Notes under the pieces: generated by a model
Told to the model about the DNA's origin: nothing
Database searches by the model: none
Seen by the model: the letters and a program-made list of their open reading frames with translations, nothing else
Assembly (NCBI GenBank): GCA_944387405.1
Contig: CALXET010000002.1
Coordinates: 129,316-193,315, forward strand
Direction of reading: 5' to 3'
Length of the DNA stretch: 64,000 bases
Source of the DNA: an uncultured Clostridia bacterium
Lineage (GTDB): Bacteria; Bacillota; Clostridia; TANB77; CAG-508
Translations under genes and position numbers: made by a program
Part shown: positions 1 to 64,000 of the stretch, piece after piece
Layout of the letters: every line of letters starts with the position of its first letter
How positions within the stretch are numbered: position 1 is the first letter of the stretch

Positions 1-170
1 AAAAAGGAAATTACTATGCACACACACTAAATAACACTGTTGTTGCTCCACCTCGTATGTTAATCGCATTCTTAGAAAATCACTATCAAGAAGATGGTAC
101 AATTACAATTCCTGAAGTTTTATGGCCATATATGGGTGGAACAAAAGAATTAAAACCTAAAAAGAAATAA
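1..170 (+). CDS. serS: seryl-tRNA synthetase, C-terminal end (partial, continues upstream of window)
   Basis: Frame from nt 3 reads ...[39 protein letters not shown]...K*, matching the conserved SerRS C-terminus; stop TAA at 168-170. Confidence 0.7.
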
Positions 171-249
171 AAATAATTCAAATTTAAACTTAAATAAAAA
201 TAGCTATAACCACATTATATTTAAAATATTATAGTTGTAGTAATACAAA

Positions 250-290
250 AATGAATCTATAAGTATATTTATAGATTCATTTTTTATTTA
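250..290 (+). terminator. intrinsic terminator after serS
   Basis: 11-bp perfect stem aatgaatctat/atagattcatt with 9-nt loop, followed by tttttatttattt. Confidence 0.6.
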
Positions 291-396
291 TTTCATAGCT
301 TTTTTCTTATACAACAATTTTAGATTTTTAAAAATTATAAATAAAAAAATAAACCCCTTTGCAGGGGAAAGACTCTAAGTCTTTTTTAGTCGAGTT

Positions 397-651
397 CTAG
401 CTAGGAAGCCCCTCAAAAACGTATGCCCCATCGGCATTTTTCCTAAGAGGACTTAGCTGGCTCGAGTGCGAATCTATAAGATATGCAAACATCTGCCCAT
501 CTCTTTGGAAAACCGCACTTCTTTCAGCATCTGCCTTAGTGAAGTTTACGATGTTAAACTGATACCCCCTACCAAGATATGAAAAGCCAAACGTTTTGAG
601 ATTCTCGATAGCCTTCCTAAGTTCTTGGTCTTCCCTATAAACCTTCATCAT
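397..651 (-). CDS. hypothetical 84-aa protein on higher-GC cassette A
   Basis: ORF with start ATGATG and RBS agaaagg; GC visibly higher than flanks; a TGTTATAAT -10 lies about 100 nt upstream (revcomp of ~735-745); hairpins cccctgcaaagggg and aagacttagagtctt lie just downstream (345-395). Confidence 0.5.
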   Translation of the reverse strand: MMKVYREDQELRKAIENLKTFGFSYLGRGYQFNIVNFTKADAERSAVFQRDGQMFAYLIDSHSSQLSPLRKNADGAYVFEGLPS

Positions 652-848
652 TAGCCTTTCTACTAGACTTTTTACAAGACATTTCTCGTTATGTAGAGAT
701 AAACATTTAATGTCCTTTCTCTATTTTCTTAATCGACTTGCTTAAAATTATAACATAATTTAAATTTTATGTAAAATTGCTCTATCTACATATTTATGTT
801 ATAATACATTTACTATTTTTTATAAAATTTAGAAAGAGAGAAATATTT

Positions 849-1442
849 ATGATAATTAAAAATCCTAAATTTGAAATATCTGCAGTAAGACCTGCTCAAT
901 ATCCAAAAGGAAATTTGCCTGAAATTGTTTTAGTAGGAAAATCAAATGTCGGTAAATCTTCTTTTATAAACACTATGCTTAATAGAAAAAACTTAGCAAG
1001 AACTAGCAATACTCCAGGAAAGACTAGACAAATAAACTTTTATAATATAGATAATAACTTTTACTTTGTTGACTTACCTGGATATGGTTATAGTAAGCTA
1101 TCAAAAGAAGAACAAATCAATATGGGAAAGTTTATAGAAGATTATCTTCAAAAATCGAGAAACATAAAACTAATCATACTTCTTTTAGATATTAGGCACA
1201 AACCAACACCAGATGATCTATTAATGTATAAATATATATTAAAAACTAACTTGCCTTTTATGCTAGTTGCAAACAAAGCTGATAAAATTGCTATAACTAA
1301 AGTTGATTCTGTTATAGAAAATTTAAAAAAAGAACTTGGAATATCTTTTACTACTCTAATTCCATTCTCTTCTGAAAGAAAAATCTATACAGAAAAATCA
1401 TGGGAAATTATAGAAGAATTTTTAAATAATTCAAATATATAA
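849..1442 (+). CDS. engB: ribosome biogenesis GTP-binding protein EngB/YsxC
   Basis: G1 motif GKSNVGKSSFIN, DLPGYGY, NKADK motifs; RBS agaaagagag before ATG at 849 (the ORF track starts earlier at 777 with no RBS); promoter tatgttataat at ~805. Confidence 0.85.
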   Translation: MIIKNPKFEISAVRPAQYPKGNLPEIVLVGKSNVGKSSFINTMLNRKNLARTSNTPGKTRQINFYNIDNNFYFVDLPGYGYSKLSKEEQINMGKFIEDYLQKSRNIKLIILLLDIRHKPTPDDLLMYKYILKTNLPFMLVANKADKIAITKVDSVIENLKKELGISFTTLIPFSSERKIYTEKSWEIIEEFLNNSNI

Positions 1443-1487
1443 ATATTAAAAATATTTAACACAATAAAATTTAAATAAAAAGCAAAA

Positions 1488-1524
1488 ATGAGCTTAAAGA
1501 ATATTTAAGTTCATTTTTGTTTTT
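1488..1524 (+). terminator. intrinsic terminator after engB
   Basis: Hairpin atgagcttaaa-gaatat-tttaagttcat (one G-U) followed by ttttgttttt. Confidence 0.55.
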
Positions 1525-1618
1525 ATTCTATATATTAAGAATTACTCGTTAACATAACTCTTTATTTTTTGCTAATTTTGTGGTATAATTAAAAGTACTT
1601 CAAAGGAGGTATGACTCA

Positions 1619-1822
1619 ATGTTGTATGCAGAGCAAAAAAAGGAAAAGACTTTTAGGTTTGCGTCTAGCAAGACGGCCTACTACGTCGCATTCGAGAAGC
1701 TGGCAACCTTTTGCCACTACTTCGAGTTCGATGTGCAAGGAAGCTGTGTAACTATACCTGCTGGATGCCCTGCCGGAGTTGTTAACACCATGATTCAATA
1801 TGGTGGAACACTTGTGGCATAA
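1619..1822 (+). CDS. hypothetical 67-aa Cys-containing small protein on higher-GC cassette B
   Basis: Strong SD aaggaggt 7 nt before ATG; TGTGGTATAAT extended -10 at ~1589-1599; GC-rich coding sequence; followed by a GC-rich terminator. Confidence 0.55.
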   Translation: MLYAEQKKEKTFRFASSKTAYYVAFEKLATFCHYFEFDVQGSCVTIPAGCPAGVVNTMIQYGGTLVA

Positions 1823-1838
1823 ATTTTTCTTAGGCTCG

Positions 1839-1877
1839 AAGGCGACGCCCCACACTAAGGGCGCCGCCTTTTAATTT
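1839..1877 (+). terminator. intrinsic terminator of cassette B
   Basis: 12-bp GC-rich stem aaggcgacgccc/gggcgccgcctt (one mismatch), loop cacactaa, then ttaattt. Confidence 0.7.
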
Positions 1878-1880
1878 GCT

Positions 1881-2237
1881 TTAAATTCTAAGATCAATCG
1901 AACCATTTCTGATAATACTAATCTCGTATGTTTTGCAAGGTTCCTTTACTTTTACGCTAACCATGGCATCAAAATCAAAAAAAGCAGACATGATTTCGAC
2001 TATAATCACATGTAATTCATCTAGGTCTCCTGCATCAATTGGTTTGATATTTTTTCTCACAAATTCAATCAAATCTCGAGCTTTTTCTTCTTCGATGTAT
2101 TCATTCGAATATAGGGTAAATGATCTCCCATCATCGAACTTGAAATGTCTTTGATACTTTTTTCCCTCTTCTTTTTCCTTCTTGTTAAAATGCCTCATTA
2201 AAAACCGGGTAAAAATCTTACTAAACATTTCTTTCAT
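1881..2237 (-). CDS. hypothetical protein (118 aa), distant paralog of the 2573-2956 product
   Basis: ORF with intermediate GC; shares an FxxDD...YI...E...DxxxDDELxxI pattern with the cassette C protein. Confidence 0.45.
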   Translation of the reverse strand: MKEMFSKIFTRFLMRHFNKKEKEEGKKYQRHFKFDDGRSFTLYSNEYIEEEKARDLIEFVRKNIKPIDAGDLDELHVIIVEIMSAFFDFDAMVSVKVKEPCKTYEISIIRNGSIDLRI

Positions 2238-2339
2238 CCTCCTAAAATTTTTATCTATAATATAATAACATATTTCCTTCTCAAATACAAATAACGAGCC
2301 TATTACAAGGCTCGTTTAATAATTAATTAATTTATTTGT

Positions 2340-2510
2340 TTATTTTTTCTTAATCATTTTTAATGCTTTAGGTCTCTCTACAGTAATTATATGTTCACAT
2401 CCTAAACATTTAAATTTAAAATCAACACCTACTCTTATAATTTGCCATCTATTACTTCCACATGGATGTTTTTTCTTCATTTCTACTATATCACCTATAT
2501 TATACTCCAT
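2340..2510 (-). CDS. DUF951-family small zinc-ribbon-like protein
   Basis: MEYNIGDIVEMKKKHPCGSNRWQIIRVGVDFKFKCLGCEH matches DUF951 (GDIVxMKKxHPCG...CxGC). RBS aaaggtgg precedes ATG at 2510. The ORF-track extension to 2564 reads through the terminator hairpin of the upstream cassette and is probably not translated. Confidence 0.6.
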   Translation of the reverse strand: MEYNIGDIVEMKKKHPCGSNRWQIIRVGVDFKFKCLGCEHIITVERPKALKMIKKK

Positions 2511-2520
2511 ATCTACCACC

Positions 2521-2561
2521 TTTATAAAAAAACATCTGGCACACGCTTTACATGTGCCAGA
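2521..2561 (-). terminator. intrinsic terminator of cassette C, embedded in the apparent 5' extension of the DUF951 ORF
   Basis: Minus-strand hairpin tctggcacatgtaaagcgtgtgccaga followed by tgtttttttat. Confidence 0.6.
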
Positions 2562-2572
2562 CATTTCACAGC

Positions 2573-2956
2573 TTACACCTTACTAAAGAATTTCTTTTTC
2601 ACTGTAATAGTGATTTTCCTTGTTCTCATTTTCACAGGTGCTGATGCCATGATCTCTTTCTCGTCTACGAGGCTCCCCATTTTGTCACCTGACAAAACAA
2701 CACTCGCAAACTTAAGATGCAAGGGCATCTCTTCGGTACAGGTCTTTGTGTAGACTCTTACCTTGTAGGTTTTTCGAAGAATGTCAAGCTCATCATCAAA
2801 CCGTCCATCAGTAAAAGCCTCAAGCAGCTTAACTGCAATGTCTTTTTCAAGCTGCCCTACCCAATCTTCCACTTCAAGCGAAATATACTGCGAATTATAT
2901 AAGTCATCCTTCCGGAACAACTCCGCAGAAAAAACGCTCATAGGTACACTGTTCAT
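2573..2956 (-). CDS. hypothetical 127-aa protein on higher-GC cassette C
   Basis: Higher-GC ORF; SD aaggaggg upstream; TGTGCTATAAT extended -10 on the minus strand at ~2985-2995. Confidence 0.5.
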   Translation of the reverse strand: MNSVPMSVFSAELFRKDDLYNSQYISLEVEDWVGQLEKDIAVKLLEAFTDGRFDDELDILRKTYKVRVYTKTCTEEMPLHLKFASVVLSGDKMGSLVDEKEIMASAPVKMRTRKITITVKKKFFSKV

Positions 2957-3025
2957 TGGATAAAAACCCTCCTTATTAATTAAGAATAGACTTAATTATA
3001 GCACATTTATTTAATTTATTCAACT

Positions 3026-4669
3026 TTACTTACTTGCTCTTTTTAAAACAGATTCCTTGCCAAGTACTTTTAATATTTCATATAAATCAGGAGTATTTGC
3101 CCTACCTGTTATTTTTACTCTAATTACTGTACTTATATCTCCAACATGACCTTTGTATGCATCTGGATTTGCTTTATATTCTTTAACTTCCCTCGCATAT
3201 CCTAGCTCTTCTGATAAATCCTTCATCTTATTAAACCATGTTTGTTTGTCATCATTTTCATCATAATATTTATCAAAATAAGTAGTTACTATCTTCTTAA
3301 TCTCATCTTCGTCAGTTACCTTTTGATACTCATATTCTATGTTTGAAGTTAAAAATCTATCATCAAACATATATATAATTGAATCTTTAACATCAGACCA
3401 TTTAGCAATATCTTTTCTAGGTTTTACATTTCCTCTTTCAATTCCAAAAATTTTTAAAGCATATTCTTTATCTCTATTTAATAATTCATATAAATCTTTA
3501 TCATATGTACTTGCCCAATTTAAAACATCTTCTAAAACTTTTTCAGCTGAATAAGTAGAAATTACTGTTTTTGATACATCTAATAATTTTACCATATCAA
3601 ATAAAGCTCCACTTACTCCCATTTTCTTAATATCAAAATTAAAATCATCTACTGATTTATCTTTATTTCCTTTTTTCCAAGCCTCAAAATTAGAATTTGC
3701 AATATTCATTAAATATTCAATAACTGCTTCTTTTGGAATTCCTTCTTCTCTATAATAACTAACTGCAGCCTCTGGATCTTTTCTTTTACTTAGTTTTCTC
3801 TTATTTCCATCTTCTTCTTTCATTATAGGAGCAATATGTGCATATTTAGGCGCTTTAAATCCTAACATATAAAATAATTGTAAGTGAAGTGGTACTGAAG
3901 CTACCCATTCATCTGCTCTTATTACTAAATTAGTTCTCATTAAATGATCATCTACTGCATGAGCAAAATGATATGTTGGAAGTCCATCTGATTTAATAAT
4001 TACTATATCTTGATCATTTTCTGGAAACTCTATATTACCTTTTATTAAATCTTTATGCTTAATTTTCTTATCTGGATTTCCTGGTGATTTTAATCTTACT
4101 ATATAACTATCACCATTTTTTATTTTTTCTATAGCCATATCTACAGGCATATTTCTACATCTTGTCCATTTTCCATAATATCCTGTTCTTTGTCTTGCTT
4201 TTGTTTGATTTTCTCTTATTTCATTTAAATCTTCTGCAGAACAAAAACATGGATATGCTAGTCCTTTTTCAAGTAAACTTTTAGCATATGCTTGATATAT
4301 TTCTTTTCTTTTACTTTGAATATATGGTCCATAATTTCCATTATCTGTTCCATCTTCATTTAAAGATTCATCTGGTGATAAATCATATTCTTTTAAAGAA
4401 GTTAATATTTCAGATACACCATTTTCTATTTCTCTTTTTTGATCTGTATCTTCTATTCTTACAAAAAATACACCATCAGTTTGTTTTGCCATTTTTTTAG
4501 CAACTAAACTTTGATATAAACCTCCTATATGTACAAATCCTGTTGGGCTTGGTGCAAATCTAGTAACTATAGCACCTTCTTTTAAATTTCTTTCTGGATA
4601 TTTCTCTTCATAATAAGATACATCCTTTGCATCTGGAAATATTAAATCTGCTAATTCTTTATATCCCAT
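3026..4669 (-). CDS. gltX: glutamyl-tRNA synthetase (class I, with insertion domain)
   Basis: HIGH-type motif FAPSPTGFVHIGG, VRIEDTDQKR, KLSKR (KMSKS-type). Start MGYKELADLIF at 4669 with RBS agagaggtag; the ORF-track start at 4744 lacks an RBS. Confidence 0.8.
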   Translation of the reverse strand: MGYKELADLIFPDAKDVSYYEEKYPERNLKEGAIVTRFAPSPTGFVHIGGLYQSLVAKKMAKQTDGVFFVRIEDTDQKREIENGVSEILTSLKEYDLSPDESLNEDGTDNGNYGPYIQSKRKEIYQAYAKSLLEKGLAYPCFCSAEDLNEIRENQTKARQRTGYYGKWTRCRNMPVDMAIEKIKNGDSYIVRLKSPGNPDKKIKHKDLIKGNIEFPENDQDIVIIKSDGLPTYHFAHAVDDHLMRTNLVIRADEWVASVPLHLQLFYMLGFKAPKYAHIAPIMKEEDGNKRKLSKRKDPEAAVSYYREEGIPKEAVIEYLMNIANSNFEAWKKGNKDKSVDDFNFDIKKMGVSGALFDMVKLLDVSKTVISTYSAEKVLEDVLNWASTYDKDLYELLNRDKEYALKIFGIERGNVKPRKDIAKWSDVKDSIIYMFDDRFLTSNIEYEYQKVTDEDEIKKIVTTYFDKYYDENDDKQTWFNKMKDLSEELGYAREVKEYKANPDAYKGHVGDISTVIRVKITGRANTPDLYEILKVLGKESVLKRASK

Positions 4670-4771
4670 ATAATCTACCTCTCTATTCTTCTTTTTATTT
4701 ATAAAATTCAGCTCAATTATACCAAAGCTTCCTTTATTTTTCAATATTTATACGCAAAAGAAGATTAAGAA

Positions 4772-5446
4772 CTAGAAAATATTTTCTAGTTCTTTTAAAT
4801 CTTTTATAACTATATAATCTTTTGCATCTTCTGCTTGTTTTAAATCTCGCGTACCATCTATATCTAAAAGAATTGCTTTCATACCTACTCTATTTGCTCC
4901 AGATATATCTGTACGCTTGTCATCACCAATCATTATACATTCATCTTTGGTTGCTCCAATTTCTTTTAACAAATTATCAAAAGCTTCTTTAAAAGGTTTT
5001 GCACCAATTTCATCTGATCCAAATACTCTTATAAAATATTTATCTAAAGAAAGATTTTTTATTCTCTCTTTTTGTATTCTAGAGTAAAAGTTAGAGAAAA
5101 CATATAGGTTATAACCTTTATTTATTAAATATTCTAATGTCTCTTTTGTAACTAGAGCTTCTCTACAAAACTTGCTTCCTATAACTTCAATTATTTCTTC
5201 CATAAACTCTACCTGAAAATCAGTATCTAATTCTTTATTTACAAAGTCAGTCATATCTTTTAAGTTATAATATATATTTTCTCTTGTAAAATCACAATCA
5301 TAATTTCCAATAGACCTGTATATATCATTATAAAGACTTTCATCATAACCATATTTTTTTAAAACTTTTTTATATTCTAGTTTATCTTCTTCTTCATTTT
5401 TTACAATAGTATTATCTACATCAAATATTATATTTTTTATTTTCAT
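4772..5446 (-). CDS. HAD-superfamily hydrolase
   Basis: Motif I IIFDVDNTIV plus MIGDDKRTDISGA (motif IV-like). Confidence 0.7.
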   Translation of the reverse strand: MKIKNIIFDVDNTIVKNEEEDKLEYKKVLKKYGYDESLYNDIYRSIGNYDCDFTRENIYYNLKDMTDFVNKELDTDFQVEFMEEIIEVIGSKFCREALVTKETLEYLINKGYNLYVFSNFYSRIQKERIKNLSLDKYFIRVFGSDEIGAKPFKEAFDNLLKEIGATKDECIMIGDDKRTDISGANRVGMKAILLDIDGTRDLKQAEDAKDYIVIKDLKELENIF

Positions 5447-5488
5447 TTATTCCCCATTTTTTATTTTTGCTATTTTACTTTTATTTTT

Positions 5489-7381
5489 TTAGACTTCCAT
5501 AATAATTGGTAATATCATTGGATTTCTCTTTGTTTTAGCAAATATATAATCACGTAAACTATCTTTTAATTTTGCTTTTATAGTAGCCCAATCTCTTACA
5601 CCTGATTGTTCTAATTTCTCAATTTCATCTCTTAATACATGTTTTACTTCTTCCATTAGGTTTTCAGATTCTTTAACATAAACAAATCCTCTTGAAATAA
5701 CATCTGGACCTGCTAAAATCTCTCCTGTTGAAGAATCCATAGTAAGAACTACTATAATTAATCCATCTTGTGATAAATGTTGTCTGTCTCTTAAAACAAT
5801 ATTTCCAACATCTCCAACTCCAAGTCCATCAACCATAACTTTACCAAATGGCACTACTCCCGTAAGTTTTGCTTCTTCTTCATTAAGCTCTAAAATTCTA
5901 CCATTAGTCATTAAGAAAATATTTTCTGGTGGAATTCCTACTTTTTTAGCAGTCTCACTATGTGCAATTAATTGTCTATATTCTCCATGAACTGGTATAA
6001 AATATTTAGGTCTTATTAATGAAAGCATTAATTTTTGTTCTTCTTGACATGCGTGACCTGAAACATGTATAGCCTCTAAAGAACTATAAACAACTTCAGC
6101 ACCAATTTTCATTAAATCATCTATAACTTTAGCAACATATTTTTCATTACCTGGAATAGGATTTGCAGAAATAATTACCAAATCATTTGGTGTTATAGTA
6201 ACTTTTTTATGCTCTCCTGCTGCCATTCTAGTTAATGCAGACATTGTCTCTCCTTGGCTCCCAGTTGTAATTATAACTAATTGCTCATCTGGATAATTTT
6301 TAATCATATCAATATCAATAAACACATGGTCTGGGACATTTATATATCCAAGTTCCATAGCAGTATCTATCATATTTATCATACTTCTTCCACATACTGC
6401 AATTTTTCTATTATTTGCTACTGCTGAATTTACTATTTGTTGTACTCTATGAACATTTGAAGCAAATGTTGCAACTACTATCCTTTTTGTACAATTAAAG
6501 AATAATTTATCTAAAACCTCTCCTACAGAACTTTCAGACATAGTATATCCTTTTCTTTCAGAGTTTGTACTATCAGACATAAGTGCTAATACGCCTTTAT
6601 TACCAAGTTCAGCAAGTCTTCCAAAATCCATTTTTTCATCATCTATTGGTGTATAATCTATTTTAAAGTCACCTGTATGAACAACAGTACCTACCGGTGT
6701 GTGTATAGCTAAAGCGACAGCATCAGGAATACTATGACAACTCCTAATAAATTCTACTCTTATTTTTCCAAGTACTATTGTTTGTCCTTGATTTACTATT
6801 TTAAGTTTTGTACTTTTTAATAATTTATGTTCTTCTAATTTATGACTTATTAAACCTGCTGTAAGTTTTGTAGCATAAATTGGAACATTTATTTTACTTA
6901 ATAAATATGGAATAGCTCCTATATGATCTTCATGACCGTGAGTTATTACTAATCCTCTAATTTTTTCTCTATTTTTCTCTAGATAAGTAAAATCTGGTAT
7001 TACTAAATCAATACCAAGCATATCGTCTTCAGGAAATGCTAAACCACAGTCTACAAGTACTATATCATCGCCATATTCAAAAACAGTAATATTTTTACCG
7101 ATTTCTTGGATACCTCCTAAAGGTATTATTTTTAGCTTTTCTTGTTTAAATCTAAAATCTAATTTACCATCATTTTTCTTATTTTTTTGTCCTTTTTGAA
7201 TATTACGAGTATTTGTTGCATTAACATTTTTTCTAACACTTGATTTTTTTATTAATTTAGCATTTTCATTTACATTAGTATTTACATTATTTTTTTCTGA
7301 CTTTGTTACTTTTTCAGTTCTTTTTTTACTCTTCTTTTGAACTGGTTTTACATTATTTACTTTATTTTTATTTTCTTCCAT
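5489..7381 (-). CDS. rnj: ribonuclease J with Lys/Asn-rich N-terminal extension
   Basis: KIIPLGGIQEIGKNITVFEY, HGHEDHIGAIPYL metallo-beta-lactamase/beta-CASP motifs; ~95-aa low-complexity N-terminus. Confidence 0.85.
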   Translation of the reverse strand: MEENKNKVNNVKPVQKKSKKRTEKVTKSEKNNVNTNVNENAKLIKKSSVRKNVNATNTRNIQKGQKNKKNDGKLDFRFKQEKLKIIPLGGIQEIGKNITVFEYGDDIVLVDCGLAFPEDDMLGIDLVIPDFTYLEKNREKIRGLVITHGHEDHIGAIPYLLSKINVPIYATKLTAGLISHKLEEHKLLKSTKLKIVNQGQTIVLGKIRVEFIRSCHSIPDAVALAIHTPVGTVVHTGDFKIDYTPIDDEKMDFGRLAELGNKGVLALMSDSTNSERKGYTMSESSVGEVLDKLFFNCTKRIVVATFASNVHRVQQIVNSAVANNRKIAVCGRSMINMIDTAMELGYINVPDHVFIDIDMIKNYPDEQLVIITTGSQGETMSALTRMAAGEHKKVTITPNDLVIISANPIPGNEKYVAKVIDDLMKIGAEVVYSSLEAIHVSGHACQEEQKLMLSLIRPKYFIPVHGEYRQLIAHSETAKKVGIPPENIFLMTNGRILELNEEEAKLTGVVPFGKVMVDGLGVGDVGNIVLRDRQHLSQDGLIIVVLTMDSSTGEILAGPDVISRGFVYVKESENLMEEVKHVLRDEIEKLEQSGVRDWATIKAKLKDSLRDYIFAKTKRNPMILPIIMEV

Positions 7382-7893
7382 AAAATCTCCCTCTTTATAA
7401 TTGTTTTTTCTTATGTTTATTATAAAAACGCATAAAAAATTAGCTTAAAATAAAACATATTTCTCTTTTAATATATTTTACTTAAACTAATGATTCTAAA
7501 AATATTAAAATATTATTTTATTTCACAACAAATTAAAATTATATTTCAATAAAACAAATATAATATATTAATTTCCATTTTCAATTTTAAATCCGCTCAC
7601 ATACTTTTTATTAATATTATTCCGATCTCTTTTACTTATTATTATCTTATAAAAGATAATATTACATATTATTACGCACTACAAAAAAATTATTTAACTA
7701 CACACCTTTTAAATAATTTAATTAATAATATTTAATTTTTTCCGAACCATTAATTTAAATTTTTATAAAAACATCTCTTTTTTATACCACAAATCTCTAT
7801 ATATGTGGTAACAACTGTAAAATATTATACTATTTTTTATTTACTTTGTCAAATTATTAATCTTCAAAAACCTCATTTTACTTGTATATTACA

Positions 7894-8808
7894 TTATTTT
7901 TCAATATATCTTGCAACCATTATACTCTTGTCAAATCTATTTTCGAAACCAATTTTTAAATAAAAATCATTTACTAATTTCGTTAATAAAACTTTATTAA
8001 AAATTTCTTTTCCATTTGTATATGAAGCGTGCACTATATATCCATCGCCAAAATACATCATAATATGATTCATGTGTATATTTGGATTATGATTTTCATT
8101 TTCCTTATCTATAATTCCAATAATAAAATCTCCTATTTGCATTTTGCTTATATCTATTTTCTCACCAAATTTATCCACAAATTGCACAACTTTTATTTTC
8201 TTCTTAATTGCATCATCTTCTAAAAAAGCATTTGCATAATAATCTCTTGTTACCCAAATATTTGGTTTAAATAGTCCTTTTTTTACTTCTATCTTACTTA
8301 ATCCCTCTCTTACCATATTTTCTTTAAATACTCTGTTTAAAATAGTATTACAAAAAGCAGAACAATCATAAGAATAATATTCTTGAATATTATCATCTTC
8401 ATCTTTTTCATAATATGGAATATTAAAATAACCATTTAGTCTTGTCTTTCCAGATTCATAAAACTTATAATCCAATTTGGCTGAATAAGAATTATTTTGA
8501 TTTAAAATTCTTATAGCTTCATTTATCATTTTAATTTTTCCTTGTTTAGATACATCTTTTATTTTTTTATAATCATTATCTTTTTCATTTATATTCTCAA
8601 TTAATTTTATTTTTTCATCACTCAAACTAGATTTAATTACATATCCATATGATTCTTTATATTTAACTTTACAATAAATTTCATTCTCATCTTTATCTAT
8701 TATATTATTCTCTATTATTTCTACTTCATCATTTACATATAAAATATCAATTACCTCTGATTTTAAATTTACATTTTTTCTTAAAATTGCTTCTCTTACA
8801 ATAAACAA
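7894..8808 (-). CDS. SH3b-domain plus NlpC/P60-like cell-wall peptidase
   Basis: N-terminal SH3b-like region; YSYDCSAFCN (Cys motif) and HIMMYFGDGYIVHAS (His) of NlpC/P60. Confidence 0.55.
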   Translation of the reverse strand: MFIVREAILRKNVNLKSEVIDILYVNDEVEIIENNIIDKDENEIYCKVKYKESYGYVIKSSLSDEKIKLIENINEKDNDYKKIKDVSKQGKIKMINEAIRILNQNNSYSAKLDYKFYESGKTRLNGYFNIPYYEKDEDDNIQEYYSYDCSAFCNTILNRVFKENMVREGLSKIEVKKGLFKPNIWVTRDYYANAFLEDDAIKKKIKVVQFVDKFGEKIDISKMQIGDFIIGIIDKENENHNPNIHMNHIMMYFGDGYIVHASYTNGKEIFNKVLLTKLVNDFYLKIGFENRFDKSIMVARYIEK

Positions 8809-9012
8809 AAAACCACCTCATTATTTCAAAATTTATATTTTAATTTAACTTTTCTTACAACTTAAATATCTTATTAATTTTAATTATTATATCATAAATA
8901 TTATTATTAAAAATTGTAATTAGTATTTTATATTTTAAAGTTTATTTAATTGTTTTATGTAAACTATTGTGCTATAATAAATTAAGGCAACATAGAAAGG
9001 AGGTCACCAGTT

Positions 9013-9480
9013 TTGGATAGACCTGTTTATATACGGAAACTAACCACTGCTGATGCTAAAATTTACAAAAACATTTCTTATGGAGAATCTCTCCATAGAT
9101 ATGTTTCTTTTATGGAAGCAAAAAGCATATCAGAAGCAGAAAGGATCATATCCTTCAACACCTGCCTGTTTTCTACTATGTATGGAATCTTTCGAGCTAG
9201 TGATAACAAGCTAGTTGGAGCTTTAATTACCTCATGGTATGAACCAGACAGTGAGATCACGGTTCACTACTTCATAGGAGAATATTACAGAAGGAAACAC
9301 TATGCTTACGAGTCCCTAATTGTTCTCTCTCGGCTCGTAAAGCAGAAGTACCCCGAAGTAAAGACTCTCTTATTCGAAGTCAGAAAAACTAACAAGGCAA
9401 GTATCGCTCTGCAGAAAGCCTTAGGATCTGAACTTGTGAAGGAAAATGATAAAATTTACTTCTACTATTTATCCGTATAA
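9013..9480 (+). CDS. GNAT-family N-acetyltransferase on higher-GC cassette D (TTG start)
   Basis: Strong SD aaggaggt; TGTGCTATAAT extended -10 at ~8965-8975 with TTGTTT -35 17 nt upstream; GNAT-like C-terminal motif KASIALQKALGSELV; higher GC than flanks. Confidence 0.55.
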   Translation: MDRPVYIRKLTTADAKIYKNISYGESLHRYVSFMEAKSISEAERIISFNTCLFSTMYGIFRASDNKLVGALITSWYEPDSEITVHYFIGEYYRRKHYAYESLIVLSRLVKQKYPEVKTLLFEVRKTNKASIALQKALGSELVKENDKIYFYYLSV

Positions 9481-9482
9481 GC

Positions 9483-9528
9483 CTAGCCCAAGGTTCCCCT
9501 AAAAAGGAGCCCGGGCTTTTCTTTTGTC
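9483..9528 (+). terminator. putative terminator of cassette D
   Basis: GC-rich palindromic segment agcccaagg...gagcccgggc followed by ttttcttttg. Confidence 0.4.
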
Positions 9529-9667
9529 TAATTATTAATATTTTTGTCTTACTATTTTTCTTGAATTTTATATTTTATCATTTTATACTTTTATCATAAC
9601 AATTTTGAATTTATAATTTTATTATTGCTTCTTTCTTGTTTAAAAATACAATAAAAGGAGTGATATT

Positions 9668-9982
9668 ATGAATTTTGATAATATTTTAGATAGTTTTAAT
9701 ATTGATGATTTTTCAAATGATTTACACAATTTCTTAAATAATATTACTGAAGAGGAACCTGTTTTATATACTTTAGATAGAGTTGAAGGAAATTTTGGTG
9801 TACTAGAAAATAGAGATACTGGAAAAATGTCAGATGTTCCTATTGAAAAATTACCAGAAGATCTAAAAGATGGTGATATTTTTAGATATTTTAATGGTGT
9901 TTTCGAAAAAGATATAGAAGCTTATAGTAAAACTAAAGAAAGAATAGATAGTTTAAGAGAAAATTTAAAAACAAATACTTAA
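9668..9982 (+). CDS. DUF3006-family small protein (native composition)
   Basis: YTLDRVEGNFGVLENRDTGKMSDVPIEKLPEDLKDGDIF pattern; RBS aaaaggag. Confidence 0.5.
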   Translation: MNFDNILDSFNIDDFSNDLHNFLNNITEEEPVLYTLDRVEGNFGVLENRDTGKMSDVPIEKLPEDLKDGDIFRYFNGVFEKDIEAYSKTKERIDSLRENLKTNT

Positions 9983-10060
9983 AATAGCAAAATTTGAATT
10001 TTTATGTTAACTGTGGTATTATTAATATATATACCCTATTTAGGAAGGAGGTATCAAGAA

Positions 10061-10828
10061 ATGGCAGGACACAAATTGTACCTTAAGTATGTACAACCTG
10101 TTGTTTCTGGCATTGATGGGGTATTCTCCCTTCTTGAGGGAATTGATGTCCTTAAGTGCTTTGTCCCTGATCTTCGGGAGCACTATAATGACTGCCCAAT
10201 AACATCTTTGCCAACCGTCACAGAAGAGGATCTTAAAAAACTGCTCAAGCCTAACAGCTTTGAGTATGTTCTAAAGACCTCAAAGGTGTTGGAAATCGAG
10301 TCGCCTAAGCTGGTGATTTCTGTATACACGATCTTCGAAATCGGAGGTTACGTTGCAGTAATCAAGTCTGGACGCAAGGTAAGCGCGAAAGTGCTGGGGT
10401 ACTACAACACCAGGGAGTTCAAGTCTGGTACCCACGCACTCTTCGATTTGCTGAAGAAACGTCACATGATTTCAGCTGAGTGCGAAGAGATCCAACCCGA
10501 TCGTCTGGACGTTCTCGATTTTGACGAGCTTGCAGATTGGCTATCTGGCTTCTTGGAGCCGGGTGTCACTCTCACGGTCAAGCACCGGCTCCCAACTTAC
10601 GAAGAGCTCGATGGAAAGCATACCACTTGGTATAACGATGGGAGTGCGCTTTCTCCTATCTACATCGAGATCGTAAACGTGAGTTGTGAGTGCTTCGTCA
10701 TATACGCCATGGTAAACTACGAAAACAAAGACGAGTACAGCTCCCTGGCTAAGAGCCATGGGTTCCAAGCTTACGAATCTGCGTTCTGTGATTCCGGCGT
10801 ATTTGAGGAACTGTTCTACACGGACTAG
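10061..10828 (+). CDS. hypothetical 255-aa protein on strongly higher-GC (~50%) cassette E
   Basis: SD aggaaggaggt before ATG 10061 (MAGHKLYLKY...). The ORF-track start at 10004 is upstream of the RBS. No recognisable motifs. Followed by a GC-rich terminator. Confidence 0.6.
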   Translation: MAGHKLYLKYVQPVVSGIDGVFSLLEGIDVLKCFVPDLREHYNDCPITSLPTVTEEDLKKLLKPNSFEYVLKTSKVLEIESPKLVISVYTIFEIGGYVAVIKSGRKVSAKVLGYYNTREFKSGTHALFDLLKKRHMISAECEEIQPDRLDVLDFDELADWLSGFLEPGVTLTVKHRLPTYEELDGKHTTWYNDGSALSPIYIEIVNVSCECFVIYAMVNYENKDEYSSLAKSHGFQAYESAFCDSGVFEELFYTD

Positions 10829-10846
10829 CCCTGTGACAGGAAAGGT

Positions 10847-10888
10847 GCCCGCATGCTAAACACATGCGGGCGCCTTCTTTTATTTTTT
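10847..10888 (+). terminator. intrinsic terminator of cassette E
   Basis: 9-bp stem gcccgcatg/catgcgggc, loop ctaaaca, then gccttcttttatttttt. Confidence 0.75.
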
Positions 10889-11043
10889 ATATATTTTTGA
10901 TGTTTTTTATATATTTTTTATACTTATATTTATTTTTTATGATTTTTATTTATACTTATTTTTGCTTTCATTTTTAATTTTATTTATTTTTATTTAATTC
11001 TTTTGTTTTAATTTTTTCATATTTTATTTGTTTTCTATTTTAA

Positions 11044-11598
11044 TTAAACATTATAAAAATATGTAGCTTCTAAATCAGCTTCATGCATTAACAATGCAAG
11101 TGGATATTTTTTATATGCTAAAGAAATTGTGCCATATAATTCTTTTGGCTCTGTAAATCCCATATGCCATCTTATACAATATTTCTCTTCACTTGTTAAT
11201 TTCATATATTCTGTAATCATCATAACAGATTTTTCTCCATGTCCATATGGAATTGTATCATCTACTGTATAATAAGGAACTTTTTCCCATTCTCCTCTTT
11301 CATTTTTAGCATTTCTAAAATCAACTTTATAATAATTTGCTTTACAAATATCATGTAAAAGAGCAACTATAATTAAAGTATCATCGCCTACATTAATATC
11401 GATTACCGAATTTTTAACTTTATATTTTAATATTTCATAAACTTTCATGCTATGCTCTAACAAACCACCTTCATAATTTCCATGAAACCTTGTACTTGCT
11501 GGAGCTTTAAAAAAGTCTGTCTTCTCTAAAAAATTAATTATTTCTTCTATTCCATCTCTTTTTGTACTTTTTAATAATTCTATAAATTCTTCTTTCAT
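11044..11598 (-). CDS. HD-domain phosphohydrolase
   Basis: HD motif VALLHDICK ... HMGFTEP. Confidence 0.65.
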   Translation of the reverse strand: MKEEFIELLKSTKRDGIEEIINFLEKTDFFKAPASTRFHGNYEGGLLEHSMKVYEILKYKVKNSVIDINVGDDTLIIVALLHDICKANYYKVDFRNAKNERGEWEKVPYYTVDDTIPYGHGEKSVMMITEYMKLTSEEKYCIRWHMGFTEPKELYGTISLAYKKYPLALLMHEADLEATYFYNV

Positions 11599-11782
11599 AT
11601 TATATCCTCCAATAACTTTTACTTTTATTTTCTTTTGTAGCGCTTTTCTTTTACTCTAACTTAATTTAATATTATTTTATATTTCTCTATCTCTCTATTT
11701 CTAATAGTAAAAATATTATAACAAAAACTAATTTTTATAACAAGAAAAAAAGAGAAAAAGTGTGATTTCTCACACCTTTTCC

Positions 11783-12748
11783 TCAATTAGATTCTCTTAG
11801 CTGCCTTCCACTTAAATAATCGCCATTTTCTTTGTCAAATACTATTTCGCCATCATCTTTTACTGTTATTACAATATCTCCTAATTCATCAGTCCGGTAT
11901 AATGGAATATTTTTATCCTCAAAGCGCTTTGTAACAGCACCATATGGATGATTATAATCATTTCCGTTTCCACAACTTACGACTGCATATTTAGGATTCA
12001 CCATATCTAGAAACTCATCAGTTGTTGATGTTTTACTACCATGATGCCCTATCTTTAAGATGTCTGAAGATAAATTAGCACCGCTTTCTAATAGCTCTTT
12101 TTCCACCTCAGATTCTGCATCTGCCATAAAAAGCATTGAAAAGTCGCCATAAACAAGCTTAAAAACTATTGACTTGTTATTAACATTTACTGCATCATTG
12201 TTCTGACTCAAGGTATAAACTTTAGCATCTCCAACATCAAAATTTTTTAGCTTATTATTCTCACACGCAGATTCCATGAAAATTGACATGCTTCCAAAAG
12301 TCTCTCTTATACTACGAGAAATTGACATATCAATATACCAAAATCGTTCTTGCATTGTAGATAAATCACTAAACTTATGACACACTATTTTTTTCACATC
12401 AAGCGAACTTATTATCTTGTGTGCTCCTCCAGCATGGTCTCTATGAAAATGAGTAATCAAAAATATGTCAATTTTATCAATTCCTAAACTCTTAATATAT
12501 TTTACTACATCATCTCCAGTAAAGTTATCTCCTGAATCGACTAACATAGTAAATCCATCTTGAACTATAAGAATTGATTCTGCTTGACCTACATCGATTA
12601 TGTGAATCTGAAGCTCATCTTCACTATTGTATTGTGTAACAGTAATAGTATTATACGAAATACTTGTATATCTATTGACAATAACAGAAAAAATAACAAG
12701 TATTATAATGAAAGTAAGAATCTTTTTCCGTTTTTTAGATTCTCTCAA
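11783..12748 (-). CDS. MBL-fold metallo-hydrolase (ComEC C-terminal-domain-like), membrane-anchored
   Basis: N-terminal TM; HIIDVGQAESILIV ... ITHFHRDHAGG (HxHxDH) motif. Confidence 0.7.
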   Translation of the reverse strand: MRESKKRKKILTFIIILVIFSVIVNRYTSISYNTITVTQYNSEDELQIHIIDVGQAESILIVQDGFTMLVDSGDNFTGDDVVKYIKSLGIDKIDIFLITHFHRDHAGGAHKIISSLDVKKIVCHKFSDLSTMQERFWYIDMSISRSIRETFGSMSIFMESACENNKLKNFDVGDAKVYTLSQNNDAVNVNNKSIVFKLVYGDFSMLFMADAESEVEKELLESGANLSSDILKIGHHGSKTSTTDEFLDMVNPKYAVVSCGNGNDYNHPYGAVTKRFEDKNIPLYRTDELGDIVITVKDDGEIVFDKENGDYLSGRQLRESN

Positions 12749-12872
12749 CAGAAAATCCTCCCTTCTAAAAAAGCAAAAAAACTTGTGCCTAATAATATTT
12801 TAACATCTTAGGTCAAGTCTTTTTTATTTCTATACTATTTTATTACTCTATTTTAAATATTTTCTTAAAAAA

Positions 12873-13730
12873 TTATATAAGTATAACCATACTACTAAAA
12901 TACTTTTCTTGAAAATTAACAATATCTAAAACTTCGTCTTCTGTATATTTTTTATTATTATTAATATCTACGACAATCAATTTATCATCTTCATCATTTA
13001 TTCTTTGTATAATTCCTATACATTTTCCTTTAAATGTCTCTAACGGGATTTTAGAGTCAATTATGAATACATCTAGTTCTTTTCCATCACCACTTTTTGT
13101 ATTTGGAATATACCCATAATTTATTGGATATATCATATCTGGATATTTTGGATGTGAATCTCCCATTTTTCTGTCTATAATTATATTTACTTCTTTTCCT
13201 AAAAAATCATAAGACATTCTTTGTTTAGTATTTATTATCTCATCATACATTGTAACTATATAATAAAATATATCTCTGATTTCACTATATTCTAACATTC
13301 TTTCAAATTCTTCTTTAGTAACATATTTTGCATCTTGTACTTCTCCATCTGAAAAAACTAAATCTGATAAATTAATATCTTTTCTTACTACCCATTTATC
13401 TACAATCGCATGATGTGTTTTATCTACTTTATTACCAAAATATATTAAATCTTTTAAATTTAACTCCAGTCCAATTTCTTCTTTTATTTCTCTTAGAGCT
13501 CCTTCGTATGTTGTTTCACCTTTTAAGACAGATCCTGCAGTACATTCCCATTTTAAAGGATTAGATTTTTTATTTTTTGATCTTTGCGTAAGTAAAATTT
13601 CACCTTTACTATTTATAATCCATATTTCTTCTACAATATGATATTCATTTTCTTTAAATACAGATACATCTCTTATTAAATCGTATCCTAATTTCTTTCT
13701 ATTTTCATTATATGCATCCCAATATTCCAT
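12873..13730 (-). CDS. Nudix hydrolase fused to family-I inorganic pyrophosphatase
   Basis: Nudix box GETTYEGALREIKEEIGLEL in the N-terminal half; C-terminal half NYGYIPNTKSGDGKELDVFIIDSKIPLETFKGKCIGIIQRINDEDDKLIVVD aligns with PPase NYGFIPQT..DGDPLDVLVL...DDKIIAV. Confidence 0.65.
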   Translation of the reverse strand: MEYWDAYNENRKKLGYDLIRDVSVFKENEYHIVEEIWIINSKGEILLTQRSKNKKSNPLKWECTAGSVLKGETTYEGALREIKEEIGLELNLKDLIYFGNKVDKTHHAIVDKWVVRKDINLSDLVFSDGEVQDAKYVTKEEFERMLEYSEIRDIFYYIVTMYDEIINTKQRMSYDFLGKEVNIIIDRKMGDSHPKYPDMIYPINYGYIPNTKSGDGKELDVFIIDSKIPLETFKGKCIGIIQRINDEDDKLIVVDINNNKKYTEDEVLDIVNFQEKYFSSMVILI

Positions 13731-13818
13731 AAAAACTCCTTAAATAAAAATCGTTTTTATTATACATTAAAGAGTAAAAAATAAAAAGTCTAAAACATAA
13801 TGTTCTAGACTTTTTATT

Positions 13819-14982
13819 TTAACCGAAAATTCCTCTTTTTTTAATTGGTGGTTGTTCATTCATTGTAAGTGCAAGTTTAGTAATAAGTTCTCTTTGCTCT
13901 TGAGTTAATCTCTTTGGAACTTGAACTACAACAGTAAATACAAAGTCACCACTCCAGTTCTTATTATTTACAGATTTAAATCCTTTATTTTTTATAACAA
14001 ATTTTGTTCCAGTCTGTGTTCCTGCTGGAATAGTATATTTTTGTTTTGTACCATCTACCATTGGAACTTCTATTTCTGTTCCTAAAGTTGCTCCTGTAAA
14101 TGTAATTGGTATATCACATAAAACATGATCTGCTTTTCTTGTATAAATGTCATGTTTTTTAACATGAATATTTATATATAAATCACCTTTTGGTCCACCT
14201 TTTTCTCCAGGCTCGCCTTCTCCTCTTAGTACTATAGTCTGACCATCATTAATACCTGCTGGAATTTTAACTTTTATTTTACTTGTTTGTCTTGTATATC
14301 CTTTTCCTTTACAGTTTGGACATGGGTCATCTATTATTTTTCCTTCACCACCACAATTTGAACAAATCTTTTGAGTTGCCATTTGTCCAAATGGAGTTGT
14401 AACTACTTGTCTTATTTGTCCAGTACCTTTACATACACTACAAACATGAGCTTCACTTCCATCTCTAGTACCATTTCCATGGCATTTTGGACATTCTCTA
14501 TTTCTATTTACACTTATAGTCTTTTCTGTTCCAAGATAAGATTCTTCAAATGTAATTTCTATATTAGCTTTCATATCAGTACCTTTTCTAGGACCATTAC
14601 GTCTTCTAGATCTAGTACCTCCACCAAAAGCTGCAGAAAATATATCACTAAAACTTCCAAATCCAAAGTCATCGAATCCGAATCCTTCAAATCCTGATCC
14701 ACCAAATCCAGAACCTCCATATGAATAATGTCCTCCTTGACCTCCACCAAATTGTGGCCCGTCTGGATTTCCAAAATTATCATAATTACTTCTTTTTTGT
14801 TTATCAGATAATACTTCATATGCTTCGCTAACTTCTTTAAATTTAGCTTCTGCTTCTGCTTTATTATCCGGATTAGCATCAGGGTGATATTTTTTTGCAA
14901 GTTTTCTATATGCTCTTTTAATTTCATCATCAGAAGCACTTTTTGTTACTCCTAATATTCCATAATAATCTTTATTTGCCAT
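13819..14982 (-). CDS. dnaJ: chaperone DnaJ
   Basis: J domain DYYGILGV...HPD; Gly-rich region; four CxxCxGxG zinc-finger repeats. Confidence 0.9.
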
Positions 14983-15002
14983 CTTGTACTCCTCCATGAT
15001 AA

Positions 15003-15368
15003 TTAAACATATTTCTTTTTATTGTCTTCAACATAATTTCTTTTTAAATTACCATTATATTTTTTCATATATACTTCTGTAAATTCTTCTGCTGATATAT
15101 TTGTTCTATTTAAAACATCTATATAATACATTAGAACATCACCAAATTCTTCAATAAATCGTTCTCTTATATTTTTGTCGTTCATTATAGAATCTATTCC
15201 TTTTTTCTTAATAATAGAAATTGTCTCTCCTAATTCTTCTACCATATATAAAATATTATTTTTAGCATATTCTGGCTCCATAGGCTCCCAATTATTTTTA
15301 TTAAGTTCCCATAATTTATATTGCATATCTTTTAATTCTGATATTTTTAAATCTTTTTTATTTTCCAT
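15003..15368 (-). CDS. MazG-like nucleotide pyrophosphohydrolase (small all-alpha NTP-PPase)
   Basis: EELGE and EEFGDVLMY motifs typical of the MazG/YpjD family; lies between dnaK and dnaJ. Confidence 0.55.
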
Positions 15369-15396
15369 ATAAGAAAACTCCTTACTAAAAATTATG

Positions 15397-15421
15397 GGCA
15401 GCAATTATTCCATAGCTGCCC
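15397..15421 (-). terminator. hairpin terminator after dnaK
   Basis: Stem gggcagc/gctgccc with 12-nt loop, T-rich after it on the minus strand. Confidence 0.45.
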
Positions 15422-15453
15422 TTATCTTTTATTCTTTTTTATACTAAATAAGA

Positions 15454-17340
<1,887 letters not shown>

Positions 17341-17436
17341 TTATTTATTTTAACTTTAATCTTTATTTTCTTTTGTATATTTTGTATAAACTTTATGAAT
17401 TCAAAATATATATTAATTAAATATTAATATCTTAAA

Positions 17437-17982
17437 TTAATTTGCAACAATTACCATTGAATGTCTAATTACTCTATTTCCTATTTTATAACCTTTTCTA
17501 AATTCTTCTATTATTACATTTTCACCATGTTTTTCATCTGTTACATGGCTGACAGCTTCGTGAAGTTCTGGATCAAACTTCTTTCCTACTGTCTCTATTT
17601 CTTTTACTCCATTATAAAGTAATACATCTTGTAATTGCTTTAATACTAATTTTACACCGTCTTGATAAGCTTTATCCTCTGTTTGTACTTTTACTGCCTT
17701 TTCTAGATTATCAATAACAGGTAATATTGATGTCATAATATCTGATACTAATAAATCTTTAAGTCCTTCTTTATCTTTTTGAGTTCTTTTCTTATAATTT
17801 TCAAACTCAGCTAAAAGACGCTTATATCTATCATTCATTTCGTCTATTTCATCTTTGATTTTATTTTTTTCTTCTTCAAAAACTTCAGCTTTATTTTCTT
17901 CTATTTCTGTTTTTACTTCTTGTTTATTTTCTTTTTCATCATTTTTCATTTCATTTTCTTTTTCTTTATTTTCATTTGCCAT
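17437..17982 (-). CDS. grpE: nucleotide exchange factor GrpE
   Basis: RLLAEFENYKKR and C-terminal GrpE beta-domain. Confidence 0.9.
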   Translation of the reverse strand: MANENKEKENEMKNDEKENKQEVKTEIEENKAEVFEEEKNKIKDEIDEMNDRYKRLLAEFENYKKRTQKDKEGLKDLLVSDIMTSILPVIDNLEKAVKVQTEDKAYQDGVKLVLKQLQDVLLYNGVKEIETVGKKFDPELHEAVSHVTDEKHGENVIIEEFRKGYKIGNRVIRHSMVIVAN

Positions 17983-18003
17983 AGTTTTTTAACCTTCTTT
18001 CTT

Positions 18004-19023
18004 TTAGAAATCTTCATCTCCATATTCTTCTTTTAACTTCTTACTTATATATTTCATAACAGAAATTACCTTTGCATAATCCATCCTTTTAGGTCCTATA
18101 ATACCAATTGTACCAATATCTTTATCGCCTAAAATATGATTAAAAGTTATTACACTAAAATTCTTTAACTTCTCATCTGAAAGTTCATCACCAATATATA
18201 CATTTATATCTTCTGCTATACCTGTATTTAAAACGTCAGCTACTAAATCCTTTGCATCTAATGCATTCATAAAATCTTTTGCGATTTCTGCTTTTTTAAA
18301 TTCAGGTAAATCAAATGATTTATTTGTTCCTTCTAAATAAACTTCATTAGATGTAATTTTTAAAACCTTATTAATTTCATCAATTATCTTTCTTATAACT
18401 TTTATACCTGCTTTAAGCTCTGTTCCTAGATATTCTTCAAAAGAACCATTAATCTCATCCATAGATTTTCCAATTAATTTATTTGCAAATATATAATTCA
18501 AATTTCTGACTTGTTCTTCTGTAATATCTTCATCAAATTTTATTGTCGCTTCTCTTATAATTCCTGACTCTGTTAAAATTATTGCCATTAAAACATTTGA
18601 ACCTAATAAAACAAATTTAATATCCATAATAGTATGTTCTTCAACATTAGGTCCTACTGCAATCGTTGTATAATGAGTTACCTCTGAAAGAGTCGTTGTA
18701 GCTATCTTTGTTATATCTTCAAGCTCATTTACCTTTGTCTCTAGCTTAGATTTTATATATTCTATTTCTTTTTTTGTAAGTTTATCTTCTGTTAATAATT
18801 CATCTATATAATATCTATAACCTTGTTGAGATGGAATTCTACCAGCTGAAGTATGAGGCTTATCTAAATAACCTGCCTGCTCAAGTTCTGCCATTTCATT
18901 TCTTATTGTAGCACTACTACAATTTAGTGCTTTTACTAGGCTTCCCGAACTTACTGGCTCAGCTTTGTCAATGTATTCTTCTACTATTGCTTGAAGTATT
19001 TTTTTCTTTCTATCGTCAAGCAT
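18004..19023 (-). CDS. hrcA: heat-inducible transcription repressor HrcA
   Basis: LDDRKKKILQAIVEEY...winged-helix N-terminus. Start at 19023 with RBS gagaggtga; the ORF-track start at 19038 overlaps the RBS. Confidence 0.9.
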   Translation of the reverse strand: MLDDRKKKILQAIVEEYIDKAEPVSSGSLVKALNCSSATIRNEMAELEQAGYLDKPHTSAGRIPSQQGYRYYIDELLTEDKLTKKEIEYIKSKLETKVNELEDITKIATTTLSEVTHYTTIAVGPNVEEHTIMDIKFVLLGSNVLMAIILTESGIIREATIKFDEDITEEQVRNLNYIFANKLIGKSMDEINGSFEEYLGTELKAGIKVIRKIIDEINKVLKITSNEVYLEGTNKSFDLPEFKKAEIAKDFMNALDAKDLVADVLNTGIAEDINVYIGDELSDEKLKNFSVITFNHILGDKDIGTIGIIGPKRMDYAKVISVMKYISKKLKEEYGDEDF

Positions 19024-19039
19024 ATTTTCACCTCTCATA

Positions 19040-19066
19040 TTAGCAAACTATATTCTCTTTTGCTAA
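19040..19066 (-). promoter_or_regulatory. CIRCE-like HrcA operator 1
   Basis: TTAGCAaaC-N9-ttTTGCTAA, a 9-9-9 inverted repeat resembling consensus TTAGCACTC-N9-GAGTGCTAA; directly upstream of the hrcA RBS. Confidence 0.6.
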
Positions 19067-19102
19067 CATAAATATATTATACCCATTTTTAGCAATTGTC
19101 AA
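19067..19102 (-). promoter_or_regulatory. sigmaA-type promoter of hrcA operon
   Basis: Minus strand TTGACA-15nt-TATAAT (ttgacaattgctaaaaatgggtataat). Confidence 0.5.
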
Positions 19103-19115
19103 TAGAGATTGCTAA
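19089..19115 (-). promoter_or_regulatory. CIRCE-like HrcA operator 2 overlapping -35
   Basis: TTAGCAatT-N9-gAtTGCTAA inverted repeat. Confidence 0.6.
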
Positions 19116-19272
19116 TTTTTTTATTATTTATTTAATTTTTTTATCAAATGATAATAGACAGTAAGAAAAAATAAATAAATATATAATCATATTTATCATG
19201 AGCATGGATACTCCATTTTTCTTACAGCTTGTGATATACTTTGCAAAAACACTTTGAAATAGAGGTGCTTTT

Positions 19273-19482
19273 ATGGATGCTTTAAAAGATAAGTTTTTTT
19301 CTGCATATGCAGAAGTATTTGATGAAAAAGGAAACCCAAAAGCCTGTGGAAGGCGGAAGTGTTCTGAGCTTATAGAACTCTGCTATCAGATTGATGGCAA
19401 AAGTGATTTTGGAAATGTACAGACCGGAATCATGAATGTTTCAAATATCCTTAGTCTTAAGGAAAAACTTTCTCAAAATTAA
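19273..19482 (+). CDS. hypothetical 69-aa protein on higher-GC cassette F
   Basis: RBS agaggtg; TGTGATATACT extended -10 at ~19230; higher GC; followed by a strong terminator shared with the convergent hemW. Confidence 0.5.
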   Translation: MDALKDKFFSAYAEVFDEKGNPKACGRRKCSELIELCYQIDGKSDFGNVQTGIMNVSNILSLKEKLSQN

Positions 19483-19556
19483 TTTTTTGGCCTTTATGGA
19501 GTATCCAAGAAAGCTAATATAGCATCTGTATTACGCAGAACTTATGTTACATGAAA

Positions 19557-19598
19557 AAGAGGGTGACTTTGATAAAGTTCACCCTCTTTTTGCTTTTT
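19557..19598. terminator. bidirectional intrinsic terminator (cassette F / hemW)
   Basis: Stem aagagggtgacttt/aagttcaccctctt around loop gata, T-tract downstream on the plus strand and A-tract upstream. Confidence 0.7.
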
Positions 19599-20727
19599 AT
19601 ATAAATTCTTCCCATACTATATTTGCAAAATCTAATCCTTTTTTAGTAAGTTTTATATCATCTAAATCTACTTCGATTAGATCTTCATCTGTAAGTTTAC
19701 TAATTTCGAATCTAAAATATAATAATGGATTTAAATTAAACTTTCTTTCAAATTCTGATATAGACACTCCATCTATTTTTCTAAGTCCTAACATCATATA
19801 TTCTTTTGCAAGTTCTTCTCTATTCATTTTTTCTTCTATATCTCTACTTTTAAAATTAAAAATATATTCTGATAGAATCTTTTTATTCGAAAATCTTATT
19901 CCATCTATAAAACTATGAGCTGCCGCACCAAATCCAAAATATTCTTTTTGATTCCAACAATTTAGATTGTGTTTTGATTCATATCCTTCTTTTGCGAAAT
20001 TAGATATCTCATAATGTCTATACCCTTTTTCTTCTAACGTGTTTTTTATATACCAATACATTTGTCTTTCTATATCTTCACTTGGTAAGTTATACCCATC
20101 AGCATTTTCTTCTATTAGTTCCTTTATTTTAGTTCCATTTTCAACTATTAATGAATATGTAGAAATATGCTCTGGGCTAAGTTCTATAATTTTTTCTAAA
20201 TCTAATTTTAAATCATCTAAACTCTCATCTGGCAGAGAAAATATCAAATCAACATTAATATTACTAAATCCTAATTTTCTTGCTAAATTATACGTACTTA
20301 AAAATTCACTATATGTATGTATTCTTCCAATCTTTTTAAGCAAATTATCATTTGTCGTTTGCAAACCTATACTTAATCTGTTTATTCCACACATTTGATA
20401 TGTCTTTAACTTTTCTTCTGTTATTGTACCTGGATTTACTTCTAAGGTTATTTCTGCATTAGAAGAAATATTAAAATTTCTTCTTATATTTTCTAAAAGT
20501 AATTTAATATATTTACTCTCCAAAAATGAAGGAGTTCCTCCGCCAAAATAAATTGTTGATACAATGTGATTTTTAGTAAATTCATTTGACGTATCTTCAA
20601 TCTCTTTTTTTACTGTCTCTACATATGAGTCTATTTTTTCATATTTGTTATCATATGATACAAAATCACAATAATAACATTTCCTTTTACAAAAAGGTAT
20701 ATGCACATATATTCCTATTTCTTTCAT
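19597..20727 (-). CDS. hemW: radical SAM heme chaperone HemW (coproporphyrinogen III oxidase-like)
   Basis: HIPFCKRKCYYCDF (CxxxCxxC), GGGTPS, HemN/HemW C-terminal domain. Confidence 0.85.
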   Translation of the reverse strand: MKEIGIYVHIPFCKRKCYYCDFVSYDNKYEKIDSYVETVKKEIEDTSNEFTKNHIVSTIYFGGGTPSFLESKYIKLLLENIRRNFNISSNAEITLEVNPGTITEEKLKTYQMCGINRLSIGLQTTNDNLLKKIGRIHTYSEFLSTYNLARKLGFSNINVDLIFSLPDESLDDLKLDLEKIIELSPEHISTYSLIVENGTKIKELIEENADGYNLPSEDIERQMYWYIKNTLEEKGYRHYEISNFAKEGYESKHNLNCWNQKEYFGFGAAAHSFIDGIRFSNKKILSEYIFNFKSRDIEEKMNREELAKEYMMLGLRKIDGVSISEFERKFNLNPLLYFRFEISKLTDEDLIEVDLDDIKLTKKGLDFANIVWEEFI

Positions 20728-20730
20728 ACA

Positions 20731-21582
20731 TTAACTTCCTTTTCTTATTTCATCTGCATATTCTTGAATTTTTTTTAGTCTATGGTTAACTCCAGATTTT
20801 CCTATTGGATTTTCTAACATTTGTCCTAATTCCTTTAAACTTATATCAGGATTTTCAAGTCTTAATTCAGCAATTTCTACTAGATAATCTGGCATTGAAT
20901 CAAACTTTTTCATTTTCTTTAAAAACTTAATATCTTCAATTTGTTTAACAGATGCATTTACAATTTTATTTAAATTCGCTGTTTCACAGTTTACAAGTCT
21001 ATTTACATTATTTCTTGTGTCTCTCAACACTCTTATCTCTTCAAAAGAAAGAACTGATTTAGTAGCTCCAATTAAAGCTAAAAATTTAGAAATTTCTTCT
21101 CCTTCTTTAATATAAATCGTATTATTTGAATCTAATAATTTAATTTTTATTCCAAACATTTTTATAATATTTTGCAAATACATTGCATTTTCTTTACTCT
21201 TAAGTAATATCTCCAAATGATATTTTTTATTTGGATCATTTATTGAACCGCTTCCCAAGAAAGCTCCTCTAACTATTGCCTTTAATTCTTCTTCATCTGT
21301 AATAGTTTCTTCTCTTTTTAATTTTGATAAATCACTTTTTTTTATTTTTGAAACAAAGACTTTTCTTTTTATTTCTGGTTCATAATCTATTTTTAAATTA
21401 AATAACAGTTTATATAATCTTTCGATATTAAATTCATTTTCAGTGATAAAATAAACATAATCATCTTCTATAGTTGTATTTCCTGATAGCATATATCCAA
21501 GCACTTCTGCCTCTACTATGTTAATCTTATGAAATATATTCATTTTACTTAATTCCTCTTTTACACTCGATGAAAAAGACAT
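20731..21582 (-). CDS. whiA: sporulation/cell-division transcriptional regulator WhiA
   Basis: MSFSSSVKEELS N-terminus; C-terminal HTH GKSGVNHRLKKIQ typical of WhiA. Confidence 0.75.
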   Translation of the reverse strand: MSFSSSVKEELSKMNIFHKINIVEAEVLGYMLSGNTTIEDDYVYFITENEFNIERLYKLLFNLKIDYEPEIKRKVFVSKIKKSDLSKLKREETITDEEELKAIVRGAFLGSGSINDPNKKYHLEILLKSKENAMYLQNIIKMFGIKIKLLDSNNTIYIKEGEEISKFLALIGATKSVLSFEEIRVLRDTRNNVNRLVNCETANLNKIVNASVKQIEDIKFLKKMKKFDSMPDYLVEIAELRLENPDISLKELGQMLENPIGKSGVNHRLKKIQEYADEIRKGS

Positions 21583-21585
21583 CTC

Positions 21586-22458
21586 CTACCCCTTTCTAGA
21601 AATAATTACTCGATCATTTTCTCCATAATCTTTTAAACAACTAATATCAACATAACCATTTTTTATTAAAATATCTGATACACTTTCTTTTTGATTATAT
21701 CCTATTTCATAACACAAAAATCCATTTTTATTTAAATATTCTTTAGCTATCTTCGATATTTTTCTATAAAAATCTAAACCATCTATTCCACCATCTAATG
21801 CAATTACTGGTTCTTTTTTTACATTTTCATCTAAGTTTTTAATTACACCTTTTTCGATATATGGAGGATTTGAAACGATTATATCAAATTTTATATTCTT
21901 TATATTAGTAAACAAATCTGATTCTATAAAATTAATTTCTACATTATTTCTTAATGCATTCTCTTTTGCAATATCTAAAGCTTTTATACTTACATCAGAT
22001 GCAAAGTATTTTATATTATAATCTTTTAAATATTTTGCTAAAGAAATTATTATAGCTCCAGTGCCTGTACACATGTCTAATATATTAATTTCTTCTTTTT
22101 TAACCTTTTTAAAAGTTTTACTATAATTATTTTTTACTAAATTTATAACATTTTCGACTAACACTTCTGTGTCACTTCTTGGAATTAACACATTTTCATT
22201 TACTAATAATTCAAGTCCCATGAATTGCTGCTTTTTTAAAATATATTGTATTGGTTCATTTTCTATTAATCTATCTATATAACATAAAAATAAACTTTCA
22301 TCACTTTTTTTTACGTCTTCATCTTGATGAATCATTAAATATTCTCTTTTTTTATTTAAAACATATTCTAATAACATTTTAGATTTTAACAAAGACTCAT
22401 CTATATTATTTTTATCTAATTTATTTTTACCATATCTTATTAGATCTTTTATAGTCAT
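21586..22458 (-). CDS. prmC: release factor glutamine methyltransferase PrmC/HemK family
   Basis: MCTGTGAI (SAM binding) and VSNPPYI (NPPY) motifs. Confidence 0.8.
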   Translation of the reverse strand: MTIKDLIRYGKNKLDKNNIDESLLKSKMLLEYVLNKKREYLMIHQDEDVKKSDESLFLCYIDRLIENEPIQYILKKQQFMGLELLVNENVLIPRSDTEVLVENVINLVKNNYSKTFKKVKKEEINILDMCTGTGAIIISLAKYLKDYNIKYFASDVSIKALDIAKENALRNNVEINFIESDLFTNIKNIKFDIIVSNPPYIEKGVIKNLDENVKKEPVIALDGGIDGLDFYRKISKIAKEYLNKNGFLCYEIGYNQKESVSDILIKNGYVDISCLKDYGENDRVIISRKG

Positions 22459-22516
22459 TATATCCTCCTATTTTTCGATATAATTTTACCATCTTAACGT
22501 AAAAAAAGCAATAAAA

Positions 22517-22549
22517 TAAACTCTTCTAGAAAATCTCTCTAGAAGAGTT
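22517..22549 (-). terminator. intrinsic terminator between the GC-rich non-coding element and prmC
   Basis: Perfect 13-bp palindrome aaactcttctaga/tctagaagagttt with loop aaatctc, T-rich after it on the minus strand. Confidence 0.55.
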
Positions 22550-22559
22550 TATTATAAAA

Positions 22560-22765
22560 TTTAATATAAAAACATGCCCCACATTAGCCGTTAATGTAAA
22601 GAATTTTTAATGGACCTGTACTCACACAGGTGGGTGCCCTCCTGAATACTCCTGGGTTTCTTATATAAATATAAGCATACACGCCATACTCAGAGACCGA
22701 AGCTCCCTTCTCCAAACTTGTAGGTTCTAAAAACTCTGTCCTCACGCACCATGCAGGGATTGATA
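22560..22765 (-). ncRNA. candidate structured small RNA (about 200 nt; 6S-like size; identity unresolved)
   Basis: Only GC-richer non-coding stretch in a 515-nt ORF-free gap. Several stems form with G-U pairs only when read on the minus strand: long-range CCCUGCAUG...CAUGUGGGG closing helix about 185 nt apart, hairpin CCUGU-GUGAGU-ACAGG, C(UUCG)G tetraloop. A possible -10 (gataat) lies upstream and a terminator downstream. Confidence 0.4.
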
Positions 22766-22973
22766 TTATCTATTCATCATTTATTTTTTATTATATTATC
22801 ATATAAAAAAGCTATTATCAAAATATAAAAAATCTTCTATAACACTATTATATTCGAATTTAATATAATTTACTTTATTTTTTATATATTATTCTCACTA
22901 ATTTATATCATTTTACCATTTGATTTTTTTGTAGTTTTCTAGTATCTATGCAGAATAAAATATATTATGAATA

Positions 22974-23861
22974 TTATTTTTTAAAATCAGGAACATATTT
23001 CTCTTCATTTTCATCTTCAATATAATCCTGCATATATCCATTTTCTACATCAAGTGAAAATAAGAAATCTTCTACCTCTTTATATTCATCATAATTAATT
23101 TTTCTATTAATATCTTTAATGTTTTTGGCTTTATAACTTGGAAAATATTGAGTCATCAGACTAATATATACATCTTTATCAATATTATCATTTATCCACT
23201 GTAAAACTTTTTTAGTATTATCTATATGATTTGGAAGAATCAAATGTCTTATAATTAGTCCTTTTTCTATTATTCCATACTTATTTAATTTTGGAGATCC
23301 AACTTGTCTATACATTTCTTTTATTGCTTCTTTAGCTATTTCAAAATAATTATCTATACCAGATAATCTTTTGGCAAGTTCATTATCTGAATATTTAAAA
23401 TCCGGTAAATAAATATCAACATAACCATCTAAAAGTTTTAAAGTTTCAATTTTCTCATATCCACTTGTATTATATAATATTGGAATTTTTAATCCTTTCT
23501 CTTTAGCTATTTTTATCGCATTTATAATTTGATATACATATGGTGTTGGTGTAACTAAATTTATATTATTTGCTTTTTTATTTTGAAGCTCAATAAAAAT
23601 ATCAGCTAATTCTTCATCTGAAATCTCTTTTCCATATTCCTCACTACTTATCTCATAATTCTGACAAAAAACACATTTTAAATTACAATTACTAAAAAAT
23701 ACTGTGCCAGAACCTGATTTTCCACTTATACATGGCTCTTCATTATAATGAAGAGATGATATTGCATATCTTACATTTTTCCCAGCCCTGCATTTTCCTA
23801 AAAAGCCTTCCTTTCTATTTACATTACAATTAAATGGACATAAGTTACACTTATCTAGCAT
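22974..23861 (-). CDS. radical SAM protein, PflX/COG1313-like activating-enzyme family
   Basis: CNLCPFNCN... and SNCNLKCVFCQNYEIS Cys clusters. Confidence 0.65.
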   Translation of the reverse strand: MLDKCNLCPFNCNVNRKEGFLGKCRAGKNVRYAISSLHYNEEPCISGKSGSGTVFFSNCNLKCVFCQNYEISSEEYGKEISDEELADIFIELQNKKANNINLVTPTPYVYQIINAIKIAKEKGLKIPILYNTSGYEKIETLKLLDGYVDIYLPDFKYSDNELAKRLSGIDNYFEIAKEAIKEMYRQVGSPKLNKYGIIEKGLIIRHLILPNHIDNTKKVLQWINDNIDKDVYISLMTQYFPSYKAKNIKDINRKINYDEYKEVEDFLFSLDVENGYMQDYIEDENEEKYVPDFKK

Positions 23862-23998
23862 ATTCTACTCCTTTTTTATTTTCATTACATTATATCATAT
23901 TTTTTTACATTTTTAACAAACAAAAAGAAGATAGCTTTTATTTTTTATATTTCTCAACTATCTTCTTTTACAAATTTTATATTTTTTGTGTTTATTTA

Positions 23999-24625
23999 TT
24001 ATTTTATACCAAAAATCCTATCTCCCGCATCACCAAGTCCAGGCACAATATATCCAATTTCATTTAAATGATCATCTATTTGTGCGCAATATATATCTAC
24101 ATCTGGATATGCCTCTGTTACTCTTTTTAGTCCCTCTGGAGCTGCTATTAAGCATAAAAATTTAATTTTCTTTACTCCATCTTCTTTCATCATTTTAATA
24201 GCATCTAAAGCAGATCCACCCGTAGCAAGCATTGGATCTAATAATAAAACTTCTCTATTTTTTATATCCTTTGGAACTTTATAATAATACCTTACAGGCT
24301 CTAATGTTTCTTCGTTTCTATATAAACCAATAACACCTATTTTAGCATTTGGTACGATTTTAGTAATTCCATTAGACATTCCTAGTCCAGCTCTCAAAAT
24401 TGGAACAAAAGCATATCTATCTTCATTTATTCTTTTCCCTTTTGTTTTTGCCATTGGTGTTTCTATATCTACATCATCTAAAACAGCATCTTTCATAGCT
24501 TCATAACATAAAAACATAGCTATTTCTTCTGCAAGTTCTCTGAATTCTTTTGTTCCAGTAGACTTATCTCTTAAAATAGACACTTTATGCAATACTAAAG
24601 GATGATTTAATTCAATAACACTCAT
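23999..24625 (-). CDS. upp: uracil phosphoribosyltransferase
   Basis: HPLVLHKVSILRD...LLDPMLATGGS PRPP-binding motif. Confidence 0.9.
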   Translation of the reverse strand: MSVIELNHPLVLHKVSILRDKSTGTKEFRELAEEIAMFLCYEAMKDAVLDDVDIETPMAKTKGKRINEDRYAFVPILRAGLGMSNGITKIVPNAKIGVIGLYRNEETLEPVRYYYKVPKDIKNREVLLLDPMLATGGSALDAIKMMKEDGVKKIKFLCLIAAPEGLKRVTEAYPDVDIYCAQIDDHLNEIGYIVPGLGDAGDRIFGIK

Positions 24626-24699
24626 TTACATACCTCTTTTCTATATATAATTTATTTTATCTTTTGTACTTCTATAATTATATTTATTTTTATTAATTA

Positions 24700-26208
24700 T
24701 TATTTCTTCTTTTTATTTTGCTTATTATTTTTATTATTCTCCTGACCTTTTTTACTATTTTCATCTTTATTCTTATTGTTACCTACATCTTTACTCAAAT
24801 CATTTTTTATTGATTTGATCTCTTCTTTTATTTCTATAATATCTTCTTTTATTTTTTTAATTTCTTCTTTAGTCTCTCCCACTTCTATTTTTTCATCTTT
24901 ATTTTCTTTATCTTCTTTAGCACTTTCATCTACTTCATTAGGTAATAAAAGATTTAATAAGATACCTATTACGGCTGCTAAACTCATACCTGAAATTGTA
25001 ACTGATAAATCTCCATGAACTATTGATATTGCAGCTCCTCCAAGGCCTAGTACAAGCATTGTTGAAGCAACGATTACATTTTTTGTTTTATTAAAATCTA
25101 TTTGGTTTTCAATTAATACTTTTAAACCATTAACTGAAATAAATCCATATAAAAGTAATGATACTCCTCCAAGTACAGGATCTGGAATCGTAGTTACTAG
25201 AGCCGTAAATTTTCCTAAAAATCCAAGTGCTATAGCTATTATAGCTGCAAGACCTATTACCCATACAGAAGCAATTTTCGTCATACCTACTACTGAAGTA
25301 TTTTCACCATATGTTGTATTAGCAGGTCCTCCTAAAGCTCCTGCTACAAATGTAGCAATACCGTCTCCTAAAAGAGTTCTATTCAATCCAGGATTTTTTA
25401 ATAAATCTTTTCCTATTATAGCACTTAATGCTGTATGATCTCCTATATGTTCTGCCATTGTTACTAGTGCAATCGGTGCAATTGTAAGAATTGCAGAGAA
25501 GTTAATACTATAATGTACAAATGGAATTATAAATTTTGGAACACTAAAGAATGCAGCTTCTGCAACTGGAGTAAAATCTATCATTCCAAGAACAACTGCT
25601 GTTAAATATCCTGAAACAATTCCTATTAAAAATGGGATTATTTTTAAAAATCCTTTTCCTCTAACTGCAACTATCGCAGTTACTAAAAAGGATACTAGTG
25701 CAACTATTACACCTTTCCACTCTATTGCCCCTTCTCCTGCAATTCCTATTTGTCCAATTGCAGATGGAGCTAAACCTAAACCTATAATCATAATCATTGG
25801 TCCTATAACAACCGGAGGTAATAATTTATCAATCCAGCCTTTGCCTATTAAAGTAATTATGATTGCAAATACTACATATATCAAACCTACAACCATAATT
25901 CCTGTCATTGCTCCTGATATTCCACCTTTTAAATAAGCGGCTGTTATGGGAACAATGAAGGCAAAAGAACTTCCTAAATATACTGGTGATTTAGCTTTTG
26001 TACATAAAATATAAATTAAAGTTCCTATACCTGATGTAACTAGTGCTACAGGTATTGTAAGTACTTCTGTTCCTGCTGCTGAATTTACTAAGATTGGAAC
26101 TAAGATAGTTGCTCCAAACATAGCAAATACGTGTTGGAAAGCAAGTATTATCCACTTTCCAATAGTTGGTTTCTCATTAACGTCTAATACTAGTTCTGTT
26201 TTACTCAT
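24700..26208 (-). CDS. pyrP: uracil/xanthine permease (NCS2) with ~85-aa Lys/Glu-rich C-terminal tail
   Basis: Multi-TM NCS2 permease body directly upstream of upp; charged low-complexity tail EIKKIKEDIIEIKEEIK...NKQNKKKK. Confidence 0.8.
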   Translation of the reverse strand: MSKTELVLDVNEKPTIGKWIILAFQHVFAMFGATILVPILVNSAAGTEVLTIPVALVTSGIGTLIYILCTKAKSPVYLGSSFAFIVPITAAYLKGGISGAMTGIMVVGLIYVVFAIIITLIGKGWIDKLLPPVVIGPMIMIIGLGLAPSAIGQIGIAGEGAIEWKGVIVALVSFLVTAIVAVRGKGFLKIIPFLIGIVSGYLTAVVLGMIDFTPVAEAAFFSVPKFIIPFVHYSINFSAILTIAPIALVTMAEHIGDHTALSAIIGKDLLKNPGLNRTLLGDGIATFVAGALGGPANTTYGENTSVVGMTKIASVWVIGLAAIIAIALGFLGKFTALVTTIPDPVLGGVSLLLYGFISVNGLKVLIENQIDFNKTKNVIVASTMLVLGLGGAAISIVHGDLSVTISGMSLAAVIGILLNLLLPNEVDESAKEDKENKDEKIEVGETKEEIKKIKEDIIEIKEEIKSIKNDLSKDVGNNKNKDENSKKGQENNKNNKQNKKKK

Positions 26209-26554
26209 TTTACCCTCCCTATTTTATAAATTTTTTGCATACAAAAAAATCACTAAATAAATTAGTGATTTTATGTAATACAATATAAAATTAAAAATGA
26301 AATTAAAAAAATAAATGCAAAATATGGCAAATCTAATTTGCCTGTTAAATTTGTAATTTTTAAACTTTCCTTTATACTTCCCACTTTTTGCACCTCTTTT
26401 AATTCTTTTTAAAATCTTACTATATAAAATAATAAATTGCAAGTAGAATTTTAAATTTTAAATTGCATATTTTCAACTTTTAGTAATATTTTTATTTTTT
26501 TATTGACACGCACTATTAAAATTTTTCTGCATATATTTTGATATACACATTAAA

Positions 26555-27265
26555 ATGGAGGTATATTTAATGTCTATTATTTCAATTACAGGATTTTTAA
26601 CTTTTTTAAGTACCTCTGTATTCTTTTTTGGTTATATATCTAACAATGCTTTATTTCCAGAACCTTTATCTAAAGAAGAAGAAAAGAAATATGTTGAGTT
26701 ATTTGAATCTGGAAATTTGGAAGCTAAAAATATTTTGATAGAAAAAAATTTAAGACTTGTCGCTCACATTGCAAAAAAATATTCAAACAATAACAATTTA
26801 GACGATCTTATTTCTATTGGTACAATTGGACTAATAAAAGGAATTAATAGTTTTAATTCTTCAAAAGGAGTTAAGCTATCTACATATGTTTCAAGATGTA
26901 TTGATAACGAAATATTAATGTATATAAGAAGTACAAAAAAACTAAATTCAGAAGTGTTTCTAAATGAGCCTATTGGAAGAGATAAAGATGATAATGTCGT
27001 AACTCTACAAGAAGTCTTAGAAAATAATGAAAAGAATATTGAGGACTCTGTTGATTTAAAATTAAAAATAAATCTATTAAAAGAAAAAATGGATACAGTA
27101 TTAACAGATAGGGAAAAATATATATTAAATATGAGATTTGGTCTTCTAGGAACTAAACCTCAAACTCAAAATCAAATAGCAGATACTTTAAATATTTCTA
27201 GATCATATGTATCTAGACTCGAAACAAAGGCTATCGAAAAATTAAGTACAGAATTTCTAAAATAA
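26555..27265 (+). CDS. sigK: sporulation sigma factor SigK (pro-sigma-K, intact)
   Basis: Pro-sequence then NNALFPEPLSKEEEKKYVEL, NLRLVAHIAKKY, ISRSYVSRLE, closely paralleling B. subtilis pro-sigmaK. Confidence 0.8.
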   Translation: MEVYLMSIISITGFLTFLSTSVFFFGYISNNALFPEPLSKEEEKKYVELFESGNLEAKNILIEKNLRLVAHIAKKYSNNNNLDDLISIGTIGLIKGINSFNSSKGVKLSTYVSRCIDNEILMYIRSTKKLNSEVFLNEPIGRDKDDNVVTLQEVLENNEKNIEDSVDLKLKINLLKEKMDTVLTDREKYILNMRFGLLGTKPQTQNQIADTLNISRSYVSRLETKAIEKLSTEFLK

Positions 27266-27425
27266 TTTTATTTTCATAATTATAATTAAATAAATGTTTT
27301 TCATTTTTGAATACAATTTGAATTATTTCATTCATTTTTGTATTCTTTTTCTTTTTATTTGGATTTTTTGTAAATATTGTGATAAAATACGAAAAGAAAT
27401 ATATAATAATTTTTTAGGAGGATTT

Positions 27426-28598
27426 ATGAAAGATACTTTTATTTCAAATGATATTATATATATCGGAGCAGATGATAAAGAAATAGATTTATTTGAGAAT
27501 CAATATAATGTACCAAATGGCATTTCTTATAACTCTTACTTAATTAAAGATGAAAAAATAGCTGTTATGGATACTATTGATAAAAGAAAAACAGAAGAAT
27601 GGATAAATAATTTAGAAAATGCTTTAGATGGAAAAAGTCCAAACTATTTAGTAATATCTCATTTAGAACCAGACCATGCTTATAACATTGAATATTTATC
27701 AAAAAAATACCCTGAAATGAAACTAGTTGGAAATGATAAAACTTTTGCTTTCATTCCACAATTCTTTAACATTCCTAACTTAGAAAAAAGAAAAATTGTA
27801 GTAAAAGAAGGCGATACTTTATCTCTTGGAAAACACACATTGAAATTCTTTATGGCTCCCATGGTACATTGGCCAGAAGTCATGGTAGAATATGAAGAAT
27901 ATGAAAAAATATTATTTTCAGCCGATGCCTTTGGAAAATTTGGTTCATTAGATACAGATGAACCATGGGATGATGAAGCTAGAAGATATTATATAAATAT
28001 TGTTGGAAAATATGGACTTCAAGTTCAGACTTTACTAAAAAAAGCTTCTACGCTAGATATAAAAACAATTTGCCCTTTACATGGTCCAATATTAAAAGAT
28101 AATTTAGAATATTATATTAATAAATATGATGTTTGGAGCTCTTATAAACCTGAAGAAGATGGCATTTTTATAGCTTGCAGTTCTATTCATGGAAATACTT
28201 TTGAAGCTTGCAAAATTTTAAAAGATATTCTTGAAAAAAATGGAGCTAAAAAAGTTGTTTTATCAGATTTAAGTAGAACTGATATGGCAGAATCAGTTGC
28301 AAATGCTTTTAAATATTCTAAAATAATATTTGCTTCTTCTAGCTATAATTTTGGCGTATTTACTCCTATGAAACATTTATTAATGCATCTTCAAGAAAGA
28401 AATTTCCAAAATAGAACAGTTGGAATTATAGAAAATGGTACATGGGCTCCAACCGCTGGAAAATGTATGCAGGATATTTTAGTAGCAATGAAGAATATTA
28501 ATATCATAGATCCAATAGTAACTATTAGATCTAGATTAAATGAAGAAAGTAAATTAAAATTAGAAGAACTTTCTAAAAACATATTAGAAATAAGCTAG
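27426..28598 (+). CDS. flavodiiron protein (rubredoxin-oxygen oxidoreductase FprA-like)
   Basis: Metallo-beta-lactamase-like diiron motif HLEPDHAYN plus C-terminal flavodoxin-like domain. ATG at 27426 after RBS aggagg; the ORF-track start at 27294 is upstream of the RBS. Confidence 0.75.
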   Translation: MKDTFISNDIIYIGADDKEIDLFENQYNVPNGISYNSYLIKDEKIAVMDTIDKRKTEEWINNLENALDGKSPNYLVISHLEPDHAYNIEYLSKKYPEMKLVGNDKTFAFIPQFFNIPNLEKRKIVVKEGDTLSLGKHTLKFFMAPMVHWPEVMVEYEEYEKILFSADAFGKFGSLDTDEPWDDEARRYYINIVGKYGLQVQTLLKKASTLDIKTICPLHGPILKDNLEYYINKYDVWSSYKPEEDGIFIACSSIHGNTFEACKILKDILEKNGAKKVVLSDLSRTDMAESVANAFKYSKIIFASSSYNFGVFTPMKHLLMHLQERNFQNRTVGIIENGTWAPTAGKCMQDILVAMKNINIIDPIVTIRSRLNEESKLKLEELSKNILEIS

Positions 28599-28610
28599 GA
28601 GGTGAAATAA

Positions 28611-28748
28611 ATGAAATATAGATGTACAGTATGTGGATATATTTATGATGATGAAGCTGAAGGTACTCCATTTGAATCATTACCAGATGATTGGACTTGC
28701 CCTCTATGCGGAGTTGGAAAAGATTTATTTGAAAAAGTTGAGGAATAG
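28611..28748 (+). CDS. rubredoxin (45 aa)
   Basis: [14 protein letters not shown]...[18 protein letters not shown] with two CxxC pairs; RBS aggaggtg; below the ORF-track size cutoff. Confidence 0.8.
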
Positions 28749-28841
28749 TTAAATAAATTTTTATCTAAAATCAAATATTGTAAACATAAAAATAATCGTA
28801 TTATTAAATTAATACGATTATTTTTTTAGCTTTCTTTTTTA

Positions 28842-29642
28842 TTATTTTACTTTCAAATAATATGTTGTTATATCAGGATATAAACTATCCATATAAATTA
28901 TTTTATTATCATTATCTATAATTCGCAAATTTGGAAAACTCTTAAGCATTTTCTCATTTCCCCAAAATGTATAAATAAAATCAGAAAGAGTTTTATTATT
29001 ATAAATATTTTCATAAAGTTCCTCTACTTGAAGTTTATCACCTACATTTAAATCATTTTGTGCTATAGTTCTTAAATAAAACATTTCTAAGGCAATACCT
29101 GTTAATATGCAATCTAAAATAACAAAAATAATTAATATTATAAGAATAATTTTCATTATTCTATTCCCTATTTTTACTTTTAAGAAATGATATAATTTAT
29201 CAATTCTAGGATTAAAATATGTAATTAAATAAATTGCAAGTAATCCCCAAAATATAGAATAGTATGCACATATTCTCCCATTTATGTTCAAAGGTTTATC
29301 ATAGTAATCCCACCATCTAATATTAAACACAAATTCACCTATAACACTTAGCATATATTCTATAATAGATCCTAGAAAAAAGCCTCCCCAAAACACAGTA
29401 TTACTATTTTTTCTGTATTTGTACAGTACTAGAATCATTATTACTGCGCCGATACCATAAATCCCACAGAAAGGCCCATATAAAAAGCTTTTTCTACTTT
29501 CAACTACTCCTTTTGTTACAACTCCAAATAATGATTCTACAATAAATCCCAAGACACTATAAATTAAAAAATAAAAACATATTCTATCTATAGTAAATCC
29601 TCTTATAGTTCTTTTATTTTTAATAACCTCTTCTTTTTTCAT
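28842..29642 (-). CDS. polytopic membrane protein (hypothetical)
   Basis: About 6 predicted TM helices. Confidence 0.5.
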   Translation of the reverse strand: MKKEEVIKNKRTIRGFTIDRICFYFLIYSVLGFIVESLFGVVTKGVVESRKSFLYGPFCGIYGIGAVIMILVLYKYRKNSNTVFWGGFFLGSIIEYMLSVIGEFVFNIRWWDYYDKPLNINGRICAYYSIFWGLLAIYLITYFNPRIDKLYHFLKVKIGNRIMKIILIILIIFVILDCILTGIALEMFYLRTIAQNDLNVGDKLQVEELYENIYNNKTLSDFIYTFWGNEKMLKSFPNLRIIDNDNKIIYMDSLYPDITTYYLKVK

Positions 29643-29676
29643 ATCTTCCTTTACCTAAAAAATTTCTATTTTTAAT

Positions 29677-30396
29677 TTATTCTTCCCCTAATTTATCTAT
29701 TAAATTATTAAATTCATCAGAAAGTTTTTCTGATGTAAAAACAAGCTCATTATTTTCTACATTCCATTCATTTTTATTTTCTTTTAAAAATTCTAATACT
29801 TCCTTCATAGAATCTAAAAAAGAAATCACGTCACTTGTTGATTTGTTCATATTTTCCATGTCAGTTTTATTTGCATTCTCATCTACACTAATTAATTCCT
29901 TATAAAAATTAATATAGTATTTCTTATCTTCATTTGTATTAAATGTTTGATTTTCAATAAATTTTAATTTCTCACTATCGTCCATAAGTAGTATTAATTT
30001 ATCGCTTGCTTCTTTTATAGTATTTTTAGAATCTTCAATATATTTTAAAGATTCTTCAAATTCTGGTCCGTCATTTTTATAATTTTCTGGTGTTAGCACA
30101 TTATATATTTTCTCATTTTCTAATATATTTCTAATCTTCTTTGTCTCTTCATACTCTGCTTTCACATATTCTTTTAAAGCCTTTTCTACTTTAGCACAAT
30201 CTCCTTTTGTTATAGTTCTATTTAATACTTCTGAAATTTTAGAATCATCATATTCTTCAGCATTAGTTAGCTCTAATAAGAGTTCTGACTCGTCTCTTAA
30301 CTTATTTTCCTCTAATATATCTTTTATACTAAAAGCTCCAACTACTACTATAAAAATAAATATTAAAATCAATATAATTGTTATAACCTTTTTCAT
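29677..30396 (-). CDS. membrane-anchored coiled-coil hypothetical protein
   Basis: N-terminal TM/signal anchor, then a charged helical region. Confidence 0.5.
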   Translation of the reverse strand: MKKVITIILILIFIFIVVVGAFSIKDILEENKLRDESELLLELTNAEEYDDSKISEVLNRTITKGDCAKVEKALKEYVKAEYEETKKIRNILENEKIYNVLTPENYKNDGPEFEESLKYIEDSKNTIKEASDKLILLMDDSEKLKFIENQTFNTNEDKKYYINFYKELISVDENANKTDMENMNKSTSDVISFLDSMKEVLEFLKENKNEWNVENNELVFTSEKLSDEFNNLIDKLGEE

Positions 30397-30476
30397 TTAA
30401 AAAATCTCCTTAAAAATATATTCTAATTTTACCATAGTAGTATTATTATTACTATACTATATTAATATAATTTATT

Positions 30477-31556
30477 TTATCTGTCACATCCACCTTGTGT
30501 CCTTAATGATGAACTAAACTTATAAATTTCTCTACATAGTGGATGATCTCTTTTTCCTCCTGGAACATTTATACTTTCTAAATCTTCATATATATTATAT
30601 AAAGTAATTCCATATGCTCTTAATATTTCTTCATCTATTTCTTTAAATGCTGGGCATGGTAAAACTGTACCATCATATTTTATGTCCAATTTCTCTGTTC
30701 CAGCTGTACAACTATGAGAAACATCGCCAAGAAGTGGTATACCAACTCTTATTCGCCCTTTATAATTTTTTCTTGCCTCTTGAAATATTTCTGAAAACTC
30801 CCTCATCTCATCATCAGAAAGCATTAATATATCTTTATTTTGTTTTCCTCTTCCTTGAGGCACAAAATTTAAAAGACTAATATTTTCTATCCCTGCTATA
30901 TCTAAACATTCTAGTATATCCTTAAATTCTCTATAATTTGATTTCATTGGTATAAAATGCACATCTACTTTAAGTCCGTTCATTCTTGCTCTAATCATTG
31001 AAGTTATTACATCTGTCATAAGAGATCTTGTTCCCATAAGCATATTATATGTCTCTTCTTCTGCAGCTTGATAATCAAAAACTATTTTATCTAAACCTAA
31101 AGCTTTTAATTTTTGAAATTCTTCGTTAGAAATTGCAGAAAAATCAGTTCCTTGTATCATTCTTTCATAAAACTTTCTTATTCCTTCTTTTGATCTTTCA
31201 TTCCAAGGTTCATATCTCTCTATTTCTTCAATACTAGAACTACACTCTTTTATTAATGCAGATATTTCTTCTTCTGATAGTTTTTCACTTCTTTTTATTC
31301 CACTTGTAAATATAACTGTTCTAATATTATTTTCTTTGCAAAACCTTACCATTTCAAATAAGTCTGGATGTAAAAATGGCTCTCCTCCTGATATAGATAT
31401 TTCACCAATACCACCATTATCTAAAAAATGCTCCACTGTTTTCTTAAATACATCTATTGGAATAATGTTTTTAGCATTAATTGATGAATTTGAAGAACAA
31501 AATTTGCAATTATTAGGACATGTTTGTATTACTTCAAAACATAAATCTTTTAACAT
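30477..31556 (-). CDS. radical SAM enzyme with Cys-rich C-terminal (SPASM/twitch-like) extension
   Basis: CPNNCKFC (CxxxCxxC), GGEPFLHPD; C-terminal cysteines SHSCTAG...LPCPAF...HPLCREI...GGCDR. Confidence 0.65.
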   Translation of the reverse strand: MLKDLCFEVIQTCPNNCKFCSSNSSINAKNIIPIDVFKKTVEHFLDNGGIGEISISGGEPFLHPDLFEMVRFCKENNIRTVIFTSGIKRSEKLSEEEISALIKECSSSIEEIERYEPWNERSKEGIRKFYERMIQGTDFSAISNEEFQKLKALGLDKIVFDYQAAEEETYNMLMGTRSLMTDVITSMIRARMNGLKVDVHFIPMKSNYREFKDILECLDIAGIENISLLNFVPQGRGKQNKDILMLSDDEMREFSEIFQEARKNYKGRIRVGIPLLGDVSHSCTAGTEKLDIKYDGTVLPCPAFKEIDEEILRAYGITLYNIYEDLESINVPGGKRDHPLCREIYKFSSSLRTQGGCDR

Positions 31557-31747
31557 AATATACCTTCTTATTAATAAATTAGATAAATTATACTACGATT
31601 TCTCTTATTCTTCAATAATTTATTGTGTTTTTATGTAAACTGTGTTATAATTTTGTTTGTCCTGTATGACAGCTATTATATTTCTAAATGAGCAAGACCG
31701 ACTTAGAAGTACAATAGTTTATTAACTTTTAGAAAGGGGATGTTTTT

Positions 31748-33160
31748 ATGCAGTACAGAGACATTTTGCAGCAGGAGATCGATAAACGGTTAACCGAAGC
31801 TGCAGCATTTTCACTTTGCCCACTTGATGGGCGCTATGTAGCAATCGCCAAAGCGCTTGCTCCGTATCTTTCCGATTGGGCACTTCAGTACCATCGGGTA
31901 AACGTAGAAGTCGAGTGGTTCATTGCAATGACCGAACTGGTTGAATCATCTGATTTTCTTATGGATTTTGATCCTAATATGACGATGATTATTCGCAGTA
32001 TTGCAGAAGAGTTTACCATCGATGACTACTACGAAATCAAAGACATCGAAAAGGTAACAAACCACGATGTCAAGGCGGTGGAAGTATTTCTGCAAAGAAG
32101 GTTCAAGGTCATCGGTCTTGAGAAGTTTGTAAGCTTTATTCACTTTGGATGTACATCCGAAGACATTAACAATTTGGCTTACGGGCTCATGATTAAGTCG
32201 GCTTTGAATGATGTCATTATTCCGAAAATGGCTGAACTTGCTGATAAGATCAATGACTTTTCAACATCATTTGCAAGAGTCCCGATGCTCGCGCATACAC
32301 ACGGACAAAAAGCCTCTCCGACAACAGTTGGAAAAGAATTTGCTGTATACCGTGAGCGCCTCTACTCAGTAATCGATGATTTATCATATATTCCTATTAC
32401 TGGAAAATTTAACGGCGCAACCGGAAATCATTCAGCTGTTTCAGTGGCTTTCCCTTGCGAAGATTGGCCGGCAATTGCAGAGCAGTTCGTAACAGATTAT
32501 ATGGGGCTTGAATTCAAGCTGGTTACTACACAGATTGAACCTCATGATTATATCTGTGAGATTTGTGATGCTATCCGTCACTACAACAACATTCTCATCG
32601 ACTTTGATCTGGATATGTGGCTTTATATCAGTATGGACTACTTAAAACAGATCCCGGTTAAGGGTGAAGTTGGTAGTTCTACTATGCCGCATAAGGTAAA
32701 TCCGATTAAGTTCGAAAACTCGGAAGCATCTGTGTGGTTCTCAAATGCGCTGCTGATTGCATTGTCTGAAAAGCTTCCGCGCTCTCGTATGCAGAGAGAT
32801 CTCTCTGACTCTGCTACACAGAGAAATATCGGAATCGCTTTTGGATATGCACTGCAGGCAATAAATCAGACCATATCCGGGCTCGAAAAAATCGATGTCA
32901 ATACAGATGTAATCTCTGAAGATCTCGATAGTAGCTGGGAAGTCCTTGCAGAACCGATTCAGACCGTTATGCGCAAATACGGTATTTCCGATGCCTATGA
33001 TAGGCTTAAACAGCTTACTCGTGGCAAAGAGATTACTCGTGAAGACATTCAGGAATTTATCAAGACTCTTGATTTTATTTCCGAAGACGATCGAGAAGAT
33101 CTCTTGAAGTTGAAACCGTCAGATTATACGGGCTACGCTGTAGAAATTACAGAAAATTAA
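31748..33160 (+). CDS. purB: adenylosuccinate lyase, E. coli-type (class II) PurB, on higher-GC (~46%) cassette G
   Basis: LCPLDGRY, TNHDVKAVE, HFGCTSEDINN, GSSTMPHKVNP signature, about 456-aa type. TGTGTTATAAT extended -10 at ~31641; SD agaaagggga. Confidence 0.85.
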   Translation: MQYRDILQQEIDKRLTEAAAFSLCPLDGRYVAIAKALAPYLSDWALQYHRVNVEVEWFIAMTELVESSDFLMDFDPNMTMIIRSIAEEFTIDDYYEIKDIEKVTNHDVKAVEVFLQRRFKVIGLEKFVSFIHFGCTSEDINNLAYGLMIKSALNDVIIPKMAELADKINDFSTSFARVPMLAHTHGQKASPTTVGKEFAVYRERLYSVIDDLSYIPITGKFNGATGNHSAVSVAFPCEDWPAIAEQFVTDYMGLEFKLVTTQIEPHDYICEICDAIRHYNNILIDFDLDMWLYISMDYLKQIPVKGEVGSSTMPHKVNPIKFENSEASVWFSNALLIALSEKLPRSRMQRDLSDSATQRNIGIAFGYALQAINQTISGLEKIDVNTDVISEDLDSSWEVLAEPIQTVMRKYGISDAYDRLKQLTRGKEITREDIQEFIKTLDFISEDDREDLLKLKPSDYTGYAVEITEN

Positions 33161-33198
33161 CATTTTTCCTACAAAACTGAATAGCAACAAAAACTAAA

Positions 33199-33241
33199 GG
33201 GCTCTGGCACATTACGTGTCAGGGCCCTCCCCTTTTATTTT
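33199..33241 (+). terminator. intrinsic terminator of cassette G (abuts convergent recN stop)
   Basis: 12-bp stem gggctctggcac/gtgtcagggccc (two G-U pairs only in the plus-sense RNA), then tccccttttatttt. Confidence 0.7.
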
Positions 33242-34865
33242 ATGCTACTCTATCTTTTCTTAATTCTTTTGCATGCTTCATAGAAATCTCTGTAACTTCT
33301 CCTGTTGAAATTCTAGCTATTTCTTTTATTACTTCATCTTCATCTAATAATTTGATAGATGTTCTTGTTTTATCATTATCAACACTTTTTGAAATAAAAT
33401 AATTATAATCAGCTTTAGCAACTATAGTAGCTAAATGAGTAACACATATTACCTGATGTTTTTTTGAAATTTCTCTAATTTTATAACCAACTCTTTTTGC
33501 CGCTACTCCGCTTATTCCTGTATCAATCTCATCAAATATTAATACTGGAACTTTATCTACATCAGATAGTACTTTCTTTATGCCAAGCATAATTCTTGAC
33601 ATCTCTCCACCAGATGCAATTTTTACAAGTGGTTTAGCTTCTTCTCCAACATTAGTTACAATTAAGAATTCTACTTTATTTAATCCATTACTATTAAACT
33701 TTTCTTCATCAGAAATACTAACTTCAAATTTAGCATTTTTCATTTCCATATCATATAATTCTAAATTAATTCTTTCAGCTAGTTCTTTTGATACTTTTCT
33801 TCTAAGTGTATTCATAGTTAAAGATAGTTCTCTTAATTTTTCTTCTATCTCTATTTTATCTTTTTTTAGTTTATTTATATATTCATCTAAATTTTCTATA
33901 TCAAATAATTCTTTTTCTATTTTTTCTCTATACTTTAGTATTTCTAGAATATTGTTTCCATATTTTCTTTTCAAATCTTGAATTAAATCTAATCTTCTCT
34001 CTAAATTTTGTTTTTCTTCTTCATCATACTCAATATCATCTTTATATGAATCTAAGTCTCTTTCAGTCTCTTCTAATTCATAATATGAGCTTCTTATTCT
34101 AGAAGCTAAGTCTAAATATTTATCATCTATATTTGAAATTTTGTCTATTGATTTTAATACATCGCTTAAGCTACTTAAAATATTTTCACTTAATCCATAA
34201 TAAGCTTCGTTTAAATTTGATGATATTTTTTCAGAATTATTTATTATTCTAAGTTTGCTTTCAACTTCATCTTCTTCATTTTCTTTTAATTCAGCTTCAT
34301 CAATTTCATTTAGTTGATATCTAAGCAAATCTATTTTTCTTTGCTTTTCCATATCGTCTCCATAATTTTGTTTAAGCTCTGATTTTACTTTCAAATACAT
34401 GTCATATTGTTTTTTATATTCATCTTTTATTCCTTTAATTTCAGTTCCTATATAATCATCTAAAAACTCAATATGACTCTTTGGATCTAATATTGTTTGA
34501 TTATCATTTTGTCCATGAATATCTATTATATTTTGCATAAAATCTTTAAGTTCATTAACAGTAACTAATCTTCCGTTTATCTTACATAAATTTCTACCAG
34601 CAATATTTACTTCTCTTGAAACAATAATATTTTCCTCTTCACCTTGTTCATTTTTTATATAAATAGAAGCCTCTACATATGAATTTTTTTCGCCTCTTCT
34701 AATCATTTCTTTTGAAAATCTACCACCTGCTAATATTTGAAGAGAATCTATTATTAAAGTCTTTCCAGCTCCTGTTTCTCCTGTTAAAACATTAAAGCCT
34801 TCATGTAAGTTTACTGACATATCATCTATTATACCTATATTTTTTATATGTAATGTATCTATCAT
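33240..34865 (-). CDS. recN: DNA repair protein RecN
   Basis: IKNIGIID...LTGETGAGKT Walker A, coiled coil, C-terminal DEIDTGISG. Start MIDTLHIKN. Confidence 0.85.
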   Translation of the reverse strand: MIDTLHIKNIGIIDDMSVNLHEGFNVLTGETGAGKTLIIDSLQILAGGRFSKEMIRRGEKNSYVEASIYIKNEQGEEENIIVSREVNIAGRNLCKINGRLVTVNELKDFMQNIIDIHGQNDNQTILDPKSHIEFLDDYIGTEIKGIKDEYKKQYDMYLKVKSELKQNYGDDMEKQRKIDLLRYQLNEIDEAELKENEEDEVESKLRIINNSEKISSNLNEAYYGLSENILSSLSDVLKSIDKISNIDDKYLDLASRIRSSYYELEETERDLDSYKDDIEYDEEEKQNLERRLDLIQDLKRKYGNNILEILKYREKIEKELFDIENLDEYINKLKKDKIEIEEKLRELSLTMNTLRRKVSKELAERINLELYDMEMKNAKFEVSISDEEKFNSNGLNKVEFLIVTNVGEEAKPLVKIASGGEMSRIMLGIKKVLSDVDKVPVLIFDEIDTGISGVAAKRVGYKIREISKKHQVICVTHLATIVAKADYNYFISKSVDNDKTRTSIKLLDEDEVIKEIARISTGEVTEISMKHAKELRKDRVA

Positions 34866-34945
34866 ACATATCTTCCTTTCGCACATTTGTTTGTATAGAT
34901 ATAATACTAATATTTTTAAAAGTTGTCAATACATTTGTTCGCTTT

Positions 34946-35569
34946 TTATAAATTTCTTTTTTTAAATTCCTCTGCAAGCATTCTCATCGCTTTTTCTCTG
35001 TGATTATGACTATCTGCATATTCCTCTTCGTCCATTTCACTCATTGGCTTATCAAATCCTTCCGGTATAAATATTGGTGAATAAGTAAGACCTCCTAATT
35101 TTCCAGCTTCTTTTGCAATTCTTCCAAAACACTCTCCTCTTTTAACAATCATCTCTCCGTCATCTAGAATTGCTGTTAATACACATACAAAAGTACATTT
35201 TCTTTCTTCATCACTTTTTGCATCTTTCATATTTTCTAAAACCTTATTTATACTATCTATTTGTGGAGCATGATCTCCTGCATATCTTGCTGTATGCACT
35301 CCTGGATCTCCATTTAAATAATCAATACAAAGTCCTGCATCATCAGTTATTATTATTCTTCCATGAATATCTTTTTCATTACAATACTCTTTTATAGCTT
35401 TTGCTTTTATTTGAGAATTCTCTTCAAATGTTTTGCCATCTTCTATTATTTCTCTATCAAATCCTATATCTTTCAAAGTCTCAACCTCTGCATCTATATG
35501 TAGATTTTTTAATATTTTTCTAAATGCAACTACTTTTTCCTTATTTCCTGTACCATAAATTATTTTCAT
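34946..35569 (-). CDS. rdgB: non-canonical purine NTP pyrophosphatase (RdgB/Ham1 family)
   Basis: KIIYGTGNKEK ... TARYAG ... FVCVL ... GGLTYSPIF pattern of Ham1/RdgB. Confidence 0.8.
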   Translation of the reverse strand: MKIIYGTGNKEKVVAFRKILKNLHIDAEVETLKDIGFDREIIEDGKTFEENSQIKAKAIKEYCNEKDIHGRIIITDDAGLCIDYLNGDPGVHTARYAGDHAPQIDSINKVLENMKDAKSDEERKCTFVCVLTAILDDGEMIVKRGECFGRIAKEAGKLGGLTYSPIFIPEGFDKPMSEMDEEEYADSHNHREKAMRMLAEEFKKRNL

Positions 35570-35689
35570 AATAACCTCCAAAATAAAAAATCATAAAATT
35601 TTATATTTTATGTAATTTTACTTATTTTATATCATATAAAAATAAAAAAACAAATAACAAATTATTCGTTTTTTTATTTGTTACTTGTT

Positions 35690-36322
35690 TTATAATAATA
35701 AACTCTTTTCCTCTTCATCACTCGCTAATTTTAAATTTAATTTATTTCTTATAGTTCCTGTATTTTCCTCATTTCCGGTAAAAATCAAATATCTTAGTAC
35801 TGTATCTATTTCATCTACTACTTCATCATTTTCTACTATTCTAATTATATCTTTTTTAGGAAGTACATTTATAAATATATCTGATTTGTTATCATTTTCA
35901 GCAAAGTTTTTATATCCTTCACTTAAAAAGCTTAATATGTCACTTTTATCTATTATTCTATTTGAATCTAATAACTTATAACATACTGAAAGCTTTGCCA
36001 TAATCTCATCATCGTCTTCTATACGAGTTCTATTTGCTTCTAAGTATCTTAAGAATTTATTAAAATCTAATAATACCGGATAATTAATTAATGCATAAAT
36101 TTCAAGTAATATATAAGTTATTATGTTTTTTTCATCATCTTCTTTTTCAAATATCTTTGCATAGTTTTCAACTTCTAAATCTAGTATTCTCATCATATGA
36201 TCATCATATTTAATAAGTTTACGAATTGTATCTCCACTCTTTGATTTAGTAACAATGTATTTGTTGTCGTATTCTTTATAAAAATTAATTTCTTCTCTTA
36301 ATTTCTTAATTTCGTTTTCCAT
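35690..36322 (-). CDS. hypothetical protein (210 aa)
   Basis: ORF only. Confidence 0.4.
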   Translation of the reverse strand: MENEIKKLREEINFYKEYDNKYIVTKSKSGDTIRKLIKYDDHMMRILDLEVENYAKIFEKEDDEKNIITYILLEIYALINYPVLLDFNKFLRYLEANRTRIEDDDEIMAKLSVCYKLLDSNRIIDKSDILSFLSEGYKNFAENDNKSDIFINVLPKKDIIRIVENDEVVDEIDTVLRYLIFTGNEENTGTIRNKLNLKLASDEEEKSLLL

Positions 36323-36437
36323 CTTATTCTCCTATACACAAATATTTTGCATAAATATTATATCATATTTGTCAAATCTGTAACAATTGCTTTTGTAGGT
36401 AGCACAGCCTAAGCCATGCCACCTAACCTTTGATACA

Positions 36438-36782
36438 TCATTTAGCAATTTTCAAAGATGCTGCATGCGGTAATAAACCGAGCTTAGCAAAGAACAATGA
36501 CAGCTCAACATATGTGTAATCCTGATGACCTTTAATGGCCAAAATCTTCACATATCCATCACTTTCATTTACAAGTTCATGACTCTCTCCTTTTGGACAG
36601 ATATAGACATTTTTCTTGTCGAGCCATATCCATACCTCCCATTGGTCGTTATGATCATGCATTGTAATTGTTGTGTACGGTGCTACGCTCAGATATTGAA
36701 TCTCGTCAATCTCTGTCAAGACTATCTTCCGCACTTCATCGCCTTTGATAAATTTTTCTGGGAGCTTTACTTCTGGTATCAT
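36438..36782 (-). CDS. cupin-domain small protein on higher-GC cassette H
   Basis: HDHNDQWEVWIWL...ICPKGESHEL cupin-like His motifs; SD taggagga; TATAAT on minus strand at ~36815; higher GC than flanks. Confidence 0.55.
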   Translation of the reverse strand: MIPEVKLPEKFIKGDEVRKIVLTEIDEIQYLSVAPYTTITMHDHNDQWEVWIWLDKKNVYICPKGESHELVNESDGYVKILAIKGHQDYTYVELSLFFAKLGLLPHAASLKIAK

Positions 36783-37103
36783 ATGCTTCCTCCTATAAAT
36801 ATATCAAATCCTCATTGTTACGCAACTATTATACTATACTTTACATAAAAAAGCAATGTATTAGTATTTTATATTCATCTATATTTTACATTATATTTAA
36901 TTCTATAACACAAATTTTTAATATATCTTATTTGCAATGTAATAATTAATATCTTTATATAAAATGCATTTTGTGTAAAAATATGGTATAATATAAATAT
37001 ATATTATAATAAACAAAATAATTAAATATGGAGCGAAATTTAACACTAAAAGAATTTATAATTTTAATAACTGAGTCTCACATAAGATAAGGAGGATTTT
37101 AAT

Positions 37104-37754
37104 ATGAAAATTAAAAAAGTTTTAAAAATATTAGGAATTATAATTGTAATTTTAATTATACTTATATTAATTCATACTATTAGAAATTATATAATTATAA
37201 GAGATTTACAAAATAAATTTTCACAATATTCCGGTAGCTCAAACTACTATATAAAATCAGTTTCAACAGAAAGTAGTGGAACTATTGTAACAACAGAATA
37301 CTATCAAAAAGATAACAAACAGGCTATATTTATAAAAAAGGATTTAAACGGTGAAACTTCAAAAATTTCAATGTATAATAATGGTGAAAGAACAAATATA
37401 TTTTGGGACAATAATGAAAATAAAACCGCTCAATTAGATAGCGGAACAATTATATCAATGAACATTTATAACTATTTAGAAACAGATAATAATTGGCAAA
37501 CATTTTTAGGTTGTTTAACTTCTAGAATAAAATCAACAAGCTATAACGGAAAAGATTGTTATTTAATAAAAGGCTTTATGTCATCAACATCTCTAACTTC
37601 TGAAGATGCAGAAATATATATAGATAAAGGAACTGGATTATTCATAAAAACAAATGAAGCCGGAATAGTTAATGAAAGAGAATATGAATTTGATAATGTT
37701 GATGATTCTATATTTGAGGAACCAGATATAAGTCAATATACAATAAAAAAATAG
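37104..37754 (+). CDS. membrane-anchored secreted hypothetical protein
   Basis: RBS aaggagg; N-terminal TM; Ser/Thr/Asn-rich ectodomain. Confidence 0.5.
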   Translation: MKIKKVLKILGIIIVILIILILIHTIRNYIIIRDLQNKFSQYSGSSNYYIKSVSTESSGTIVTTEYYQKDNKQAIFIKKDLNGETSKISMYNNGERTNIFWDNNENKTAQLDSGTIISMNIYNYLETDNNWQTFLGCLTSRIKSTSYNGKDCYLIKGFMSSTSLTSEDAEIYIDKGTGLFIKTNEAGIVNEREYEFDNVDDSIFEEPDISQYTIKK

Positions 37755-37900
37755 AGATTTCAAAATGAAATCTCTATTCTTATTAACATAATTAACAAAA
37801 AGTAATATATTTATTTAATTTACTTTATTCTACTATTTTTATTCTCGTTAATGCTGTCCATCTTTATAATAACTCTAAAGAAGTATTTAAATTAATTTTT

Positions 37901-38395
37901 CTATTCTTTTAGATTGTCAATAGCATATTGAGCTTCTTCCTTAGTAAATTTTTCACCATATTCTGATATTAATTGATCATATATTGCCTGTTTAGACATA
38001 CTCATCGTTTCTTGATAACTTTCAGCTTTTTTTAAAGCATTTTCTTTCCAATTAGCTTTTATATTATCCATTGCATATTCTGCAGCATCTTTTGAAAACT
38101 TTTCCCCATATTCTGATACTAATTGATCATATATTGCTTGCTTTGACATAAACATATTTTCAGAGTATGACTCTGCTTTTTTTAGAGCATTTTTATATTC
38201 TTTTGGAACATCGTCTTCTTTTTCTTCATTTTCATTATTACTTGATTGTTGAACGCTACTCTCTCCATCTGAAGAAGTTTGTATGCTATTTTCTCCTTGA
38301 GTTCCACCTATTGCTGCAACAATAATAATTATTATTATCAACCAAAACCACCATTTTTTATATACTGGTTTCTTTTCTTCCGAATTATTTGACAT
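37901..38395 (-). CDS. Ltp-family (phage superinfection-exclusion-like) protein with two tandem Ltp repeats, TM-anchored
   Basis: Two 51-aa repeats NALKKAESYxExMxMSKQAIYDQLxSEYGEKFxKxxAxYAxDN matching the Ltp repeat (host-cell-surface-exposed lipoprotein) pattern; N-terminal TM, no lipobox Cys. Confidence 0.6.
   Translation of the reverse strand: MSNNSEEKKPVYKKWWFWLIIIIIIVAAIGGTQGENSIQTSSDGESSVQQSSNNENEEKEDDVPKEYKNALKKAESYSENMFMSKQAIYDQLVSEYGEKFSKDAAEYAMDNIKANWKENALKKAESYQETMSMSKQAIYDQLISEYGEKFTKEEAQYAIDNLKE
37930..38200. repeat. 153-bp tandem direct repeat (2 copies, ~85% identical) inside the Ltp-like gene
   Basis: 37948-38043 vs 38101-38196 nearly identical. Confidence 0.7.
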
Positions 38396-38644
38396 TTTTT
38401 ACTCCCCCTTTTTCCTCTTTAATAAAATTATTATATATCCATATTAGAATATTGTCAATATTTTCCATAGAAACGTTCTTTTTAAGAAAAAATTTTTAAA
38501 AATTGTTTTTAGATTATTTAAATACTATTGTTGATTAATCCAACTTTAACTCATAATATAAAACCAAATTATTAAAATTTAAAATTTTAAAATAAAAAAC
38601 TGGAAAAGTTTTCTTTTCCAGAATAATTGAATTTTTTGAAGATA

Positions 38645-39850
38645 TTACACTTTAGTACACTTTTTTACTATCTCAATTAAAATTTCAGAAGATTTTATCA
38701 TATCTTCTAAACATATGTATTCATATATACTATGAAAATTATGTCCACCAGTTCCAAGATTAGGACAATTAAGTCCCATATAAGTTAGCTCTGCCCCATC
38801 TGTTCCACCTCTTATTGGTACAACTTGCGGCTCTATATCTATTTTTTTCATTGCTTCTTTTGCAATATCAACAACTTTCATATTATTTGTTATCTTTTCT
38901 TTCATATTATAGTATGTATCTTCAATAACTAATTTTATACAATTATTATATTTACTATTTAAATTACCTACAATTTCTTCAAATTTCTTTTTTCGCAATT
39001 TAAAATTATTTAAGTCAAAATCTCTTATTTTAAATTGTAATTTTGTATTAGTACAATTACCAGTAATACTATCTAAATGATAAAAACCTTCTCTTCTATC
39101 TGTATTTTCTGGTCTTTCATTTGGAACATTATTTATTATTTCATTTGCAATAAGCATAGAATTTACCATAGTATTTTTAGCACTTCCTAAATGAGCAGAT
39201 ATTCCTTTAATATCTATTTTAACAGTAGCAGCATTAAAGTTTTCATACGAAATCTCTCCCACAGAAGAACCATCAACAGTATATGCAAAATCTACTTTAA
39301 ACTTACCTAAATCAAATTTTTCTGTACCTCTTCCTACTTCTTCATCAGGAGTAAAAGCAACATAAATATCACCATGATCTATCTTATTATTCTTAAAATA
39401 TTCTAACATGTTCATTATTTCAGCAATTCCAGATTTATCATCTGCTCCAAGTAAAGTAGTACCATCTGTTGTAATTAAAGTCTTTCCTATATGATTTTTT
39501 AAATCTGGAAACTCATCTACTTTTAAAATAACATCATCATTTAATTTAACATCTTTTCCATCATAATTTTTGATTATTTTAGGATTTACATTTTCATCAC
39601 TTACTTCTTCTGATGTATCTAAATGAGATATAAATCCTATTTTAGGTAATCTTTCATTTCCTTTTAAAATAGCATATATATAACAATTAGTTTCATCAAA
39701 ATATACCTCATCTAAATTCATTTCTCTTAATTCTAATACTATGTTTTTGGCCAAATTTCTTTGACACTCTGTACTTGGGATTTTATCAATGTCTGATTTA
39801 GAATTAGTTGGAATTTTTATATATTTTATAAATCTATCTAATATATCCAT
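38645..39850 (-). CDS. pepT: peptidase T (M20B tripeptide aminopeptidase)
   Basis: MDILDRFIKYIKIPT N-terminus and M20 metal ligands HxD...E...H. Confidence 0.8.
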   Translation of the reverse strand: MDILDRFIKYIKIPTNSKSDIDKIPSTECQRNLAKNIVLELREMNLDEVYFDETNCYIYAILKGNERLPKIGFISHLDTSEEVSDENVNPKIIKNYDGKDVKLNDDVILKVDEFPDLKNHIGKTLITTDGTTLLGADDKSGIAEIMNMLEYFKNNKIDHGDIYVAFTPDEEVGRGTEKFDLGKFKVDFAYTVDGSSVGEISYENFNAATVKIDIKGISAHLGSAKNTMVNSMLIANEIINNVPNERPENTDRREGFYHLDSITGNCTNTKLQFKIRDFDLNNFKLRKKKFEEIVGNLNSKYNNCIKLVIEDTYYNMKEKITNNMKVVDIAKEAMKKIDIEPQVVPIRGGTDGAELTYMGLNCPNLGTGGHNFHSIYEYICLEDMIKSSEILIEIVKKCTKV

Positions 39851-39904
39851 TTTGCCTCCTAAAAAATTAATATACTATAATTATTTATATCTTAAAGCTA
39901 ATTA

Positions 39905-40690
39905 TTATTCTTTAAAATGTGTTGTTGTTTTATTACTATTATCTCTAGATTTTCCTTTATAATTTAAGTTTTTATCATAATAATTTGTATTTCCATTACT
40001 TTGTTTTTCACTTTTACCTTCATAGTTTAATTTACTATCAAAATATGTTTTAGTATTGCCATTTGATGTAGATTTACCAACATATTTCATATTTTCATTC
40101 CAATATGTTGTTTCTCCTGTTTTTTCATTATATCTAGACATACCAATCGTTTTTCCATTTGCATCTTTATATATTTTAGCACCATCTGGTCTTTCAAAAG
40201 TAGTTTTAGTAGAACTCATCAAAGATCCTACATTATCTACACCTGACCCTATAAATATTTCAGGCATTGCCATTACACCAAAGAAAGATTTTGCTATAAT
40301 AATCAATACTTTATCAAAGTAAGCAATAACTAAACTAAAAAGTATAATCTCTATAATTCCCATTTCTTCACGTCCTAAAGCAACACTTAAACAGCATAAA
40401 ATAAAGAAACCTATAAATACTGAAATTCTACTAATACCATTAAATAAATTTGTATTTTCAGGTCTACCTGCTTTTTTTACTATCCATAAAATAATATTAC
40501 AAATTAATCTATATATTACTGGAACTACTGCAAGTCCTATAACTGCATTTCCATCAAATATATTTAAAGCAATTATTATTGGAACTATTGTACATATTCC
40601 TAAAATCATTGTTACTATATTATTCTTTAATTCAAATTTTATCCTACCCATAAATTCAACAAAACGTTCTTTTAAACTAGCTTTTTCCAT
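39905..40690 (-). CDS. membrane protein with C-terminal Y/N/G/K-rich repeats
   Basis: 4 TM, then repeats of NGNTKTYFDSKLNYEGKS-like units. Confidence 0.45.
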   Translation of the reverse strand: MEKASLKERFVEFMGRIKFELKNNIVTMILGICTIVPIIIALNIFDGNAVIGLAVVPVIYRLICNIILWIVKKAGRPENTNLFNGISRISVFIGFFILCCLSVALGREEMGIIEIILFSLVIAYFDKVLIIIAKSFFGVMAMPEIFIGSGVDNVGSLMSSTKTTFERPDGAKIYKDANGKTIGMSRYNEKTGETTYWNENMKYVGKSTSNGNTKTYFDSKLNYEGKSEKQSNGNTNYYDKNLNYKGKSRDNSNKTTTHFKE

Positions 40691-40769
40691 TCTTTTTCCT
40701 CCACAAAATCATTATTTTACTTTTTAAATCTTATTTTATTTTTTAATTATTTTTAATTATTATCAAAAT

Positions 40770-41012
40770 TTAATCCCCTGTTCTTAATCCTATTAAAGTA
40801 TATATTCCTAATAAATAAAATGATACTATTCCTATAATTATTGATATAATCAATGTTAATGTTATTTTTAAAACAAACTTAAAATAATATTTTTTATTCT
40901 TTTTTACTTTATCTTCTTTTCTATTTTTCTCTAATATAAAAAATAATTGAATTAGAAATACTATTAAAAATATTATACATGGATATATTATTAATTCCAT
41001 ATATTCCTCCAC
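40770..41012 (-). CDS. small membrane protein (80 aa)
   Basis: Two TM helices. Confidence 0.4.
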   Translation of the reverse strand: MEEYMELIIYPCIIFLIVFLIQLFFILEKNRKEDKVKKNKKYYFKFVLKITLTLIISIIIGIVSFYLLGIYTLIGLRTGD

Positions 41013-41023
41013 AATACTAAAAT

Positions 41024-41380
41024 TTACTTTTTATCTGTTAACCCAAAGCTTATATCAATTAATTCACATATTTTTTCTTTTGAAACTGCACCATCTAATA
41101 ATACAGTAATCCAATGTTCTTTATTCATATGATATGCCGGAAGTATTCCCTCTTCTTTTCTAAGACTACCTATCATTTCTGGAAAGTTTTTAAGATTTAT
41201 TATATTTACTATACCTTCTTTATTTATCTTTAACTTTTCAAAAGGCACATCCATTATTATTGCAAACCACTTCTTATTACTTTTATGTTTAAATGTTGTA
41301 TAATTAGGACAATCTTTCCATGGATACTCTTGCAAAATATCATATCTTTCATTTATATATTTTTCAATTTCATCTCTCAT
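41024..41380 (-). CDS. MmcQ/YjbR-family protein
   Basis: YPWKDCPNYTTFKH...KWFAIIMD...HMNKEHWITVLLDG pattern of the YjbR/MmcQ family. Confidence 0.6.
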   Translation of the reverse strand: MRDEIEKYINERYDILQEYPWKDCPNYTTFKHKSNKKWFAIIMDVPFEKLKINKEGIVNIINLKNFPEMIGSLRKEEGILPAYHMNKEHWITVLLDGAVSKEKICELIDISFGLTDKK

Positions 41381-41514
41381 AGTCTTTCTCCTAAGAAAAT
41401 CTTTGATATATTACAAAAAAATATTATCACAAAAATATTACTGTATCAATTACTAATGTTAAAATTGCAAAAAAAGAAGAAGCTTCTAACTTCTTCACTA
41501 TAATTTTTATTTAT

Positions 41515-41959
41515 TTATCTATCTAACTTCATATATAAAACAGGATAAGGATTTCCTTGATCATCTAATTCATTTCTTTGATAAACTTTAAATCCCATAT
41601 GTTCATAAAATCCTTTAGTTTGTGGATTATCCTCATTAACAGCAAGATCAGTTACTCCATAATTTTCTATTCCGTATGACAACATTTTTTACCAATTCCT
41701 TTTCCTCTATAGTCAGAAGTAATAAATAACATTTCAAGTTTATTTTCTTCAATTCCCATAAACGCAATTAAATTTCCGTTTTCATCATTATCAATAATTA
41801 AATGAGATATACCAGCTAGTGCTTCTGGTACATATTTTTTATCTTTAAAATTTCTTCATTTGATAAAAATTTGTGAGTTGCTCTTACAGAATTTTCCCAA
41901 ACTTTTAATAATTCTTGAATTAAATTTTCATTTCTCTCTTCCTTTTTTATTTCTTTCAT
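41515..41959 (-). pseudogene. GNAT acetyltransferase disrupted by two -1 frameshifts in A6 homopolymers
   Basis: Conceptual translation MKEIKKEERNENLIQELLKVWENSVRATHKFL... / ...ALAGISHLIIDNDENGNLIAFMGIEENKLEMLFITSDYRGKGIGKK / MLSYGIENYGVTDLAVNEDNPQTKGFYEHMGFKVYQRNEL... needs one extra A at the T6 runs 41836-41841 and 41685-41690. No ORF of 60 aa or more in the track here. Confidence 0.6.
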
Positions 41960-42010
41960 AATTCATCCTCAACCCAAACTTAAATCTATATTCAATTTAA
42001 ATTTTACTCT

Positions 42011-42217
42011 TTATTTTTTTATTAAAGAGCCTATACCTAAACCAATACATAAACCTATACTTATTCCAAAACAAATACAAATTGGAATATTGTTAATAAA
42101 TATTCCTACAACCACTCCTAATGCTGTTCCAATACACATTCCAATTGACATTCCCTCTTGCATATATGTTTTTGATTCATCTTTAATTTCTTTTGAATTA
42201 TTTTCTTGTTTCTCCAT
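42011..42217 (-). CDS. small glycine-zipper membrane protein (68 aa)
   Basis: GMCIGTALGVVVGIFI...GISIGLCIGLGIGSLI motifs. Confidence 0.45.
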   Translation of the reverse strand: MEKQENNSKEIKDESKTYMQEGMSIGMCIGTALGVVVGIFINNIPICICFGISIGLCIGLGIGSLIKK

Positions 42218-42429
42218 AAAATTCTCTCTTTCTTATTATTCTTTAGAAGTAACACTAAAAACCACTAGAAATAACATTGGTATAACTATACTATCTAATC
42301 TTTTAGTTATTACTATAAATGCTCCAATAAAACCTAAAATTGCAAATATAATATTTAAGAAATATCTTTATTTTAAATTATTCTTTTTTCATATTTATAA
42401 CTATTTATCTACTTATAGATTGTAATTAA

Positions 42430-42681
42430 TTATCCTATAAAAACATTATAAATAACTACAACATATAAAAACACCGCTGTAATAACAGTTAGTATAGAAC
42501 TACTATTTTCTCTACTTTTCTTATATTCAACACTTCTTAATACTAATAAAGTAGCAAGTGCTAAAAACATTATTGGATTTGCAATATCAAAAGATACAAC
42601 TTTTAATAATCCTAGTAATGCAAATAGCATTGTAATTATTGATAATATAATCTTTGCAATTTTCATTTTATACCTCCTCAA
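42430..42681 (-). CDS. small membrane protein (83 aa)
   Basis: Two to three TM helices. Confidence 0.4.
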   Translation of the reverse strand: MRRYKMKIAKIILSIITMLFALLGLLKVVSFDIANPIMFLALATLLVLRSVEYKKSRENSSSILTVITAVFLYVVVIYNVFIG

Positions 42682-42719
42682 TAAATTACTATAAATCTCT
42701 CAAATTACAAAATTGTAAT

Positions 42720-42896
42720 TTATGTAAAACTTTTTTTCAAACCTTTTTTAAATACTAAAATTGCTTTTGCTGTTCCTGTAATTGACATTGTAACTAACTC
42801 ATAGCCATTTTCTAACATTTCATTTGCTTTTTCTTCTACTTTTTGTGCCATATCATCTGCCTTTGGAGAATACTCTATAACAACAGTTTTATACAT
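42720..42896 (-). CDS. DUF4177-like small protein (58 aa)
   Basis: MYKTVVIEYSPKADDMAQKVEEKANEMLENGYELVTMSITGTAKAILVFKK; below the ORF-track cutoff. Confidence 0.45.
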   Translation of the reverse strand: MYKTVVIEYSPKADDMAQKVEEKANEMLENGYELVTMSITGTAKAILVFKKGLKKSFT

Positions 42897-42924
42897 TTTT
42901 TTACCTCCTTACTTTTATATATAA

Positions 42925-43125
42925 TCATTTATTTTTTTCATTTTTTGAAATATATAATACCAATAATATTATTCCTGTTAGATTAATTCCTATCGACAAA
43001 CCTAATAGCAGACCTGAACTAAATTCACTAAATGGTGTAACTTCATTACCACAAAAGAATGTATAAGCCAAGTACAATATATTTCCTAATATTATTAATA
43101 ATATTCCAGTTTTTCCTTTATTCAT
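42925..43125 (-). CDS. small membrane protein (66 aa)
   Basis: Two TM helices. Confidence 0.35.
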   Translation of the reverse strand: MNKGKTGILLIILGNILYLAYTFFCGNEVTPFSEFSSGLLLGLSIGINLTGIILLVLYISKNEKNK

Positions 43126-43185
43126 AAGTAATCCTCCCTATAAATTACTATTTAAATTCCACTAAAACCTAAATAGTTTCAAATT

Positions 43186-43695
43186 TTAATTGTTTAGTAT
43201 TTTTGTATCTACCCAATTCTTAACATTATTTATGTCTTCATCATTTGGATGAGATAAAGCCCTATCAAAATTTTCTATTGATAATTTTAATCTACTATCT
43301 CCTGGATTTTCTTCAAGCATTTTTTCATATCTTGTCTTAACCTGCATAGGCATTTTACCTTGACAATAAAAATATCCTAATATTTTATTAGATGAGTCAA
43401 TATTAATTTTCACTCTTTCAAACAACTTTTTAAAATATTCTTCACTACCTCCAAAGCCAGCAGTTCCAAAATAAGCAATTTTTTTACTTTTAATTTTTTT
43501 AAGAACATTTATAATTTCGTCAGTTGGATTACCTTTGTCAGTCCATGAGCCAATAATATAAATGTCTGCCTCAGGCAAATCTTCGGTAGGATTCCCAAAA
43601 TAAACTATATTTTCTTTTTGTAATGATTCTTTAATTGTCTCAGCAATAATCCTTGTGTTTCCAGTTATACTAGAATAAATGATTGCAATATTCAT
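43186..43695 (-). CDS. flavodoxin
   Basis: MNIAIIYSSITGNTRIIAE FMN-binding loop. Start at 43695; the ORF-track extends to 43728. Confidence 0.7.
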   Translation of the reverse strand: MNIAIIYSSITGNTRIIAETIKESLQKENIVYFGNPTEDLPEADIYIIGSWTDKGNPTDEIINVLKKIKSKKIAYFGTAGFGGSEEYFKKLFERVKINIDSSNKILGYFYCQGKMPMQVKTRYEKMLEENPGDSRLKLSIENFDRALSHPNDEDINNVKNWVDTKILNN

Positions 43696-43746
43696 ATATA
43701 AACTCCTTCTTTCACTATTCTTTGTCATATTAAATGGAAAATGTAT

Positions 43747-44127
43747 CTACAAATACCTTCCTGTAATACTCTTTTTATTTTCCTTTATATCTTGCACAGT
43801 ACCTGTCCCGACTACCTTGCCTCCAAGGTATCCGCCTTCTGGTCCCATATCAATAATATAATCAGAATTTTTAATTACATCTAAATCATGTTCAATTACT
43901 ACTATTGTAGCTCCATTATCTATTAATTTTTGAAATATATTTAATAGCGTCTTTACATCTTTAGGGTGCAAACCTATACTTGGTTCATCAAATATAAATA
44001 CACTACCATCTTGAATTTTTCCTATTTCTGAGGCAAGTTTCAATCTTTGTGCCTCTCCTCCTGAAAGTGCTGGAGTTGCCTCTCCAAGTGTTAAATATCC
44101 TATTCCTAAATCTAATAAAACTTGTAA
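43747..44127 (-). pseudogene. uvrA: 3'-terminal fragment (about 127 codons) of a UvrA-family ABC ATPase gene
   Basis: LLDLGIGYLTLGEATPALSGGEAQRLKLASEIGK...IFDEPSIGLHPKDVKTLLN...IVVIEHDLDVIKNSDYIIDMGPEGGYLGGKVVGTGT matches the C-terminal NBD of UvrA. A stop lies immediately upstream in frame and the neighbouring membrane-protein gene abuts it. Confidence 0.65.
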
Positions 44128-44131
44128 TTTG

Positions 44132-44527
44132 TTAGTCTTTTATCTTTTTATCAATAACAAAATATGCAATTACCATGCACAAAGAAATTATTAATCCAAC
44201 ATAAAATGCTGGAAATACATTATTTAAACTATGTTGCAAATTTATTGAATTTTCATAATTAGGTATATACCAAGTTAAAAATTTATAAATTTCTGATAAT
44301 ACAATTCCTAGAACACCCAGAATATTCAAAATCTTATTTATTTTTTTATTTTTTAACGGAACCCATACTCCTATAAAAAATATAATAAAAGATATTAACC
44401 CTATTGGATTTAATAAATTAATTATACCAGATATTTCTTGAACACCTTTAGCTCCTCCATATTGATTAAATAACATAGGTATTAAACTAACTATAAATAA
44501 TACTGATAATACTATTTTCTTTTTCAT
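44132..44527 (-). CDS. membrane protein (131 aa)
   Basis: Four TM helices. Confidence 0.45.
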   Translation of the reverse strand: MKKKIVLSVLFIVSLIPMLFNQYGGAKGVQEISGIINLLNPIGLISFIIFFIGVWVPLKNKKINKILNILGVLGIVLSEIYKFLTWYIPNYENSINLQHSLNNVFPAFYVGLIISLCMVIAYFVIDKKIKD

Positions 44528-44794
44528 AAATTTATATTCCCTTTACAAATTACTATTTGTCCTTTAGATATTATCATAAAAGAAAACGATTATCAATTAT
44601 TCTCTTTTACTTATTATAAACTATCTTTCTAATGATTCATCCCGAAACTTATTTGCCATTAAAAGTTTTTTTATAAATTCTTTCTCTAGTTCGAAAATCT
44701 ATTAATTCTGTATAGATTCTTTATATAATGAATATTATCTATAACAATTGAAAATAGAAGGTGTTATAAAATATTTTGCAAATTAATAAGAACT

Positions 44795-44858
44795 TTTTGA
44801 AAAACAACAAAAAAAGATGAAAAAGGTTATCTTTTTCATCTAAAGTGGTGACCCCTAC
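44795..44858. repeat. 64-bp direct repeat, copy A (tRNA-Glu 3'-end 13 nt plus its terminator hairpin plus flank)
   Basis: 63/64 identical to 46564-46627. Confidence 0.85.
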
Positions 44859-46563
44859 CCTGATTGAGAGGCTATTTTTATTGATTTATCAACATTTTAT
44901 TCAAAAAGTGTTCAATTTTGTGTTGCAATAAAATCAAAAAATACTGTTTTTTAAAAAAACTTCAATTACTCAGACTTTAATTTTATAAATCAATCATGTA
45001 CTTACATTTTATAATATTTTTAATCTCTTTTCTAAAATGAAATTTAGTCTGAATTTTATTAATTTAATTATCTAATCAATATAATGTTTTTTATGTCATT
45101 AATATATTTAATTAATTTGCTAACCAATTAGCTATATCGTATATTTGTATTCCTTCATATTGGTAATCTTCGTGTTTTGTTCTTGCTATTATTATCTTTG
45201 GATATGCATCTTTTATTTGTAATAATGGCTCGACTTCTCTTTTCAAAGTCTTTTCGTACTCTATATTATCTGAAACTTGAATATAAATTTTTTCGTTTCT
45301 TTTTAGTGCTATAAAATCCACTTCTTTATTATATAACATCCCTGTATATACTTCATAACCCCTTCTTAATAATTCGATTGCGACAATATTTTCATATATC
45401 CTACCATAATCTAAAGATTTTGTGCCTAAGCGAGCATATCTAAATGCATGATCACATAAATAATATTTTTCATCACTATTTAAATATTTTTTACCTTTTA
45501 TGTCATATCTACTAATTTTATAAAAGGCAAACGCCTCACATAAATATTCAATATAATTACCAACTGTTTTATGGTTTGTTTCCAAATTAATATTATTTAA
45601 TGAATTTGCAACATTTCTTAAAGATGTTCTATTAGATATATTATCCATTAGAAAATCATTTAATGAACTCATTAGTTTTTCATCTTTTATCTTGTTTCTT
45701 TCAAAAATATCTCTAACTATTAGAGTATTATATATATCATTTAAATAATCATATTTTTTATCTATTGAATTATATAAATATGAACCTGACATTCCACCTT
45801 CCATTACATACTTATCGAATGCTTTATCGATATCCTCATATTGAAAATATTCAAGATATTCTTTAAACGAAAATGGATAAACTTCAATTTCAAATGTTCT
45901 TCCAGTAAATAATGTAGCTAAATCACTACTTAATAAAAAAGCATTAGAGCCAGTTATATATATGTCATATTTTTCTTCTGAGTGTAGACTATTTATAGTC
46001 TTTTCAAAACCTTCACACATTTGCACTTCATCAATTAATACAAAATTGTTCATTCCTTTTTTATATCTTTGTGTTATATAATCATTCAATTTATGATATT
46101 CTTTTAAGTGCTCAAAATCTAATGAGTTATAATTTATATCAATTATATTGTAATTTTTTACATTATTTTTTATATATTCTTTAAAAAGTTCTAATAATTT
46201 AGATTTTCCACTTCTTCTAACTCCTGTGATGACTTTTATATCAGGAGTTCCCATTACTTCTATTAAAGTATTAAGATAATTTCTTTCTATTAATTTCATA
46301 TTTTCACCTCAAAAAAATTATACCATATTACTTCCCAAAAATCAAATATTTTTAAAAATGGGAAGTGGCAATTTTTATTATGTAACATTTCTAAATTAGT
46401 ATACATTTATAATAAATATTTTTTCTCAATATTTAATATAAACAAACTTAATCTTAACTATTTTTTAAAGTTCACTAATTTCAAGCAGTGTACAAAATAG
46501 TATATACATTTTGGCAAAAAACAAGTAAAGTCTTAAACTTCACTTATTTAGGCAAATACAGCG
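44859..46563 (-). mobile_element. putative tRNA-Glu-associated mini-island or remnant bounded by the 64-bp direct repeats
   Basis: att-like duplication of the tRNA 3' end; single cargo gene (AAA+ ATPase); no integrase in the bounded segment. Confidence 0.4.
45112..46299 (-). CDS. AAA+ ATPase of the AAA_14/DUF4143 (COG1373) family
   Basis: Walker A GVRRSGKSKLLE, Walker B FVLIDEVQ, C-terminal DUF4143-like region. Confidence 0.7.
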   Translation of the reverse strand: MKLIERNYLNTLIEVMGTPDIKVITGVRRSGKSKLLELFKEYIKNNVKNYNIIDINYNSLDFEHLKEYHKLNDYITQRYKKGMNNFVLIDEVQMCEGFEKTINSLHSEEKYDIYITGSNAFLLSSDLATLFTGRTFEIEVYPFSFKEYLEYFQYEDIDKAFDKYVMEGGMSGSYLYNSIDKKYDYLNDIYNTLIVRDIFERNKIKDEKLMSSLNDFLMDNISNRTSLRNVANSLNNINLETNHKTVGNYIEYLCEAFAFYKISRYDIKGKKYLNSDEKYYLCDHAFRYARLGTKSLDYGRIYENIVAIELLRRGYEVYTGMLYNKEVDFIALKRNEKIYIQVSDNIEYEKTLKREVEPLLQIKDAYPKIIIARTKHEDYQYEGIQIYDIANWLAN

Positions 46564-46627
46564 TTTTGAAAAACAATAAAAAAAGATGAAAAAGGTTATC
46601 TTTTTCATCTAAAGTGGTGACCCCTAC
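46564..46627. repeat. 64-bp direct repeat, copy B (overlaps the tRNA-Glu 3' end)
   Basis: See copy A. Confidence 0.85.
46574..46609 (-). terminator. intrinsic terminator after tRNA-Glu
   Basis: Stem gatgaaaaag/ctttttcatc with loop gttatc (minus-sense GAUGAAAAAG-AUAACC-UUUUUCAUC) followed by UUUUUUUAUUG. Confidence 0.65.
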
Positions 46628-46689
46628 GGGAATCGAACCCATGATTCCACCTTGAGAGGGTGGCGTCTTAACCGCTTGACCAAGGGGCC
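46615..46689 (-). tRNA. tRNA-Glu (anticodon CUC)
   Basis: Minus-sense GGCCCCUUGGUCAAGCGGUUAAGACGCCACCCUCUCAAGGUGGAAUCAUGGGUUCGAUUCCCGUAGGGGUCACCA: 7-bp acceptor stem, D loop, anticodon loop CUCUCAA, T-loop GGUUCGAUUCC, encoded CCA; near-identical to Bacillus tRNA-Glu. Confidence 0.85.
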
Positions 46690-46744
46690 ATAAATGGTAC
46701 TATCTATTTATACCATAAAACATCGTTTTCAGTCAAGCAATTTA

Positions 46745-47164
46745 TTAAATATTATCTATATTATCAACTTTTTGTATACACAAGTCTAAAATTTCTTTTA
46801 ATCTTTCATCCCTTTTAGTTAAATATAAATACCCTATTAAAGCTTCAAAAGCCGTTGCATACATATAATCTGCAGGATCCGCATTTTTAGGTAAATGATG
46901 ATTCTCAGCATTTCTACCTCTTCTTACAATATCTTTTTCTTCTTCTGTCAATACATCTTCTATACTTTTTAAAATATCTGCTTGTGATTTTGCTTTAACA
47001 AACTTAATTGCTTCTATATGCAATCTATGAGGTTTTAATTTTGTCTTATTTATTAAATATGTTCTAACATATAATTCATAAACACTATCACCAACATATG
47101 CCCATGTTAGTGGTGATAACATTTTTATATCCATCTCTTCTTTTTCTCTATCTATTAATTCCAA
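46745..47164 (-). CDS. mrnC: mini-ribonuclease III (Mini-III, MrnC)
   Basis: LSPLTWAYVGDSVYELYVR (RNase III signature) in a ~140-aa protein. Confidence 0.8.
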   Translation of the reverse strand: MELIDREKEEMDIKMLSPLTWAYVGDSVYELYVRTYLINKTKLKPHRLHIEAIKFVKAKSQADILKSIEDVLTEEEKDIVRRGRNAENHHLPKNADPADYMYATAFEALIGYLYLTKRDERLKEILDLCIQKVDNIDNI

Positions 47165-47217
47165 ATTATTCTCTCCTTTAAATATATAAGTAGACTAAAT
47201 CTTAGTCTACTCATATA

Positions 47218-48105
47218 TTATACCACTTCTAATGTGATTTTTCCAGTTCTTCCGCTTCTAAAATCATCCAAGATAATTCCAGAAACCCTTTCTAAATCAA
47301 TCTCTCCTCCAGATATTAAAGCTCCTCTTTTTCTTCCAATCTCATACATAAATTCTAATGCATAATTATCTTCTTTTATAAGTTCACTAAACTTTTCTTC
47401 AGATAACTTATATCTATCCATAAATAACTTTTTATGATTATTTACTAATATTTTAGTTAAATTATATGCCACATCTATTCTATCTAAGATATCATCTTTA
47501 ATACTACCTGTATAAGCAAGCATAAGACCAGTATTCTCATCAAACTTTGGCCATAAAACACCTGGTGTATCTAATAATTCAATCTGATTTCCTATTCTAA
47601 TCCATTGTTTTTGTCTTGTAACACCTGGTCTATTTCCTACTTCCATTGTAGTCTTTTTAGATATTCTATTAATAAATGAAGATTTACCAACATTCGGAAT
47701 TCCAAGAATCATAACTCTTATAGTTTTTCTAACTATTCCTTTAGCTTGCATTTTTTCTATATCTTCACTCATTAATTTTTCTATTTCTTTTTCTATTTTA
47801 TTAACACCTTTTCCAGAATTCGAATCAACTGCTAAAGCTGGAATATTTTTTGAATTATAATACTCAATCCATCTTTTATTTTCTATTTCATTAGACAAGT
47901 CTGATTTGTTTAAAATTACTATTCGTTTTTTATTCCTAATAATATTATCAAAATCAGGATTCCTACTAGATATAGGAATTCTAGCATCTAAAAGTTCTAT
48001 TACTACATCTATTAATTTTAAATCTTCTTGTATTTCTCTTTTTGTTTTTGCCATATGTCCTGGATACCAGTTAATATTTACTTTATTTTCACCCATTATT
48101 TTCAT
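47218..48105 (-). CDS. rbgA: ribosome biogenesis GTPase A (RbgA/YlqF)
   Basis: INWYPGHMAKTKRE, circularly permuted GTPase motifs NKSDL ... GIPNVGKSS ... DTPG. Confidence 0.85.
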   Translation of the reverse strand: MKIMGENKVNINWYPGHMAKTKREIQEDLKLIDVVIELLDARIPISSRNPDFDNIIRNKKRIVILNKSDLSNEIENKRWIEYYNSKNIPALAVDSNSGKGVNKIEKEIEKLMSEDIEKMQAKGIVRKTIRVMILGIPNVGKSSFINRISKKTTMEVGNRPGVTRQKQWIRIGNQIELLDTPGVLWPKFDENTGLMLAYTGSIKDDILDRIDVAYNLTKILVNNHKKLFMDRYKLSEEKFSELIKEDNYALEFMYEIGRKRGALISGGEIDLERVSGIILDDFRSGRTGKITLEVV

Positions 48106-48118
48106 CCTTTCTCTAACT

Positions 48119-48985
48119 TTATAATTGAACTTGTTTTAAATTCTTTTTATTTTTTAATTCTATTCCAAGATTAATACCTTCTTCAATCTCTTCATCTGTC
48201 ATAGGACACTTTATTTTTTTACCTAAAATAATATTTCTTTCACCCTTTTCCATATTTCCTGAAAGTTCTTTTTTTAGTCTATTTAGATAATCTTTAAAAT
48301 CCATTTGAACCATGTTTCTTGCTGCAATTAACTTCATTCTATCAAACATATTTTCATAATCTAATAAATAATTTTCAAACCCTTTTTCTAACATAAAGTC
48401 TCCACCATCTAATCTACACTCAGATATTCCTGACTTTTCTTTTTCATCATATAGACTTACTAAAATAGCTACCATAGAAGAATTAATTATACTTCTTTCA
48501 TCTTCTGAAAATCTTCTAAAATGGTATGTTGGTTCTGGTATCCACATTCCCCATGAAGTGGTTTCCACTCCAATACATCTTGCTTGATAATAATATGGTG
48601 TCACATATGCCTCTCTAGATCTATTATCTTTATCCTGAAAATAATACATGGGTTTTATGACATTACCACTCCTAGCACTCAATTGTTTTAAGTTTGTAAA
48701 TTCTCTTTTCCCAATATTTTTTTCTGCTGCAGGCTGTGTAACTAAAAAGGTATATTGTCTATTTTCATCAACAGTAAGTACATATACAAGTTGAGTTCTA
48801 CCATAATTGATAAACTCCATTCTTCTATTCTTTCCTTCAAGCTCTGGTGCAACTTTACTACGAACTAACTTATTTAAAAATCTATGTATATTCTGCATCT
48901 CTTCTATTGCAATTTGCTCTGGTAATGTTTCTAAATACCATACTCCATAATTCGGTATTCCTAAAGAATCATTTTTATTTATCAT
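48119..48985 (-). CDS. hypothetical protein (288 aa)
   Basis: ORF only. Confidence 0.4.
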   Translation of the reverse strand: MINKNDSLGIPNYGVWYLETLPEQIAIEEMQNIHRFLNKLVRSKVAPELEGKNRRMEFINYGRTQLVYVLTVDENRQYTFLVTQPAAEKNIGKREFTNLKQLSARSGNVIKPMYYFQDKDNRSREAYVTPYYYQARCIGVETTSWGMWIPEPTYHFRRFSEDERSIINSSMVAILVSLYDEKEKSGISECRLDGGDFMLEKGFENYLLDYENMFDRMKLIAARNMVQMDFKDYLNRLKKELSGNMEKGERNIILGKKIKCPMTDEEIEEGINLGIELKNKKNLKQVQL

Positions 48986-49616
48986 TTAATCCTCCATCAG
49001 ATTTATATCTTTCATTTGATTTTTTCTCTTCTTCAACTATTTCTCTTAAATTTAAAAATATATTATTCCAATATATGGGTTTATTATTATTTAAACCTTT
49101 TGTATAAATAAGACATGTACCATCATAATTAATATCTTCTGGATTATTATAATATTCTTTTAAATCCATTACCTTCTCATATAGTGGCTGAGCAATTTTA
49201 TCATCTCTTTCTGAAGTATACAACCTAAAATATTTAATTGGATATTTTTTTGCAAGTTTTTTTGCCATTTCAATTGTATCTATTAAAATTCTTTTACCAT
49301 AACCTTTTAATCTATATTCTTCAAGTACTCCAAACCATCCAAGCCATAAACTATTTGTTATATTTATATCTTCATTTGAATATAGTCCAGTTACTCCAAT
49401 TACAATATCACTATCATAGACTAAAAAATATTTTTCATACTCTAAATCTCTTTCAATAGTAAACTTAAAATGTTCATATGCAGATTCATTTGGGAATATT
49501 TTCATTTGTATTTTAGTTGCAAATTCAATGTTATCATTTGTTATTTCTACATATTTTAGCATATACTTCTTCACCCCATATATATTATATAATACTTTTA
49601 CTTTTAATCTATACAA
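48975..49616 (-). CDS. GNAT-family acetyltransferase
   Basis: GVTGL...WFGVLEEYRLKGYGKRIL acetyl-CoA-binding motif. The true start may be the internal MLKYVEI. Confidence 0.55.
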   Translation of the reverse strand: MYRLKVKVLYNIYGVKKYMLKYVEITNDNIEFATKIQMKIFPNESAYEHFKFTIERDLEYEKYFLVYDSDIVIGVTGLYSNEDINITNSLWLGWFGVLEEYRLKGYGKRILIDTIEMAKKLAKKYPIKYFRLYTSERDDKIAQPLYEKVMDLKEYYNNPEDINYDGTCLIYTKGLNNNKPIYWNNIFLNLREIVEEEKKSNERYKSDGGLNDK

Positions 49617-49630
49617 TTAATATTTTTCTT

Positions 49631-50212
49631 CTATTTTTCACAATTATCGTCTATACTACTTTTTAAATATTCTTCTATTTCTTTTTTATCTAAATTATCG
49701 TACAAGTCTATTAATCCATCCTCTATTACTTTAATATATTTATCACTCGGATTTGCTAGATTTTTTAACTTGTATTTTGCTGTAAAAGTAAGTACTGGAA
49801 TCTTATCTATATAATCTATCAATAAAATAGCATCATATAACCTATTACTTTGCTCTTGTTGTAATATTTCTTTAAACTGGCTTAATTTTAATTTATATAT
49901 TTTGCCATAACTTTTACCTGCATGTTCATAATCTAAAAAAGCCATACCTCCACCCCATCTTTTGCTTTTGCCTGCAAAATAGATTGGGCGATTAAATATA
50001 TATTTTCTTTCTTCTATTGGAAGAGATTTATCTGTGCATCCTTTGTTTGTACTATATTTTTCATTTTCATCTCCATTTATATAATACATAAATCTTTTAA
50101 AATTAATATTTGAGCCATAACAAGCATACCACACATAACAATTACTATCTAATTTATCTAAATATTCTTTATCTATTAATTTCATTTTTTTCTCTTTTCT
50201 TTTTTTCTTCAC
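49631..50212 (-). CDS. gamma-glutamyl cyclotransferase-like (AIG2/GGCT fold) protein
   Basis: YVWYACYGSNIN motif resembling YFAYGSNL of GGCT-like proteins. Confidence 0.4.
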   Translation of the reverse strand: MKKKRKEKKMKLIDKEYLDKLDSNCYVWYACYGSNINFKRFMYYINGDENEKYSTNKGCTDKSLPIEERKYIFNRPIYFAGKSKRWGGGMAFLDYEHAGKSYGKIYKLKLSQFKEILQQEQSNRLYDAILLIDYIDKIPVLTFTAKYKLKNLANPSDKYIKVIEDGLIDLYDNLDKKEIEEYLKSSIDDNCEK

Positions 50213-50248
50213 GATTTCTATTTTAATATCTTTTTTAATCTTATTATT

Positions 50249-50725
50249 TTATAACTTTTTTGTCATCTCTATAAGCCTTGTATGATATCCATTTTTTTCA
50301 TAAAAACTAAATGCTTTTTCATTATATCCAAAAACATCTAAAAGAATATCCTTACATCCAACTGATTTTAAATAATTTTCCATTGTTTTTAGAAGAATGC
50401 TTCCTATTCCATTATTACGAGTATTCTTTGATACTACTAAATCAGTTATCTTTCCTCTCTTTGGTGCCTCAAAATCAAAAGTATTTTCTTCTTCGTTATT
50501 TATTATTCCTATAATAAGTCCTACTATTTTACCTTTATGTTCATATAATAAAATCTTACCTTTATTTTTAGAAACATTATCTAAGACCATCTCAAAATTC
50601 TTTTCTCTATATTCTTTTGTTACTCTATTGTATCCTTCAATGTCTATACTCTGAATATATTCTTGAAGTTCTACTAACAAATTCTTTATCTCTTGATCAT
50701 ATTTTTTATCATATTCTATAATCAT
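50249..50725 (-). CDS. GNAT-family acetyltransferase
   Basis: VVSKNTRNNGIGSILLKTME acetyl-CoA-binding motif. Confidence 0.6.
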   Translation of the reverse strand: MIIEYDKKYDQEIKNLLVELQEYIQSIDIEGYNRVTKEYREKNFEMVLDNVSKNKGKILLYEHKGKIVGLIIGIINNEEENTFDFEAPKRGKITDLVVSKNTRNNGIGSILLKTMENYLKSVGCKDILLDVFGYNEKAFSFYEKNGYHTRLIEMTKKL

Positions 50726-50748
50726 CTAATTATCCCTTATTCTTCACT

Positions 50749-51573
50749 TTATTTCATCCATGAAATTATATCATTATACATTTCTTGACTTATATATTTA
50801 CAATTCATATTATATCTATTATTTCCATGATAGTCTGAACCACATGAAATAAGTAAATTATTATTCTTGGCAAACTTGTATAAAAAATCAACTTCTGCTT
50901 TGCTATTTGGATTATTACATATCTCTATTCCATCTACATAACATTTTGCTTCAGATAAAACATCTTCTACTTTTTTATTATATCTATAAGGATGGGCTAA
51001 AAACACTTTTCCATTATTTTTATGTATAACATCTAAAAGTTCTTCTATATCTGGCCATACTATATGCATATCAATATATAGAGGAAATTTCTCATCAATT
51101 GTACTTCTTCTATAAAAATCATTAGCATTAGAAATATTATGATAATCTAAAAAGTATTTATTTAACATTCTATATATAGCTGGATGAGCATATTCTTCTC
51201 TTGGATTATATGATTCTATATTGTTTATTCTAATATTTTTCTTATAACATAATTTTACTAATTCATTAAAAATCTTATTTTGTCTTTCTTCTATAGTTTT
51301 ATATTTTTCTGTACAATATTTAGACACGTTTTCTATATCAAAATCATAACATAAAAAATCATACGTATGATTATTTATAATTGCATCCGCTTCTAATCCA
51401 TTAACAATCTTTATATCACTATAAGGTTTTATTTTCTCATATTCTTTACATGTATTATGATCAGTTACAGAAATAATATCAAAATTTTCTTTTTTACATT
51501 TTTCTATTAAATCATTAATATCAAATGCACCATCTAACGAATAATTTGAATGCATATGTAAATTTATTTTCAA
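50749..51573 (-). CDS. PHP-domain phosphoesterase
   Basis: INLHMHSNYSLDG ... SVTDHN ... LAHPYRY PHP motifs. Confidence 0.6.
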   Translation of the reverse strand: MKINLHMHSNYSLDGAFDINDLIEKCKKENFDIISVTDHNTCKEYEKIKPYSDIKIVNGLEADAIINNHTYDFLCYDFDIENVSKYCTEKYKTIEERQNKIFNELVKLCYKKNIRINNIESYNPREEYAHPAIYRMLNKYFLDYHNISNANDFYRRSTIDEKFPLYIDMHIVWPDIEELLDVIHKNNGKVFLAHPYRYNKKVEDVLSEAKCYVDGIEICNNPNSKAEVDFLYKFAKNNNLLISCGSDYHGNNRYNMNCKYISQEMYNDIISWMK

Positions 51574-51617
51574 ATTTGATACCTCCTAAACACATAATAC
51601 TTAAATCTAAATTATTT

Positions 51618-52454
51618 TTATATTTTATCTGTCTCTATTCCTCTTAATTCAAAGCTTTTATAAATCTTTTCCATATTTCTATACTTTCCGCTTCTAAGCT
51701 CTTCTTCATAAGATTCCATTTCAATATTATCTTCATTTTCTTTTAATTCTTTTTCTATATCATATGGAACATTCACTAGTTCAAATGATATTTCTTCATT
51801 TATATCTTTTGAATCATATTTTCCGGAAAGAATAACATAATTTGCAAGAGTAGTATTTTTAACATCTGCATCTTTATCTATATTTCTAAATACATCTATT
51901 GCATTTCCTACTGAACCTGAATTAATAATTGTTCTATTATATATTCTTTGAATAAAAGGTGTATGAATATGTCCATATACTATAATATCTGCTTTTTCAT
52001 TAGAAAGAGTATTTTCACTTGGCAAAAATAATGAATATAATCTGCCTATAGTATCTATATTTCCAATAAATCCGTTAATCTTTTCTGGTGTTGCATGAAA
52101 AAGTCTCACAAGTCTACCGCTTAAATAAAACTCAAATGAATATGGCAAATTTCTAAGATATTTTTTACTCTCATTTGATAATTTACTGTTTATCCAATCA
52201 ATTCTTTTAAGTTCTATTTCAGGTTTTGTTTCTCTTTCTACTTCACTTGTAAAATATGCATCACAATTTCCTTTTAAAACTATTTCGCAATTTTCTTTAA
52301 TCAAATTAACACATTCTTCTTGATGAGTTCCTTTTGCCACTATATCTCCTAAACAAAAAATCTTTTCTATATTTCTTTCTTTTATATCTTTTAAAACCAC
52401 TTTTAGTGCTTCTAAATTTCCATGTATATCTGAAATTATTGCTATTTTATCCAT
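51618..52454 (-). CDS. calcineurin-like metallophosphoesterase
   Basis: AIISDIHGNLEAL, LGDIV, GHIH motifs. Confidence 0.65.
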   Translation of the reverse strand: MDKIAIISDIHGNLEALKVVLKDIKERNIEKIFCLGDIVAKGTHQEECVNLIKENCEIVLKGNCDAYFTSEVERETKPEIELKRIDWINSKLSNESKKYLRNLPYSFEFYLSGRLVRLFHATPEKINGFIGNIDTIGRLYSLFLPSENTLSNEKADIIVYGHIHTPFIQRIYNRTIINSGSVGNAIDVFRNIDKDADVKNTTLANYVILSGKYDSKDINEEISFELVNVPYDIEKELKENEDNIEMESYEEELRSGKYRNMEKIYKSFELRGIETDKI

Positions 52455-52689
52455 TACTTTTATTTCCTTTTACTTATTTATTTTAATATCTCAACATTAA
52501 AATCTTTATGTAATGCATATTATACCATATTTATGAGTATATATAAAGATTGATATATTTATAAAATTTTTTTATTTTTACTATTACATGAAAATTTTTG
52601 CCATGATATAATATATATGCATGTAAACATGTAATAAGGTTTTCTATCCAATTACATGTTATTTTTCTGTGAGGAAAGGAGGAAGACAT

Positions 52690-53190
52690 ATGCCAAGTAA
52701 TAAAAAAGAAGGTATTATTTATGGAATTAGTATATGTTTTATTATGGTATTCTTTATGGGCCTTTTAAATATTTCAATTCATTTAGGAGGTTTTAACTTA
52801 AACTCTATTAAAACAACGCTTATTGCTTTTCCAGTAACTTTTGTAATTGCATTTGTTTTAGAAACATTTTTTGTTGGAAAAATAAATCATATACTATTAG
52901 ATAAATTCACTTCAAAAACAGACAGTATAAATGCTTTTATTCTATTCAATTGTTTTTTCATTGTTACTTTAATGTCACTTATTATGACAATCATTGGTGG
53001 CTTTTTAGGTGGAGATAATGCTAAAACAATATTTAGCGAATTTTTTATTAGATGGCCTAGAAATTTCTGTGCAGCATTCTTTTTAAATATATTAGTTGCA
53101 GGACCTATTAGTAGATTAATATTAAGAGCTATTCAATCAAAAAATACTCCTAATGAAAATACTAATTTATCATTTGAAAATAATATTTAA
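52690..53190 (+). CDS. DUF2798-like membrane protein
   Basis: Four TM helices. RBS aaggagg precedes ATG at 52690; the ORF-track start is 52669. Confidence 0.45.
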   Translation: MPSNKKEGIIYGISICFIMVFFMGLLNISIHLGGFNLNSIKTTLIAFPVTFVIAFVLETFFVGKINHILLDKFTSKTDSINAFILFNCFFIVTLMSLIMTIIGGFLGGDNAKTIFSEFFIRWPRNFCAAFFLNILVAGPISRLILRAIQSKNTPNENTNLSFENNI

Positions 53191-53265
53191 TTTCTATATA
53201 TTTCACGCAAAAAAATACACTATATATTACTTTAAAATAAAACATAGTGTATTTTTTTATTTATA

Positions 53266-53736
53266 TTAAGTTCTATAATTATTTCTATCTGCCCTTTCAT
53301 CAAACTCTCTATCATACGCCTTATTTCTATAAAACCAGTCTGTTTTCTTATCACCAGATTTTCCAACTCTATTTTTATTAATATAAACATCTATTAAATT
53401 AAATACTGGTATACCAACACCTACAAAAGCTGCAATAGCAGTAGATGTTGTTGCAACACCAACATTGCCTTCCATCATTGACGATATTGTAAATATTAAA
53501 TCGGAACCAAAATATAGCCAATACATCATAGCATATATAAATGTTGCTAGTAAATTTCTTTTTATCATTAATATAATACATGGAACAGAAGCAAATAATA
53601 AAGCAATCTCTATTCCCATGTTAAGTGGTACAAATCCTATATCTATTTCCATTGAAAAACAATATGCTACTACAAATCTAAATCCCCAAAATATTATAGT
53701 TAAAAAGGTCAGCAAATAGCTTATCATACTTATCAT
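53266..53736 (-). CDS. membrane protein (156 aa)
   Basis: Four TM helices. Confidence 0.4.
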   Translation of the reverse strand: MISMISYLLTFLTIIFWGFRFVVAYCFSMEIDIGFVPLNMGIEIALLFASVPCIILMIKRNLLATFIYAMMYWLYFGSDLIFTISSMMEGNVGVATTSTAIAAFVGVGIPVFNLIDVYINKNRVGKSGDKKTDWFYRNKAYDREFDERADRNNYRT

Positions 53737-53915
53737 AAAATATGCATCTCCTTTGTATAAATATATATAAATTTTAACATACTAAAAAATTAAAAGCAAT
53801 AATTTAATTAATGTTAATATATATAAAAAATAAAATTGAATATTAAAATTCAAATTGCATAAAAAAGAAAAAGGACCTTAAACATTTCTGTTTAGGTCGA
53901 ACTTTATTTAAGATT

Positions 53916-54626
53916 TTAATCATGTAATAATTTAATCATTTCTCCCATTGATAAATGGTAAGTTAAGAGTTTAATGTCATGTGCAAATCTCAAATCATCT
54001 ATTCCTTGCTTATGACAATCTCCTATAATCTCCTGTAGAGTCATATCTGTAAAATATGCTTCACAAACCTTTTCAATACCAATCGTAAAAGAAAATCTCA
54101 TATCTACTAATCTATTTAATAAAAAGAATTCTTCTCTTCGATTTTCTAAATCACCATTTATTTTAACTAGATCTCTTATAAAAAAGTCCCCCATTTTATA
54201 AGGATATACATATGGTTTATTTTTATAATAAAAAATCATTCCTGTATTCTTGAAGTTTTCCATATAATATAAATAATAATTTTGAATATTTACTAATCTT
54301 TCTTTCATTAATTTAGTAAAATATGATTTATTATATACCTGTCCATATTCATCCATCTTTTCGATTAATTTTATATCTTCTTTTGATAAGATGGCTTTCA
54401 TTTCTTCATCTGTTGCTTCATCTAAATAAAGTTTTTGTAGTGTTTGGATTTGTTCTTTTGCCTCATCAAATGCCGTTATAGCATCATCTTCATTTGGCTT
54501 AAAAGCAACTCTAGCATTTGATTTTTCTTTATCTGACATATATGTCAATAAAAAAGTTTGTTTTGTTAAAATGCAATATTCCTCAAAACTTGTAACTACT
54601 AATCCTCTTAATTTTTCTGTTTTCAC
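53916..54626 (-). CDS. hypothetical protein (236 aa)
   Basis: ORF only. Confidence 0.4.
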   Translation of the reverse strand: MKTEKLRGLVVTSFEEYCILTKQTFLLTYMSDKEKSNARVAFKPNEDDAITAFDEAKEQIQTLQKLYLDEATDEEMKAILSKEDIKLIEKMDEYGQVYNKSYFTKLMKERLVNIQNYYLYYMENFKNTGMIFYYKNKPYVYPYKMGDFFIRDLVKINGDLENRREEFFLLNRLVDMRFSFTIGIEKVCEAYFTDMTLQEIIGDCHKQGIDDLRFAHDIKLLTYHLSMGEMIKLLHD

Positions 54627-54925
54627 ATTGATCTACATGTATCCACCAGTCTTATTTGGATACGTCTCCTTTTAATATTTTTTCTTTTGTGAATAAATCT
54701 TAAATAAAATACAATTATTATTCAGGAACTTTTATCTTCCCTCCTTTATAATAATTCTTTTCCGAAATAAATACTGTACTTTATTCCTAATAAATTAATC
54801 ACGTATTATATTATATCATGTATTATGCATTATGTCTACCAACATCATTCTCATCAAAAAAATACCCTATAACAATTGCTATAGGATATTTACTCTTAAT
54901 ATTTAATTTTTATTTCAATCTAATA

Positions 54926-55246
54926 TTAGTCTTCATCTACAAAGTTAAATTCATCTTTGAATTTTTCTTTAAATATTTCAAATACTGCATTTAATGTTTC
55001 TTCGTCATCAACACTAACATAAGATTCTTCGTCTTCGTTTTCTGTTTCTTCAACCTTTAATATAACAACTTCTCCAAGATCTTCCTCTCCTTCAGCTGTT
55101 ACAGGTAATAATATAACATATTCTTCTGAATCATATTCTACTAAATCTAAGAATTCAAATTGAACTTCTTCGCCATTTTCATCATTTAATACGATTATGT
55201 TATTTAAATCTTCATTTAATTCTAAATCGTCCTTGTTCTCATCCAT
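54926..55246 (-). CDS. DUF1292 (YrzB-like) acidic protein
   Basis: Highly acidic ~100-aa protein in the conserved ireB-ruvX-DUF1292 neighbourhood. Confidence 0.6.
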   Translation of the reverse strand: MDENKDDLELNEDLNNIIVLNDENGEEVQFEFLDLVEYDSEEYVILLPVTAEGEEDLGEVVILKVEETENEDEESYVSVDDEETLNAVFEIFKEKFKDEFNFVDED

Positions 55247-55355
55247 TTTTATTTTCTCCTTTCATATTATAAATCTTCTTGTTTATTTTAAAATATTAAT
55301 ATCGATTTATAATTGCTGTATATAATATATACTAAATTACATATTATTGCAACAA

Positions 55356-55785
55356 TTAATTTGATTTTATTTTATTCATATACATTTCTAATATATAAAC
55401 AGCAGAAATTGTATCTACTAAGTTCCTTTTATTTTTCTTGTTAATATTCAAATCATTCATTGTTCTATGAGCTTCTACAGTAGTTAATCTTTCGTCTATT
55501 GTCTCTATTTTTATTTTATTATATTTGCATTTTAATTTATGAATAAATTTATTTGTTACATCCACTCTATCAGAAGATGATCCATTCATATTATATGGCA
55601 TTCCGACTACTATAGTAGATATCTCATATTCTTGCATAATTTCATCTAATCTTTTAAGTAAAATCTTATCATTTCCTTTATGATGTATTGTTTCCAATCC
55701 TTGAGCAGTTATTCCGAAGTGCATCAGATATAGCAAGTCCTACTCTACTATCACCATAATCAATTCCTAAAATTCTTTTTCCCAT
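55356..55785 (-). pseudogene. ruvX: Holliday-junction resolvase-like RuvX/YqgF carrying a +1 frameshift (430 nt instead of 429)
   Basis: ATG at 55783-55785 gives MGKRILGIDYGDSRVGLAISDAL and then leaves the frame. The rest of the protein (GITAQGLETIHHK...VGMPYNMNGS...) is in the +1 frame, starting at about 55716 (sequence cttCgga where ctt gga is expected). The catalytic Asp of GIDYGD is in the orphaned N-terminal piece. Confidence 0.6.
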
Positions 55786-55786
55786 A

Positions 55787-56038
55787 TTATTCAAGTCCTA
55801 TATAATTTTTTAACATTTTTTCTAATAATTCATCTCTTTCTACAGATCTTATTAAGTTTCTTGCATTTTTATGGCTAGTTATATAAGTTGGGTCTCCTGA
55901 TAAAATATATCCAACTAATTGATTTATAGGATTATATCCTTTTTCTACTAAAGCCTCATAAACTTCTTTCATTATCTCTTGAGTTTTAGCATTATCTTCT
56001 TTTTCAACACTAAATTTCATTGTCTTATCAAAATCCAT
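55787..56038 (-). CDS. ireB: UPF0297/IreB-family protein
   Basis: [36 protein letters not shown] is the IreB signature. Confidence 0.75.
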
Positions 56039-56052
56039 ATAATATCACTCCT

Positions 56053-57138
56053 TTATATAAAATTAATATTGTGTTCACTCTTATCAGCAGTATCTAGATA
56101 TTCTTCTAGTTTAGCTGTAACTTTCTCGACCCCAGTTCCTTTATAATAAGTTGATACTACAAAATCAACTAAAGGTTTTGCATATTTTTTCTCTCCAGTA
56201 GGTGATACATATTCTATTTCTATACTCTCTAAATCATCTCTTAATTCTTTTGTAACTTTTGTTACATAATCATCATCTTTTCCAACAAATACTATAACAA
56301 ATTTAGGTCCCATATATCTTACAAAAATCTCTCCGGCATCTATTGAAGTCTTAACCCAATTTGCTACTGAAATAATTATATTATTTCCAGTTTCTCTACT
56401 ATATGCCTTATTTATTTCCTCAATGTTCATTATTCTAAACATACATACTGTAGATGTAGGCTGTGAGTCAATTTTTGCTTTAGCTTGTCCATATAAATAT
56501 TCTGCTGAATATAAGCCTGTAAATTGATCTGTTCTTACTATACTTTCCATTGCTTCCTGATAAGATACTGTTTTTACTAATGCAACTATATCATCTCTTA
56601 TAACTTCCAAAAGTGTTGTATCAACTTTATCAAAAGCATGCATAACTGAACTTTCTATAATCCAGTATCCAATATATACATTATCTATAAATAATGGGAA
56701 AAACATTGCTGATTTTGCTCTACCAAAATCCATCTTTTGATATGGAAGTTTTTCTCCTTCTTGATCAACTGTTATATATTTTGGTACTGCATTTGTAATA
56801 CTTTCTTTAAAAACTTCTTCTGTATGAAGATTTGTTAAATTTGGCCAATATTTTTGATCTGTATTTGAAGCTTTTAAAATATATTCAGCTCCATTGAACA
56901 CTACAATAGTTGAATACTTAATCTCAAATTTTTCAATTAAAACATCATTAACCTTTTTTATCTTCTCATCTACAGATATATCCTCACCAGTAATATCCAT
57001 AAAATCTTGCAATACGTTCAAATTATTAATTTTTTTAGAAATATTATTATAAGTATTTAATTTATTTTTTATATCAATATTATAAAAAATTAAAATTGCA
57101 ACTATTGCTACCAGTATCACTATAGGTACTAAAGCCAA
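56053..57138 (-). CDS. membrane sensor protein with degenerate GGDEF domain (GGDEF replaced by MGPKF)
   Basis: N-terminal TM, central GAF-like region, C-terminal DQFTGLYSAEYL...RYMGPKFVIVF resembling an inactive diguanylate-cyclase fold. Confidence 0.5.
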   Translation of the reverse strand: MALVPIVILVAIVAILIFYNIDIKNKLNTYNNISKKINNLNVLQDFMDITGEDISVDEKIKKVNDVLIEKFEIKYSTIVVFNGAEYILKASNTDQKYWPNLTNLHTEEVFKESITNAVPKYITVDQEGEKLPYQKMDFGRAKSAMFFPLFIDNVYIGYWIIESSVMHAFDKVDTTLLEVIRDDIVALVKTVSYQEAMESIVRTDQFTGLYSAEYLYGQAKAKIDSQPTSTVCMFRIMNIEEINKAYSRETGNNIIISVANWVKTSIDAGEIFVRYMGPKFVIVFVGKDDDYVTKVTKELRDDLESIEIEYVSPTGEKKYAKPLVDFVVSTYYKGTGVEKVTAKLEEYLDTADKSEHNINFI

Positions 57139-57165
57139 AATAATTCACCTCTTCTATATAGTATT

Positions 57166-60516
<3,351 letters not shown>

Positions 60517-60543
60517 TTGTTAAAACCTCCAAACGTAATTGTT

Positions 60544-61032
60544 TTACAATACCCATCCTCTAGTTACTACTGCAAACACTAAAGGTAAAACCTGACATAT
60601 TACTAAAGCTGTAACAAAAGCAATTACTAAATTAAAACCTCTATCTCTAACATCCAACTTTCTAATACCAATAACATATTGGTATATTGCACCAACTGCA
60701 ATACCTACGAAGCAGAATGGAATACTATAAATCCTAAGAGTATCTAATATAAGCGCTACTACACCATATACATCTGATCCATATTTATCTGAATATTGTT
60801 CAAATTTTGATTTAAACTCTTCTTTCATTTGTGCAAATTTTGTAGCGTTCTCTGTTTCTAAGACGTTTTTTTCTGTAGCAATTTGCGTACCTTGCGTACT
60901 TTCCTGTCCGGCATTATTCGTGCTAGATGTATTAGCAGGAACGTTTGTCATATTTGAAGTTGCATATATTGGCATTGCGAACATTATAATTAACATAAAT
61001 ATTACTACAGAATAATATAAGAATTTTTTCAT
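60544..61032 (-). CDS. secreted/membrane hypothetical protein (162 aa)
   Basis: Signal peptide plus two C-terminal TM helices. Confidence 0.45.
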   Translation of the reverse strand: MKKFLYYSVVIFMLIIMFAMPIYATSNMTNVPANTSSTNNAGQESTQGTQIATEKNVLETENATKFAQMKEEFKSKFEQYSDKYGSDVYGVVALILDTLRIYSIPFCFVGIAVGAIYQYVIGIRKLDVRDRGFNLVIAFVTALVICQVLPLVFAVVTRGWVL

Positions 61033-61230
61033 CTATGTATCCCCCATTTTTTTGATTTTCGCCTAATTTTATACATATATAATCATACAATAATTTAAAA
61101 AAAATAGCAATAAAATAACAATAAAAAATGTTACAATTACGCATTATTTTAATAAAATCATTAAAACTTAATAAAATTTAATATAAAGTTTAGTGGCATT
61201 TAGTATTTTAACTAGATGCCACTAAAAATC

Positions 61231-62502
61231 TTATAACCTTTCATATAAATATTTCATCCATTTAAAAGTTGCATTTGCCCAATTCTTATCACTTGCATAT
61301 CTTTTATTTACACCTTTTAAATTTGGTCCATTATAGTATTTTCCAGTTGCTGTTTCTCCATCATATATTTCTGTACCTTTCTCATTTAAATAATGTTTAA
61401 CTAAAACTCTTGCAACTAAATCTATTCCTTCAGAATACGTTTCAAAATCATATGCTCCACCATAAGGATTACTATCATATGCACCATATCCAAATAAGTT
61501 TTTCTTATCTTGTGCTATTTTAGATGTTCCCCATCCACCTTCATGTATCGCCATTGCAGCCAAATAAATACCATTTATATTATATTGTTTTTCAGCATAA
61601 TAAAAATATTCTGCATTATCTTCTATAACATGTTTTTTATCTTCTTTATTTCCTGATAAAACTTTTTTGAATTGTTCTAGTGTAAATCCACTTGGTTTAT
61701 TTAAATCCATATCAATATCAAGTGATGCTAGAAGCTCCTCTTTTGAATATTCTACACCATCTTTAAACTCACCAACAGCATTAGGATTTTTTGCTGTAAA
61801 ACAATTAGCTTGGGCATATCCTAAAAAGTTTTCATACTTTACTTTATACCATTCACCAGAAATCTCAACTAATCTAACCTCATCATTTTGTTTTAAGACA
61901 CACACTTTGTTAGATTTATTATTTGCCGCTTCTCTTAAAGTTAGTGATGATGGAGTAACATATAACTTATCTCCGACCTCAGGCGTATATGTATATGTTC
62001 CAGAACCTGTGCCTATCTCTACAATCTTATCAATAGTACCTTTAGTAATTCTACTAGTTACTCTTTCTTCTCCTATGTATTCATTTCCAAGATAAGATTT
62101 TACAACAATAACCTGCTGTGATCCATCTACACCTTCTTGTACCGTCTTAAGTTGTCCTTGTGGAAGTTCTGGATTTTCTCTATATAATGTTTTATAATCT
62201 AAATCCATTTCATCTACTACTAATGTTTTTGTTTCTACATCTTTTGTATTTTCATTTAATATGTTTTTTATATCTAATACATCCATGTTTTTCTCGATAG
62301 TAATCTCCTTTTTAGCCTCAGCTTCTTTTTGTGTATCTATAGATTCCCTACTTAAAACATCTTCTGCTGCATTAGAGTTTTTAACTAAAAATCTTGTAAG
62401 TAATAATGCACAAACTATTATAACTATAAGTAGTATAATGACAATTATTCTTCTTTTTTTACTTTTCTTTGCTGGTTCAATTACATATTCTACTCTTTTC
62501 AT
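61231..62502 (-). CDS. peptidoglycan hydrolase (G5 and SH3-like regions plus mannosyl-glycoprotein endo-beta-N-acetylglucosaminidase domain)
   Basis: GIYLAAMAIHEGGWGTSKIA...FGYGAYD glucosaminidase motif; N-terminal TM anchor. Confidence 0.6.
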   Translation of the reverse strand: MKRVEYVIEPAKKSKKRRIIVIILLIVIIVCALLLTRFLVKNSNAAEDVLSRESIDTQKEAEAKKEITIEKNMDVLDIKNILNENTKDVETKTLVVDEMDLDYKTLYRENPELPQGQLKTVQEGVDGSQQVIVVKSYLGNEYIGEERVTSRITKGTIDKIVEIGTGSGTYTYTPEVGDKLYVTPSSLTLREAANNKSNKVCVLKQNDEVRLVEISGEWYKVKYENFLGYAQANCFTAKNPNAVGEFKDGVEYSKEELLASLDIDMDLNKPSGFTLEQFKKVLSGNKEDKKHVIEDNAEYFYYAEKQYNINGIYLAAMAIHEGGWGTSKIAQDKKNLFGYGAYDSNPYGGAYDFETYSEGIDLVARVLVKHYLNEKGTEIYDGETATGKYYNGPNLKGVNKRYASDKNWANATFKWMKYLYERL

Positions 62503-62640
62503 ACATTTTCTCCTATAAATATTTTAATATCTACATAACTTTTTGTCAATTAAATAAAATAGGATTTAATTCCTTTAATTTCCTTGAAAAAATGCTAAAT
62601 CTGGTATATATTAATAATATAAAATTTCACGGAGGATAAA

Positions 62641-63492
62641 ATGATTTTAGAAAACGATAGAAAAAAAGTAATAACTTTTAGAATTGTTTTTGGTATTGTG
62701 ATTTTTATCATAATTATAGGTGTTATTATCTATTTTAATTTAATTAATAAAACAGATGATGCATCTTCAAAAAATAATCAAAACATTTCTCAAGGAAGTA
62801 AATCTAATGAAGATGAGAAAACAATTTTTGAAATAGATAATATCTTATTATACAGTTCAGCAAACGCTTTAAACAACTCTGAAACACAAAAAGATTATTG
62901 GAATTTGAACATATACCAATATACAGATATGTCTATTAGTATTAATAATCACGTTTATTCTGACAAATTGACTTCTAAGAATTTAGTAAGTAAGCTTTAT
63001 ATTGATAATGTTAATTTTTCTGTAAAACCTACTCTTGGCTCTCCAGGACTTTTTTATAAAAATCCTAATTCTTTAGGAATGCCAGTTGTAGATGATTTAG
63101 ATAATCAAATTACAGATAGAATGGATTTTACAGTTAATTCTGTAAATAGCACAGTCGATTATACTAAACCTTCTTTTTATACAGACTGTTCTAATCCACT
63201 TACATTATCATATGTTAATTCAAATGTTTATTCTAGCTTAATAATTAAAAACAATGCATCTTCTGTAACCTTCGATGGATCACTTCTACAAAAATCAGGA
63301 ACAAAACTTTCTAATATCCAAGCAACTGTTAATTTTACAATTCATATTGAAAATGCACTTGGTGAAGAATATATTTGTGATGTAGAAATTCCTATCCCAC
63401 TTGAAGATGAATCTCAATCAATACTTGATGGTCACTATGTTACTGAATTAACAAATTTGGAAGAATATAAATTTACTAGAGTAATAAAATAG
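62641..63492 (+). CDS. membrane-anchored extracellular hypothetical protein
   Basis: RBS ggagg; N-terminal TM. Confidence 0.45.
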   Translation: MILENDRKKVITFRIVFGIVIFIIIIGVIIYFNLINKTDDASSKNNQNISQGSKSNEDEKTIFEIDNILLYSSANALNNSETQKDYWNLNIYQYTDMSISINNHVYSDKLTSKNLVSKLYIDNVNFSVKPTLGSPGLFYKNPNSLGMPVVDDLDNQITDRMDFTVNSVNSTVDYTKPSFYTDCSNPLTLSYVNSNVYSSLIIKNNASSVTFDGSLLQKSGTKLSNIQATVNFTIHIENALGEEYICDVEIPIPLEDESQSILDGHYVTELTNLEEYKFTRVIK

Positions 63493-63507
63493 AAAGGACT
63501 TTATTTT

Positions 63508-64000
63508 ATGAATAAAAGTAATCCAAAATCAAAAATAAATTATATTGAAAAACATTACTTTAAAAGAGATGATTTCTCTGATTTAAAAGAAATGATTTAT
63601 ACTGTTGGTAAAAAGTATTCTAGTAAAACTGCTTTTAAGCTAAAAGATAATGCTGGTCAAATATATAATGTATCATATTTTGAATTTTTAAAAGATGTTG
63701 AAGCATTAGGAACTGCATTAATTAATAATGGATTTAAAAATAAATTTATTGCTATTGTTGGAAAAAACAGTTATAAATGGTCTGTGTCATATCTTGCTGC
63801 TTGTATAACAGGAGTTGTAGTTCCGATAGATAAAGAATTAAAAGTACATGATATGATAACTTTTCTAAATGAATCTAACTCTCAAGTAATTCTTGGTGAT
63901 TCAAAATATTTAGAAGAAATAAAGGCAAATGAAAATTTATTAAATAATAAAAATTTAATATACATAGACTTTAATAAAGAATCTTCTAGTACAGATAATG
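63508..64000 (+). CDS. AMP-dependent synthetase/ligase (acyl-CoA synthetase family), 5' part
   Basis: N-terminal region of an AMP-binding enzyme (YNVSYFEFLKDVEALGTAL..., IAIVGKNSYKWSVSYLAAC); continues beyond the window. Confidence 0.55.
   Translation, partial: MNKSNPKSKINYIEKHYFKRDDFSDLKEMIYTVGKKYSSKTAFKLKDNAGQIYNVSYFEFLKDVEALGTALINNGFKNKFIAIVGKNSYKWSVSYLAACITGVVVPIDKELKVHDMITFLNESNSQVILGDSKYLEEIKANENLLNNKNLIYIDFNKESSSTDN

Follow-up and report, generated by a model that had tools for sequence, protein, structure and literature searches.

GC-rich, moron-like chromosomal units long resident in an AT-rich gut Clostridia lineage, with codon usage that may be maintained by selection

Base composition and coding capacity of the units

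Why does an AT-rich chromosome carry scattered single genes whose codon usage looks foreign? The question is raised by a 64-kb stretch of DNA (the window), 26.9% GC overall, from an uncultured gut Clostridia lineage of approximately 27% GC that is close to Candidatus Scatovivens. Eight ORFs (c1 to c8) had been listed in an initial annotation as GC-richer than the background, and this was confirmed. Their GC3 was found to be 0.26-0.56 compared to 0.134 +/- 0.031 (range 0.057-0.214) in 62 native ORFs, or 3.9 to 13.7 sd over the natives (Mann-Whitney p = 7e-7). A ninth unit, x9, had been overlooked. The amount of GC at fourfold sites was 0.00-0.10 in native genes and 0.3-0.5 in unit genes, and GC1 and GC2 of the unit genes were likewise somewhat elevated, which is not expected from a purely synonymous force. 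The units make up 9 of 40 genes in the first 37 kb compared to 0 of 31 beyond (p = 0.004). They are, with their GC3:

c1, 343..775, minus strand: promoter TTTACA-17-TATAAT with TG at 747-775; SD GAAAGG at 655-660; ORF 397-651, 84 aa, no known domain, GC3 0.447; tandem hairpins and T tract at 343-383
c2, 1561..1880, plus strand: TGTGGTATAAT at 1579-1589; SD AAAGGAGG at 1602-1609; ORF 1619-1822, 67 aa, GC3 0.485; hairpin and T tract at 1839-1872, also used by x9
x9, 1823..2284, minus strand: promoter TTGAGA-16-TATTAT at 2257-2284; SD at 2238-2244; ORF 1881-2237, 118 aa, GC3 0.311; c2 hairpin, no U tract on the x9 side
c3, 2524..3023, minus strand: promoter TTGAAT-17-TATAAT with TGTGC at 2995-3023; SD AAGGAGGG at 2967-2974; ORF 2573-2956, 127 aa, between gltX and DUF951, GC3 0.461; terminator at 2524-2566
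c4, 8950..9525, plus strand: promoter TTGTTT/TTTTATGTAAACT/TGTGCTATAAT at 8950-8978; SD at 8996-9003; ORF 9013-9480, 155-aa GNAT (Acetyltransf_3), TTG start, GC3 0.378; terminator at 9485-9525
c5, 9994..10888, plus strand: promoter TTGAAT/TTTTATGTTAACT/GTGGTATTAT at 9994-10022; SD GGAAGGAGG at 10043-10051; ORF 10061-10828, 255 aa, no known domain or fold, GC3 0.562; terminator at 10842-10888
c6, 19195..19592, plus strand: TGTGATATACT at 19230-19240; SD AGAGGTG at 19261-19267; ORF 19273-19482, 69 aa with a conserved Cys motif, GC3 0.257; terminator at 19554-19592, also facing the hemN end
c7, 31623..33241, plus strand: promoter TTGTGT/TTTTATGTAAACT/GTGTTATAAT at 31623-31651; SD AAAGGGGA at 31733-31740; ORF 31748-33160, 470-aa adenylosuccinate lyase (PurB) of the PRK09285/ASL_C type, GC3 0.416; terminator at 33198-33241
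c7 5' leader, 31652-31747, plus strand: conserved
c8, 36396..36856, minus strand: promoter TTGCTT/TTTTATGTAAAGT/ATAGTATAAT at 36828-36856; SD TAGGAGGAAG at 36786-36795; ORF 36438-36782, 114 aa, GC3 0.383; hairpin at 36396-36425, no T tract

The GC enrichment is bounded by the ORF, rising at the start codon and falling past the terminator, and the adjoining UTRs and spacers are 7-30% GC. An intergenic spacer of no evident function had a GC of 0.07, indicating that the neutral equilibrium is very AT-rich. Third positions were most AT-rich in native genes with high expression, and ordinary translational selection would therefore act in the opposite direction. The same codon shift was found in 36 GC-rich ORFs of distant species compared to natives (ATA 26% and 55%, TTA 20 and 63, CAG 59 and 10, respectively), and ATA, TTA and CTA were avoided in the PurB orthologues of all five AT-rich hosts.

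These nine accessory genes do code for protein: their dN/dS of 0.06-0.27 (0.12 in c2 and 0.11 in x9) shows that the products are real. The assignments of c7 to PurB (NCBIfam PRK09285, 597 bits compared to a cut-off of 446; Pfam Lyase_1 and ASL_C) and of c4 to GNAT (Acetyltransf_3, 38 bits compared to 25) held, and that of c8 to the cupins fell below threshold (16 bits compared to 27). Chimeras from metagenome assembly, engineered sequence or GC-rich non-coding RNAs misread as ORFs would suit the 'designed' appearance of the cassettes, and GC-rich DNA does yield chance long ORFs on both strands, such as 1616-1855 (minus) and 36525-36848 (plus). In contrast, the junctions recur across many samples and independent assemblies. 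Dozens of such assemblies, with contigs of 386 kb and 449 kb among them, show one and the same gene order, and the exact unit proteins occur on many contigs, the largest of 1.84 Mb. No family was found within any GC-rich island by Rfam search, and codon-position periodicity, dN/dS and the PurB and GNAT matches argue for coding. The engineered or chimeric assembly that the initial annotation had considered is refuted for practical purposes, and we give artefacts of any of these kinds next to no probability.

Anatomy of the units

All nine are monocistronic units with their own promoter, SD and hairpin terminator, sited between housekeeping genes. TGTGnTATAAT, previously ascribed to each unit, is exact in c2, c3, c4 and c7, which hold all 4 occurrences in the window (0.6 expected by chance). 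Only TGnTATAAT is present in c1, the c8 -10 is without TG, and the c5 and c6 -10 regions read TGTGGTATTAT and TGTGATATACT, respectively. An SD is present in every unit as had been described, weaker than the claimed AGGAGG class in c1, c6 and c7. A stable hairpin (-13.5 to -30 kcal/mol) follows the stop codon in 9/9 units, and the T tract that had been reported with it is missing from the c8 hairpin, as from that of x9. The convergent c2 and x9 have one hairpin in common, and the c3 terminator falls within the over-extended N-terminus of the DUF951 ORF.

A promoter module, TTATGTWAAST, was found in the 64 kb only at c4, c5, c7 and c8, and is kept in the orthologous promoters. In AT-rich metagenome contigs, 14 of the 30 genes adjoining this motif were GC-rich ORFans, compared to a base rate of 23% among promoter-proximal genes (p = 0.003). 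No flanking repeats were seen at the unit ends on inspection by eye, and there was no integrase or transposase among the neighbouring genes with Pfam calls.

The initial annotation held that self-contained cassettes of this kind follow no known mobile-element pattern, but phage morons (the Hendrix/Juhala concept) have this same anatomy. A moron is a single coding region with its own promoter and factor-independent terminator, lying between genes that are adjacent in relatives (PMC4378225). Its composition is unlike that of its neighbours, a difference read as evidence that the gene arrived recently, and there is no recognisable recombinase target to show how it did so (PMC4378225). The present units agree with morons in gene content, signals, atypical composition, placement between genes adjacent in relatives and the lack of a recognisable recombinase target. 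They differ in that their neighbours are chromosomal housekeeping genes (engB, gltX, rnj, dnaJ, hrcA, hemN and an SMC-like gene) and in that they stay in place across species with their composition kept. No relatives of the units were found in PHROG or viral contigs.

Distribution in related genomes

All nine units were found in other strains of the species, c1 at 97-100% identity across six of them, and eight of the nine have positional orthologues in other lineages. The orthologues keep the same positions and remain GC-rich. The sister lineage L092 carries c2 (62% protein identity, GC3 0.42-0.44), x9 (56%, GC3 0.39-0.40), c3 (50%, GC3 0.47), c4 (78%) and c5. The c3 orthologue in L086 is 76% identical (GC3 0.54). 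Both c4 and c5 also occur in L094 and L101 (c4 at 65% and 53% identity, respectively), and c4 and c6 in genus-level relatives, where c4 is 32-44% identical in L004-L009; GC3 across these c4 orthologues, L092 included, was 0.29-0.47. Homologues of c6 (GC3 0.33-0.44) lie between hrcA and hemN in L004, L007 and L008 and near rnj in L036 and L040. The c7 slot holds a PurB of 72% protein identity and GC3 0.56 in L084 (flanking proteins 83-100%), and of 68% and GC3 0.39 in L085 (flanking proteins 36-82%). In L084 c8 is 82% identical (GC3 0.36), next to a neighbour of 100% identity. The transfer from 45-50% GC donors proposed in the initial annotation can thus hardly have been recent. That annotation had also stated that finding these genes in relatives with their composition unchanged would speak against its reading, and within the clade this is largely what was found.

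The description of self-contained cassettes in gaps where many relatives have native genes adjacent was borne out, and the gltX-DUF951 gap is 15-50 bp in most of 80 related species. Unrelated GC-rich ORFs occupy this slot in L008, L030/L033 and L034, and unrelated GC-rich ORF(s) the c2/x9 slot in L101. The c1 slot of L092 holds an unrelated 79-aa ORF (GC3 0.39), approximately 430 bp are missing at its c6 slot, and the c8 slot of L085 holds an unrelated AT-rich ORF. Since the unit anatomy is self-contained and slots gain, lose and swap cassettes, an insertional origin is reasonable.

Such turnover would also be expected if the slots were hot spots refilled from an unsampled GC-richer pool, so that GC would be renewed and not maintained. 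The pool could be mobile elements or divergent relatives, and this is the nearest reading to the 'cassette-delivery mechanism' first suggested. Besides the unrelated GC-rich ORFs in the c1, gltX-DUF951 and c2/x9 slots and the missing c6, it is favoured by the L084 purB and cupin alleles, whose divergence (dS 2.8 and 1.8, respectively) is far above that of their flanks, where some tracts are 100% identical. The promoter module common to four units could mark a common vehicle, and the c3 tract 2500-3200 was imported within the species. However, that import brought native flanks along, like ordinary homologous recombination, and same-slot homologues track the species tree. The GNAT and c6 identity matrices parallel the RNase J tree, with 99% for L004-L005 (rnj 98%), 61% for L007-L009 (rnj 94%) and 30-44% for the rest (rnj 84-91%). 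The purB leader, AT-rich and conserved while the CDS diverged, and the terminator, with compensatory changes, are homologous in all three lineages, indicating that the unit was not re-inserted. The lack of repeats by eye, of integrase or transposase among Pfam-called neighbours, and of copies in viral contigs or beyond the clade also count against refilling, which we regard as rather unlikely.

Searches of 1.8-5.8 billion proteins gave no homologues of c3, c4 or c5 beyond the clade, and none of the three had a close relative in viral contigs. There were 8 matches to c5 and 7 matches (clusters) to c4 among 5.8 billion proteins, and one homologous cluster for c3 among 1.84 billion representatives. 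The c4 and c5 matches whose context was fetched were all in the same synteny. No PurB outside the synteny was more than 61% identical, and the nearest ones were again in AT-rich hosts. These findings do not bear out donors of 45-50% GC.

Divergence and persistence of composition

Compared to their neighbours, the units diverge faster between lineages and not within the species, and for the GC-rich genes between-lineage dS was 2- to 7-fold the neighbours' value. Such coincidence of high GC and high divergence could reflect local hot spots of recombination where GC-biased gene conversion lifts GC and diversity jointly; the lineages are recombination mosaics, and some GC enrichment occurs at all three codon positions. 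In contrast, the sharp boundaries match the ORF and terminator and not recombination tracts, the adjoining UTRs and spacers stay at 7-30% GC, and within the species the units vary no more than the flanks do. The required GC4 shift, from approximately 0.05 to 0.45, is far beyond GC-biased gene conversion as reported for bacteria. We consider this explanation very improbable.

Under the Lawrence-Ochman framework, acquired genes (genomic islets) are atypical in composition and then ameliorate. Old horizontal transfers from GC-rich donors into clade ancestors, now slowly becoming AT-rich, would explain the raised dS and dN relative to neighbours, as expected of GC-rich sequence under AT-biased mutation, and the GC3 continuum from 0.56 to 0.26, near which lie borderline genes (11783-12748, for example, has 0.21). 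The ancestral GC3 required by a pure-decay model climbs smoothly with depth (0.48, 0.65, 0.67 and 0.77). The units also presumably resemble a moderate-GC Firmicute in codon usage, and PurB of the ASL_C type is one that we take to be unusual for Firmicutes. Like ameliorating islets, the units have atypical GC and codons, are patchy beyond the clade, have accessory or unknown functions and evolve fast compared to the core. Unlike them, they have no found donor, mobility genes or tRNA anchors, are positionally shared by related species and have not converged in GC3 where native synonymous sites are saturated.

Native fourfold sites have reached full saturation by the L004/L007/L008 distance, identity being equal to the random expectation of 0.46-0.51, and the GC3 of the c4 and c6 orthologues is 0.29-0.47. 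Over the 71 synonymous sites of c4 and c6 in this deepest comparison, P(S|S) between the window and L007 was 0.36 compared to 0.39 if independent, and pure decay would need an ancestor of approximately 100% GC3. Sister lineages of equal age differ widely (c5 0.56 and 0.28, purB 0.42 and 0.56), although their native genes do not differ in composition. When synonymous changes in the GC-rich genes were polarised by outgroup, there was no excess of S>W over W>S (22 and 23, 16 and 17, 29 and 57, respectively), by a parsimony polarisation that is biased here, predicting a GC* of 0.23-0.36 for natives actually at 0.09. With no donor lineage for c3, c4 and c5 in very large databases, amelioration appears unlikely, though it remains a serious alternative.

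The units look freshly imported yet are long resident, so something seems to preserve their composition. The GC-rich usage has outlasted full turnover of synonymous sites, from which we infer that a force confined to the ORF holds the composition, that it is maintained and not decaying, and that selection is the cause. This argument assumes a GC-to-AT rate well over the A-T transversion rate, a ratio taken from the parsimony counts and from published mutation spectra.

Proposed model and comparison with known systems

Our preferred reading, put forward tentatively, is that these are chromosomal moron-like units whose GC-rich codon usage is actively maintained, probably by selection on transcripts. 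The interpretation in the initial annotation is partly supported. Each unit is autonomous, with a host-type sigma-A promoter (TTGnnn, 17-nt spacer, usually an extended -10), SD, ORF and hairpin terminator. The units were acquired or arose ahead of the present species split and have been passed on vertically in fixed slots under purifying selection. Now and then a unit is lost, or replaced along with pieces of its flanks through homologous recombination between lineages. The 'foreign-looking' GC-rich codon usage is a heritable trait of the gene class, and would be kept off the genome's extreme AT equilibrium by the ORF-confined force. The likeliest force would be selection on transcript base or codon content, acting through expression level, mRNA stability or translation with a different set of codons, possibly in connection with the promoter module of four units.

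Some observations point away from maintenance. A rough rate calculation gives an expected dS excess of approximately 1.2-1.8x for a selected stationary state; the 2-7x found is nearer to neutral decay or deep allelic coalescence. The evidence for persistence comes from few deep families, c4 and c6, and GC3 varies among orthologues of c5 (0.56, 0.54, 0.44 and 0.28) and purB (0.56, 0.42 and 0.39).

Integron cassettes are promoterless, have attC sites and are arrayed beside an integrase. The units resemble them as single-gene modules of unrelated functions, but are scattered, have their own promoter and terminator, and had no common recombination site when the ends were read. Regulation by non-optimal codons is known from bldA/TTA in Streptomyces and from codon-biased stress translation. 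Here, too, a subset of genes uses genome-rare codons and the usage is conserved, but the shift affects whole-gene composition and not a single codon. Selection favouring GC-richer gene versions has been reported for E. coli (PMC5774297). In the window, a tRNA-Glu(CUC) gene is the sole hint of a capacity for G-ending codons.

Composition of the GC-rich units

The overall GC content of the window was 26.9%, and a sliding profile showed discrete islands of 37-52% GC at the positions of eight ORFs that the initial annotation had described as GC-rich. The third-codon-position GC (GC3) of these eight ORFs was 0.26-0.56 compared to 0.134 +/- 0.031 (maximum 0.214) in 62 native ORFs, that is, the surrounding AT-rich genes (Mann-Whitney p = 7e-7). 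The observation was confirmed and extended to a ninth unit, x9, with a GC3 of 0.31. The nine units are as follows:

397-651 (-): c1
1619-1822 (+): c2
1881-2237 (-): x9
2573-2956 (-): c3
9013-9480 (+): c4, GNAT protein
10061-10828 (+): c5
19273-19482 (+): c6, 69 aa
31748-33160 (+): c7, purB
36438-36782 (-): c8, cupin-like protein

At fourfold-degenerate sites the GC content was 0.00-0.10 in native genes compared to 0.3-0.5 in the nine units, where the four bases were near-even. The codons CTC, CTG, TCC, CGC and CGG accounted for 0.2-0.6% of their families in native genes and for 10-19% in the units. The GC boundary was sharp, rising at the start codon and collapsing past the terminator, and the conserved purB leader was AT-rich. 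Relaxed selection as the source of high GC was ruled out because fast-evolving native genes remain AT-rich, as found for gene n304 (73% protein identity, GC3 0.11).

A metallo-beta-lactamase-fold gene at 11783-12748 (-) had an intermediate composition (GC3 0.21), was fast-evolving (dN 0.19 and dS 1.5 compared to the sister lineage L092) and was absent in the relative L101; possibly it belongs to the GC-rich class as an older or weaker member. A tRNA-Glu for the GAG codon (anticodon CUC) is encoded at 46615-46689 (-), and GAG made up 37% of the Glu codons of the GC-rich class compared to 18% in native genes. The + strand carried five of the nine units compared to 8/62 native ORFs (Fisher p = 0.008); the units are thus over-represented on the strand opposite to the main direction of transcription, presumably also that of replication. 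In another AT-rich host, purC (SAICAR synthase; L099, 7528-8376 (-)) lies beside PurB and had a GC3 of 0.33 compared to 0.12-0.14 in its flanks, and in some lineages the GC effect may extend to more of the purine genes.

Unit anatomy and protein identity

When the flanks were read, the promoter, SD and hairpin previously described for eight ORFs were found in those and in x9: a sigma-A-type promoter, an SD and a stable post-stop hairpin were present in 9/9 units. A T tract followed the hairpin in 7/9; the hairpins of c8 and x9 lack a U tract. The convergent units c2 and x9 have one hairpin in common. The TGTGnTATAAT-type -10 element attributed to each of the eight ORFs was exact upstream of c2, c3, c4 and c7, which were its only four occurrences in 64 kb (0.6 expected), and had one mismatch in c5 and c6; c1 had TGn only and c8 had none. 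The c3 terminator (bases 2524-2566) lies inside an over-long ORF, one of two further features of the window:

2340-2564 (-): DUF951 ORF, over-extended as listed, with the Pfam match starting from residue 21
22572-22762 (-): 6S RNA (Rfam RF00013, 77 bits)

The DUF951 start is likely the ATG at 2510, with AAAGGTGG ahead of it.

Two of the three earlier product assignments were above their cut-offs. The c7 product is an E. coli-type PurB (NCBIfam NF006764 / PRK09285, 596.7 bits compared to a cut-off of 446) with Pfam domains PF00206 Lyase_1 (E = 3.7e-42) and PF08328 ASL_C (E = 1.2e-44), and the c4 product matched PF13302 Acetyltransf_3 at 38.2 bits (gathering threshold 25.4). In contrast, the cupin assignment of c8 was below the gathering threshold of Pfam Cupin_2 (16.0 compared to 27.2 bits), with the match confined to residues 59-83; the c8 orthologue in L084, one of the purB-slot lineages, carried a 'faint' Cupin_2 flag. 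Rfam covariance models found no family in the islands, either in the window or in seven relatives, and the sole Rfam matches in the window were the 6S RNA and the tRNA-Glu. Thus, Rfam, codon periodicity and dN/dS ruled out that the units are GC-rich non-coding RNAs mistaken for ORFs. The 6S RNA formed a GC bump of its own and contained a spurious 53-aa ORF. No defence system was found by PADLOC, and a defence function was dropped.

The units are residents of the clade

The initial annotation had offered recent horizontal transfer from several donors, and an engineered or chimeric assembly, as explanations of the units. The exact sequences of seven of the eight originally listed proteins, of x9 and of the native RNase J were found in public collections on many contigs of up to 1.84 Mb. 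The exact c1 sequence was not in these collections, and copies with 97-100% DNA identity were found in six other strains. RNase J placed the window among uncultured gut Clostridia, adjoining Candidatus Scatovivens. The gene order, cassettes included, was identical across independent assemblies, which excludes chimeric assembly and engineering; synthetic or planted cassettes were also ruled out by the exact-sequence look-up.

The order rnj-gltX-DUF951-engB was widespread in 80 related species, in which gltX and DUF951 usually abut, and tblastn of c1, c2, x9, c3 and c5 gave no match in these species. This suggests a species-specific insertion, but closer relatives show otherwise. All nine units were present in other strains of the species, and 8/9 had positional orthologues in other lineages (none for c1). 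Along a graded series from the same species (L086-L091) to L092, L094 and L101, c2, x9, c3, c4 and c5 were in place and always GC-rich, and the native proteins of L092 were mostly 85-98% identical to those of the window. Positional homologues of c4 and c6 were found in the genus-level relatives L004-L009, and L036 and L040 also had homologues of c6, all with a GC3 of 0.29-0.47. The pairwise identities of these homologues track the RNase J tree, indicating vertical descent. The PurB proteins closest to that of the window (72% and 68% identity) occupied the corresponding slot of L084 and L085 (radical-SAM / PurB / SMC-like / Ham1 / 210-aa / cupin-like), with GC3 of 0.56 and 0.39, respectively, compared to approximately 0.11 in neighbouring genes. 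The flanking proteins in L084 were 83-100% identical to those of the window (91-100% for all but one).

The donor search covered c3, c4, c5 and PurB, and c1, c2, x9, c6 and c8 were followed by exact-cluster look-up only. Among 5.8 billion proteins there were eight matches for c5 and seven for c4, and those with context fetched had the same synteny; c3 had one homologous cluster among 1.84 billion representatives. No homologues of c3, c4 or c5 were found outside the clade in these collections, and PurB proteins outside the synteny were at most 61% identical and came from AT-rich hosts. Viral contigs contained no close relative of c3, c4 or c5, PHROG gave no significant match except a generic acetyltransferase, and the flanks were housekeeping genes; a phage origin is unsupported by PHROGs, or by viral contigs for c3, c4 and c5. 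The absence of identifiable donors, together with synteny in relatives, indicates that the units that could be tested were not recently acquired.

Divergence and slot turnover

The dN/dS of the units was 0.06-0.27, indicating purifying selection. Between lineages, dN and dS of the units were 2-7 times those of their neighbours, and a 100-bp identity profile showed that the divergence was restricted to the units. Compared to L084, purB had a dS of 2.8 (natives 0.18-0.79), and purB and the cupin-like gene were 56-83% identical within flanks that were 90-100% identical. Within the species, c1, c2, x9, c4 and c5 were no more diverged than their flanks (dS 0-0.09). This conservation and the ordinary dN/dS ruled out gene-targeted hypermutation. 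The lineages are fine-scale recombination mosaics, in which 500-800 bp tracts of 100% identity abut tracts of 80-88% identity (window 26000-36900 compared to L084; window 1-11800 compared to L086-L091), so that the lineages are probably older than native divergence implies. The c3 tract (2500-3200) was imported together with native flanks. At 7100-7400 of the window, the K/N-rich N-terminal extension of RNase J differed among strains (630 or 646 aa, 65-86% DNA identity).

When the slots were compared with relatives, as had been proposed, the units were mostly present and GC-rich. The only empty site was that of c6 in L092, where approximately 430 bp are absent between hrcA and hemN; in the same lineage the c1 slot held an unrelated GC-rich ORF. 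The gltX-DUF951 slot held unrelated GC-rich ORFs in L008, L030/L033 and L034, and the c2/x9 slot of L101 held a different gene pair. The earlier interpretation is supported in part, namely for the cassette-like, insertional architecture and the turnover of slots; recent multi-donor transfer and engineering are not supported. A CIRCE-like inverted repeat (TTAGCA-N15-TGCTAA, approximately 19041-19067) upstream of hrcA was kept in L092.

A phage moron is defined as a single ORF that has a promoter and a factor-independent terminator of its own, is located between genes that are adjacent in relatives and differs from them in composition (PMC4378225). The units match this definition point for point except for genomic location: each is a single ORF with its own signals, insertion between relatives' adjacent genes was found at gltX/DUF951, at hrcA/hemN and at the c2/x9 slot, and the composition of all units was unlike that of adjacent genes. 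They are not integron cassettes, which lack a promoter, carry attC and have an integrase nearby; a promoter was present in each unit, promoter elements were the only motifs common to the units, and no integrase was found among the neighbours with Pfam calls, for which the annotated stretches of the window were those up to 21 kb and from 26 to 37 kb. They also differ from recent horizontal acquisitions, being present in close relatives and having no identifiable donor.

The purB leader

The purB promoter, its leader of approximately 100 nt and the terminator position were homologous in the window, L084 and L085, and the terminator stem had compensatory changes, indicating that the unit was inherited and not re-inserted. 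The 5' leader (31652-31747) was conserved in L084 and L085, compared to only approximately 65-70% DNA identity in the CDS. It can form a long hairpin, GCUAUUA-UAUUUCUAA ... UUAGAAGUA-CAAUAGU, with the conserved loop GAGCAAGAC, and a pairing of UUUCUAA with the SD region UUAGAAAGGGG is a possible alternative. There was no Rfam family for the leader and no covariation among the three sequences. It is a candidate regulatory leader of a purine gene.

Persistence of the GC-rich composition

Atypical base composition is the standard flag of recent horizontal transfer, and amelioration theory expects it to be lost over time. The units, which every detector based on composition would classify as foreign, have nevertheless resided for long in syntenic positions throughout a clade, and for c3, c4 and c5 billions of sequences contained no donor. 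The GC3 of the units is 20-40 points above that of a genome with fourfold sites of 0-10% GC. Literature searches gave no earlier account of the phenomenon, nor of genome composition in the clade. What remains of most interest is that resident genes restricted to the clade have kept a foreign-looking composition.

Native fourfold sites were saturated at the distance of L004, L007 and L008, with observed identity equal to random expectation. At 71 synonymous sites of c4 and c6, the probability that a strong (G/C, S) site in the window was also strong in L007 was 0.36, compared to 0.39 expected under independence. The S or weak (A/T, W) state in the window was thus not predictive of that in L007, yet both were 39% GC; pure decay would need an ancestor of approximately 100% GC3. 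The T-rich spacer at 10890-11040, flanked by a convergent gene pair, has no evident function and differs among strains by indels. Its GC content of approximately 0.07 indicates an extreme neutral equilibrium, for which the spacer serves as a proxy. Synonymous changes polarised by outgroup parsimony were balanced in GC-rich genes, although this method is visibly biased for native genes. The GC3 of c5 ranged from 0.56 to 0.28 among sister lineages with the same native composition, which is not as clock-like decay predicts. Two observations argue for a class-wide regime: in distant species 36 GC-rich ORFs had the same codon shift, and PurB avoidance of ATA, TTA and CTA was conserved in five AT-rich hosts. 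The sharp ORF-bounded GC argues against gBGC. We infer that a force acting within the limits of the ORF sustains the composition of the units.

Against selection as this force, dS was above a rough calculation for a selected stationary state, GC1 and GC2 were also raised in GC-rich genes, and native genes with high expression were the most AT-rich at third positions. Polarisation by 'singleton' SNPs was set aside because the window is the outlier strain. For c4 and c5 polymorphism, rare variants were S>W in 12 cases and W>S in 4, and common variants in 12 and 11, respectively, which is a weak hint. Pairwise S/W transition tables are circular on stationarity, save for the memory test at deep divergence.

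If maintenance of the composition is real, composition-based transfer calls and estimates of 'time since transfer' would be unsafe in extreme-AT genomes. The units would then provide a bacterial example, open to testing, of strong selection or another fixation bias that acts on the synonymous sites of a particular gene class and may be linked to a shared promoter. They would also extend the 'moron' architecture from phages to the backbone of the bacterial chromosome.

A shared promoter module

The motif TTATGTWAAST occurred four times in the window (0.86 expected), only in the promoter spacers of c4, c5, c7 and c8, and it was kept in orthologous promoters of L084, L085, L086, L092, L094 and L101. 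The longer promoter pattern was found at more than 120 loci in metagenome contigs. Among its neighbours in AT-rich contigs, 14/30 were GC-rich ORFans, compared to a base rate of 23% for promoter-proximal genes (p = 0.003), and these ORFans were unrelated to the cassettes of the window. The shared module is a hint, short of proof, of either co-regulation or a common origin of the promoters.

It is conceivable, though improbable in our judgement, that the units belong to a clade-wide class of moron-like chromosomal units of AT-rich gut Clostridia whose GC-rich codons are maintained by selection and coupled to a dedicated promoter module, TTTTATGTAAAS-TRTGnTATAAT, forming a codon-usage regulon. 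In such a doubtful regulon the units, many of them lineage-restricted ORFans, would be translated on codons that are nearly absent elsewhere in the genome; the shares of CTC, CTG, TCC and CGG in native genes are below 1%. In GC-rich Streptomyces, bldA/TTA is a rare-codon control, of which this regulon, if real, would be the mirror image. The nearest functional parallel to a rare-codon class that is maintained may be regulation or selection via non-optimal codons.

The 14 GC-rich ORFans preceded by the module TTTTATGTWAASTRTRNTAT were on AT-rich contigs from many gut metagenomes (L104, L112-L114, L122, L124, L129, L131, L132, L135, L139, L143, L160 and L213).

Follow-up and report, generated by a model that had tools for sequence, protein, structure and literature searches.

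In Gram-positive bacteria, some mRNAs, such as those of B. thuringiensis cry and B. subtilis aprE, are stabilized by a 5′ stem-loop or a STAB-SD combined with a "retroregulator" hairpin at the 3′ end. Atypical GC content in a bacterial gene is routinely read as recent horizontal transfer. GC-rich stretches in AT-rich genomes serve to find structured RNAs (PMC6429828). The window analyzed here is a 64-kb stretch of DNA from an uncultured Clostridia bacterium, and it contains an orphan gene that has kept a foreign look at a fixed site. No described equivalent was found in the literature. Our preferred reading, to which we assign a probability of roughly 0.55, is that selection on mRNA structure maintains the GC of this vertically inherited coding gene.

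The longest ORF at the locus spans 10004–10828 (+) and encodes 274 aa, 10004 being merely the start of the longest frame. In all orthologues, the sequence begins with ATGGCA, 8 nt past a GGAGG-type SD; therefore, the true CDS of the orphan is 10061–10828 (+), which encodes the 255 aa starting with MAGHK (MAGHKLYLKY...FEELFYTD) of the preliminary description. The ORF, homologues, synteny, dN/dS, AF2 model, codon usage, folding z-scores and covariation all bear on this feature. The GC content of the CDS was 47.3% (GC1 53%, GC2 32%, GC3 56%) vs. 26.9% for the window; the earlier figure of ~50% for the most deviant ORF was slightly generous but fair. Every one of the richest 300-nt segments of the 64 kb (50–52% GC) was inside the CDS, and its GC3 was the highest among ~65 ORFs, with native genes at 6–21%. 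The host-preferred codons TTA and AGA encoded none of its 28 Leu and none of its 6 Arg residues. No selective depletion of A relative to T was found in the gene (AT skew ~0), which ruled out adenine-specific (DGR-like) mutagenesis as the source of the composition.

Consensus and terminator scans gave the gene its own sigma-70-type promoter and intrinsic terminator. The putative promoter (9994–10022, +) comprises the −35 element TTGAAT (9994–9999), a 17-nt spacer and the extended −10 element TGG-TATTAT (10014–10022), which corresponds to TTGAAT-17-TATTAT with a TG extension. The conserved block TTTTATGTTAAC (10000–10011) is contained in the spacer, and TTTTATGTAAAC plus TGnTATnAT was located upstream of the orphan in every orthologue, even where the protein was only 30% identical. 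The four best matches of a PWM scan of the 64-kb window were the promoters of GC-rich genes. In metagenomes, a scan for the promoter 23-mer identified 31 loci (~15 distinct); GC-rich sequence was found downstream at just 4–6 of the promoter-block loci, and many preceded AT-rich genes or short non-coding transcripts. The idea that the block is exclusive to GC-rich genes was rejected, as these copies also front AT-rich genes and non-coding stretches. It is common to some members of the GC-rich class, without specificity for GC-rich genes.

The short 5′ UTR (10030–10060, +), counted from a presumed transcription start, contains the consensus SD GGAAGGAGGT (10043–10052) and a predicted 5′-proximal hairpin, in which AUACCCU pairs with the SD in the window. 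Folding the presumed UTRs of seven orthologues gave, in five or six cases, a small hairpin whose pyrimidine-rich arm faced the SD, with energies from −0.5 to −5.4 kcal/mol (weak in L011). At such weak energies, this hairpin is a tentative prediction. The intrinsic terminator (10842–10888, +) has a 14-bp stem with 9 G-C pairs, a 7-nt loop and a T-run, and the scan placed its hairpin at 10842–10876, followed by CTTTTATTTT. A hairpin occupied this position in the orthologues as well; its stem sequence varied, the two arms remaining complementary to each other, as seen in GGTGCCCGCATGC (window) and GGCACTCGCATGC (L001). Thus, the strong SD noted before was recovered, and so was the "9-bp GC" terminator, as a longer stem that includes nine such pairs.

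About 14 homologues of the orphan were found in libraries of 5.8 and 1.8 billion proteins, and those that could be placed were all on contigs of 28–31% GC. A profile search with alignment A1 added just two further members of the clade (P0013 and P0014), and a related-locus search with alignment A2 yielded a single genome; the closest complete genome was OZ006973.1 (1.8 Mb). In all placed relatives except L010, down to 30% identity, the orphan was located between the NlpC/P60 and HD genes. Homologues were 250–266 aa long when full length, with a common start and a frame retained to 30% identity; P0004, P0007, and P0008 seem to be truncated or mis-called. Identities of the orphan decreased from 98 to 30% in the same rank order as those of the flanking genes, and it was the fastest-evolving gene locally, with 31% identity where HD keeps 86%. 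Its dS was 0.42 (neighbours 0.18–0.78, one at 1.45) and its dN/dS was 0.21. The order of divergence and the dS, both matching the neighbours, together with this dN/dS, indicated that the gene was vertically inherited and coding. Purifying selection acts on this genuine protein-coding gene, which occurs only in a single clade of uncultured, gut-type Clostridia with small genomes of ~27% GC. No relatives on mobile elements were detected by tblastn in 50,697 phage and 72,556 plasmid records. No mobility genes were found nearby, the neighbours being RNase J, NlpC/P60, HD, MBL, NUDIX and the dnaK operon. Genes for nucleotide hydrolases (HD, NUDIX-PPase, and MazG) are abundant in the neighbourhood.

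A DUF3006 gene (9668–9982, +; Pfam E = 1.5e-16) of native composition (GC3 6%; 6–18% in all relatives) lies outside the orphan unit. A conserved neighbour located directly upstream, it is found in front of the orphan in the window/L018/L009, L001, L004, L011/L012, and L052 lineages and is absent from L016. The orphan is only 80 bp from this gene of 6% GC3. Further upstream, a sister unit (8950–9520, +) comprises TTTTATGTAAAC (8953–8964), TGCTATAAT, an SD, a GNAT CDS (9013–9480; Acetyltransf_3, E = 2.9e-9; GC3 38%) and a GC-rich terminator, so that the arrangement first described, an adjacent GNAT cassette with a native DUF3006 gene in between, was borne out. Both genes were found in front of the orphan in most placed relatives, and the L016 lineage retained the orphan without either of them. 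The three genes have separate predicted promoters and terminators. The GC-rich class in the window consisted of eight genes (GC3 31–56%), the orphan included; three of the seven others had the promoter motif TTTTATGTAAAC in common with it. Paralogy among the proteins of this class was looked for and none was found. One member is PurB (adenylosuccinate lyase) of the E. coli type, with 432 bits vs. 74 bits for the B. subtilis type. At least some of the class is therefore likely to have come from a foreign source, which would have contributed to its composition.

No family matched the orphan at E ≤ 1 in Pfam, NCBIfam or PADLOC, PHROGs gave only noise (E = 0.17), and nine family members scanned separately had no common profile match. 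Searches of PDB by sequence and by profile found no match. The earlier statement that no motif or domain could be assigned therefore stood in all of these collections, and homology to a well-characterised housekeeping family was not found. The AF2 model, built from nine sequences, was confident (pLDDT 84, pTM 0.84), and no Foldseek match was accepted for it in PDB or BFVD. The most recurrent weak lead was CYTH, with eight of the top 44 PDB matches (best E = 8.5e-3, probability 0.51, TM 0.19/0.26); membership of the CYTH/triphosphate tunnel metalloenzymes was rejected, with TM 0.19–0.28 and the N-terminal ExExK absent. The first strand reads HKLYLKYVQP, and the consensus of the family is H-P-x-Y-L-x-Y-V-K-P. 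An internal duplication of an alpha-alpha-beta4-alpha module, hinted at by secondary structure, was also rejected (hhalign of the halves, probability 0.5%). The product is predicted to be a cytoplasmic alpha/beta protein of 255 aa. It is a new protein family, its confidently predicted fold being unmatched in the solved-structure and viral libraries searched. Only four polar residues were invariant in the family (S74, Y97, D153, and E182), which tilts the balance away from conserved catalysis and toward binding or a structural function.

The high GC of the orphan was persistent. Its GC3 was 56, 54, 44, 39, 45, 43, 46, and 28% across eight lineages, and that of the adjacent DUF3006, HD and NUDIX genes was 6–18% in relatives. 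Avoidance of TTA and AGA was seen in most lineages and was least marked in L010 and L011. At native synonymous sites, the strong (G/C) vs. weak (A/T) state was correlated by only 0.15 between the window and L016 and by 0.15–0.30 between lineages. Since these sites are nearly randomised, neutral amelioration at native rates cannot explain the GC3 of the orphan: from the window–L016 correlation, a neutral gene starting at GC3 100% would retain at most ~0.44. Polarised changes in close relatives were balanced (10 strong-to-weak vs. 12 weak-to-strong). Parsimony polarisation is biased: in AT-rich native controls, it gave an excess of weak-to-strong changes that was spurious or unexplained. It was dropped as a rate comparison with native genes, and the strong/weak autocorrelation was used instead. 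The base composition of the orphan is at equilibrium and is not decaying.

These data bear on a different explanation, in which the orphan is an ancient horizontally acquired cassette, its GC a slowly decaying relic and its RNA structure incidental from the donor. The sharp compositional borders, the gene's own promoter and terminator and the E. coli type of its class mate PurB fit such an origin, and the lower GC3 in some lineages (44, 39, and 28%) is what partial amelioration predicts. However, the strong/weak correlations would require an ancestral GC3 from 0.94 to 1.3, that is, to above the maximum of 1, and a decaying gene was expected to show changes in a ratio of roughly 11:1 instead of balanced directions. 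No donor-like homologue was found in any protein collection, phage or plasmid set searched, and each orthologue over-folds relative to its own codon usage. We regard this explanation as unlikely. Of the "cassette" in the preliminary description, the self-contained unit (promoter, SD and terminator) with a foreign-looking composition, one of eight similar units, was upheld; a mobile element or a recent acquisition was not, given the fixed site, congruent divergence, equal dS, non-decaying composition and lack of phage or plasmid relatives.

The minimum free energy (MFE) of the orphan mRNA was −280.7 kcal/mol vs. −234.9 kcal/mol for dinucleotide shuffles (z = −7.5). When synonymous codons were shuffled, z was −6.2, −5.1, −3.3, −2.0, −4.4, −5.3, −2.4, and −1.6 in eight orthologues, L052 being the weakest (−1.6), and shuffling within 40-codon blocks still gave −5.3, −4.5, and −3.5. 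The sense strand always had a more negative z than the antisense strand. Nineteen native genes had a mean z of −0.36 (Mann–Whitney p = 5e-6 overall and 0.003 for the window alone). In the structure predicted from the window only, 41 pairs were altered on both sides vs. 21.0 ± 3.3 in shuffles, with none of 500 shuffles reaching 41 and slid controls at 10–21; this covariation test has limited power, with seven sequences from one clade and a shuffle control that ignores phylogeny. The orphan mRNA over-folds beyond its composition and codon usage, with compensatory changes. Excess base pairing of the mRNA, visible in the sequence, is likely to be the selective agent.

Predictions of MFE structures over 770 nt are unreliable in detail, and two regions stood out. 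The first block of synonymous constraint (10091–10150, +; codons 11–30) lies within a near-invariant, multi-helix 5′ domain (CDS nt 1–152). Here, 64–77% of the codons at conserved amino acids were identical vs. 36% gene-wide, as measured in six sequences down to 61% amino acid identity. Pairing in helices 1–7 of this domain was 81–100% and reached at least 92% in six of the seven. The second region consisted of paired invariant blocks (10365–10473, +; CDS nt 305–325 and 387–413), which form predicted helices 15 and 16. These blocks are 80 nt apart and complementary to each other, and they enclose a variable hairpin with compensatory changes (alignment A3). The two helices were paired at 98.6 and 100%, pairs 326:385 and 353:365 changed on both sides, and codon identity was 70–80% at codons 96–110. 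The pairs of the window were kept in L011, L016, and L017 no more than sequence identity predicts; in the 30%-identity orthologues, conservation of the window MFE structure did not exceed expectation.

The transcript might also be chiefly a large structured or dual-function RNA, whose structure is functional beyond protein expression. A z of −5 to −7 is exceptional for an mRNA, and the near-invariant 5′ domain of ~150 nt, the long-range complementary blocks and a GC-rich stretch in an AT-rich genome as the classic discovery signature (PMC6429828) all point in this direction. However, the frame, the length of 250–266 aa and the start were kept to 30% identity, dN/dS was 0.21, and the AF2 model was confident. 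In Rfam 15, only 6S RNA and one tRNA reached the gathering score over the window, and a relaxed scan of 8900–10950 gave sub-threshold noise alone, at the terminator. In addition, the folding excess was also seen in enzyme genes of the class, PurB and GNAT (z = −2.4 in the window; −3.4, −5.2, and −5.2 in three orthologues; −1.0 in L052), a pattern more in keeping with a general property of mRNAs than with a specific RNA machine. Two values for the class were near zero (o118, −0.4 and −0.1). An RNA of this kind is therefore a rather improbable explanation.

It is doubtful, too, that the orphan belongs, together with its neighbours, to a conflict system (a GNAT toxin with a partner, an immunity or an anti-phage function) and that its composition reflects this lifestyle. 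Its fast evolution, restriction to one clade, small size, cytoplasmic nature and paucity of invariant polar residues would suit such a role, and the GNAT gene adjoins the orphan in most lineages. However, PADLOC gave nothing above noise for GNAT, DUF3006 or the orphan, and GNAT best matched Acetyltransf_3 and RimI/RimJ-like enzymes, including PDB chains, rather than toxin GNATs. The neighbour is DUF3006, and an RHH antitoxin is absent; a TacT/AtaT-type GNAT toxin–antitoxin module was rejected, as neither an RHH/DUF1778 antitoxin nor a shared operon was seen in the sequence. The orphan occurs without GNAT and DUF3006 in L016 and elsewhere in L010, the genes have individual promoters and terminators, and the position is fixed, without island-like variability. 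The co-occurrence with GNATs or toxin–immunity pairs raised earlier thus turned out to be a positional link only. The least credible explanation is local GC-biased gene conversion at a recombination hotspot, for example under diversifying selection, which would agree with the fastest local evolution (31 vs. 86% identity for HD) and with the raised GC1 and GC2, as a nucleotide-level force predicts, but the effect ends exactly at the CDS and terminator borders, the 315-bp DUF3006 between two GC-rich genes is skipped in every lineage, divergence is congruent with the neighbours at equal dS, and neither sense-biased over-folding nor compensatory pairs would be predicted.

Under selection on mRNA structure, the orphan would be transcribed alone, from the sigma-A-type extended −10 promoter to the strong intrinsic terminator, and translated from the consensus SD into the 255-aa protein. 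Its GC-rich, non-native codon usage would be held at its own equilibrium by selection on the transcript, in which base pairing exceeds the needs of the protein sequence and codon usage, and G and C would supply the pairs. We infer from these sequence features that GC is kept for RNA structure and that the structure serves mRNA stability or expression control. A message that is unusually stable, RNase-resistant or translation-tuned would be the most likely purpose, and the design would combine a strong SD and a structured body with hairpins at both ends, a 5′-proximal one and a strong 3′ one. The same design, and partly the same promoter block, in a small GC-rich set suggests possible co-regulation of the class. 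More tentatively, and against somewhat unfavourable odds, the clade may maintain a dedicated class of genes (the orphan, GNAT, E. coli-type PurB, and small orphans) selected for GC-rich structured transcripts and partly sharing a promoter/operator block. If so, this would be a gene-specific "nucleotide-composition regulon" producing RNase-resistant, long-lived or dual-function mRNAs, possibly for expression during bulk AU-rich mRNA decay or transcription shut-down. The orphan would be its most extreme member, and its RNA fold may have a function of its own.

The composition of the orphan outlasted a divergence that randomised the synonymous sites of its neighbours. If the class holds genome-wide, it would provide a clean natural case of a bacterium in which the base composition of individual genes is set by selection on the structure of whole transcripts, a caution for compositional detectors of horizontal transfer, and a way to derive rules for designing stable mRNAs in AT-rich Firmicutes.

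Compared with known systems, the orphan is similar to ORFan/DUF-type families in being limited to one clade, under purifying selection and with a confident predicted fold, but it is in neither Pfam nor NCBIfam; it differs from ordinary orphans in its genome-alien codon usage across deep divergence and its highly structured mRNA. It lacks the ExExK and any sequence or profile similarity of the CYTH/triphosphate tunnel metalloenzymes. Like the genes described by the Lawrence–Ochman amelioration model, it has GC and GC3 far above the genome, sharp borders and a class mate (PurB) of foreign type; unlike them, it is syntenic, vertically inherited and at equilibrium, without donor or mobile relatives. 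Its transcript resembles the GC-IGR RNAs (OLE and ROOL) in being GC-rich, strongly folding and conserved in an AT-rich Clostridia genome, but its translation gives a conserved protein, Rfam has no match for it, and enzyme genes have the same property. With the stabilized Gram-positive mRNAs, it shares a very strong SD near the 5′ end, a possible 5′ hairpin and a very stable terminator. It differs from them in that the whole coding body is GC-enriched and over-folded, and in that its stability is a predicted one.

The longest ORF in the ORF listing at the orphan locus spanned 10004–10828 (+) and encoded 274 aa, and the ATG at 10061 gave the 255-aa MAGHK... reading. All orthologues shared an ATGGCA start 8 nt 3′ of a GGAGG-type Shine-Dalgarno (SD) sequence; therefore, the ATG at 10061 was considered the biological start and the sequence before it non-coding promoter. 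The GC content of the CDS was 47.3% (GC1 53%, GC2 32%, GC3 56%), compared with 26.9% for the window. The orphan had the highest GC3 among ~65 window ORFs, and all of the ten GC-richest 300-nt windows in the 64 kb fell within its CDS. A promoter (TTGAAT-17-TATTAT plus a TG extension) was found by sequence scan at 9994–10022 (+), and a terminator with a 14-bp stem, nine G-C pairs and a T-run by terminator scan at 10842–10888 (+). Thus, the interval 10004–10888 proposed in the preliminary description represents one complete expression unit, and its signals indicated that it is monocistronic. Upstream were a GNAT gene at 9013–9480 (+; Acetyltransf_3 match, E 2.9e-9; GC3 38%) and a DUF3006 gene of native composition at 9668–9982 (+; GC3 6%). 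The preliminary description was accurate on the 255-aa ORF, its ~50% GC and rank as the most deviant ORF, its SD and terminator, and the order of its neighbors.

Two protein searches, both exhaustive, together with a profile search recovered about 14 homologous proteins (98% down to 30% identity), and every placeable one was on a contig of 28–31% GC. All placed homologues except that of locus L010 occupied the same chromosomal site, with NlpC/P60 on the left and HD, MBL, NUDIX-PPase, DnaJ, MazG, DnaK, GrpE, and HrcA in that order on the right; GNAT and DUF3006 were usually directly upstream. The sole complete genome matched was OZ006973.1, a 1.8-Mb circular chromosome labeled "uncultured Clostridia bacterium," and no orphan relative was found in phage and plasmid records. 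Across relatives, identity to the window protein fell from 84 to 61, 38, 31, and 31% for the orphan, in the same order as but faster than the flanking HD (92, 92, 86, 86, 86%) and NUDIX (91, 88, 76, 71, 62%) proteins. Between the window and the related locus L001, the dS of the orphan was 0.42 (most neighbors 0.18–0.78; MBL 1.45) and its dN/dS was 0.21. The fixed site, congruent divergence, matching dS and low dN/dS together indicated that the orphan is a vertically inherited, fast-evolving and genuine coding gene. The idea of a recently inserted "cassette" was not sustained, given the constant site outside L010, the neighbor-like dS and the lack of phage or plasmid relatives.

At L010 1852–3110, the orphan adjoined ftsY and had a GC3 of 28%, the family minimum; it was followed by an opposite-strand GC-rich gene of 100 aa (GC3 48%, folding z −3.9). 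The right flank in the window, 11044–17313 (−), comprised a series of genes for nucleotide "house-cleaning," encoding an HD phosphohydrolase, an MBL-fold protein, a NUDIX-inorganic pyrophosphatase fusion, and MazG; the MazG gene lay within the hrcA-grpE-dnaK-dnaJ heat-shock operon, with dnaK on one side and dnaJ on the other.

The absence of a recognizable domain was confirmed: no family was matched at E ≤ 1 in Pfam, NCBIfam, and PADLOC, only noise-level matches appeared in PHROGs, and the PDB gave no match by sequence or by profile. Nine family members scanned one by one had no weak match in common, and neither a signal peptide nor a membrane segment was detected. The structure prediction suggested in the preliminary description yielded a confident AlphaFold2 model from a nine-sequence alignment (pLDDT 84, pTM 0.84), with nine strands and about ten helices. 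Only four polar residues (S74, Y97, D153, and E182) were invariant across the family, and the protein evolved four to five times as fast as its neighbors. We lean toward a binding or structural role rather than a conserved enzyme. The protein constitutes a new, very narrow family, which by itself is a common thing.

GC3 was bimodally distributed in the window, with native genes at 6–21%. Besides the orphan, the GC-rich class included GNAT, genes of GC3 31–46% at 397–651 (−), 1619–1822 (+), 1881–2237 (−), 2573–2956 (−), and 36438–36782 (−), and an adenylosuccinate lyase gene (PurB, GC3 42%) at 31748–33160 (+). Each of these stood singly between native genes and most had no Pfam match; all class genes had strong SDs and most had GC-rich terminators. 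The class genes compared in relatives (those within 397–2956, plus GNAT) had GC-rich counterparts at matching positions in L001, and for one of them this held also in L016, another related locus. PurB was of the E. coli/Legionella type with an ASL_C domain (432 bits to 7t24 vs. 74 to the B. subtilis type), had a folding z of −3.9 and a ~100-nt leader from about 31652, and is probably an old xenologue kept in the class. The convergent genes 1619–1822 (+) and 1881–2237 (−) shared one GC-rich hairpin at 1826–1870 (GGCGACGCCCCACACTAAGGGCGCCGCC), which looks like a bidirectional terminator. Only two Rfam matches in the window exceeded the gathering score, a 6S RNA at 22572–22762 (−; 77 bits) and a tRNA at 46618–46689 (−).

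Orphan GC3 in eight lineages was 56, 54, 44, 39, 45, 43, 46, and 28%, and that of GNAT was 35–46%; the intervening DUF3006 gene had 6–18%, and HD and NUDIX 9–15%. The orphan used codons nearly absent from native genes (CTC, CTG, ACC, TCC, CGN, TAC, and ATC). TTA accounted for 0/28 of its Leu codons vs. 66% in native genes, and AGA for 0/6 of its Arg codons vs. 87%. This choice was seen in most lineages and was weakest in L010 and L011.

One explanation is that the orphan is a relic of ancient transfer, as the foreign-type PurB in the class and the sharp borders would suggest. However, the composition exceeded what amelioration allows. The correlation of strong (G/C) and weak (A/T) states at native synonymous third positions, relative to the window, was 0.30 in L001, 0.16 in L004, and 0.15 in L016. 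Under a two-state model, sqrt(0.15), about 0.39, is the upper limit on the composition memory that a lineage can have kept from the deepest split, and the neutral ceiling for present GC3 is 0.09 + 0.91 × 0.39 = 0.44 even from an ancestor with 100% GC3. The window orphan, at 0.56, lay above it, and neutral decay would demand a GC3 of 0.94 in the window–L001 ancestor. Changes in the three closest orphan sequences, polarized with L001 as outgroup, were balanced (10 strong-to-weak vs. 12 weak-to-strong; third positions, 8 vs. 7), although decay from GC3 0.55 toward 0.10 should give roughly 11:1; parsimony counts are visibly biased on AT-rich native genes, and the argument rests on the autocorrelation bound with the balance serving as consistency only. 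Native genes in 4061–16825, compared with L018 and L001, gave 88 weak-to-strong vs. 21 strong-to-weak third-position changes by parsimony, partly reflecting mis-polarization at fast-mutating G/C sites. A relic is thus unlikely. We conclude that the orphan is at a compositional equilibrium of its own, which requires selection or another gene-confined force; these comparisons indicated that its GC is kept up against the bias of the genome.

The orphan transcript was folded in excess. The region 10030–10840 gave −280.7 kcal/mol vs. −234.9 ± 6.1 for dinucleotide shuffles (z, the energy relative to shuffled controls, −7.5). With synonymous-codon shuffles, which hold protein and codon usage constant, z in eight orthologues was −6.2, −5.1, −3.3, −2.0, −4.4, −5.3, −2.4, and −1.6. 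It remained low (−5.3, −4.5, −3.5) when shuffling was limited to 40-codon blocks, so regional composition was not the cause. The sense strand was more negative than the antisense in every comparison (−5.8 vs. −4.5; −4.7 vs. −3.4; −4.0 vs. −0.6; −5.3 vs. −3.7), as expected of RNA with G-U pairs. Nineteen native genes averaged −0.36 with codon shuffles (range +1.5 to −2.9); the outliers at about −2.8 to −2.9 were a HAD hydrolase (window 4772–5446 (−)) and the NUDIX-PPase of L016 (14685–15542 (−)). The eight class genes in the window had z of −6.2, −3.9, −3.2, −2.4, −2.3, −1.1, −1.1, and −0.4, and GNAT orthologues −3.4, −5.2, and −5.2. Class mRNAs are over-folded on average (Mann–Whitney against native genes, p = 0.003 in the window; 5e-6 for all values, which are non-independent).

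The window sequence by itself was used to predict a structure, which was then scored on seven orthologues of 98–61% protein identity. In these, 87.5% of cells were paired, vs. 36–41% with slid partners, and 41 pairs had changed on both sides, vs. 21.0 ± 3.3 in column shuffles (0/500) and 10–21 with slid partners. An independent RNAalifold run found 39 compensated pairs, six of them in a long-range helix of 228–253 with 412–436. In six sequences, identical codons at conserved residues reached 64–80% in codons 11–30 and 96–110, against 36% gene-wide and about 0–20% elsewhere, and the invariant blocks nt 305–325 and 387–413 were mutually complementary. The orphan transcript is therefore over-folded, with a bias to the sense strand and with some of its pairs compensated. 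In orthologues at 30% identity, the pairs of the window structure were kept only to the extent that sequence identity predicts; what is deeply conserved, in a small and phylogenetically structured sample, is over-folding as a property and not demonstrably one architecture. That the transcript is primarily an RNA machine or a dual-function RNA is unlikely, given the strong evidence for coding and the presence of the same property in enzyme genes.

The sequence TTTTATGTAAAC lay directly 5′ of a TATAAT-like −10 in four of the eight class units (GNAT, orphan, PurB, and a 114-aa gene), at 8953–8978 (+), 10000–10022 (+), 31629–31651 (+), and 36828–36850 (−), and in three of the four the −10 was TG-extended. 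These sites were the four best hits in the window of a PWM built from the same instances, and none of the native extended −10 promoters in the window carried TTTTATGTAAAC. Upstream of the orphan, the block was more conserved across relatives than the orphan protein itself. The exact 23-mer also occurred at 31 metagenome loci before varied downstream sequences, only some of them GC-rich; it was therefore rejected as a private mark of the class and regarded as a widespread, constrained promoter/operator type. The block may be an operator for some regulator.

At L033 3511–3640, and in identical stretches in L021, L031, L041–L043, L046, and L048 (contigs of up to 767 kb from the human gut), the same 23-nt promoter lay before ~80 nt of AT-rich sequence without an ORF. 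This sequence closes with a hairpin and a T-run (aaagcaaggaattttaattccttgctttt) and is a candidate small RNA of a related human-gut bacterium. At L029 4803–5080, the promoter preceded ~250 nt of 40–45% GC on a contig of 31% GC; this segment had no obvious ORF, ended near a terminator and may be a structured leader or a non-coding RNA.

We propose that G and C are retained in the orphan for building mRNA pairs. The resulting mRNA would be long-lived, RNase-resistant or translation-tuned, by way of a weakly predicted 5′-proximal hairpin involving the SD, the strong SD, the structured body and the strong 3′ hairpin; class members with the common promoter block may be co-regulated. The preliminary description had also raised a link with GNATs or toxin-immunity pairs. 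GNAT was indeed the usual upstream neighbor, but the evidence for a conflict system of the two is positional, and we consider such a system quite improbable. Biased gene conversion at the orphan is very improbable, given the CDS-exact borders, which skip DUF3006, and the structure signals.

A literature search returned no description of long-term, gene-confined, foreign-looking composition together with excess mRNA structure in a small gene class. Orphan genes and selection on mRNA structure are known kinds; the unusual part here is that lasting foreign-looking composition is confined to genes, comes with measurable excess mRNA structure and is common to a small gene class, and this compositional behavior is the surprising and directly testable part.

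Follow-up and report, generated by a model that had tools for sequence, protein, structure and literature searches.

The minus strand of positions 22572-22762 almost certainly encodes a 6S RNA of the type found throughout bacteria, and this is the best explanation of the evidence taken as a whole. The positions are those of a 64,000-nucleotide stretch of DNA from an uncultured Clostridia bacterium, here called the window, which was analysed over its full length. 6S RNA, a small RNA of wide distribution, imitates an open promoter and restrains RNA polymerase; members of the family characteristically bind the housekeeping holoenzyme, serve as template for short product RNAs (pRNAs) and are abundant, stable transcripts of stationary phase. 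The gene described here is a standard member of that well-known family, and as such is already known; routine Rfam annotation would label 22572-22762 as 6S RNA. What does its recognition then contribute? The main value is that of annotation, the placing of a 6S gene in an uncultured, small-genome, low-GC lineage of Clostridia, where it accounts for an island of high GC content and for the long, 'empty' gap that precedes prmC. Homology, structure and covariation, together with promoter-like sequences that are conserved, make up the evidence, each of them directly observed. Polymerase binding, pRNA synthesis, the ends of the transcript and the expression of this particular RNA would be expected by analogy with the 6S RNA of E. 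coli and the 6S-1 RNA of B. subtilis, from which the mode of action proposed below is taken.

The locus and the identity of the RNA

The gap that harbours the gene, 22459-22973, is flanked on one side by prmC and on the other by a gene for a radical-SAM protein (22974-23861), and all of the genes around it are on the minus strand.

22572-22762, minus strand: 6S RNA (ssrS) core of 191 nt, delimited by Rfam RF00013
21586-22458, minus strand: prmC (release-factor glutamine methyltransferase; NCBIfam TIGR03534, 272 bits against a cut-off of 199), outside the RNA and downstream of it

Measured over successive 100 nt, GC content rises to as much as 0.43 at 22600-22749 against 0.14-0.25 on both sides, and that of the Rfam-matched stretch is 45% in a 64-kb window whose overall GC content is 26.9%. 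The GC-rich island (at about 22560-22765) to which an earlier note on this DNA had drawn attention is therefore genuine. The same note had considered the gap to be free of open reading frames, which is not strictly so, since a mechanical 53-aa ORF with a GTG start is present at 22584-22745 on the minus strand.

The whole window was scanned with the families of Rfam 15 at their gathering thresholds, and there are two matches only, the 6S RNA and a tRNA (46618-46689, minus strand), RF00013 being the sole non-tRNA family above threshold. The match to it runs end to end, through model positions 1-187 of 187, and scores 77.1 bits against a gathering score of 46.4 (E = 1.8e-13 for the 64-kb window); when the Rfam consensus structure is projected on the sequence, 45 of its 50 pairs are standard. 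The earlier note had guessed at '6S RNA or another sRNA' and had recommended a cmscan comparison with Rfam, the positive outcome of which, full-length and well above 46.4 bits, bears out the first half of the guess. No riboswitch, SRP or other Rfam family reaches its threshold in the gap, and no riboswitch, T-box or leader family does so anywhere in the 64-kb window, the region upstream of uraA-upp (23999-26208) included. Among candidates with scores below threshold, the trpB motif (27.8 bits against the 59 needed) and VrrA cover just the terminator hairpin described below, and snoR25 and SNORD57 fall on the 3' end of the radical-SAM gene, where they are a chance fit to A/T-rich sequence; all were discarded. 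A blastn comparison of the whole gap with a plasmid collection gave no match and is uninformative either way.

Relatives of the gene

The PrmC relatives found in GTDB representative genomes are from uncultured Clostridia MAGs, the closest (L001) being a circular MAG of 1.8 Mb whose PrmC is 74% identical to that of the window. The neighbouring proteins of the two are 87-99% identical (upp 99, uraA 98, hrcA 95, whiA 92, radical SAM 91, hemW 87), and PrmC appears to be faster-evolving here, or to have been replaced. In the four closest loci (L001, L002, L003 and L011) Rfam places a 6S RNA just upstream of prmC, with scores of 80-96 bits. To these were added loci from metagenome contigs that had been scanned with two motifs, from the apical arm and the 3' bubble; the scan gave 120 loci, and those in which 6S was found are all of low G+C around it. 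A covariance model was built, with the Rfam structure, from five sequences, those of the window and of the four closest loci. Applied to 100 sources (the window and 99 loci) it yielded 88 full-length matches, of which 72 are distinct, from Clostridia MAGs and from gut or rumen metagenomes. This set is biased to one clade, and the conservation within it of 21 motif bases is circular because the search pattern fixes GGCGTGTATGC and CACCCACCTG.

Transcription signals and the linkage to prmC

The signals around the RNA, all on the same strand as the genes, are as follows.

22793-22821, minus strand: predicted sigma-A promoter of the 6S gene (9/12 in the promoter scan, with TG before the -10)
22763-22786, minus strand: predicted A/U-rich 5' leader of about 24 nt, its start placed about 7 nt after the -10
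22567-22571, minus strand: U5 run, 5 nt beyond the closing stem, at which transcription may first terminate or the RNA may have its 3' end (from the sequence)
22501-22553, minus strand: intrinsic terminator, a hairpin of 17-18 bp (22515-22553) with the U-rich tail UUUAUUGCUUUUUUU (terminator scan)
22483-22511, minus strand: candidate separate promoter of prmC, with -35 TTGCTT, a 17-nt spacer and an extended -10 TGgTAAAAT (sequence inspection)
22464-22469, minus strand: RBS AGGAGG of prmC (sequence inspection)

The predicted promoter at 22793-22821 has a -35 of TTGATA (22816-22821), a 17-nt spacer and an extended -10, TGaTAATAT (22793-22801). TTG at the -35 together with an extended -10 of the form TGnTAnnAT recurs in 50 of the 69 distinct relatives that have enough upstream sequence, with 18-38 nt between the end of this conserved arrangement and the CCCU of the closing stem. 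On this basis the primary transcript in the clade would carry an A/U-rich leader of some 15-30 nt. At the other end, a U-rich tail begins within 10 nt after the GGGG of the closing stem in 64 of the 72 distinct relatives; most have no other terminator, and there the closing stem itself probably acts as one. The window carries GGGGCAUGUUUUU and then, 19 nt further on, a strong extra hairpin terminator that is common to it and L001 only. The terminator scan gave this one site, with 0.0 expected in shuffled sequences, and its hairpin has about -19.7 kcal/mol. That a terminator is present was correctly perceived in the earlier note, but it is larger than the 13 bp at 22517-22549 recorded there, having 17-18 pairs at 22515-22553. 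The 6S RNA would be transcribed from its own sigma-A-type promoter, with the -10 at 22793-22798, and transcription would end at the U-run after the closing stem, at the terminator at 22515-22553, or at both, the ends probably being trimmed afterwards. For prmC, the putative promoter between the terminator and the RBS, with its -10 at 22483-22491, falls below the -35 criterion of the promoter scan and is identical in L001.

The order 6S - prmC - whiA - hemW recurs across the clade. Of 79 loci with enough sequence (duplicates included), prmC follows on the same strand within 600 nt in 46 and at a greater distance downstream in 12 more, and in 21 no downstream prmC was detectable. Several relatives (L044, L015, L100 and L062) have prmC just 17-34 nt after the 6S RNA with only an RBS between the two, and co-transcription is likely in them because there is no room for a separate promoter. 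In the window and L001 the gap is of 113 nt (22459-22571 in the window) and contains the strong terminator and the candidate promoter. Within 3 kb of prmC, Rfam detected no 6S RNA in the loci of Lachnospira, Eubacterium and Rickettsiales (L004-L010 and L012), so the 6S-prmC synteny is specific to the clade. In the window (18004-22458, minus strand) prmC is followed by whiA, hemW and hrcA, and prfA is not a flanking gene. The 283-aa WhiA homologue matches only positions 108-304 of the 304-position model TIGR00647, its N-terminal part thus being divergent or shortened.

Could the element instead be a cis-acting leader of prmC, a riboswitch or an attenuator that steers read-through into prmC-whiA-hemW? 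It immediately precedes prmC on the same strand and is followed by a terminator, as such a leader would be, and both the conserved linkage and the very short gap in some relatives would suit it. However, no riboswitch or leader family scores in the gap, the RNA matches the full 6S model, and the same RNA exists in the 21 loci without a detectable downstream prmC. In the window, moreover, the candidate promoter and the RBS are interposed between the terminator and prmC, and co-transcription with a following gene is in any case normal for trans-acting 6S RNA too, as with E. coli ssrS and fau, which are separated by 20 nt. A prmC leader is accordingly very improbable.

For a trans-acting 6S RNA, the gene order nevertheless invites the thought that in low-GC gut and rumen Clostridia 6S and prmC-whiA-hemW constitute one conserved transcription unit, from which the window lineage has been secondarily uncoupled. 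The conserved synteny (46 of 79 loci) and the gaps of 17-34 nt with only an RBS in some relatives speak for it, and it is conceivable, though on the whole rather doubtful. Were it so, read-through of the closing stem and U-run of 6S would supply mRNA for PrmC, the release-factor methyltransferase, and for WhiA, whose expression would be tied to a strong promoter regulated by growth phase, in the manner of E. coli ssrS-fau; in the window lineage a terminator of 17 bp, inserted together with a promoter of the extended -10 kind, would have uncoupled 6S from prmC. A search of the literature on 6S synteny in Clostridia found no paper centred on the topic, and a full-text search on 6S-prmC linkage found nothing relevant. 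The linkage is a small point in the evolution of gene order, the two being apparently co-transcribed in some relatives and uncoupled in the window lineage; it is only modestly new and is not a new mechanism.

Covariation and architecture

The fold is a long, mostly double-stranded rod, with a closing stem, an internal helix, a central bubble and an apical arm.

22744-22761, minus strand: closing stem, 5' strand (RNA positions 2-19), paired with 22574-22591 in the Rfam alignment
22574-22591, minus strand: closing stem, 3' strand (RNA positions 172-189), from the Rfam alignment and covariation
22723-22732, minus strand: internal helix (P2, the downstream helix), 5' strand, UUUUAGAACC (RNA positions 31-40), paired with 147-158 in Rfam
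22708-22722, minus strand: central bubble, unpaired 5' strand (RNA positions 41-55), from Rfam and the RNAalifold consensus
22632-22707, minus strand: apical (terminal) arm with internal loops and an end loop (RNA positions 56-131), from covariation and RNAalifold
22615-22630, minus strand: 3'-bubble hairpin CCUGU-GUGAGU-ACAGG (RNA positions 133-148), from the MFE structure and the RNAalifold consensus

How far is this architecture upheld by comparison? In the alignment of the 72 distinct relatives (A3), which is fitted to the structure of the covariance model, 83.3% of cells are standard-paired, compared with 33-48% after displacement of the 3' partners by 1-3 columns, and compensatory changes, involving both sides, are found at 28 of 47 pairs; in a shuffle control none of 500 reached any of five measures. 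Such changes affect 8 pairs of the closing stem (helices 1-2) and 15 of the 22 pairs of the apical arm (helices 5-8). As that alignment had been fitted to the model, the analysis was repeated as an independent test on 37 diverse members, aligned by MAFFT alone and not fitted to the model, with RNAalifold. It too gave the closing stem, the apical arm and the hairpin of the 3' bubble, the 5' bubble was left open, and 17 of the 34 consensus pairs have compensatory changes. A structure supported by covariation is thus seen in both alignments. The folding of the minus strand that the earlier note had suggested gave a divided answer: the MFE structure does hold the 3'-bubble hairpin, but the single-sequence MFE is no better than that of shuffled sequences (z = -0.54), which fold equally well because the composition is GC-rich. 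As the MFE does not discriminate, the argument for a structured RNA is drawn from the covariance model and from comparison.

In the closing helix CCCUGCAUGGUGCGU on the 5' side (RNA positions 5-19) pairs with ACGGCUAAUGUGGGG on the 3' side (172-186), G-U pairs included, and on the minus strand the helix spans CCCUGCAUGG... to ...AAUGUGGGG. The earlier note had recognised this long-range helix and its G-U pairs; its reading of the 3' strand as CAUGUGGGG was slightly off, the actual letters being AAUGUGGGG. Further in, the 5' strand of the internal helix, UUUUAGAACC, is nearly invariant across the family and is the predicted template strand for product RNA. RNA positions 41-55, which follow it, are almost wholly unpaired in the MFE and centroid structures also. 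The hairpin in the opposite strand of the bubble, CCUGU...ACAGG, already noticed in the earlier reading of the sequence, is kept in all 72 distinct relatives as CCUG-N...N'-CAGG, and its fifth pair covaries (UA in 45, UG in 18, CG in 8 and AU in 1). Bases in the 3' half of this hairpin are also required for two Rfam pairs, 39-148 and 40-147, and the conflict leaves some doubt as to where exactly the bubble is bounded. A C-UUCG-G tetraloop, by comparison, had been proposed on the strength of letters that are indeed present at 22698-22703; it forms in neither the MFE nor the consensus structure, and was rejected as a conserved tetraloop since close relatives have UUAAA, CCAAA or UCGA in place of UUCG, the first of these being that of L001.

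These comparisons also bear on two further readings, both of them exceedingly improbable. One is that the likeness to 6S is superficial, the element being some other structured sRNA with no relation to it or a GC-rich island due to chance; in favour of this it could be said that the folding energy is indistinguishable from that of shuffles and that the score, at 77 bits, is below that of E. coli ssrS (139.8 bits). Against this, the score is 30 bits over the curated threshold with end-to-end coverage of the model, relatives reach 96 bits, none of the main helices of the 6S fold is without compensatory changes, and promoter-like and U-run signals are conserved around the RNA in relatives. The other is that the 53-aa GTG ORF at 22584-22745 specifies a small protein, which its sharing a strand with the flanking genes would allow, but the GTG falls within the closing stem and lacks a Shine-Dalgarno-like sequence just upstream, close relatives differ by indels of 1-3 nt, substitutions track base-pair covariation and not codons, and the longest stop-free forward stretch in the 72 distinct homologues is anywhere between 24 and 63 aa long (median 40); the ORF is thus not preserved among them and is ruled out as a coding gene.

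Predicted template strand and proposed mode of action

With 6S RNA as the identity, the place at which the polymerase would begin to copy it can be predicted by alignment.

22720, minus strand: predicted pRNA start site, C43, at Rfam model position 45, as is E. coli U44

E. coli ssrS was aligned to the same Rfam model, and its U44, known from experiment as the start of its product RNA, is at model position 45. By this correspondence pRNA synthesis would start at C43 (22720), and the predicted pRNA, 5'-GUAGGUUCUAAAAAC, is G-initiated; its beginning, 5'-GUAGGUUC..., is complementary to 22720-22734. The 6S-1 pRNA of B. subtilis is 5'-GUUCGGUCAAAACUA (PMC12005410) and its start site is C40 (PMC8876501). 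The template here, AGUUUUUAGAACCUAC, resembles the UAGUUUUGACCGAAC of B. subtilis 6S-1, the complement of GUUCGGUCAAAACUA (PMC12005410).

If this RNA behaves as its better studied counterparts do, the rod would pass for an open promoter and fill the active site of the housekeeping holoenzyme of RNA polymerase, which would damp transcription when nutrients are scarce. Once growth resumes, the polymerase would copy the 5' strand of the bubble from C43, yielding a G-initiated product RNA, 5'-GUAGGUUCUAAAA..., which would refold the 6S RNA and so release the enzyme. In a crude refolding that mimicked bound pRNA by forbidding the pairing of positions 29-43, 31-43 or 35-43, no clear central-bubble-collapse helix appeared. 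Beyond the individual locus, the 72 distinct 6S sequences, with their conserved promoter and 3'-bubble hairpin, could be used to improve the 6S alignment in its Firmicutes part.

Comparison with known 6S RNAs

B. subtilis 6S-1 RNA (bsrA), which is of the Firmicutes type, is likewise of about 190 nt and forms a rod with a central bubble. In it a small hairpin is pre-formed in the 3' strand of the bubble (PMC8876501); the same is predicted here, and because of this feature the RNA of the window can be assigned to the Firmicutes 6S-1 type. A G-initiated pRNA templated from a C in the 5' bubble is a property of 6S-1 and a prediction for the present RNA. The B. subtilis pre-6S-1 RNA has a single-stranded 5' leader that is removed by RNase J1 (PMC10578484), and an A/U-rich single-stranded 5' leader is predicted here too. 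The two differ in context, the gene described here being directly upstream of prmC-whiA-hemW, in the extra strong terminator that follows the RNA in the window lineage, and in that the crude constrained folding predicted no clear central-bubble-collapse helix here.

With E. coli ssrS the RNA shares the Rfam family over the full model, and U44 of the one and C43 of the other occupy the same model position. The 3' bubble strand of E. coli 6S stays open up to the synthesis of product RNA (PMC8876501), whereas here a hairpin is predicted in it in the free RNA, and the initiating nucleotide of the pRNA, A in E. coli, is predicted to be G. The downstream gene is fau in E. coli and prmC here. The 20 nt between ssrS and fau, on the same strand, have a parallel in the 17-34 nt that separate 6S from prmC in relatives of the window; in the window itself, unlike in E. 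coli, a terminator and a putative separate promoter would uncouple the 6S RNA from the gene that follows it.

Follow-up and report, generated by a model that had tools for sequence, protein, structure and literature searches.

A probably long-inherited purB unit with a mid-GC coding sequence and a candidate leader RNA in AT-rich Clostridia

Background

How does a gene with a G+C content of 42.0% come to reside in DNA that overall contains only 26.9% G+C? The question is raised by the adenylosuccinate lyase gene purB in the 64,000-nucleotide stretch of DNA from an uncultured Clostridia bacterium that is analysed here (hereafter, the window). The preliminary description of this DNA, which erroneously put the G+C content of the gene at about 46%, considered its composition foreign to the host and proposed, among other possibilities, a xenologous displacement. 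We examined the encoded protein, the signals that surround the gene, the conservation of the locus and the fate of synonymous sites in related genomes.

Results

The purB coding sequence (31748..33160, plus strand) encodes a 470-aa adenylosuccinate lyase of the E. coli/PRK09285 type with an ASL_C domain. The whole-protein profile NCBIfam NF006764/PRK09285 matches it with 596.7 bits against a curated cutoff of 446, and TIGR00928 (purB) is also above threshold (344.5 vs 326.2). The Pfam domains are Lyase_1 (PF00206; residues 77-324, E 3.7e-42) and ASL_C (PF08328; residues 346-461, full profile length, E 1.2e-44), and the adenylosuccinate lyases 7t24, 3bhg and 2pts of the PDB match over the full length (E 1e-126 to 1e-128). 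Three motifs, TSED (T136-S137-E138-D139), HTHGQ (H183-T184-H185-G186-Q187) and GSSTMPHKVNP (including S310-S311-T312-M313-P314-H315-K316 and N318-P319), are invariant in our alignment A4, and their residues line up with those of 7t24; we take TSED, the histidine of HTHGQ and the SSxMPxKxNP signature loop to have catalytic roles. The protein thus shares with the E. coli-type enzymes (2PTS/2PTR, 3BHG, 7T24) the two-domain architecture, the TSED, HTHGQ and SSTMPHKVNP motifs and a full-length match above the cutoff, and the earlier assignment to this type holds. The predicted reactions are the conversion of SAICAR to AICAR and of adenylosuccinate to AMP.

The gene is monocistronic and forms a self-contained unit, in which a putative promoter with an extended -10 element is followed by a leader of ~90 nt with a strong Shine-Dalgarno (SD) sequence, by the coding sequence and by a G+C-rich terminator. 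The putative promoter (31623..31651, plus strand) combines a weak -35 element, TTGTGT (31623-31628), a 17-nt spacer and an extended -10 element, TGTTATAAT (31643-31651); because the -35 element is weak, a consensus scan does not list it. The conserved block TTATGTAAA lies upstream of the -10 element, and the arrangement TTATGTAAA-N3-TG-N-TATAAT is kept in the related loci L081, L082 and L083 as well as in the distant loci L084, L087, L096, L103 and L001. Downstream, an intrinsic terminator (33198..33238, plus strand, including the tail CCCCUUUUAUUUU) separates purB from the convergent recN (33240..34865/34886, minus strand). Its hairpin (33198-33228) has 13 pairs, 8 of them G-C, and a 5-nt loop, and is followed by CCCCTTTTAT; the two G.T pairs are wobble pairs in the plus sense only. 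L081 and L083 retain the terminator, and in L081 Watson-Crick pairs take the place of both wobble pairs; a related terminator (GGAGAGCCG..CGGCUCUUUCCC) is located 3' of purB in L084, L087, L089, L001 and L117. The 64-kb window contains no other pur gene. The DNA that distant loci have in common extends only from the -35 element to the terminator (L106, L087, L097, L109; 84-98% nucleotide identity). Accordingly, the preliminary description was right to assign purB a private promoter (TGTGTTATAAT, found at 31641-31651 and reading as TG-N-TATAAT) and a terminator whose G-U pairs fit plus-sense transcription, to place the gene convergent to recN and outside a pur operon, and, in the sense of a transcription unit, to call it an autonomous cassette.

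The 5' leader (31659..31747, plus strand) is about 89 nt long, or about 88-90 nt on our assumption of a transcription start near G31659, rather than the 85 nt initially given; the distance from the end of the -10 element to the ATG is 96 nt. It contains a predicted hairpin (31671..31719, plus strand) with a 5' arm at 31671-31687 (AGCUAUUAUAUUUCUAA), a loop at 31688-31702 and a 3' arm at 31703-31719 (UUAGAAGUACAAUAGUU). The 5' arm includes the anti-SD-like UUUCUAA, the 3' arm is SD-like, and the loop is variable, so that there is no recognisable aptamer. The SD region proper (31729..31739, plus strand; UUAGAAAGGGG), 8 nt 5' of the ATG, is unchanged across 14 leader sequences (alignment A3) and, as read from the sequence, is complementary to the 5' arm of the hairpin (AUUUCUAA). 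The hairpin has a minimum free energy of -10.8 kcal/mol (z = -3.3), the leaders of L087, L113 and L117 fold into this helix as well (-6 to -11 kcal/mol over four lineages), and 91% of the cells of the 14-sequence hairpin alignment pair, compared with 37-57% when the partner is slid. As the sequences of the two arms are themselves conserved, support from covariation is weak: there are only three double-sided pair changes, a number reached by 51 of 500 shuffles, together with one paired insertion (U...G, one nucleotide per arm, in L082) and G.U replacements in L117 (A-U elsewhere) and in the window.

A covariance model of the leader (R1) matches the window at 31664-31750 (80.8 bits, E 3e-14), scores 54-91 bits upstream of these purB genes only, recovers L116 and L117, both of which were left out of model building, and has no match in 79 purB loci of other phyla. 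The leader was found in 17 lineages, among which PurB identity to the window protein falls as low as 47-60%. The window leader is 83-99% identical to those of L081 and L083, and in L082, too, conservation of the leader reaches the start codon. Promoter, leader and SD thus form a conserved stretch that ends at the ATG, and conservation starts again at the stop codon. The leader check for a purine riboswitch-like fold, suggested at the outset, gave a negative answer: no Rfam covariance model reaches the gathering threshold and, even at E<=10, there are only chance matches (snoRNA, miRNA, cyanobacterial sRNA), so a purine or other known riboswitch was rejected. In three lineages (L001, L111b and L113), purB does not itself use the conserved SD, which there precedes a start-stop or a 3-codon mini-ORF. 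The host encodes RNase J1. A literature search returned no publication that describes a leader of purB genes or a compositional pattern of the kind presented below.

The composition of purB (GC1/2/3 = 0.51/0.33/0.42; GC3 0.416) is foreign to the host, as originally claimed: all native ORFs of at least 120 aa (about 50) have a GC3 of 0.085-0.2, a contrast far beyond chance. The chaperone genes dnaK (GC3 0.085) and dnaJ (0.089) are as AT-rich as the other native genes, and dnaK, dnaJ, gltX and the RNase J1 gene together span a GC3 of 0.085-0.10. In purB, CAG is used over CAA, ATA and TTA are avoided, and CCG and CTN are used; ATA accounts for 53% of isoleucine codons in native genes, 5% in the window purB and 3-13% across the seven lineages tabulated, and NAC codons for 26-63% in purB vs 6-15% in native genes. 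The G-ending codons CAG, AAG, CTG and CCG as well as GC1 and GC2 are raised too. In its codon usage and its elevated GC1 and GC2, purB resembles an ordinary gene of a 40-45% GC genome; residence in a mid-GC donor would by itself, without selection, produce such a composition. Native mRNAs of the host contain 41-46% A; strand-specific avoidance of A was considered as a driver and dropped as not distinguishable, purB of ordinary 40% GC genomes having the same A3/T3 pattern. The window contains further GC-rich ORFs besides purB.

The compositional contrast is not an assembly artefact or chimera, because identical purB junctions are present in the independently assembled L091-L094. The order rSAM(-)/purB(+)/recN(-)/Ham1(-) is common to L081, L082, L083 and L091-94, and the unit occupies the same locus, in the same orientation, in four species of this genus, with a purB GC3 of 0.39-0.56 vs 0.09-0.15 in the flanks. 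The elevation of GC in the coding sequence extends to all 17 lineages examined (GC3 0.23-0.57 vs 0.07-0.2 in the flanks). The closest relatives for which DNA was obtained all reside in very AT-rich Clostridia-like genomes (26-36% GC), the hosts being characterised by the composition and content of their contigs only, and the 14 true leader matches of a metagenome scan lie in contigs that are either AT-rich or too short for the host to be recognised. The neighbours of purB encode a radical-SAM protein, RecN and Ham1, and the nearest tRNA gene is 13 kb away; no integrase, transposase or conjugation gene is detected by Pfam within +/-10 kb of the purB loci, and flanking direct or inverted repeats amount to short chance matches. 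Carriage by plasmids, phages or viruses was rejected: no PurB in these sequences is more than 47% identical, and viral contigs lack the leader pattern.

In phylogenetic trees (all NJ with bootstrap, none ML), the PurB sequences of AT-rich hosts form one clade (100%) apart from those of Negativicutes, Bacteroidota, CPR and Proteobacteria; its sister groups are Negativicutes and Bacteroidota, and it does not fall within Proteobacteria. The window PurB differs from the E. coli-type enzymes in belonging to a separate clade confined to AT-rich Clostridia-like hosts, in being merely about 46-47% identical to the proteobacterial enzymes (44-49% for the nearest other phyla) and in the conserved leader of its gene, which the 79 loci of other phyla lack. 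The best match outside the genus is 61% identical (among the best 8000 word-sharing candidates of 5.8 billion proteins); a scan of genome contigs was dominated by the generic motif MPHKVNPI and returned mostly Proteobacteria. The four PurB proteins of the genus are monophyletic (99.5%), with L082 basal (99.5%), matching the flanking genes. Within the trio of the other three species, PurB groups L081 with L083 (97%), whereas rSAM groups the window with L081. PurB is also the more divergent protein within the genus, with 72% amino acid identity vs 91-100% for the flanks and a dN of 0.18-0.21 vs 0-0.04 for RecN, Ham1 and hyp210; the excess divergence and the discordant topology leave room for replacement of alleles. 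The flank alignments show blocks of 100% identity. A reading of NG86 dS under which the purB alleles would be 5-10 times older than the flanks was rejected, because this method badly underestimates dS at a GC3 of about 0.1; by a composition-aware measure, the synonymous divergence of purB is about 1.5 times that of the flanks. Two lineages, L111 and L084, carry both the leader-bearing unit and a second adenylosuccinate lyase gene (ASL) of native composition; these second copies, L111a (GC3 0.12) and L084b (GC3 0.10), are AT-adapted and devoid of the leader, and L111a is sister to the leader-bearing L113 (99.5%). Such coexistence is what the preliminary description had in view when it suggested looking for a second purB of native composition.

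Synonymous sites were compared between L082 and the trio, with each site coded as S (G or C) or W (A or T). At native 4-fold sites (GC 0.03-0.09), the S/W states are uncorrelated (phi about 0), that is, saturated, whereas 4-fold GC in purB is 0.32-0.50 in all four species. Where G/C 4-fold sites are shared between L082 and the trio or between subclades, the same base is found in a fraction of 0.39-0.62 (0.5 expected). The synonymous G/C sites are completely turned over between lineages while the composition is kept; it has therefore been either maintained or repeatedly re-imported from an unseen source, and purB is not a decaying relic. Among the youngest reliably polarised third-position changes (about 1.5% divergence), GC-to-AT exceeds AT-to-GC by 16 to 6, so the gene receives the AT-biased mutation input of the host; polarisation at this depth mainly records mutation input and does not tell the explanations apart. 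Polarisation by parsimony or unanimity was rejected: owing to saturation, it is biased, and native controls show a spurious AT-to-GC excess (61:8, 29:3).

Discussion

The best explanation of these observations, to which we assign a probability of roughly 0.55, is a long-inherited unit with an intact, functional adenylosuccinate lyase gene whose mid-GC coding composition is maintained clade-wide. Under this explanation, the unit, which belongs to a purB clade so far seen only in very AT-rich, Clostridia-like bacteria of the gut, would have stayed at a single locus by inheritance from the common ancestor of at least four species, and its composition would be a long-standing property of the clade, kept through full synonymous turnover; some force specific to the coding sequence would then hold purB off the AT equilibrium of the host, the likeliest candidate being selection on mRNA or codon composition tied to the expression of the unit. 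Given the coexistence with a leaderless, AT-adapted paralogue in some relatives, the unit is best regarded as an ancient xenologue or paralogue with regulation of its own.

A single recent horizontal acquisition from a mid-GC or E. coli-like donor, with amelioration still incomplete, would account for the contrast with the host (GC 42% vs 27%; GC3 0.42 vs about 0.11) and for a gene with its own promoter and terminator outside any pur operon, and the other GC-rich ORFs of the window show that this lineage takes up foreign genes. We nevertheless regard it as very unlikely, considering that the locus is the same in four species with saturated native synonymous sites, that the protein is remote from proteobacterial PurB, in a clade with other sister groups, that the synonymous G/C sites of different lineages are not common by descent, and that neutral decay from the ancestor of the genus would require an ancestral 4-fold GC above 1 (as estimated from phi). 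The xenologous displacement initially proposed, understood as a recent import, is not upheld for a gene that is syntenic in four species and nested in low-GC relatives. The preliminary description had also named the opposite outcome, a PurB nested among low-GC relatives with its composition explained by expression level; PurB does fall among low-GC relatives, but expression bias fails as the explanation because the chaperone genes are as AT-rich as everything else. Indeed, very high expression of purB, with translational selection for C-ending or 'optimal' codons raising GC3, is the least probable of the explanations considered. The scattered T-to-C third-position differences in NNY codons of the L096/L097/L099 lineage, the large share of NAC codons, the strong SD and the stabiliser-like leader are all in its favour; however, the low GC3 of dnaK, dnaJ, gltX and the RNase J1 gene means that no expression-linked codon bias is visible in the host, the increase in purB involves G-ending codons, GC1 and GC2 as well, an AT-adapted ASL paralogue works in related hosts, and the polarisation that had hinted at an AT-to-GC excess is biased on native controls.

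The least unlikely of the alternatives, although still a doubtful one, is recurrent replacement in situ. Here, the purB unit or coding sequence would be a frequently exchanged cassette, and each species would have replaced its copy by homologous recombination, with the conserved leader and terminator, or else the flanking genes, providing the homology; alleles acquired in this way would have spent most of their past in unsampled mid-GC hosts, so that the composition would be the signature of the donors. Such exchange would fit the restriction of divergence and high GC to the coding sequence, with flanks 83-100% identical up to the start and stop codons, a PurB dN that, in the trio, amounts to 4-6 times the RecN value, the conflict with the rSAM topology, the mid-GC-like codon usage, and the presence of the unit, at up to 98% identity, as the only DNA common to loci with unrelated flanks; a neighbouring GC-rich cupin-like gene is equally discordant (81% aa). 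Yet no mid-GC carrier was found, the relatives with DNA obtained being in 26-36% GC hosts and the true metagenome matches in AT-rich or too-short contigs, and, among the top candidates from the protein search, PurB proteins from outside the genus reach at most 61% identity. Moreover, the four alleles form one clade in which the outgroup species branches first, mobility genes and flanking repeats were not found near the loci, nothing close is present on plasmids, phages or viral contigs, and the composition-aware synonymous divergence is modest rather than 5-10 times that of the flanks. The sharp edges of the coding sequence could also arise without replacement if continued recombination homogenises the AT-rich flanks, because a diverged coding sequence blocks homologous recombination.

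Returning to maintenance of an inherited unit, a stronger version, which we offer as tentative and on balance improbable, is that the mid-GC, A-poor coding sequence is an adaptation, actively preserved in a purB copy under separate regulation and functionally coupled to the new purB-specific leader RNA. A possible benefit would be that expression of the AMP-forming enzyme relies less on the ATP pool, or less on tRNAs and modifications that fail under purine limitation, and loss of the leader, as in L111a and L084b, would lift the constraint and allow drift to the host composition. With respect to the leader itself, the hairpin, of about 15 bp, may pair an arm that mimics the 3' end of 16S rRNA (AUUUCUAA) with one that mimics an SD, which would hold the anti-SD-like arm off the real SD (UUAGAAAGGGG). 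We infer post-transcriptional control, either through an SD-sequestration switch worked by some further factor or, in a host with RNase J1, through stabilisation of the 5' end of the mRNA.

Leaders that sequester the SD and 5' stabilisers are known in Firmicutes and include RNA thermometers, translational riboswitch platforms, the cryIIIA STAB-SD and ermC-type 5' hairpins. The purB leader resembles these in its hairpin near the 5' end, its SD-complementary segment and its competing SD-like segment, and the conserved SD in front of a mini-ORF in L001, L111b and L113 is reminiscent of STAB-SD in a host with RNase J1; it differs in that its arms are conserved rather than covarying, in its variable loop without a recognisable aptamer and in the lack of an Rfam match. 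With the purine riboswitch (RF00167) and the ZTP, PRPP, xanthine and guanine-II riboswitches, it shares the position in front of a purine-pathway gene of a Firmicute; unlike them, it consists of one long hairpin whose loop varies, has no three-way junction and gives no covariance-model match at E<=10. As a discrete, sharply bordered unit in unrelated contexts with a conserved 3' hairpin, purB is similar to integron cassettes and to the cargo of ICEs and transposons, but it has its own promoter, the 3' hairpin with its T-run reads as a terminator, and the loci lack flanking repeats, integrase, transposase and conjugation genes within +/-10 kb and close relatives on plasmids or phages. Finally, under the model of Lawrence and Ochman, a horizontally acquired gene reportedly undergoes amelioration. 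Atypical composition and codon usage, a solitary position outside a pathway operon and AT-biased newest substitutions all agree with this model, whereas the persistence of the anomaly at one locus across species with saturated native synonymous sites, its span over a clade whose proteins diverge by up to about 50%, the turnover rather than retention of synonymous G/C, and a donor lineage not seen among the candidates searched do not.

Conclusions

Atypical composition is routinely taken as a sign of recent horizontal transfer, and purB, a gene of the housekeeping type, keeps a foreign-looking composition at one locus through complete synonymous turnover and throughout a clade of very AT-rich hosts. 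If the composition is maintained, a gene-specific force would hold one coding sequence 30 percentage points of GC3 off the equilibrium of the genome, which would represent a new constraint; if the alleles are instead recurrently replaced, there would be a hidden reservoir and a precise swapping of coding sequence between conserved regulatory arms. The unit also provides a candidate purB-specific cis-regulatory leader RNA that is not represented in Rfam and is described here by a calibrated model covering 17 lineages, with a predicted function in the control of purB.

The purB gene and its transcription unit

The purB gene (31748-33160, + strand) encodes a 470-aa protein that scores 596.7 bits against NCBIfam NF006764/PRK09285 (cutoff 446), combines the Lyase_1 and ASL_C domains as in E. 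coli-type adenylosuccinate lyase (ASL), gives full-length alignments to solved ASL structures (E 1e-126 to 1e-128) and retains intact TSED, HTHGQ and GSSTMPHKVNP motifs, in agreement with the preliminary description. This PurB adds a new member to a known enzyme family. The GC3 of purB is 0.42 (GC1 and GC2, 0.51 and 0.33) vs 0.085-0.2 in all native ORFs of at least 120 aa in the window (dnaK, 0.085; dnaJ, 0.089; gltX and RNase J1 within the range), which bears out the foreign composition noted earlier, although the GC content of the gene is 42.0% (window, 26.9%) and not 46% as then stated.

The private promoter, the plus-sense terminator and the convergent orientation to recN, all proposed previously, were recovered. 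The predicted extended -10 element TGTGTTATAAT, with a weak -35, lies at 31641-31651 (+), and the predicted terminator (33198-33228, +) has a 13-bp stem with two G.T pairs that can wobble only in the plus sense and are both Watson-Crick in L081, a species of the same genus. The product is an E. coli-type PurB that looks functional, and the transcription unit around its gene is both autonomous and conserved. The longest recN ORF (33240-34886, - strand) comprises 548 aa; in every related assembly the gene is called from a start 7 codons further in, so that the protein has 541 aa and the ORF ends at 34865.

Four other ORFs look foreign against the host GC3 of about 0.11: 2573-2956 (-; GC3 0.46) and 10004-10828 (+; 0.54), both with no Pfam match, a GNAT acetyltransferase at 9112-9480 (+; 0.43), and 36438-36782 (-; 0.38; no Pfam match). 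The last gene is GC-rich in L081 as well and shares with purB a divergence above that of the flanks (81% aa identity, dN 0.13); L082, the outgroup species of the genus, has an unrelated AT-rich gene in its place. The window also contains a full-length 6S RNA gene (22572-22762, -; RF00013, 77.1 bits) and a solitary tRNA-Glu (46615-46689, -) whose CUC anticodon reads GAG, only 18% of native Glu codons.

Inheritance and distribution of the purB unit

The exact PurB protein is shared by several assemblies of this species that are independent of one another (L091-L094); among the best 8000 word-sharing candidates of 5.8 billion proteins, the next matches are 72%, 71% and 68% identical, followed by a plateau at or below 61%. 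These three come from L081, L083 and L082, further species of the genus, which all share the gene order radical-SAM(-)/purB(+)/recN(-)/Ham1(-), and in each of them the GC3 of purB is 0.39-0.56 vs 0.09-0.15 in the neighbours. DNA alignments show conservation of the promoter, the entire leader and the Shine-Dalgarno (SD) sequence to the very start codon, even in the outgroup, and again from the stop codon on; high divergence and high GC are limited to the coding sequence.

In a neighbor-joining tree (200 bootstraps), the four PurB alleles of the genus are monophyletic (99.5%) with L082 basal (99.5%), matching the flanks, and all PurB sequences from AT-rich hosts form one clade (100%), whose sister is a Negativicute sequence, followed by Bacteroidota, CPR and Proteobacteria. 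By this tree, purB is not a recent proteobacterial import, and the tree and the shared locus together contradict a recent form of the xenologous displacement suggested previously.

The promoter block TTATGTAAA-N3-TG-N-TATAAT and the leader also precede purB in L084, L087, L089 and L001, relatives whose PurB is only 57-61% identical to that of the window, and the terminator sequence is conserved among relatives' loci too. At loci with unrelated flanks (L106, L087, L097 and L109), the blastn match is confined to 1.6-1.76 kb (84-98% identity), running from the -35 to just beyond the terminator. Within the genus, the unit is inherited at a single locus, and it is widespread among gut bacteria that are Clostridia-like and very AT-rich. 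At the loci checked, it has neither a recombinase or transposase nearby nor repeats at its flanks, and the plasmids, phages and viral contigs searched contain no similar counterpart.

A candidate leader RNA specific to purB

The leader has the layout AACUAUU-N-AUUUCUAA - variable loop - UAGGAAG-N-CAAUAGUU - AAAUAAC-NN-UUAGAAAGGGG. Metagenome contigs scanned for the exact pattern yielded 16 loci, 14 of them purB leaders. A covariance model, R1, built from 14 leaders (alignment A3), gives one match per locus (54-91 bits), always immediately 5' of purB, and recovers two lineages outside its training set, L116 (76 bits) and L117 (81 bits). It has no match at 79 purB loci of Proteobacteria, Bacteroidota, Negativicutes and CPR, nor before purC, purA or the AT-adapted ASL paralogues. 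Rfam yields no match to the leader even at E<=10, including for the purine riboswitch-like fold that had been put forward for checking.

The hairpin has a folding energy of -6 to -11 kcal/mol in four lineages, and 91% of cells are paired vs 37-57% with the partner slid; since the sequences of both arms are conserved, the real covariation signal is weak. The 5' arm, AUUUCUAA, has complementarity to the 3' arm as well as to the SD region UUAGAAAGG, and resembles the 16S rRNA 3' terminus of Firmicutes. In L001 (~9926-10000), L111b (L111 ~3888-3952) and L113 (~4144-4208), after the conserved SD comes ATG-TAA, a 3-codon ORF (MKH*) or no start codon, and purB has a second SD of its own 40-60 nt further downstream, which suggests that the leader SD can act without initiating purB. 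An out-of-frame ATG at 31740-31742, inside the conserved block and with zero spacing after the SD, is probably unused; it is kept in L081 and L083, with a stop 2-3 codons later. The leader may exert post-transcriptional control, either by sequestering the SD or by stabilising the 5' end; it is alike in kind to SD-sequestering or STAB-SD-type leaders but matches no curated RNA family.

Persistence of the purB composition

In all 17 leader-bearing lineages with DNA, the GC3 of purB is 0.23-0.57 vs 0.07-0.2 in host flanking genes. Two of these, L111 and L084, each have a further ASL from the same family, leaderless and of host composition: L111a (GC3 0.12), which forms a tandem with L111b, the leader-bearing copy (0.57; the two genes at 2367-3740 and 3953-5389), and L084b (1-566, -; 0.10, the leader-bearing copy having 0.32). 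Since L111a and the leader-bearing L113 (GC3 0.385) are sisters (99.5% bootstrap), the AT-adapted, leaderless form sits within the leader-bearing clade. The L084 purC (SAICAR synthase; 9528-10376, -), convergent to purB and adjoining Ham1, has a GC3 of 0.33 vs 0.12 in its flanks, with no copy of the leader motif.

In native flanking genes, 4-fold-site GC is 0.03-0.09 and the G/C vs A/T states of L082 show no correlation with those of the other three (phi -0.03 to 0.05); native synonymous sites are therefore saturated. The purB 4-fold GC is 0.32-0.50 in all four species, and neutral decay from a common ancestor would need, by our estimate from the phi values, an ancestral value above 1. At shared G/C 4-fold sites of purB, the same base occurs at chance level, both between L082 and the trio of the window, L081 and L083 (0.39-0.62) and between subclades (about 0.5-0.6), so that these G/C positions arose anew in each lineage and were not inherited. 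Host mutation input does reach purB: the youngest reliably polarised third-position changes are AT-biased, 16 to 6. Deeper polarisation was discarded, native controls having exposed a bias of the method.

Divergence and recombination

Between the window and L081, flanking proteins are 91-100% identical, a hypothetical 239-aa protein 82% and PurB 72%. Within the trio, dN is 0.18-0.21 for PurB and 0.03-0.045 for RecN, and the composition-aware synonymous distance is 1.6-2.2 and 1.0-1.2, a much smaller gap than that given by NG86, which overstates the contrast, since its dS values come out too low in genes whose GC3 is near 0.1. The flanks are mosaic, with 100%-identical blocks stopping at the edges of the purB coding sequence. 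Blocks of 98-100% nucleotide identity, within flanks otherwise at 78-90%, occur at 30901-31400 vs L081 and at 33201-33300 and 33601-33800 vs L083, and indicate recent recombination between species. Homologous recombination may keep homogenising the AT-rich flanks yet be unable to cross the purB coding sequence, whose four-state synonymous sites would have diverged beyond the recombination threshold; dN may be raised further if constraint is relaxed on a copy that is possibly redundant. The rival reading of this pattern is allele replacement via the conserved leader and terminator; within the trio, PurB joins L081 with L083 (97%) and the radical-SAM neighbour joins the window with L081, and L082 is basal in both PurB and the flanks.

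The purB coding sequence is persistently mid-GC, and a force acting on this gene in particular, probably selection on the composition of its mRNA or codons, would hold it there. The main rival to such selection is repeated replacement of purB from an unsampled mid-GC reservoir, which the codon usage fits well. The anomaly is similar to the signature of classical horizontal gene transfer, but purB does not pass the tests that define such transfer, whether on absence from relatives, on a donor clade, on mobility features or on relic G/C sites. We favour selection of the kind named; the unit itself would be an old xenologue or paralogue under separate regulation. The parts worth following are the persistence of the purB composition and the purB-specific leader.
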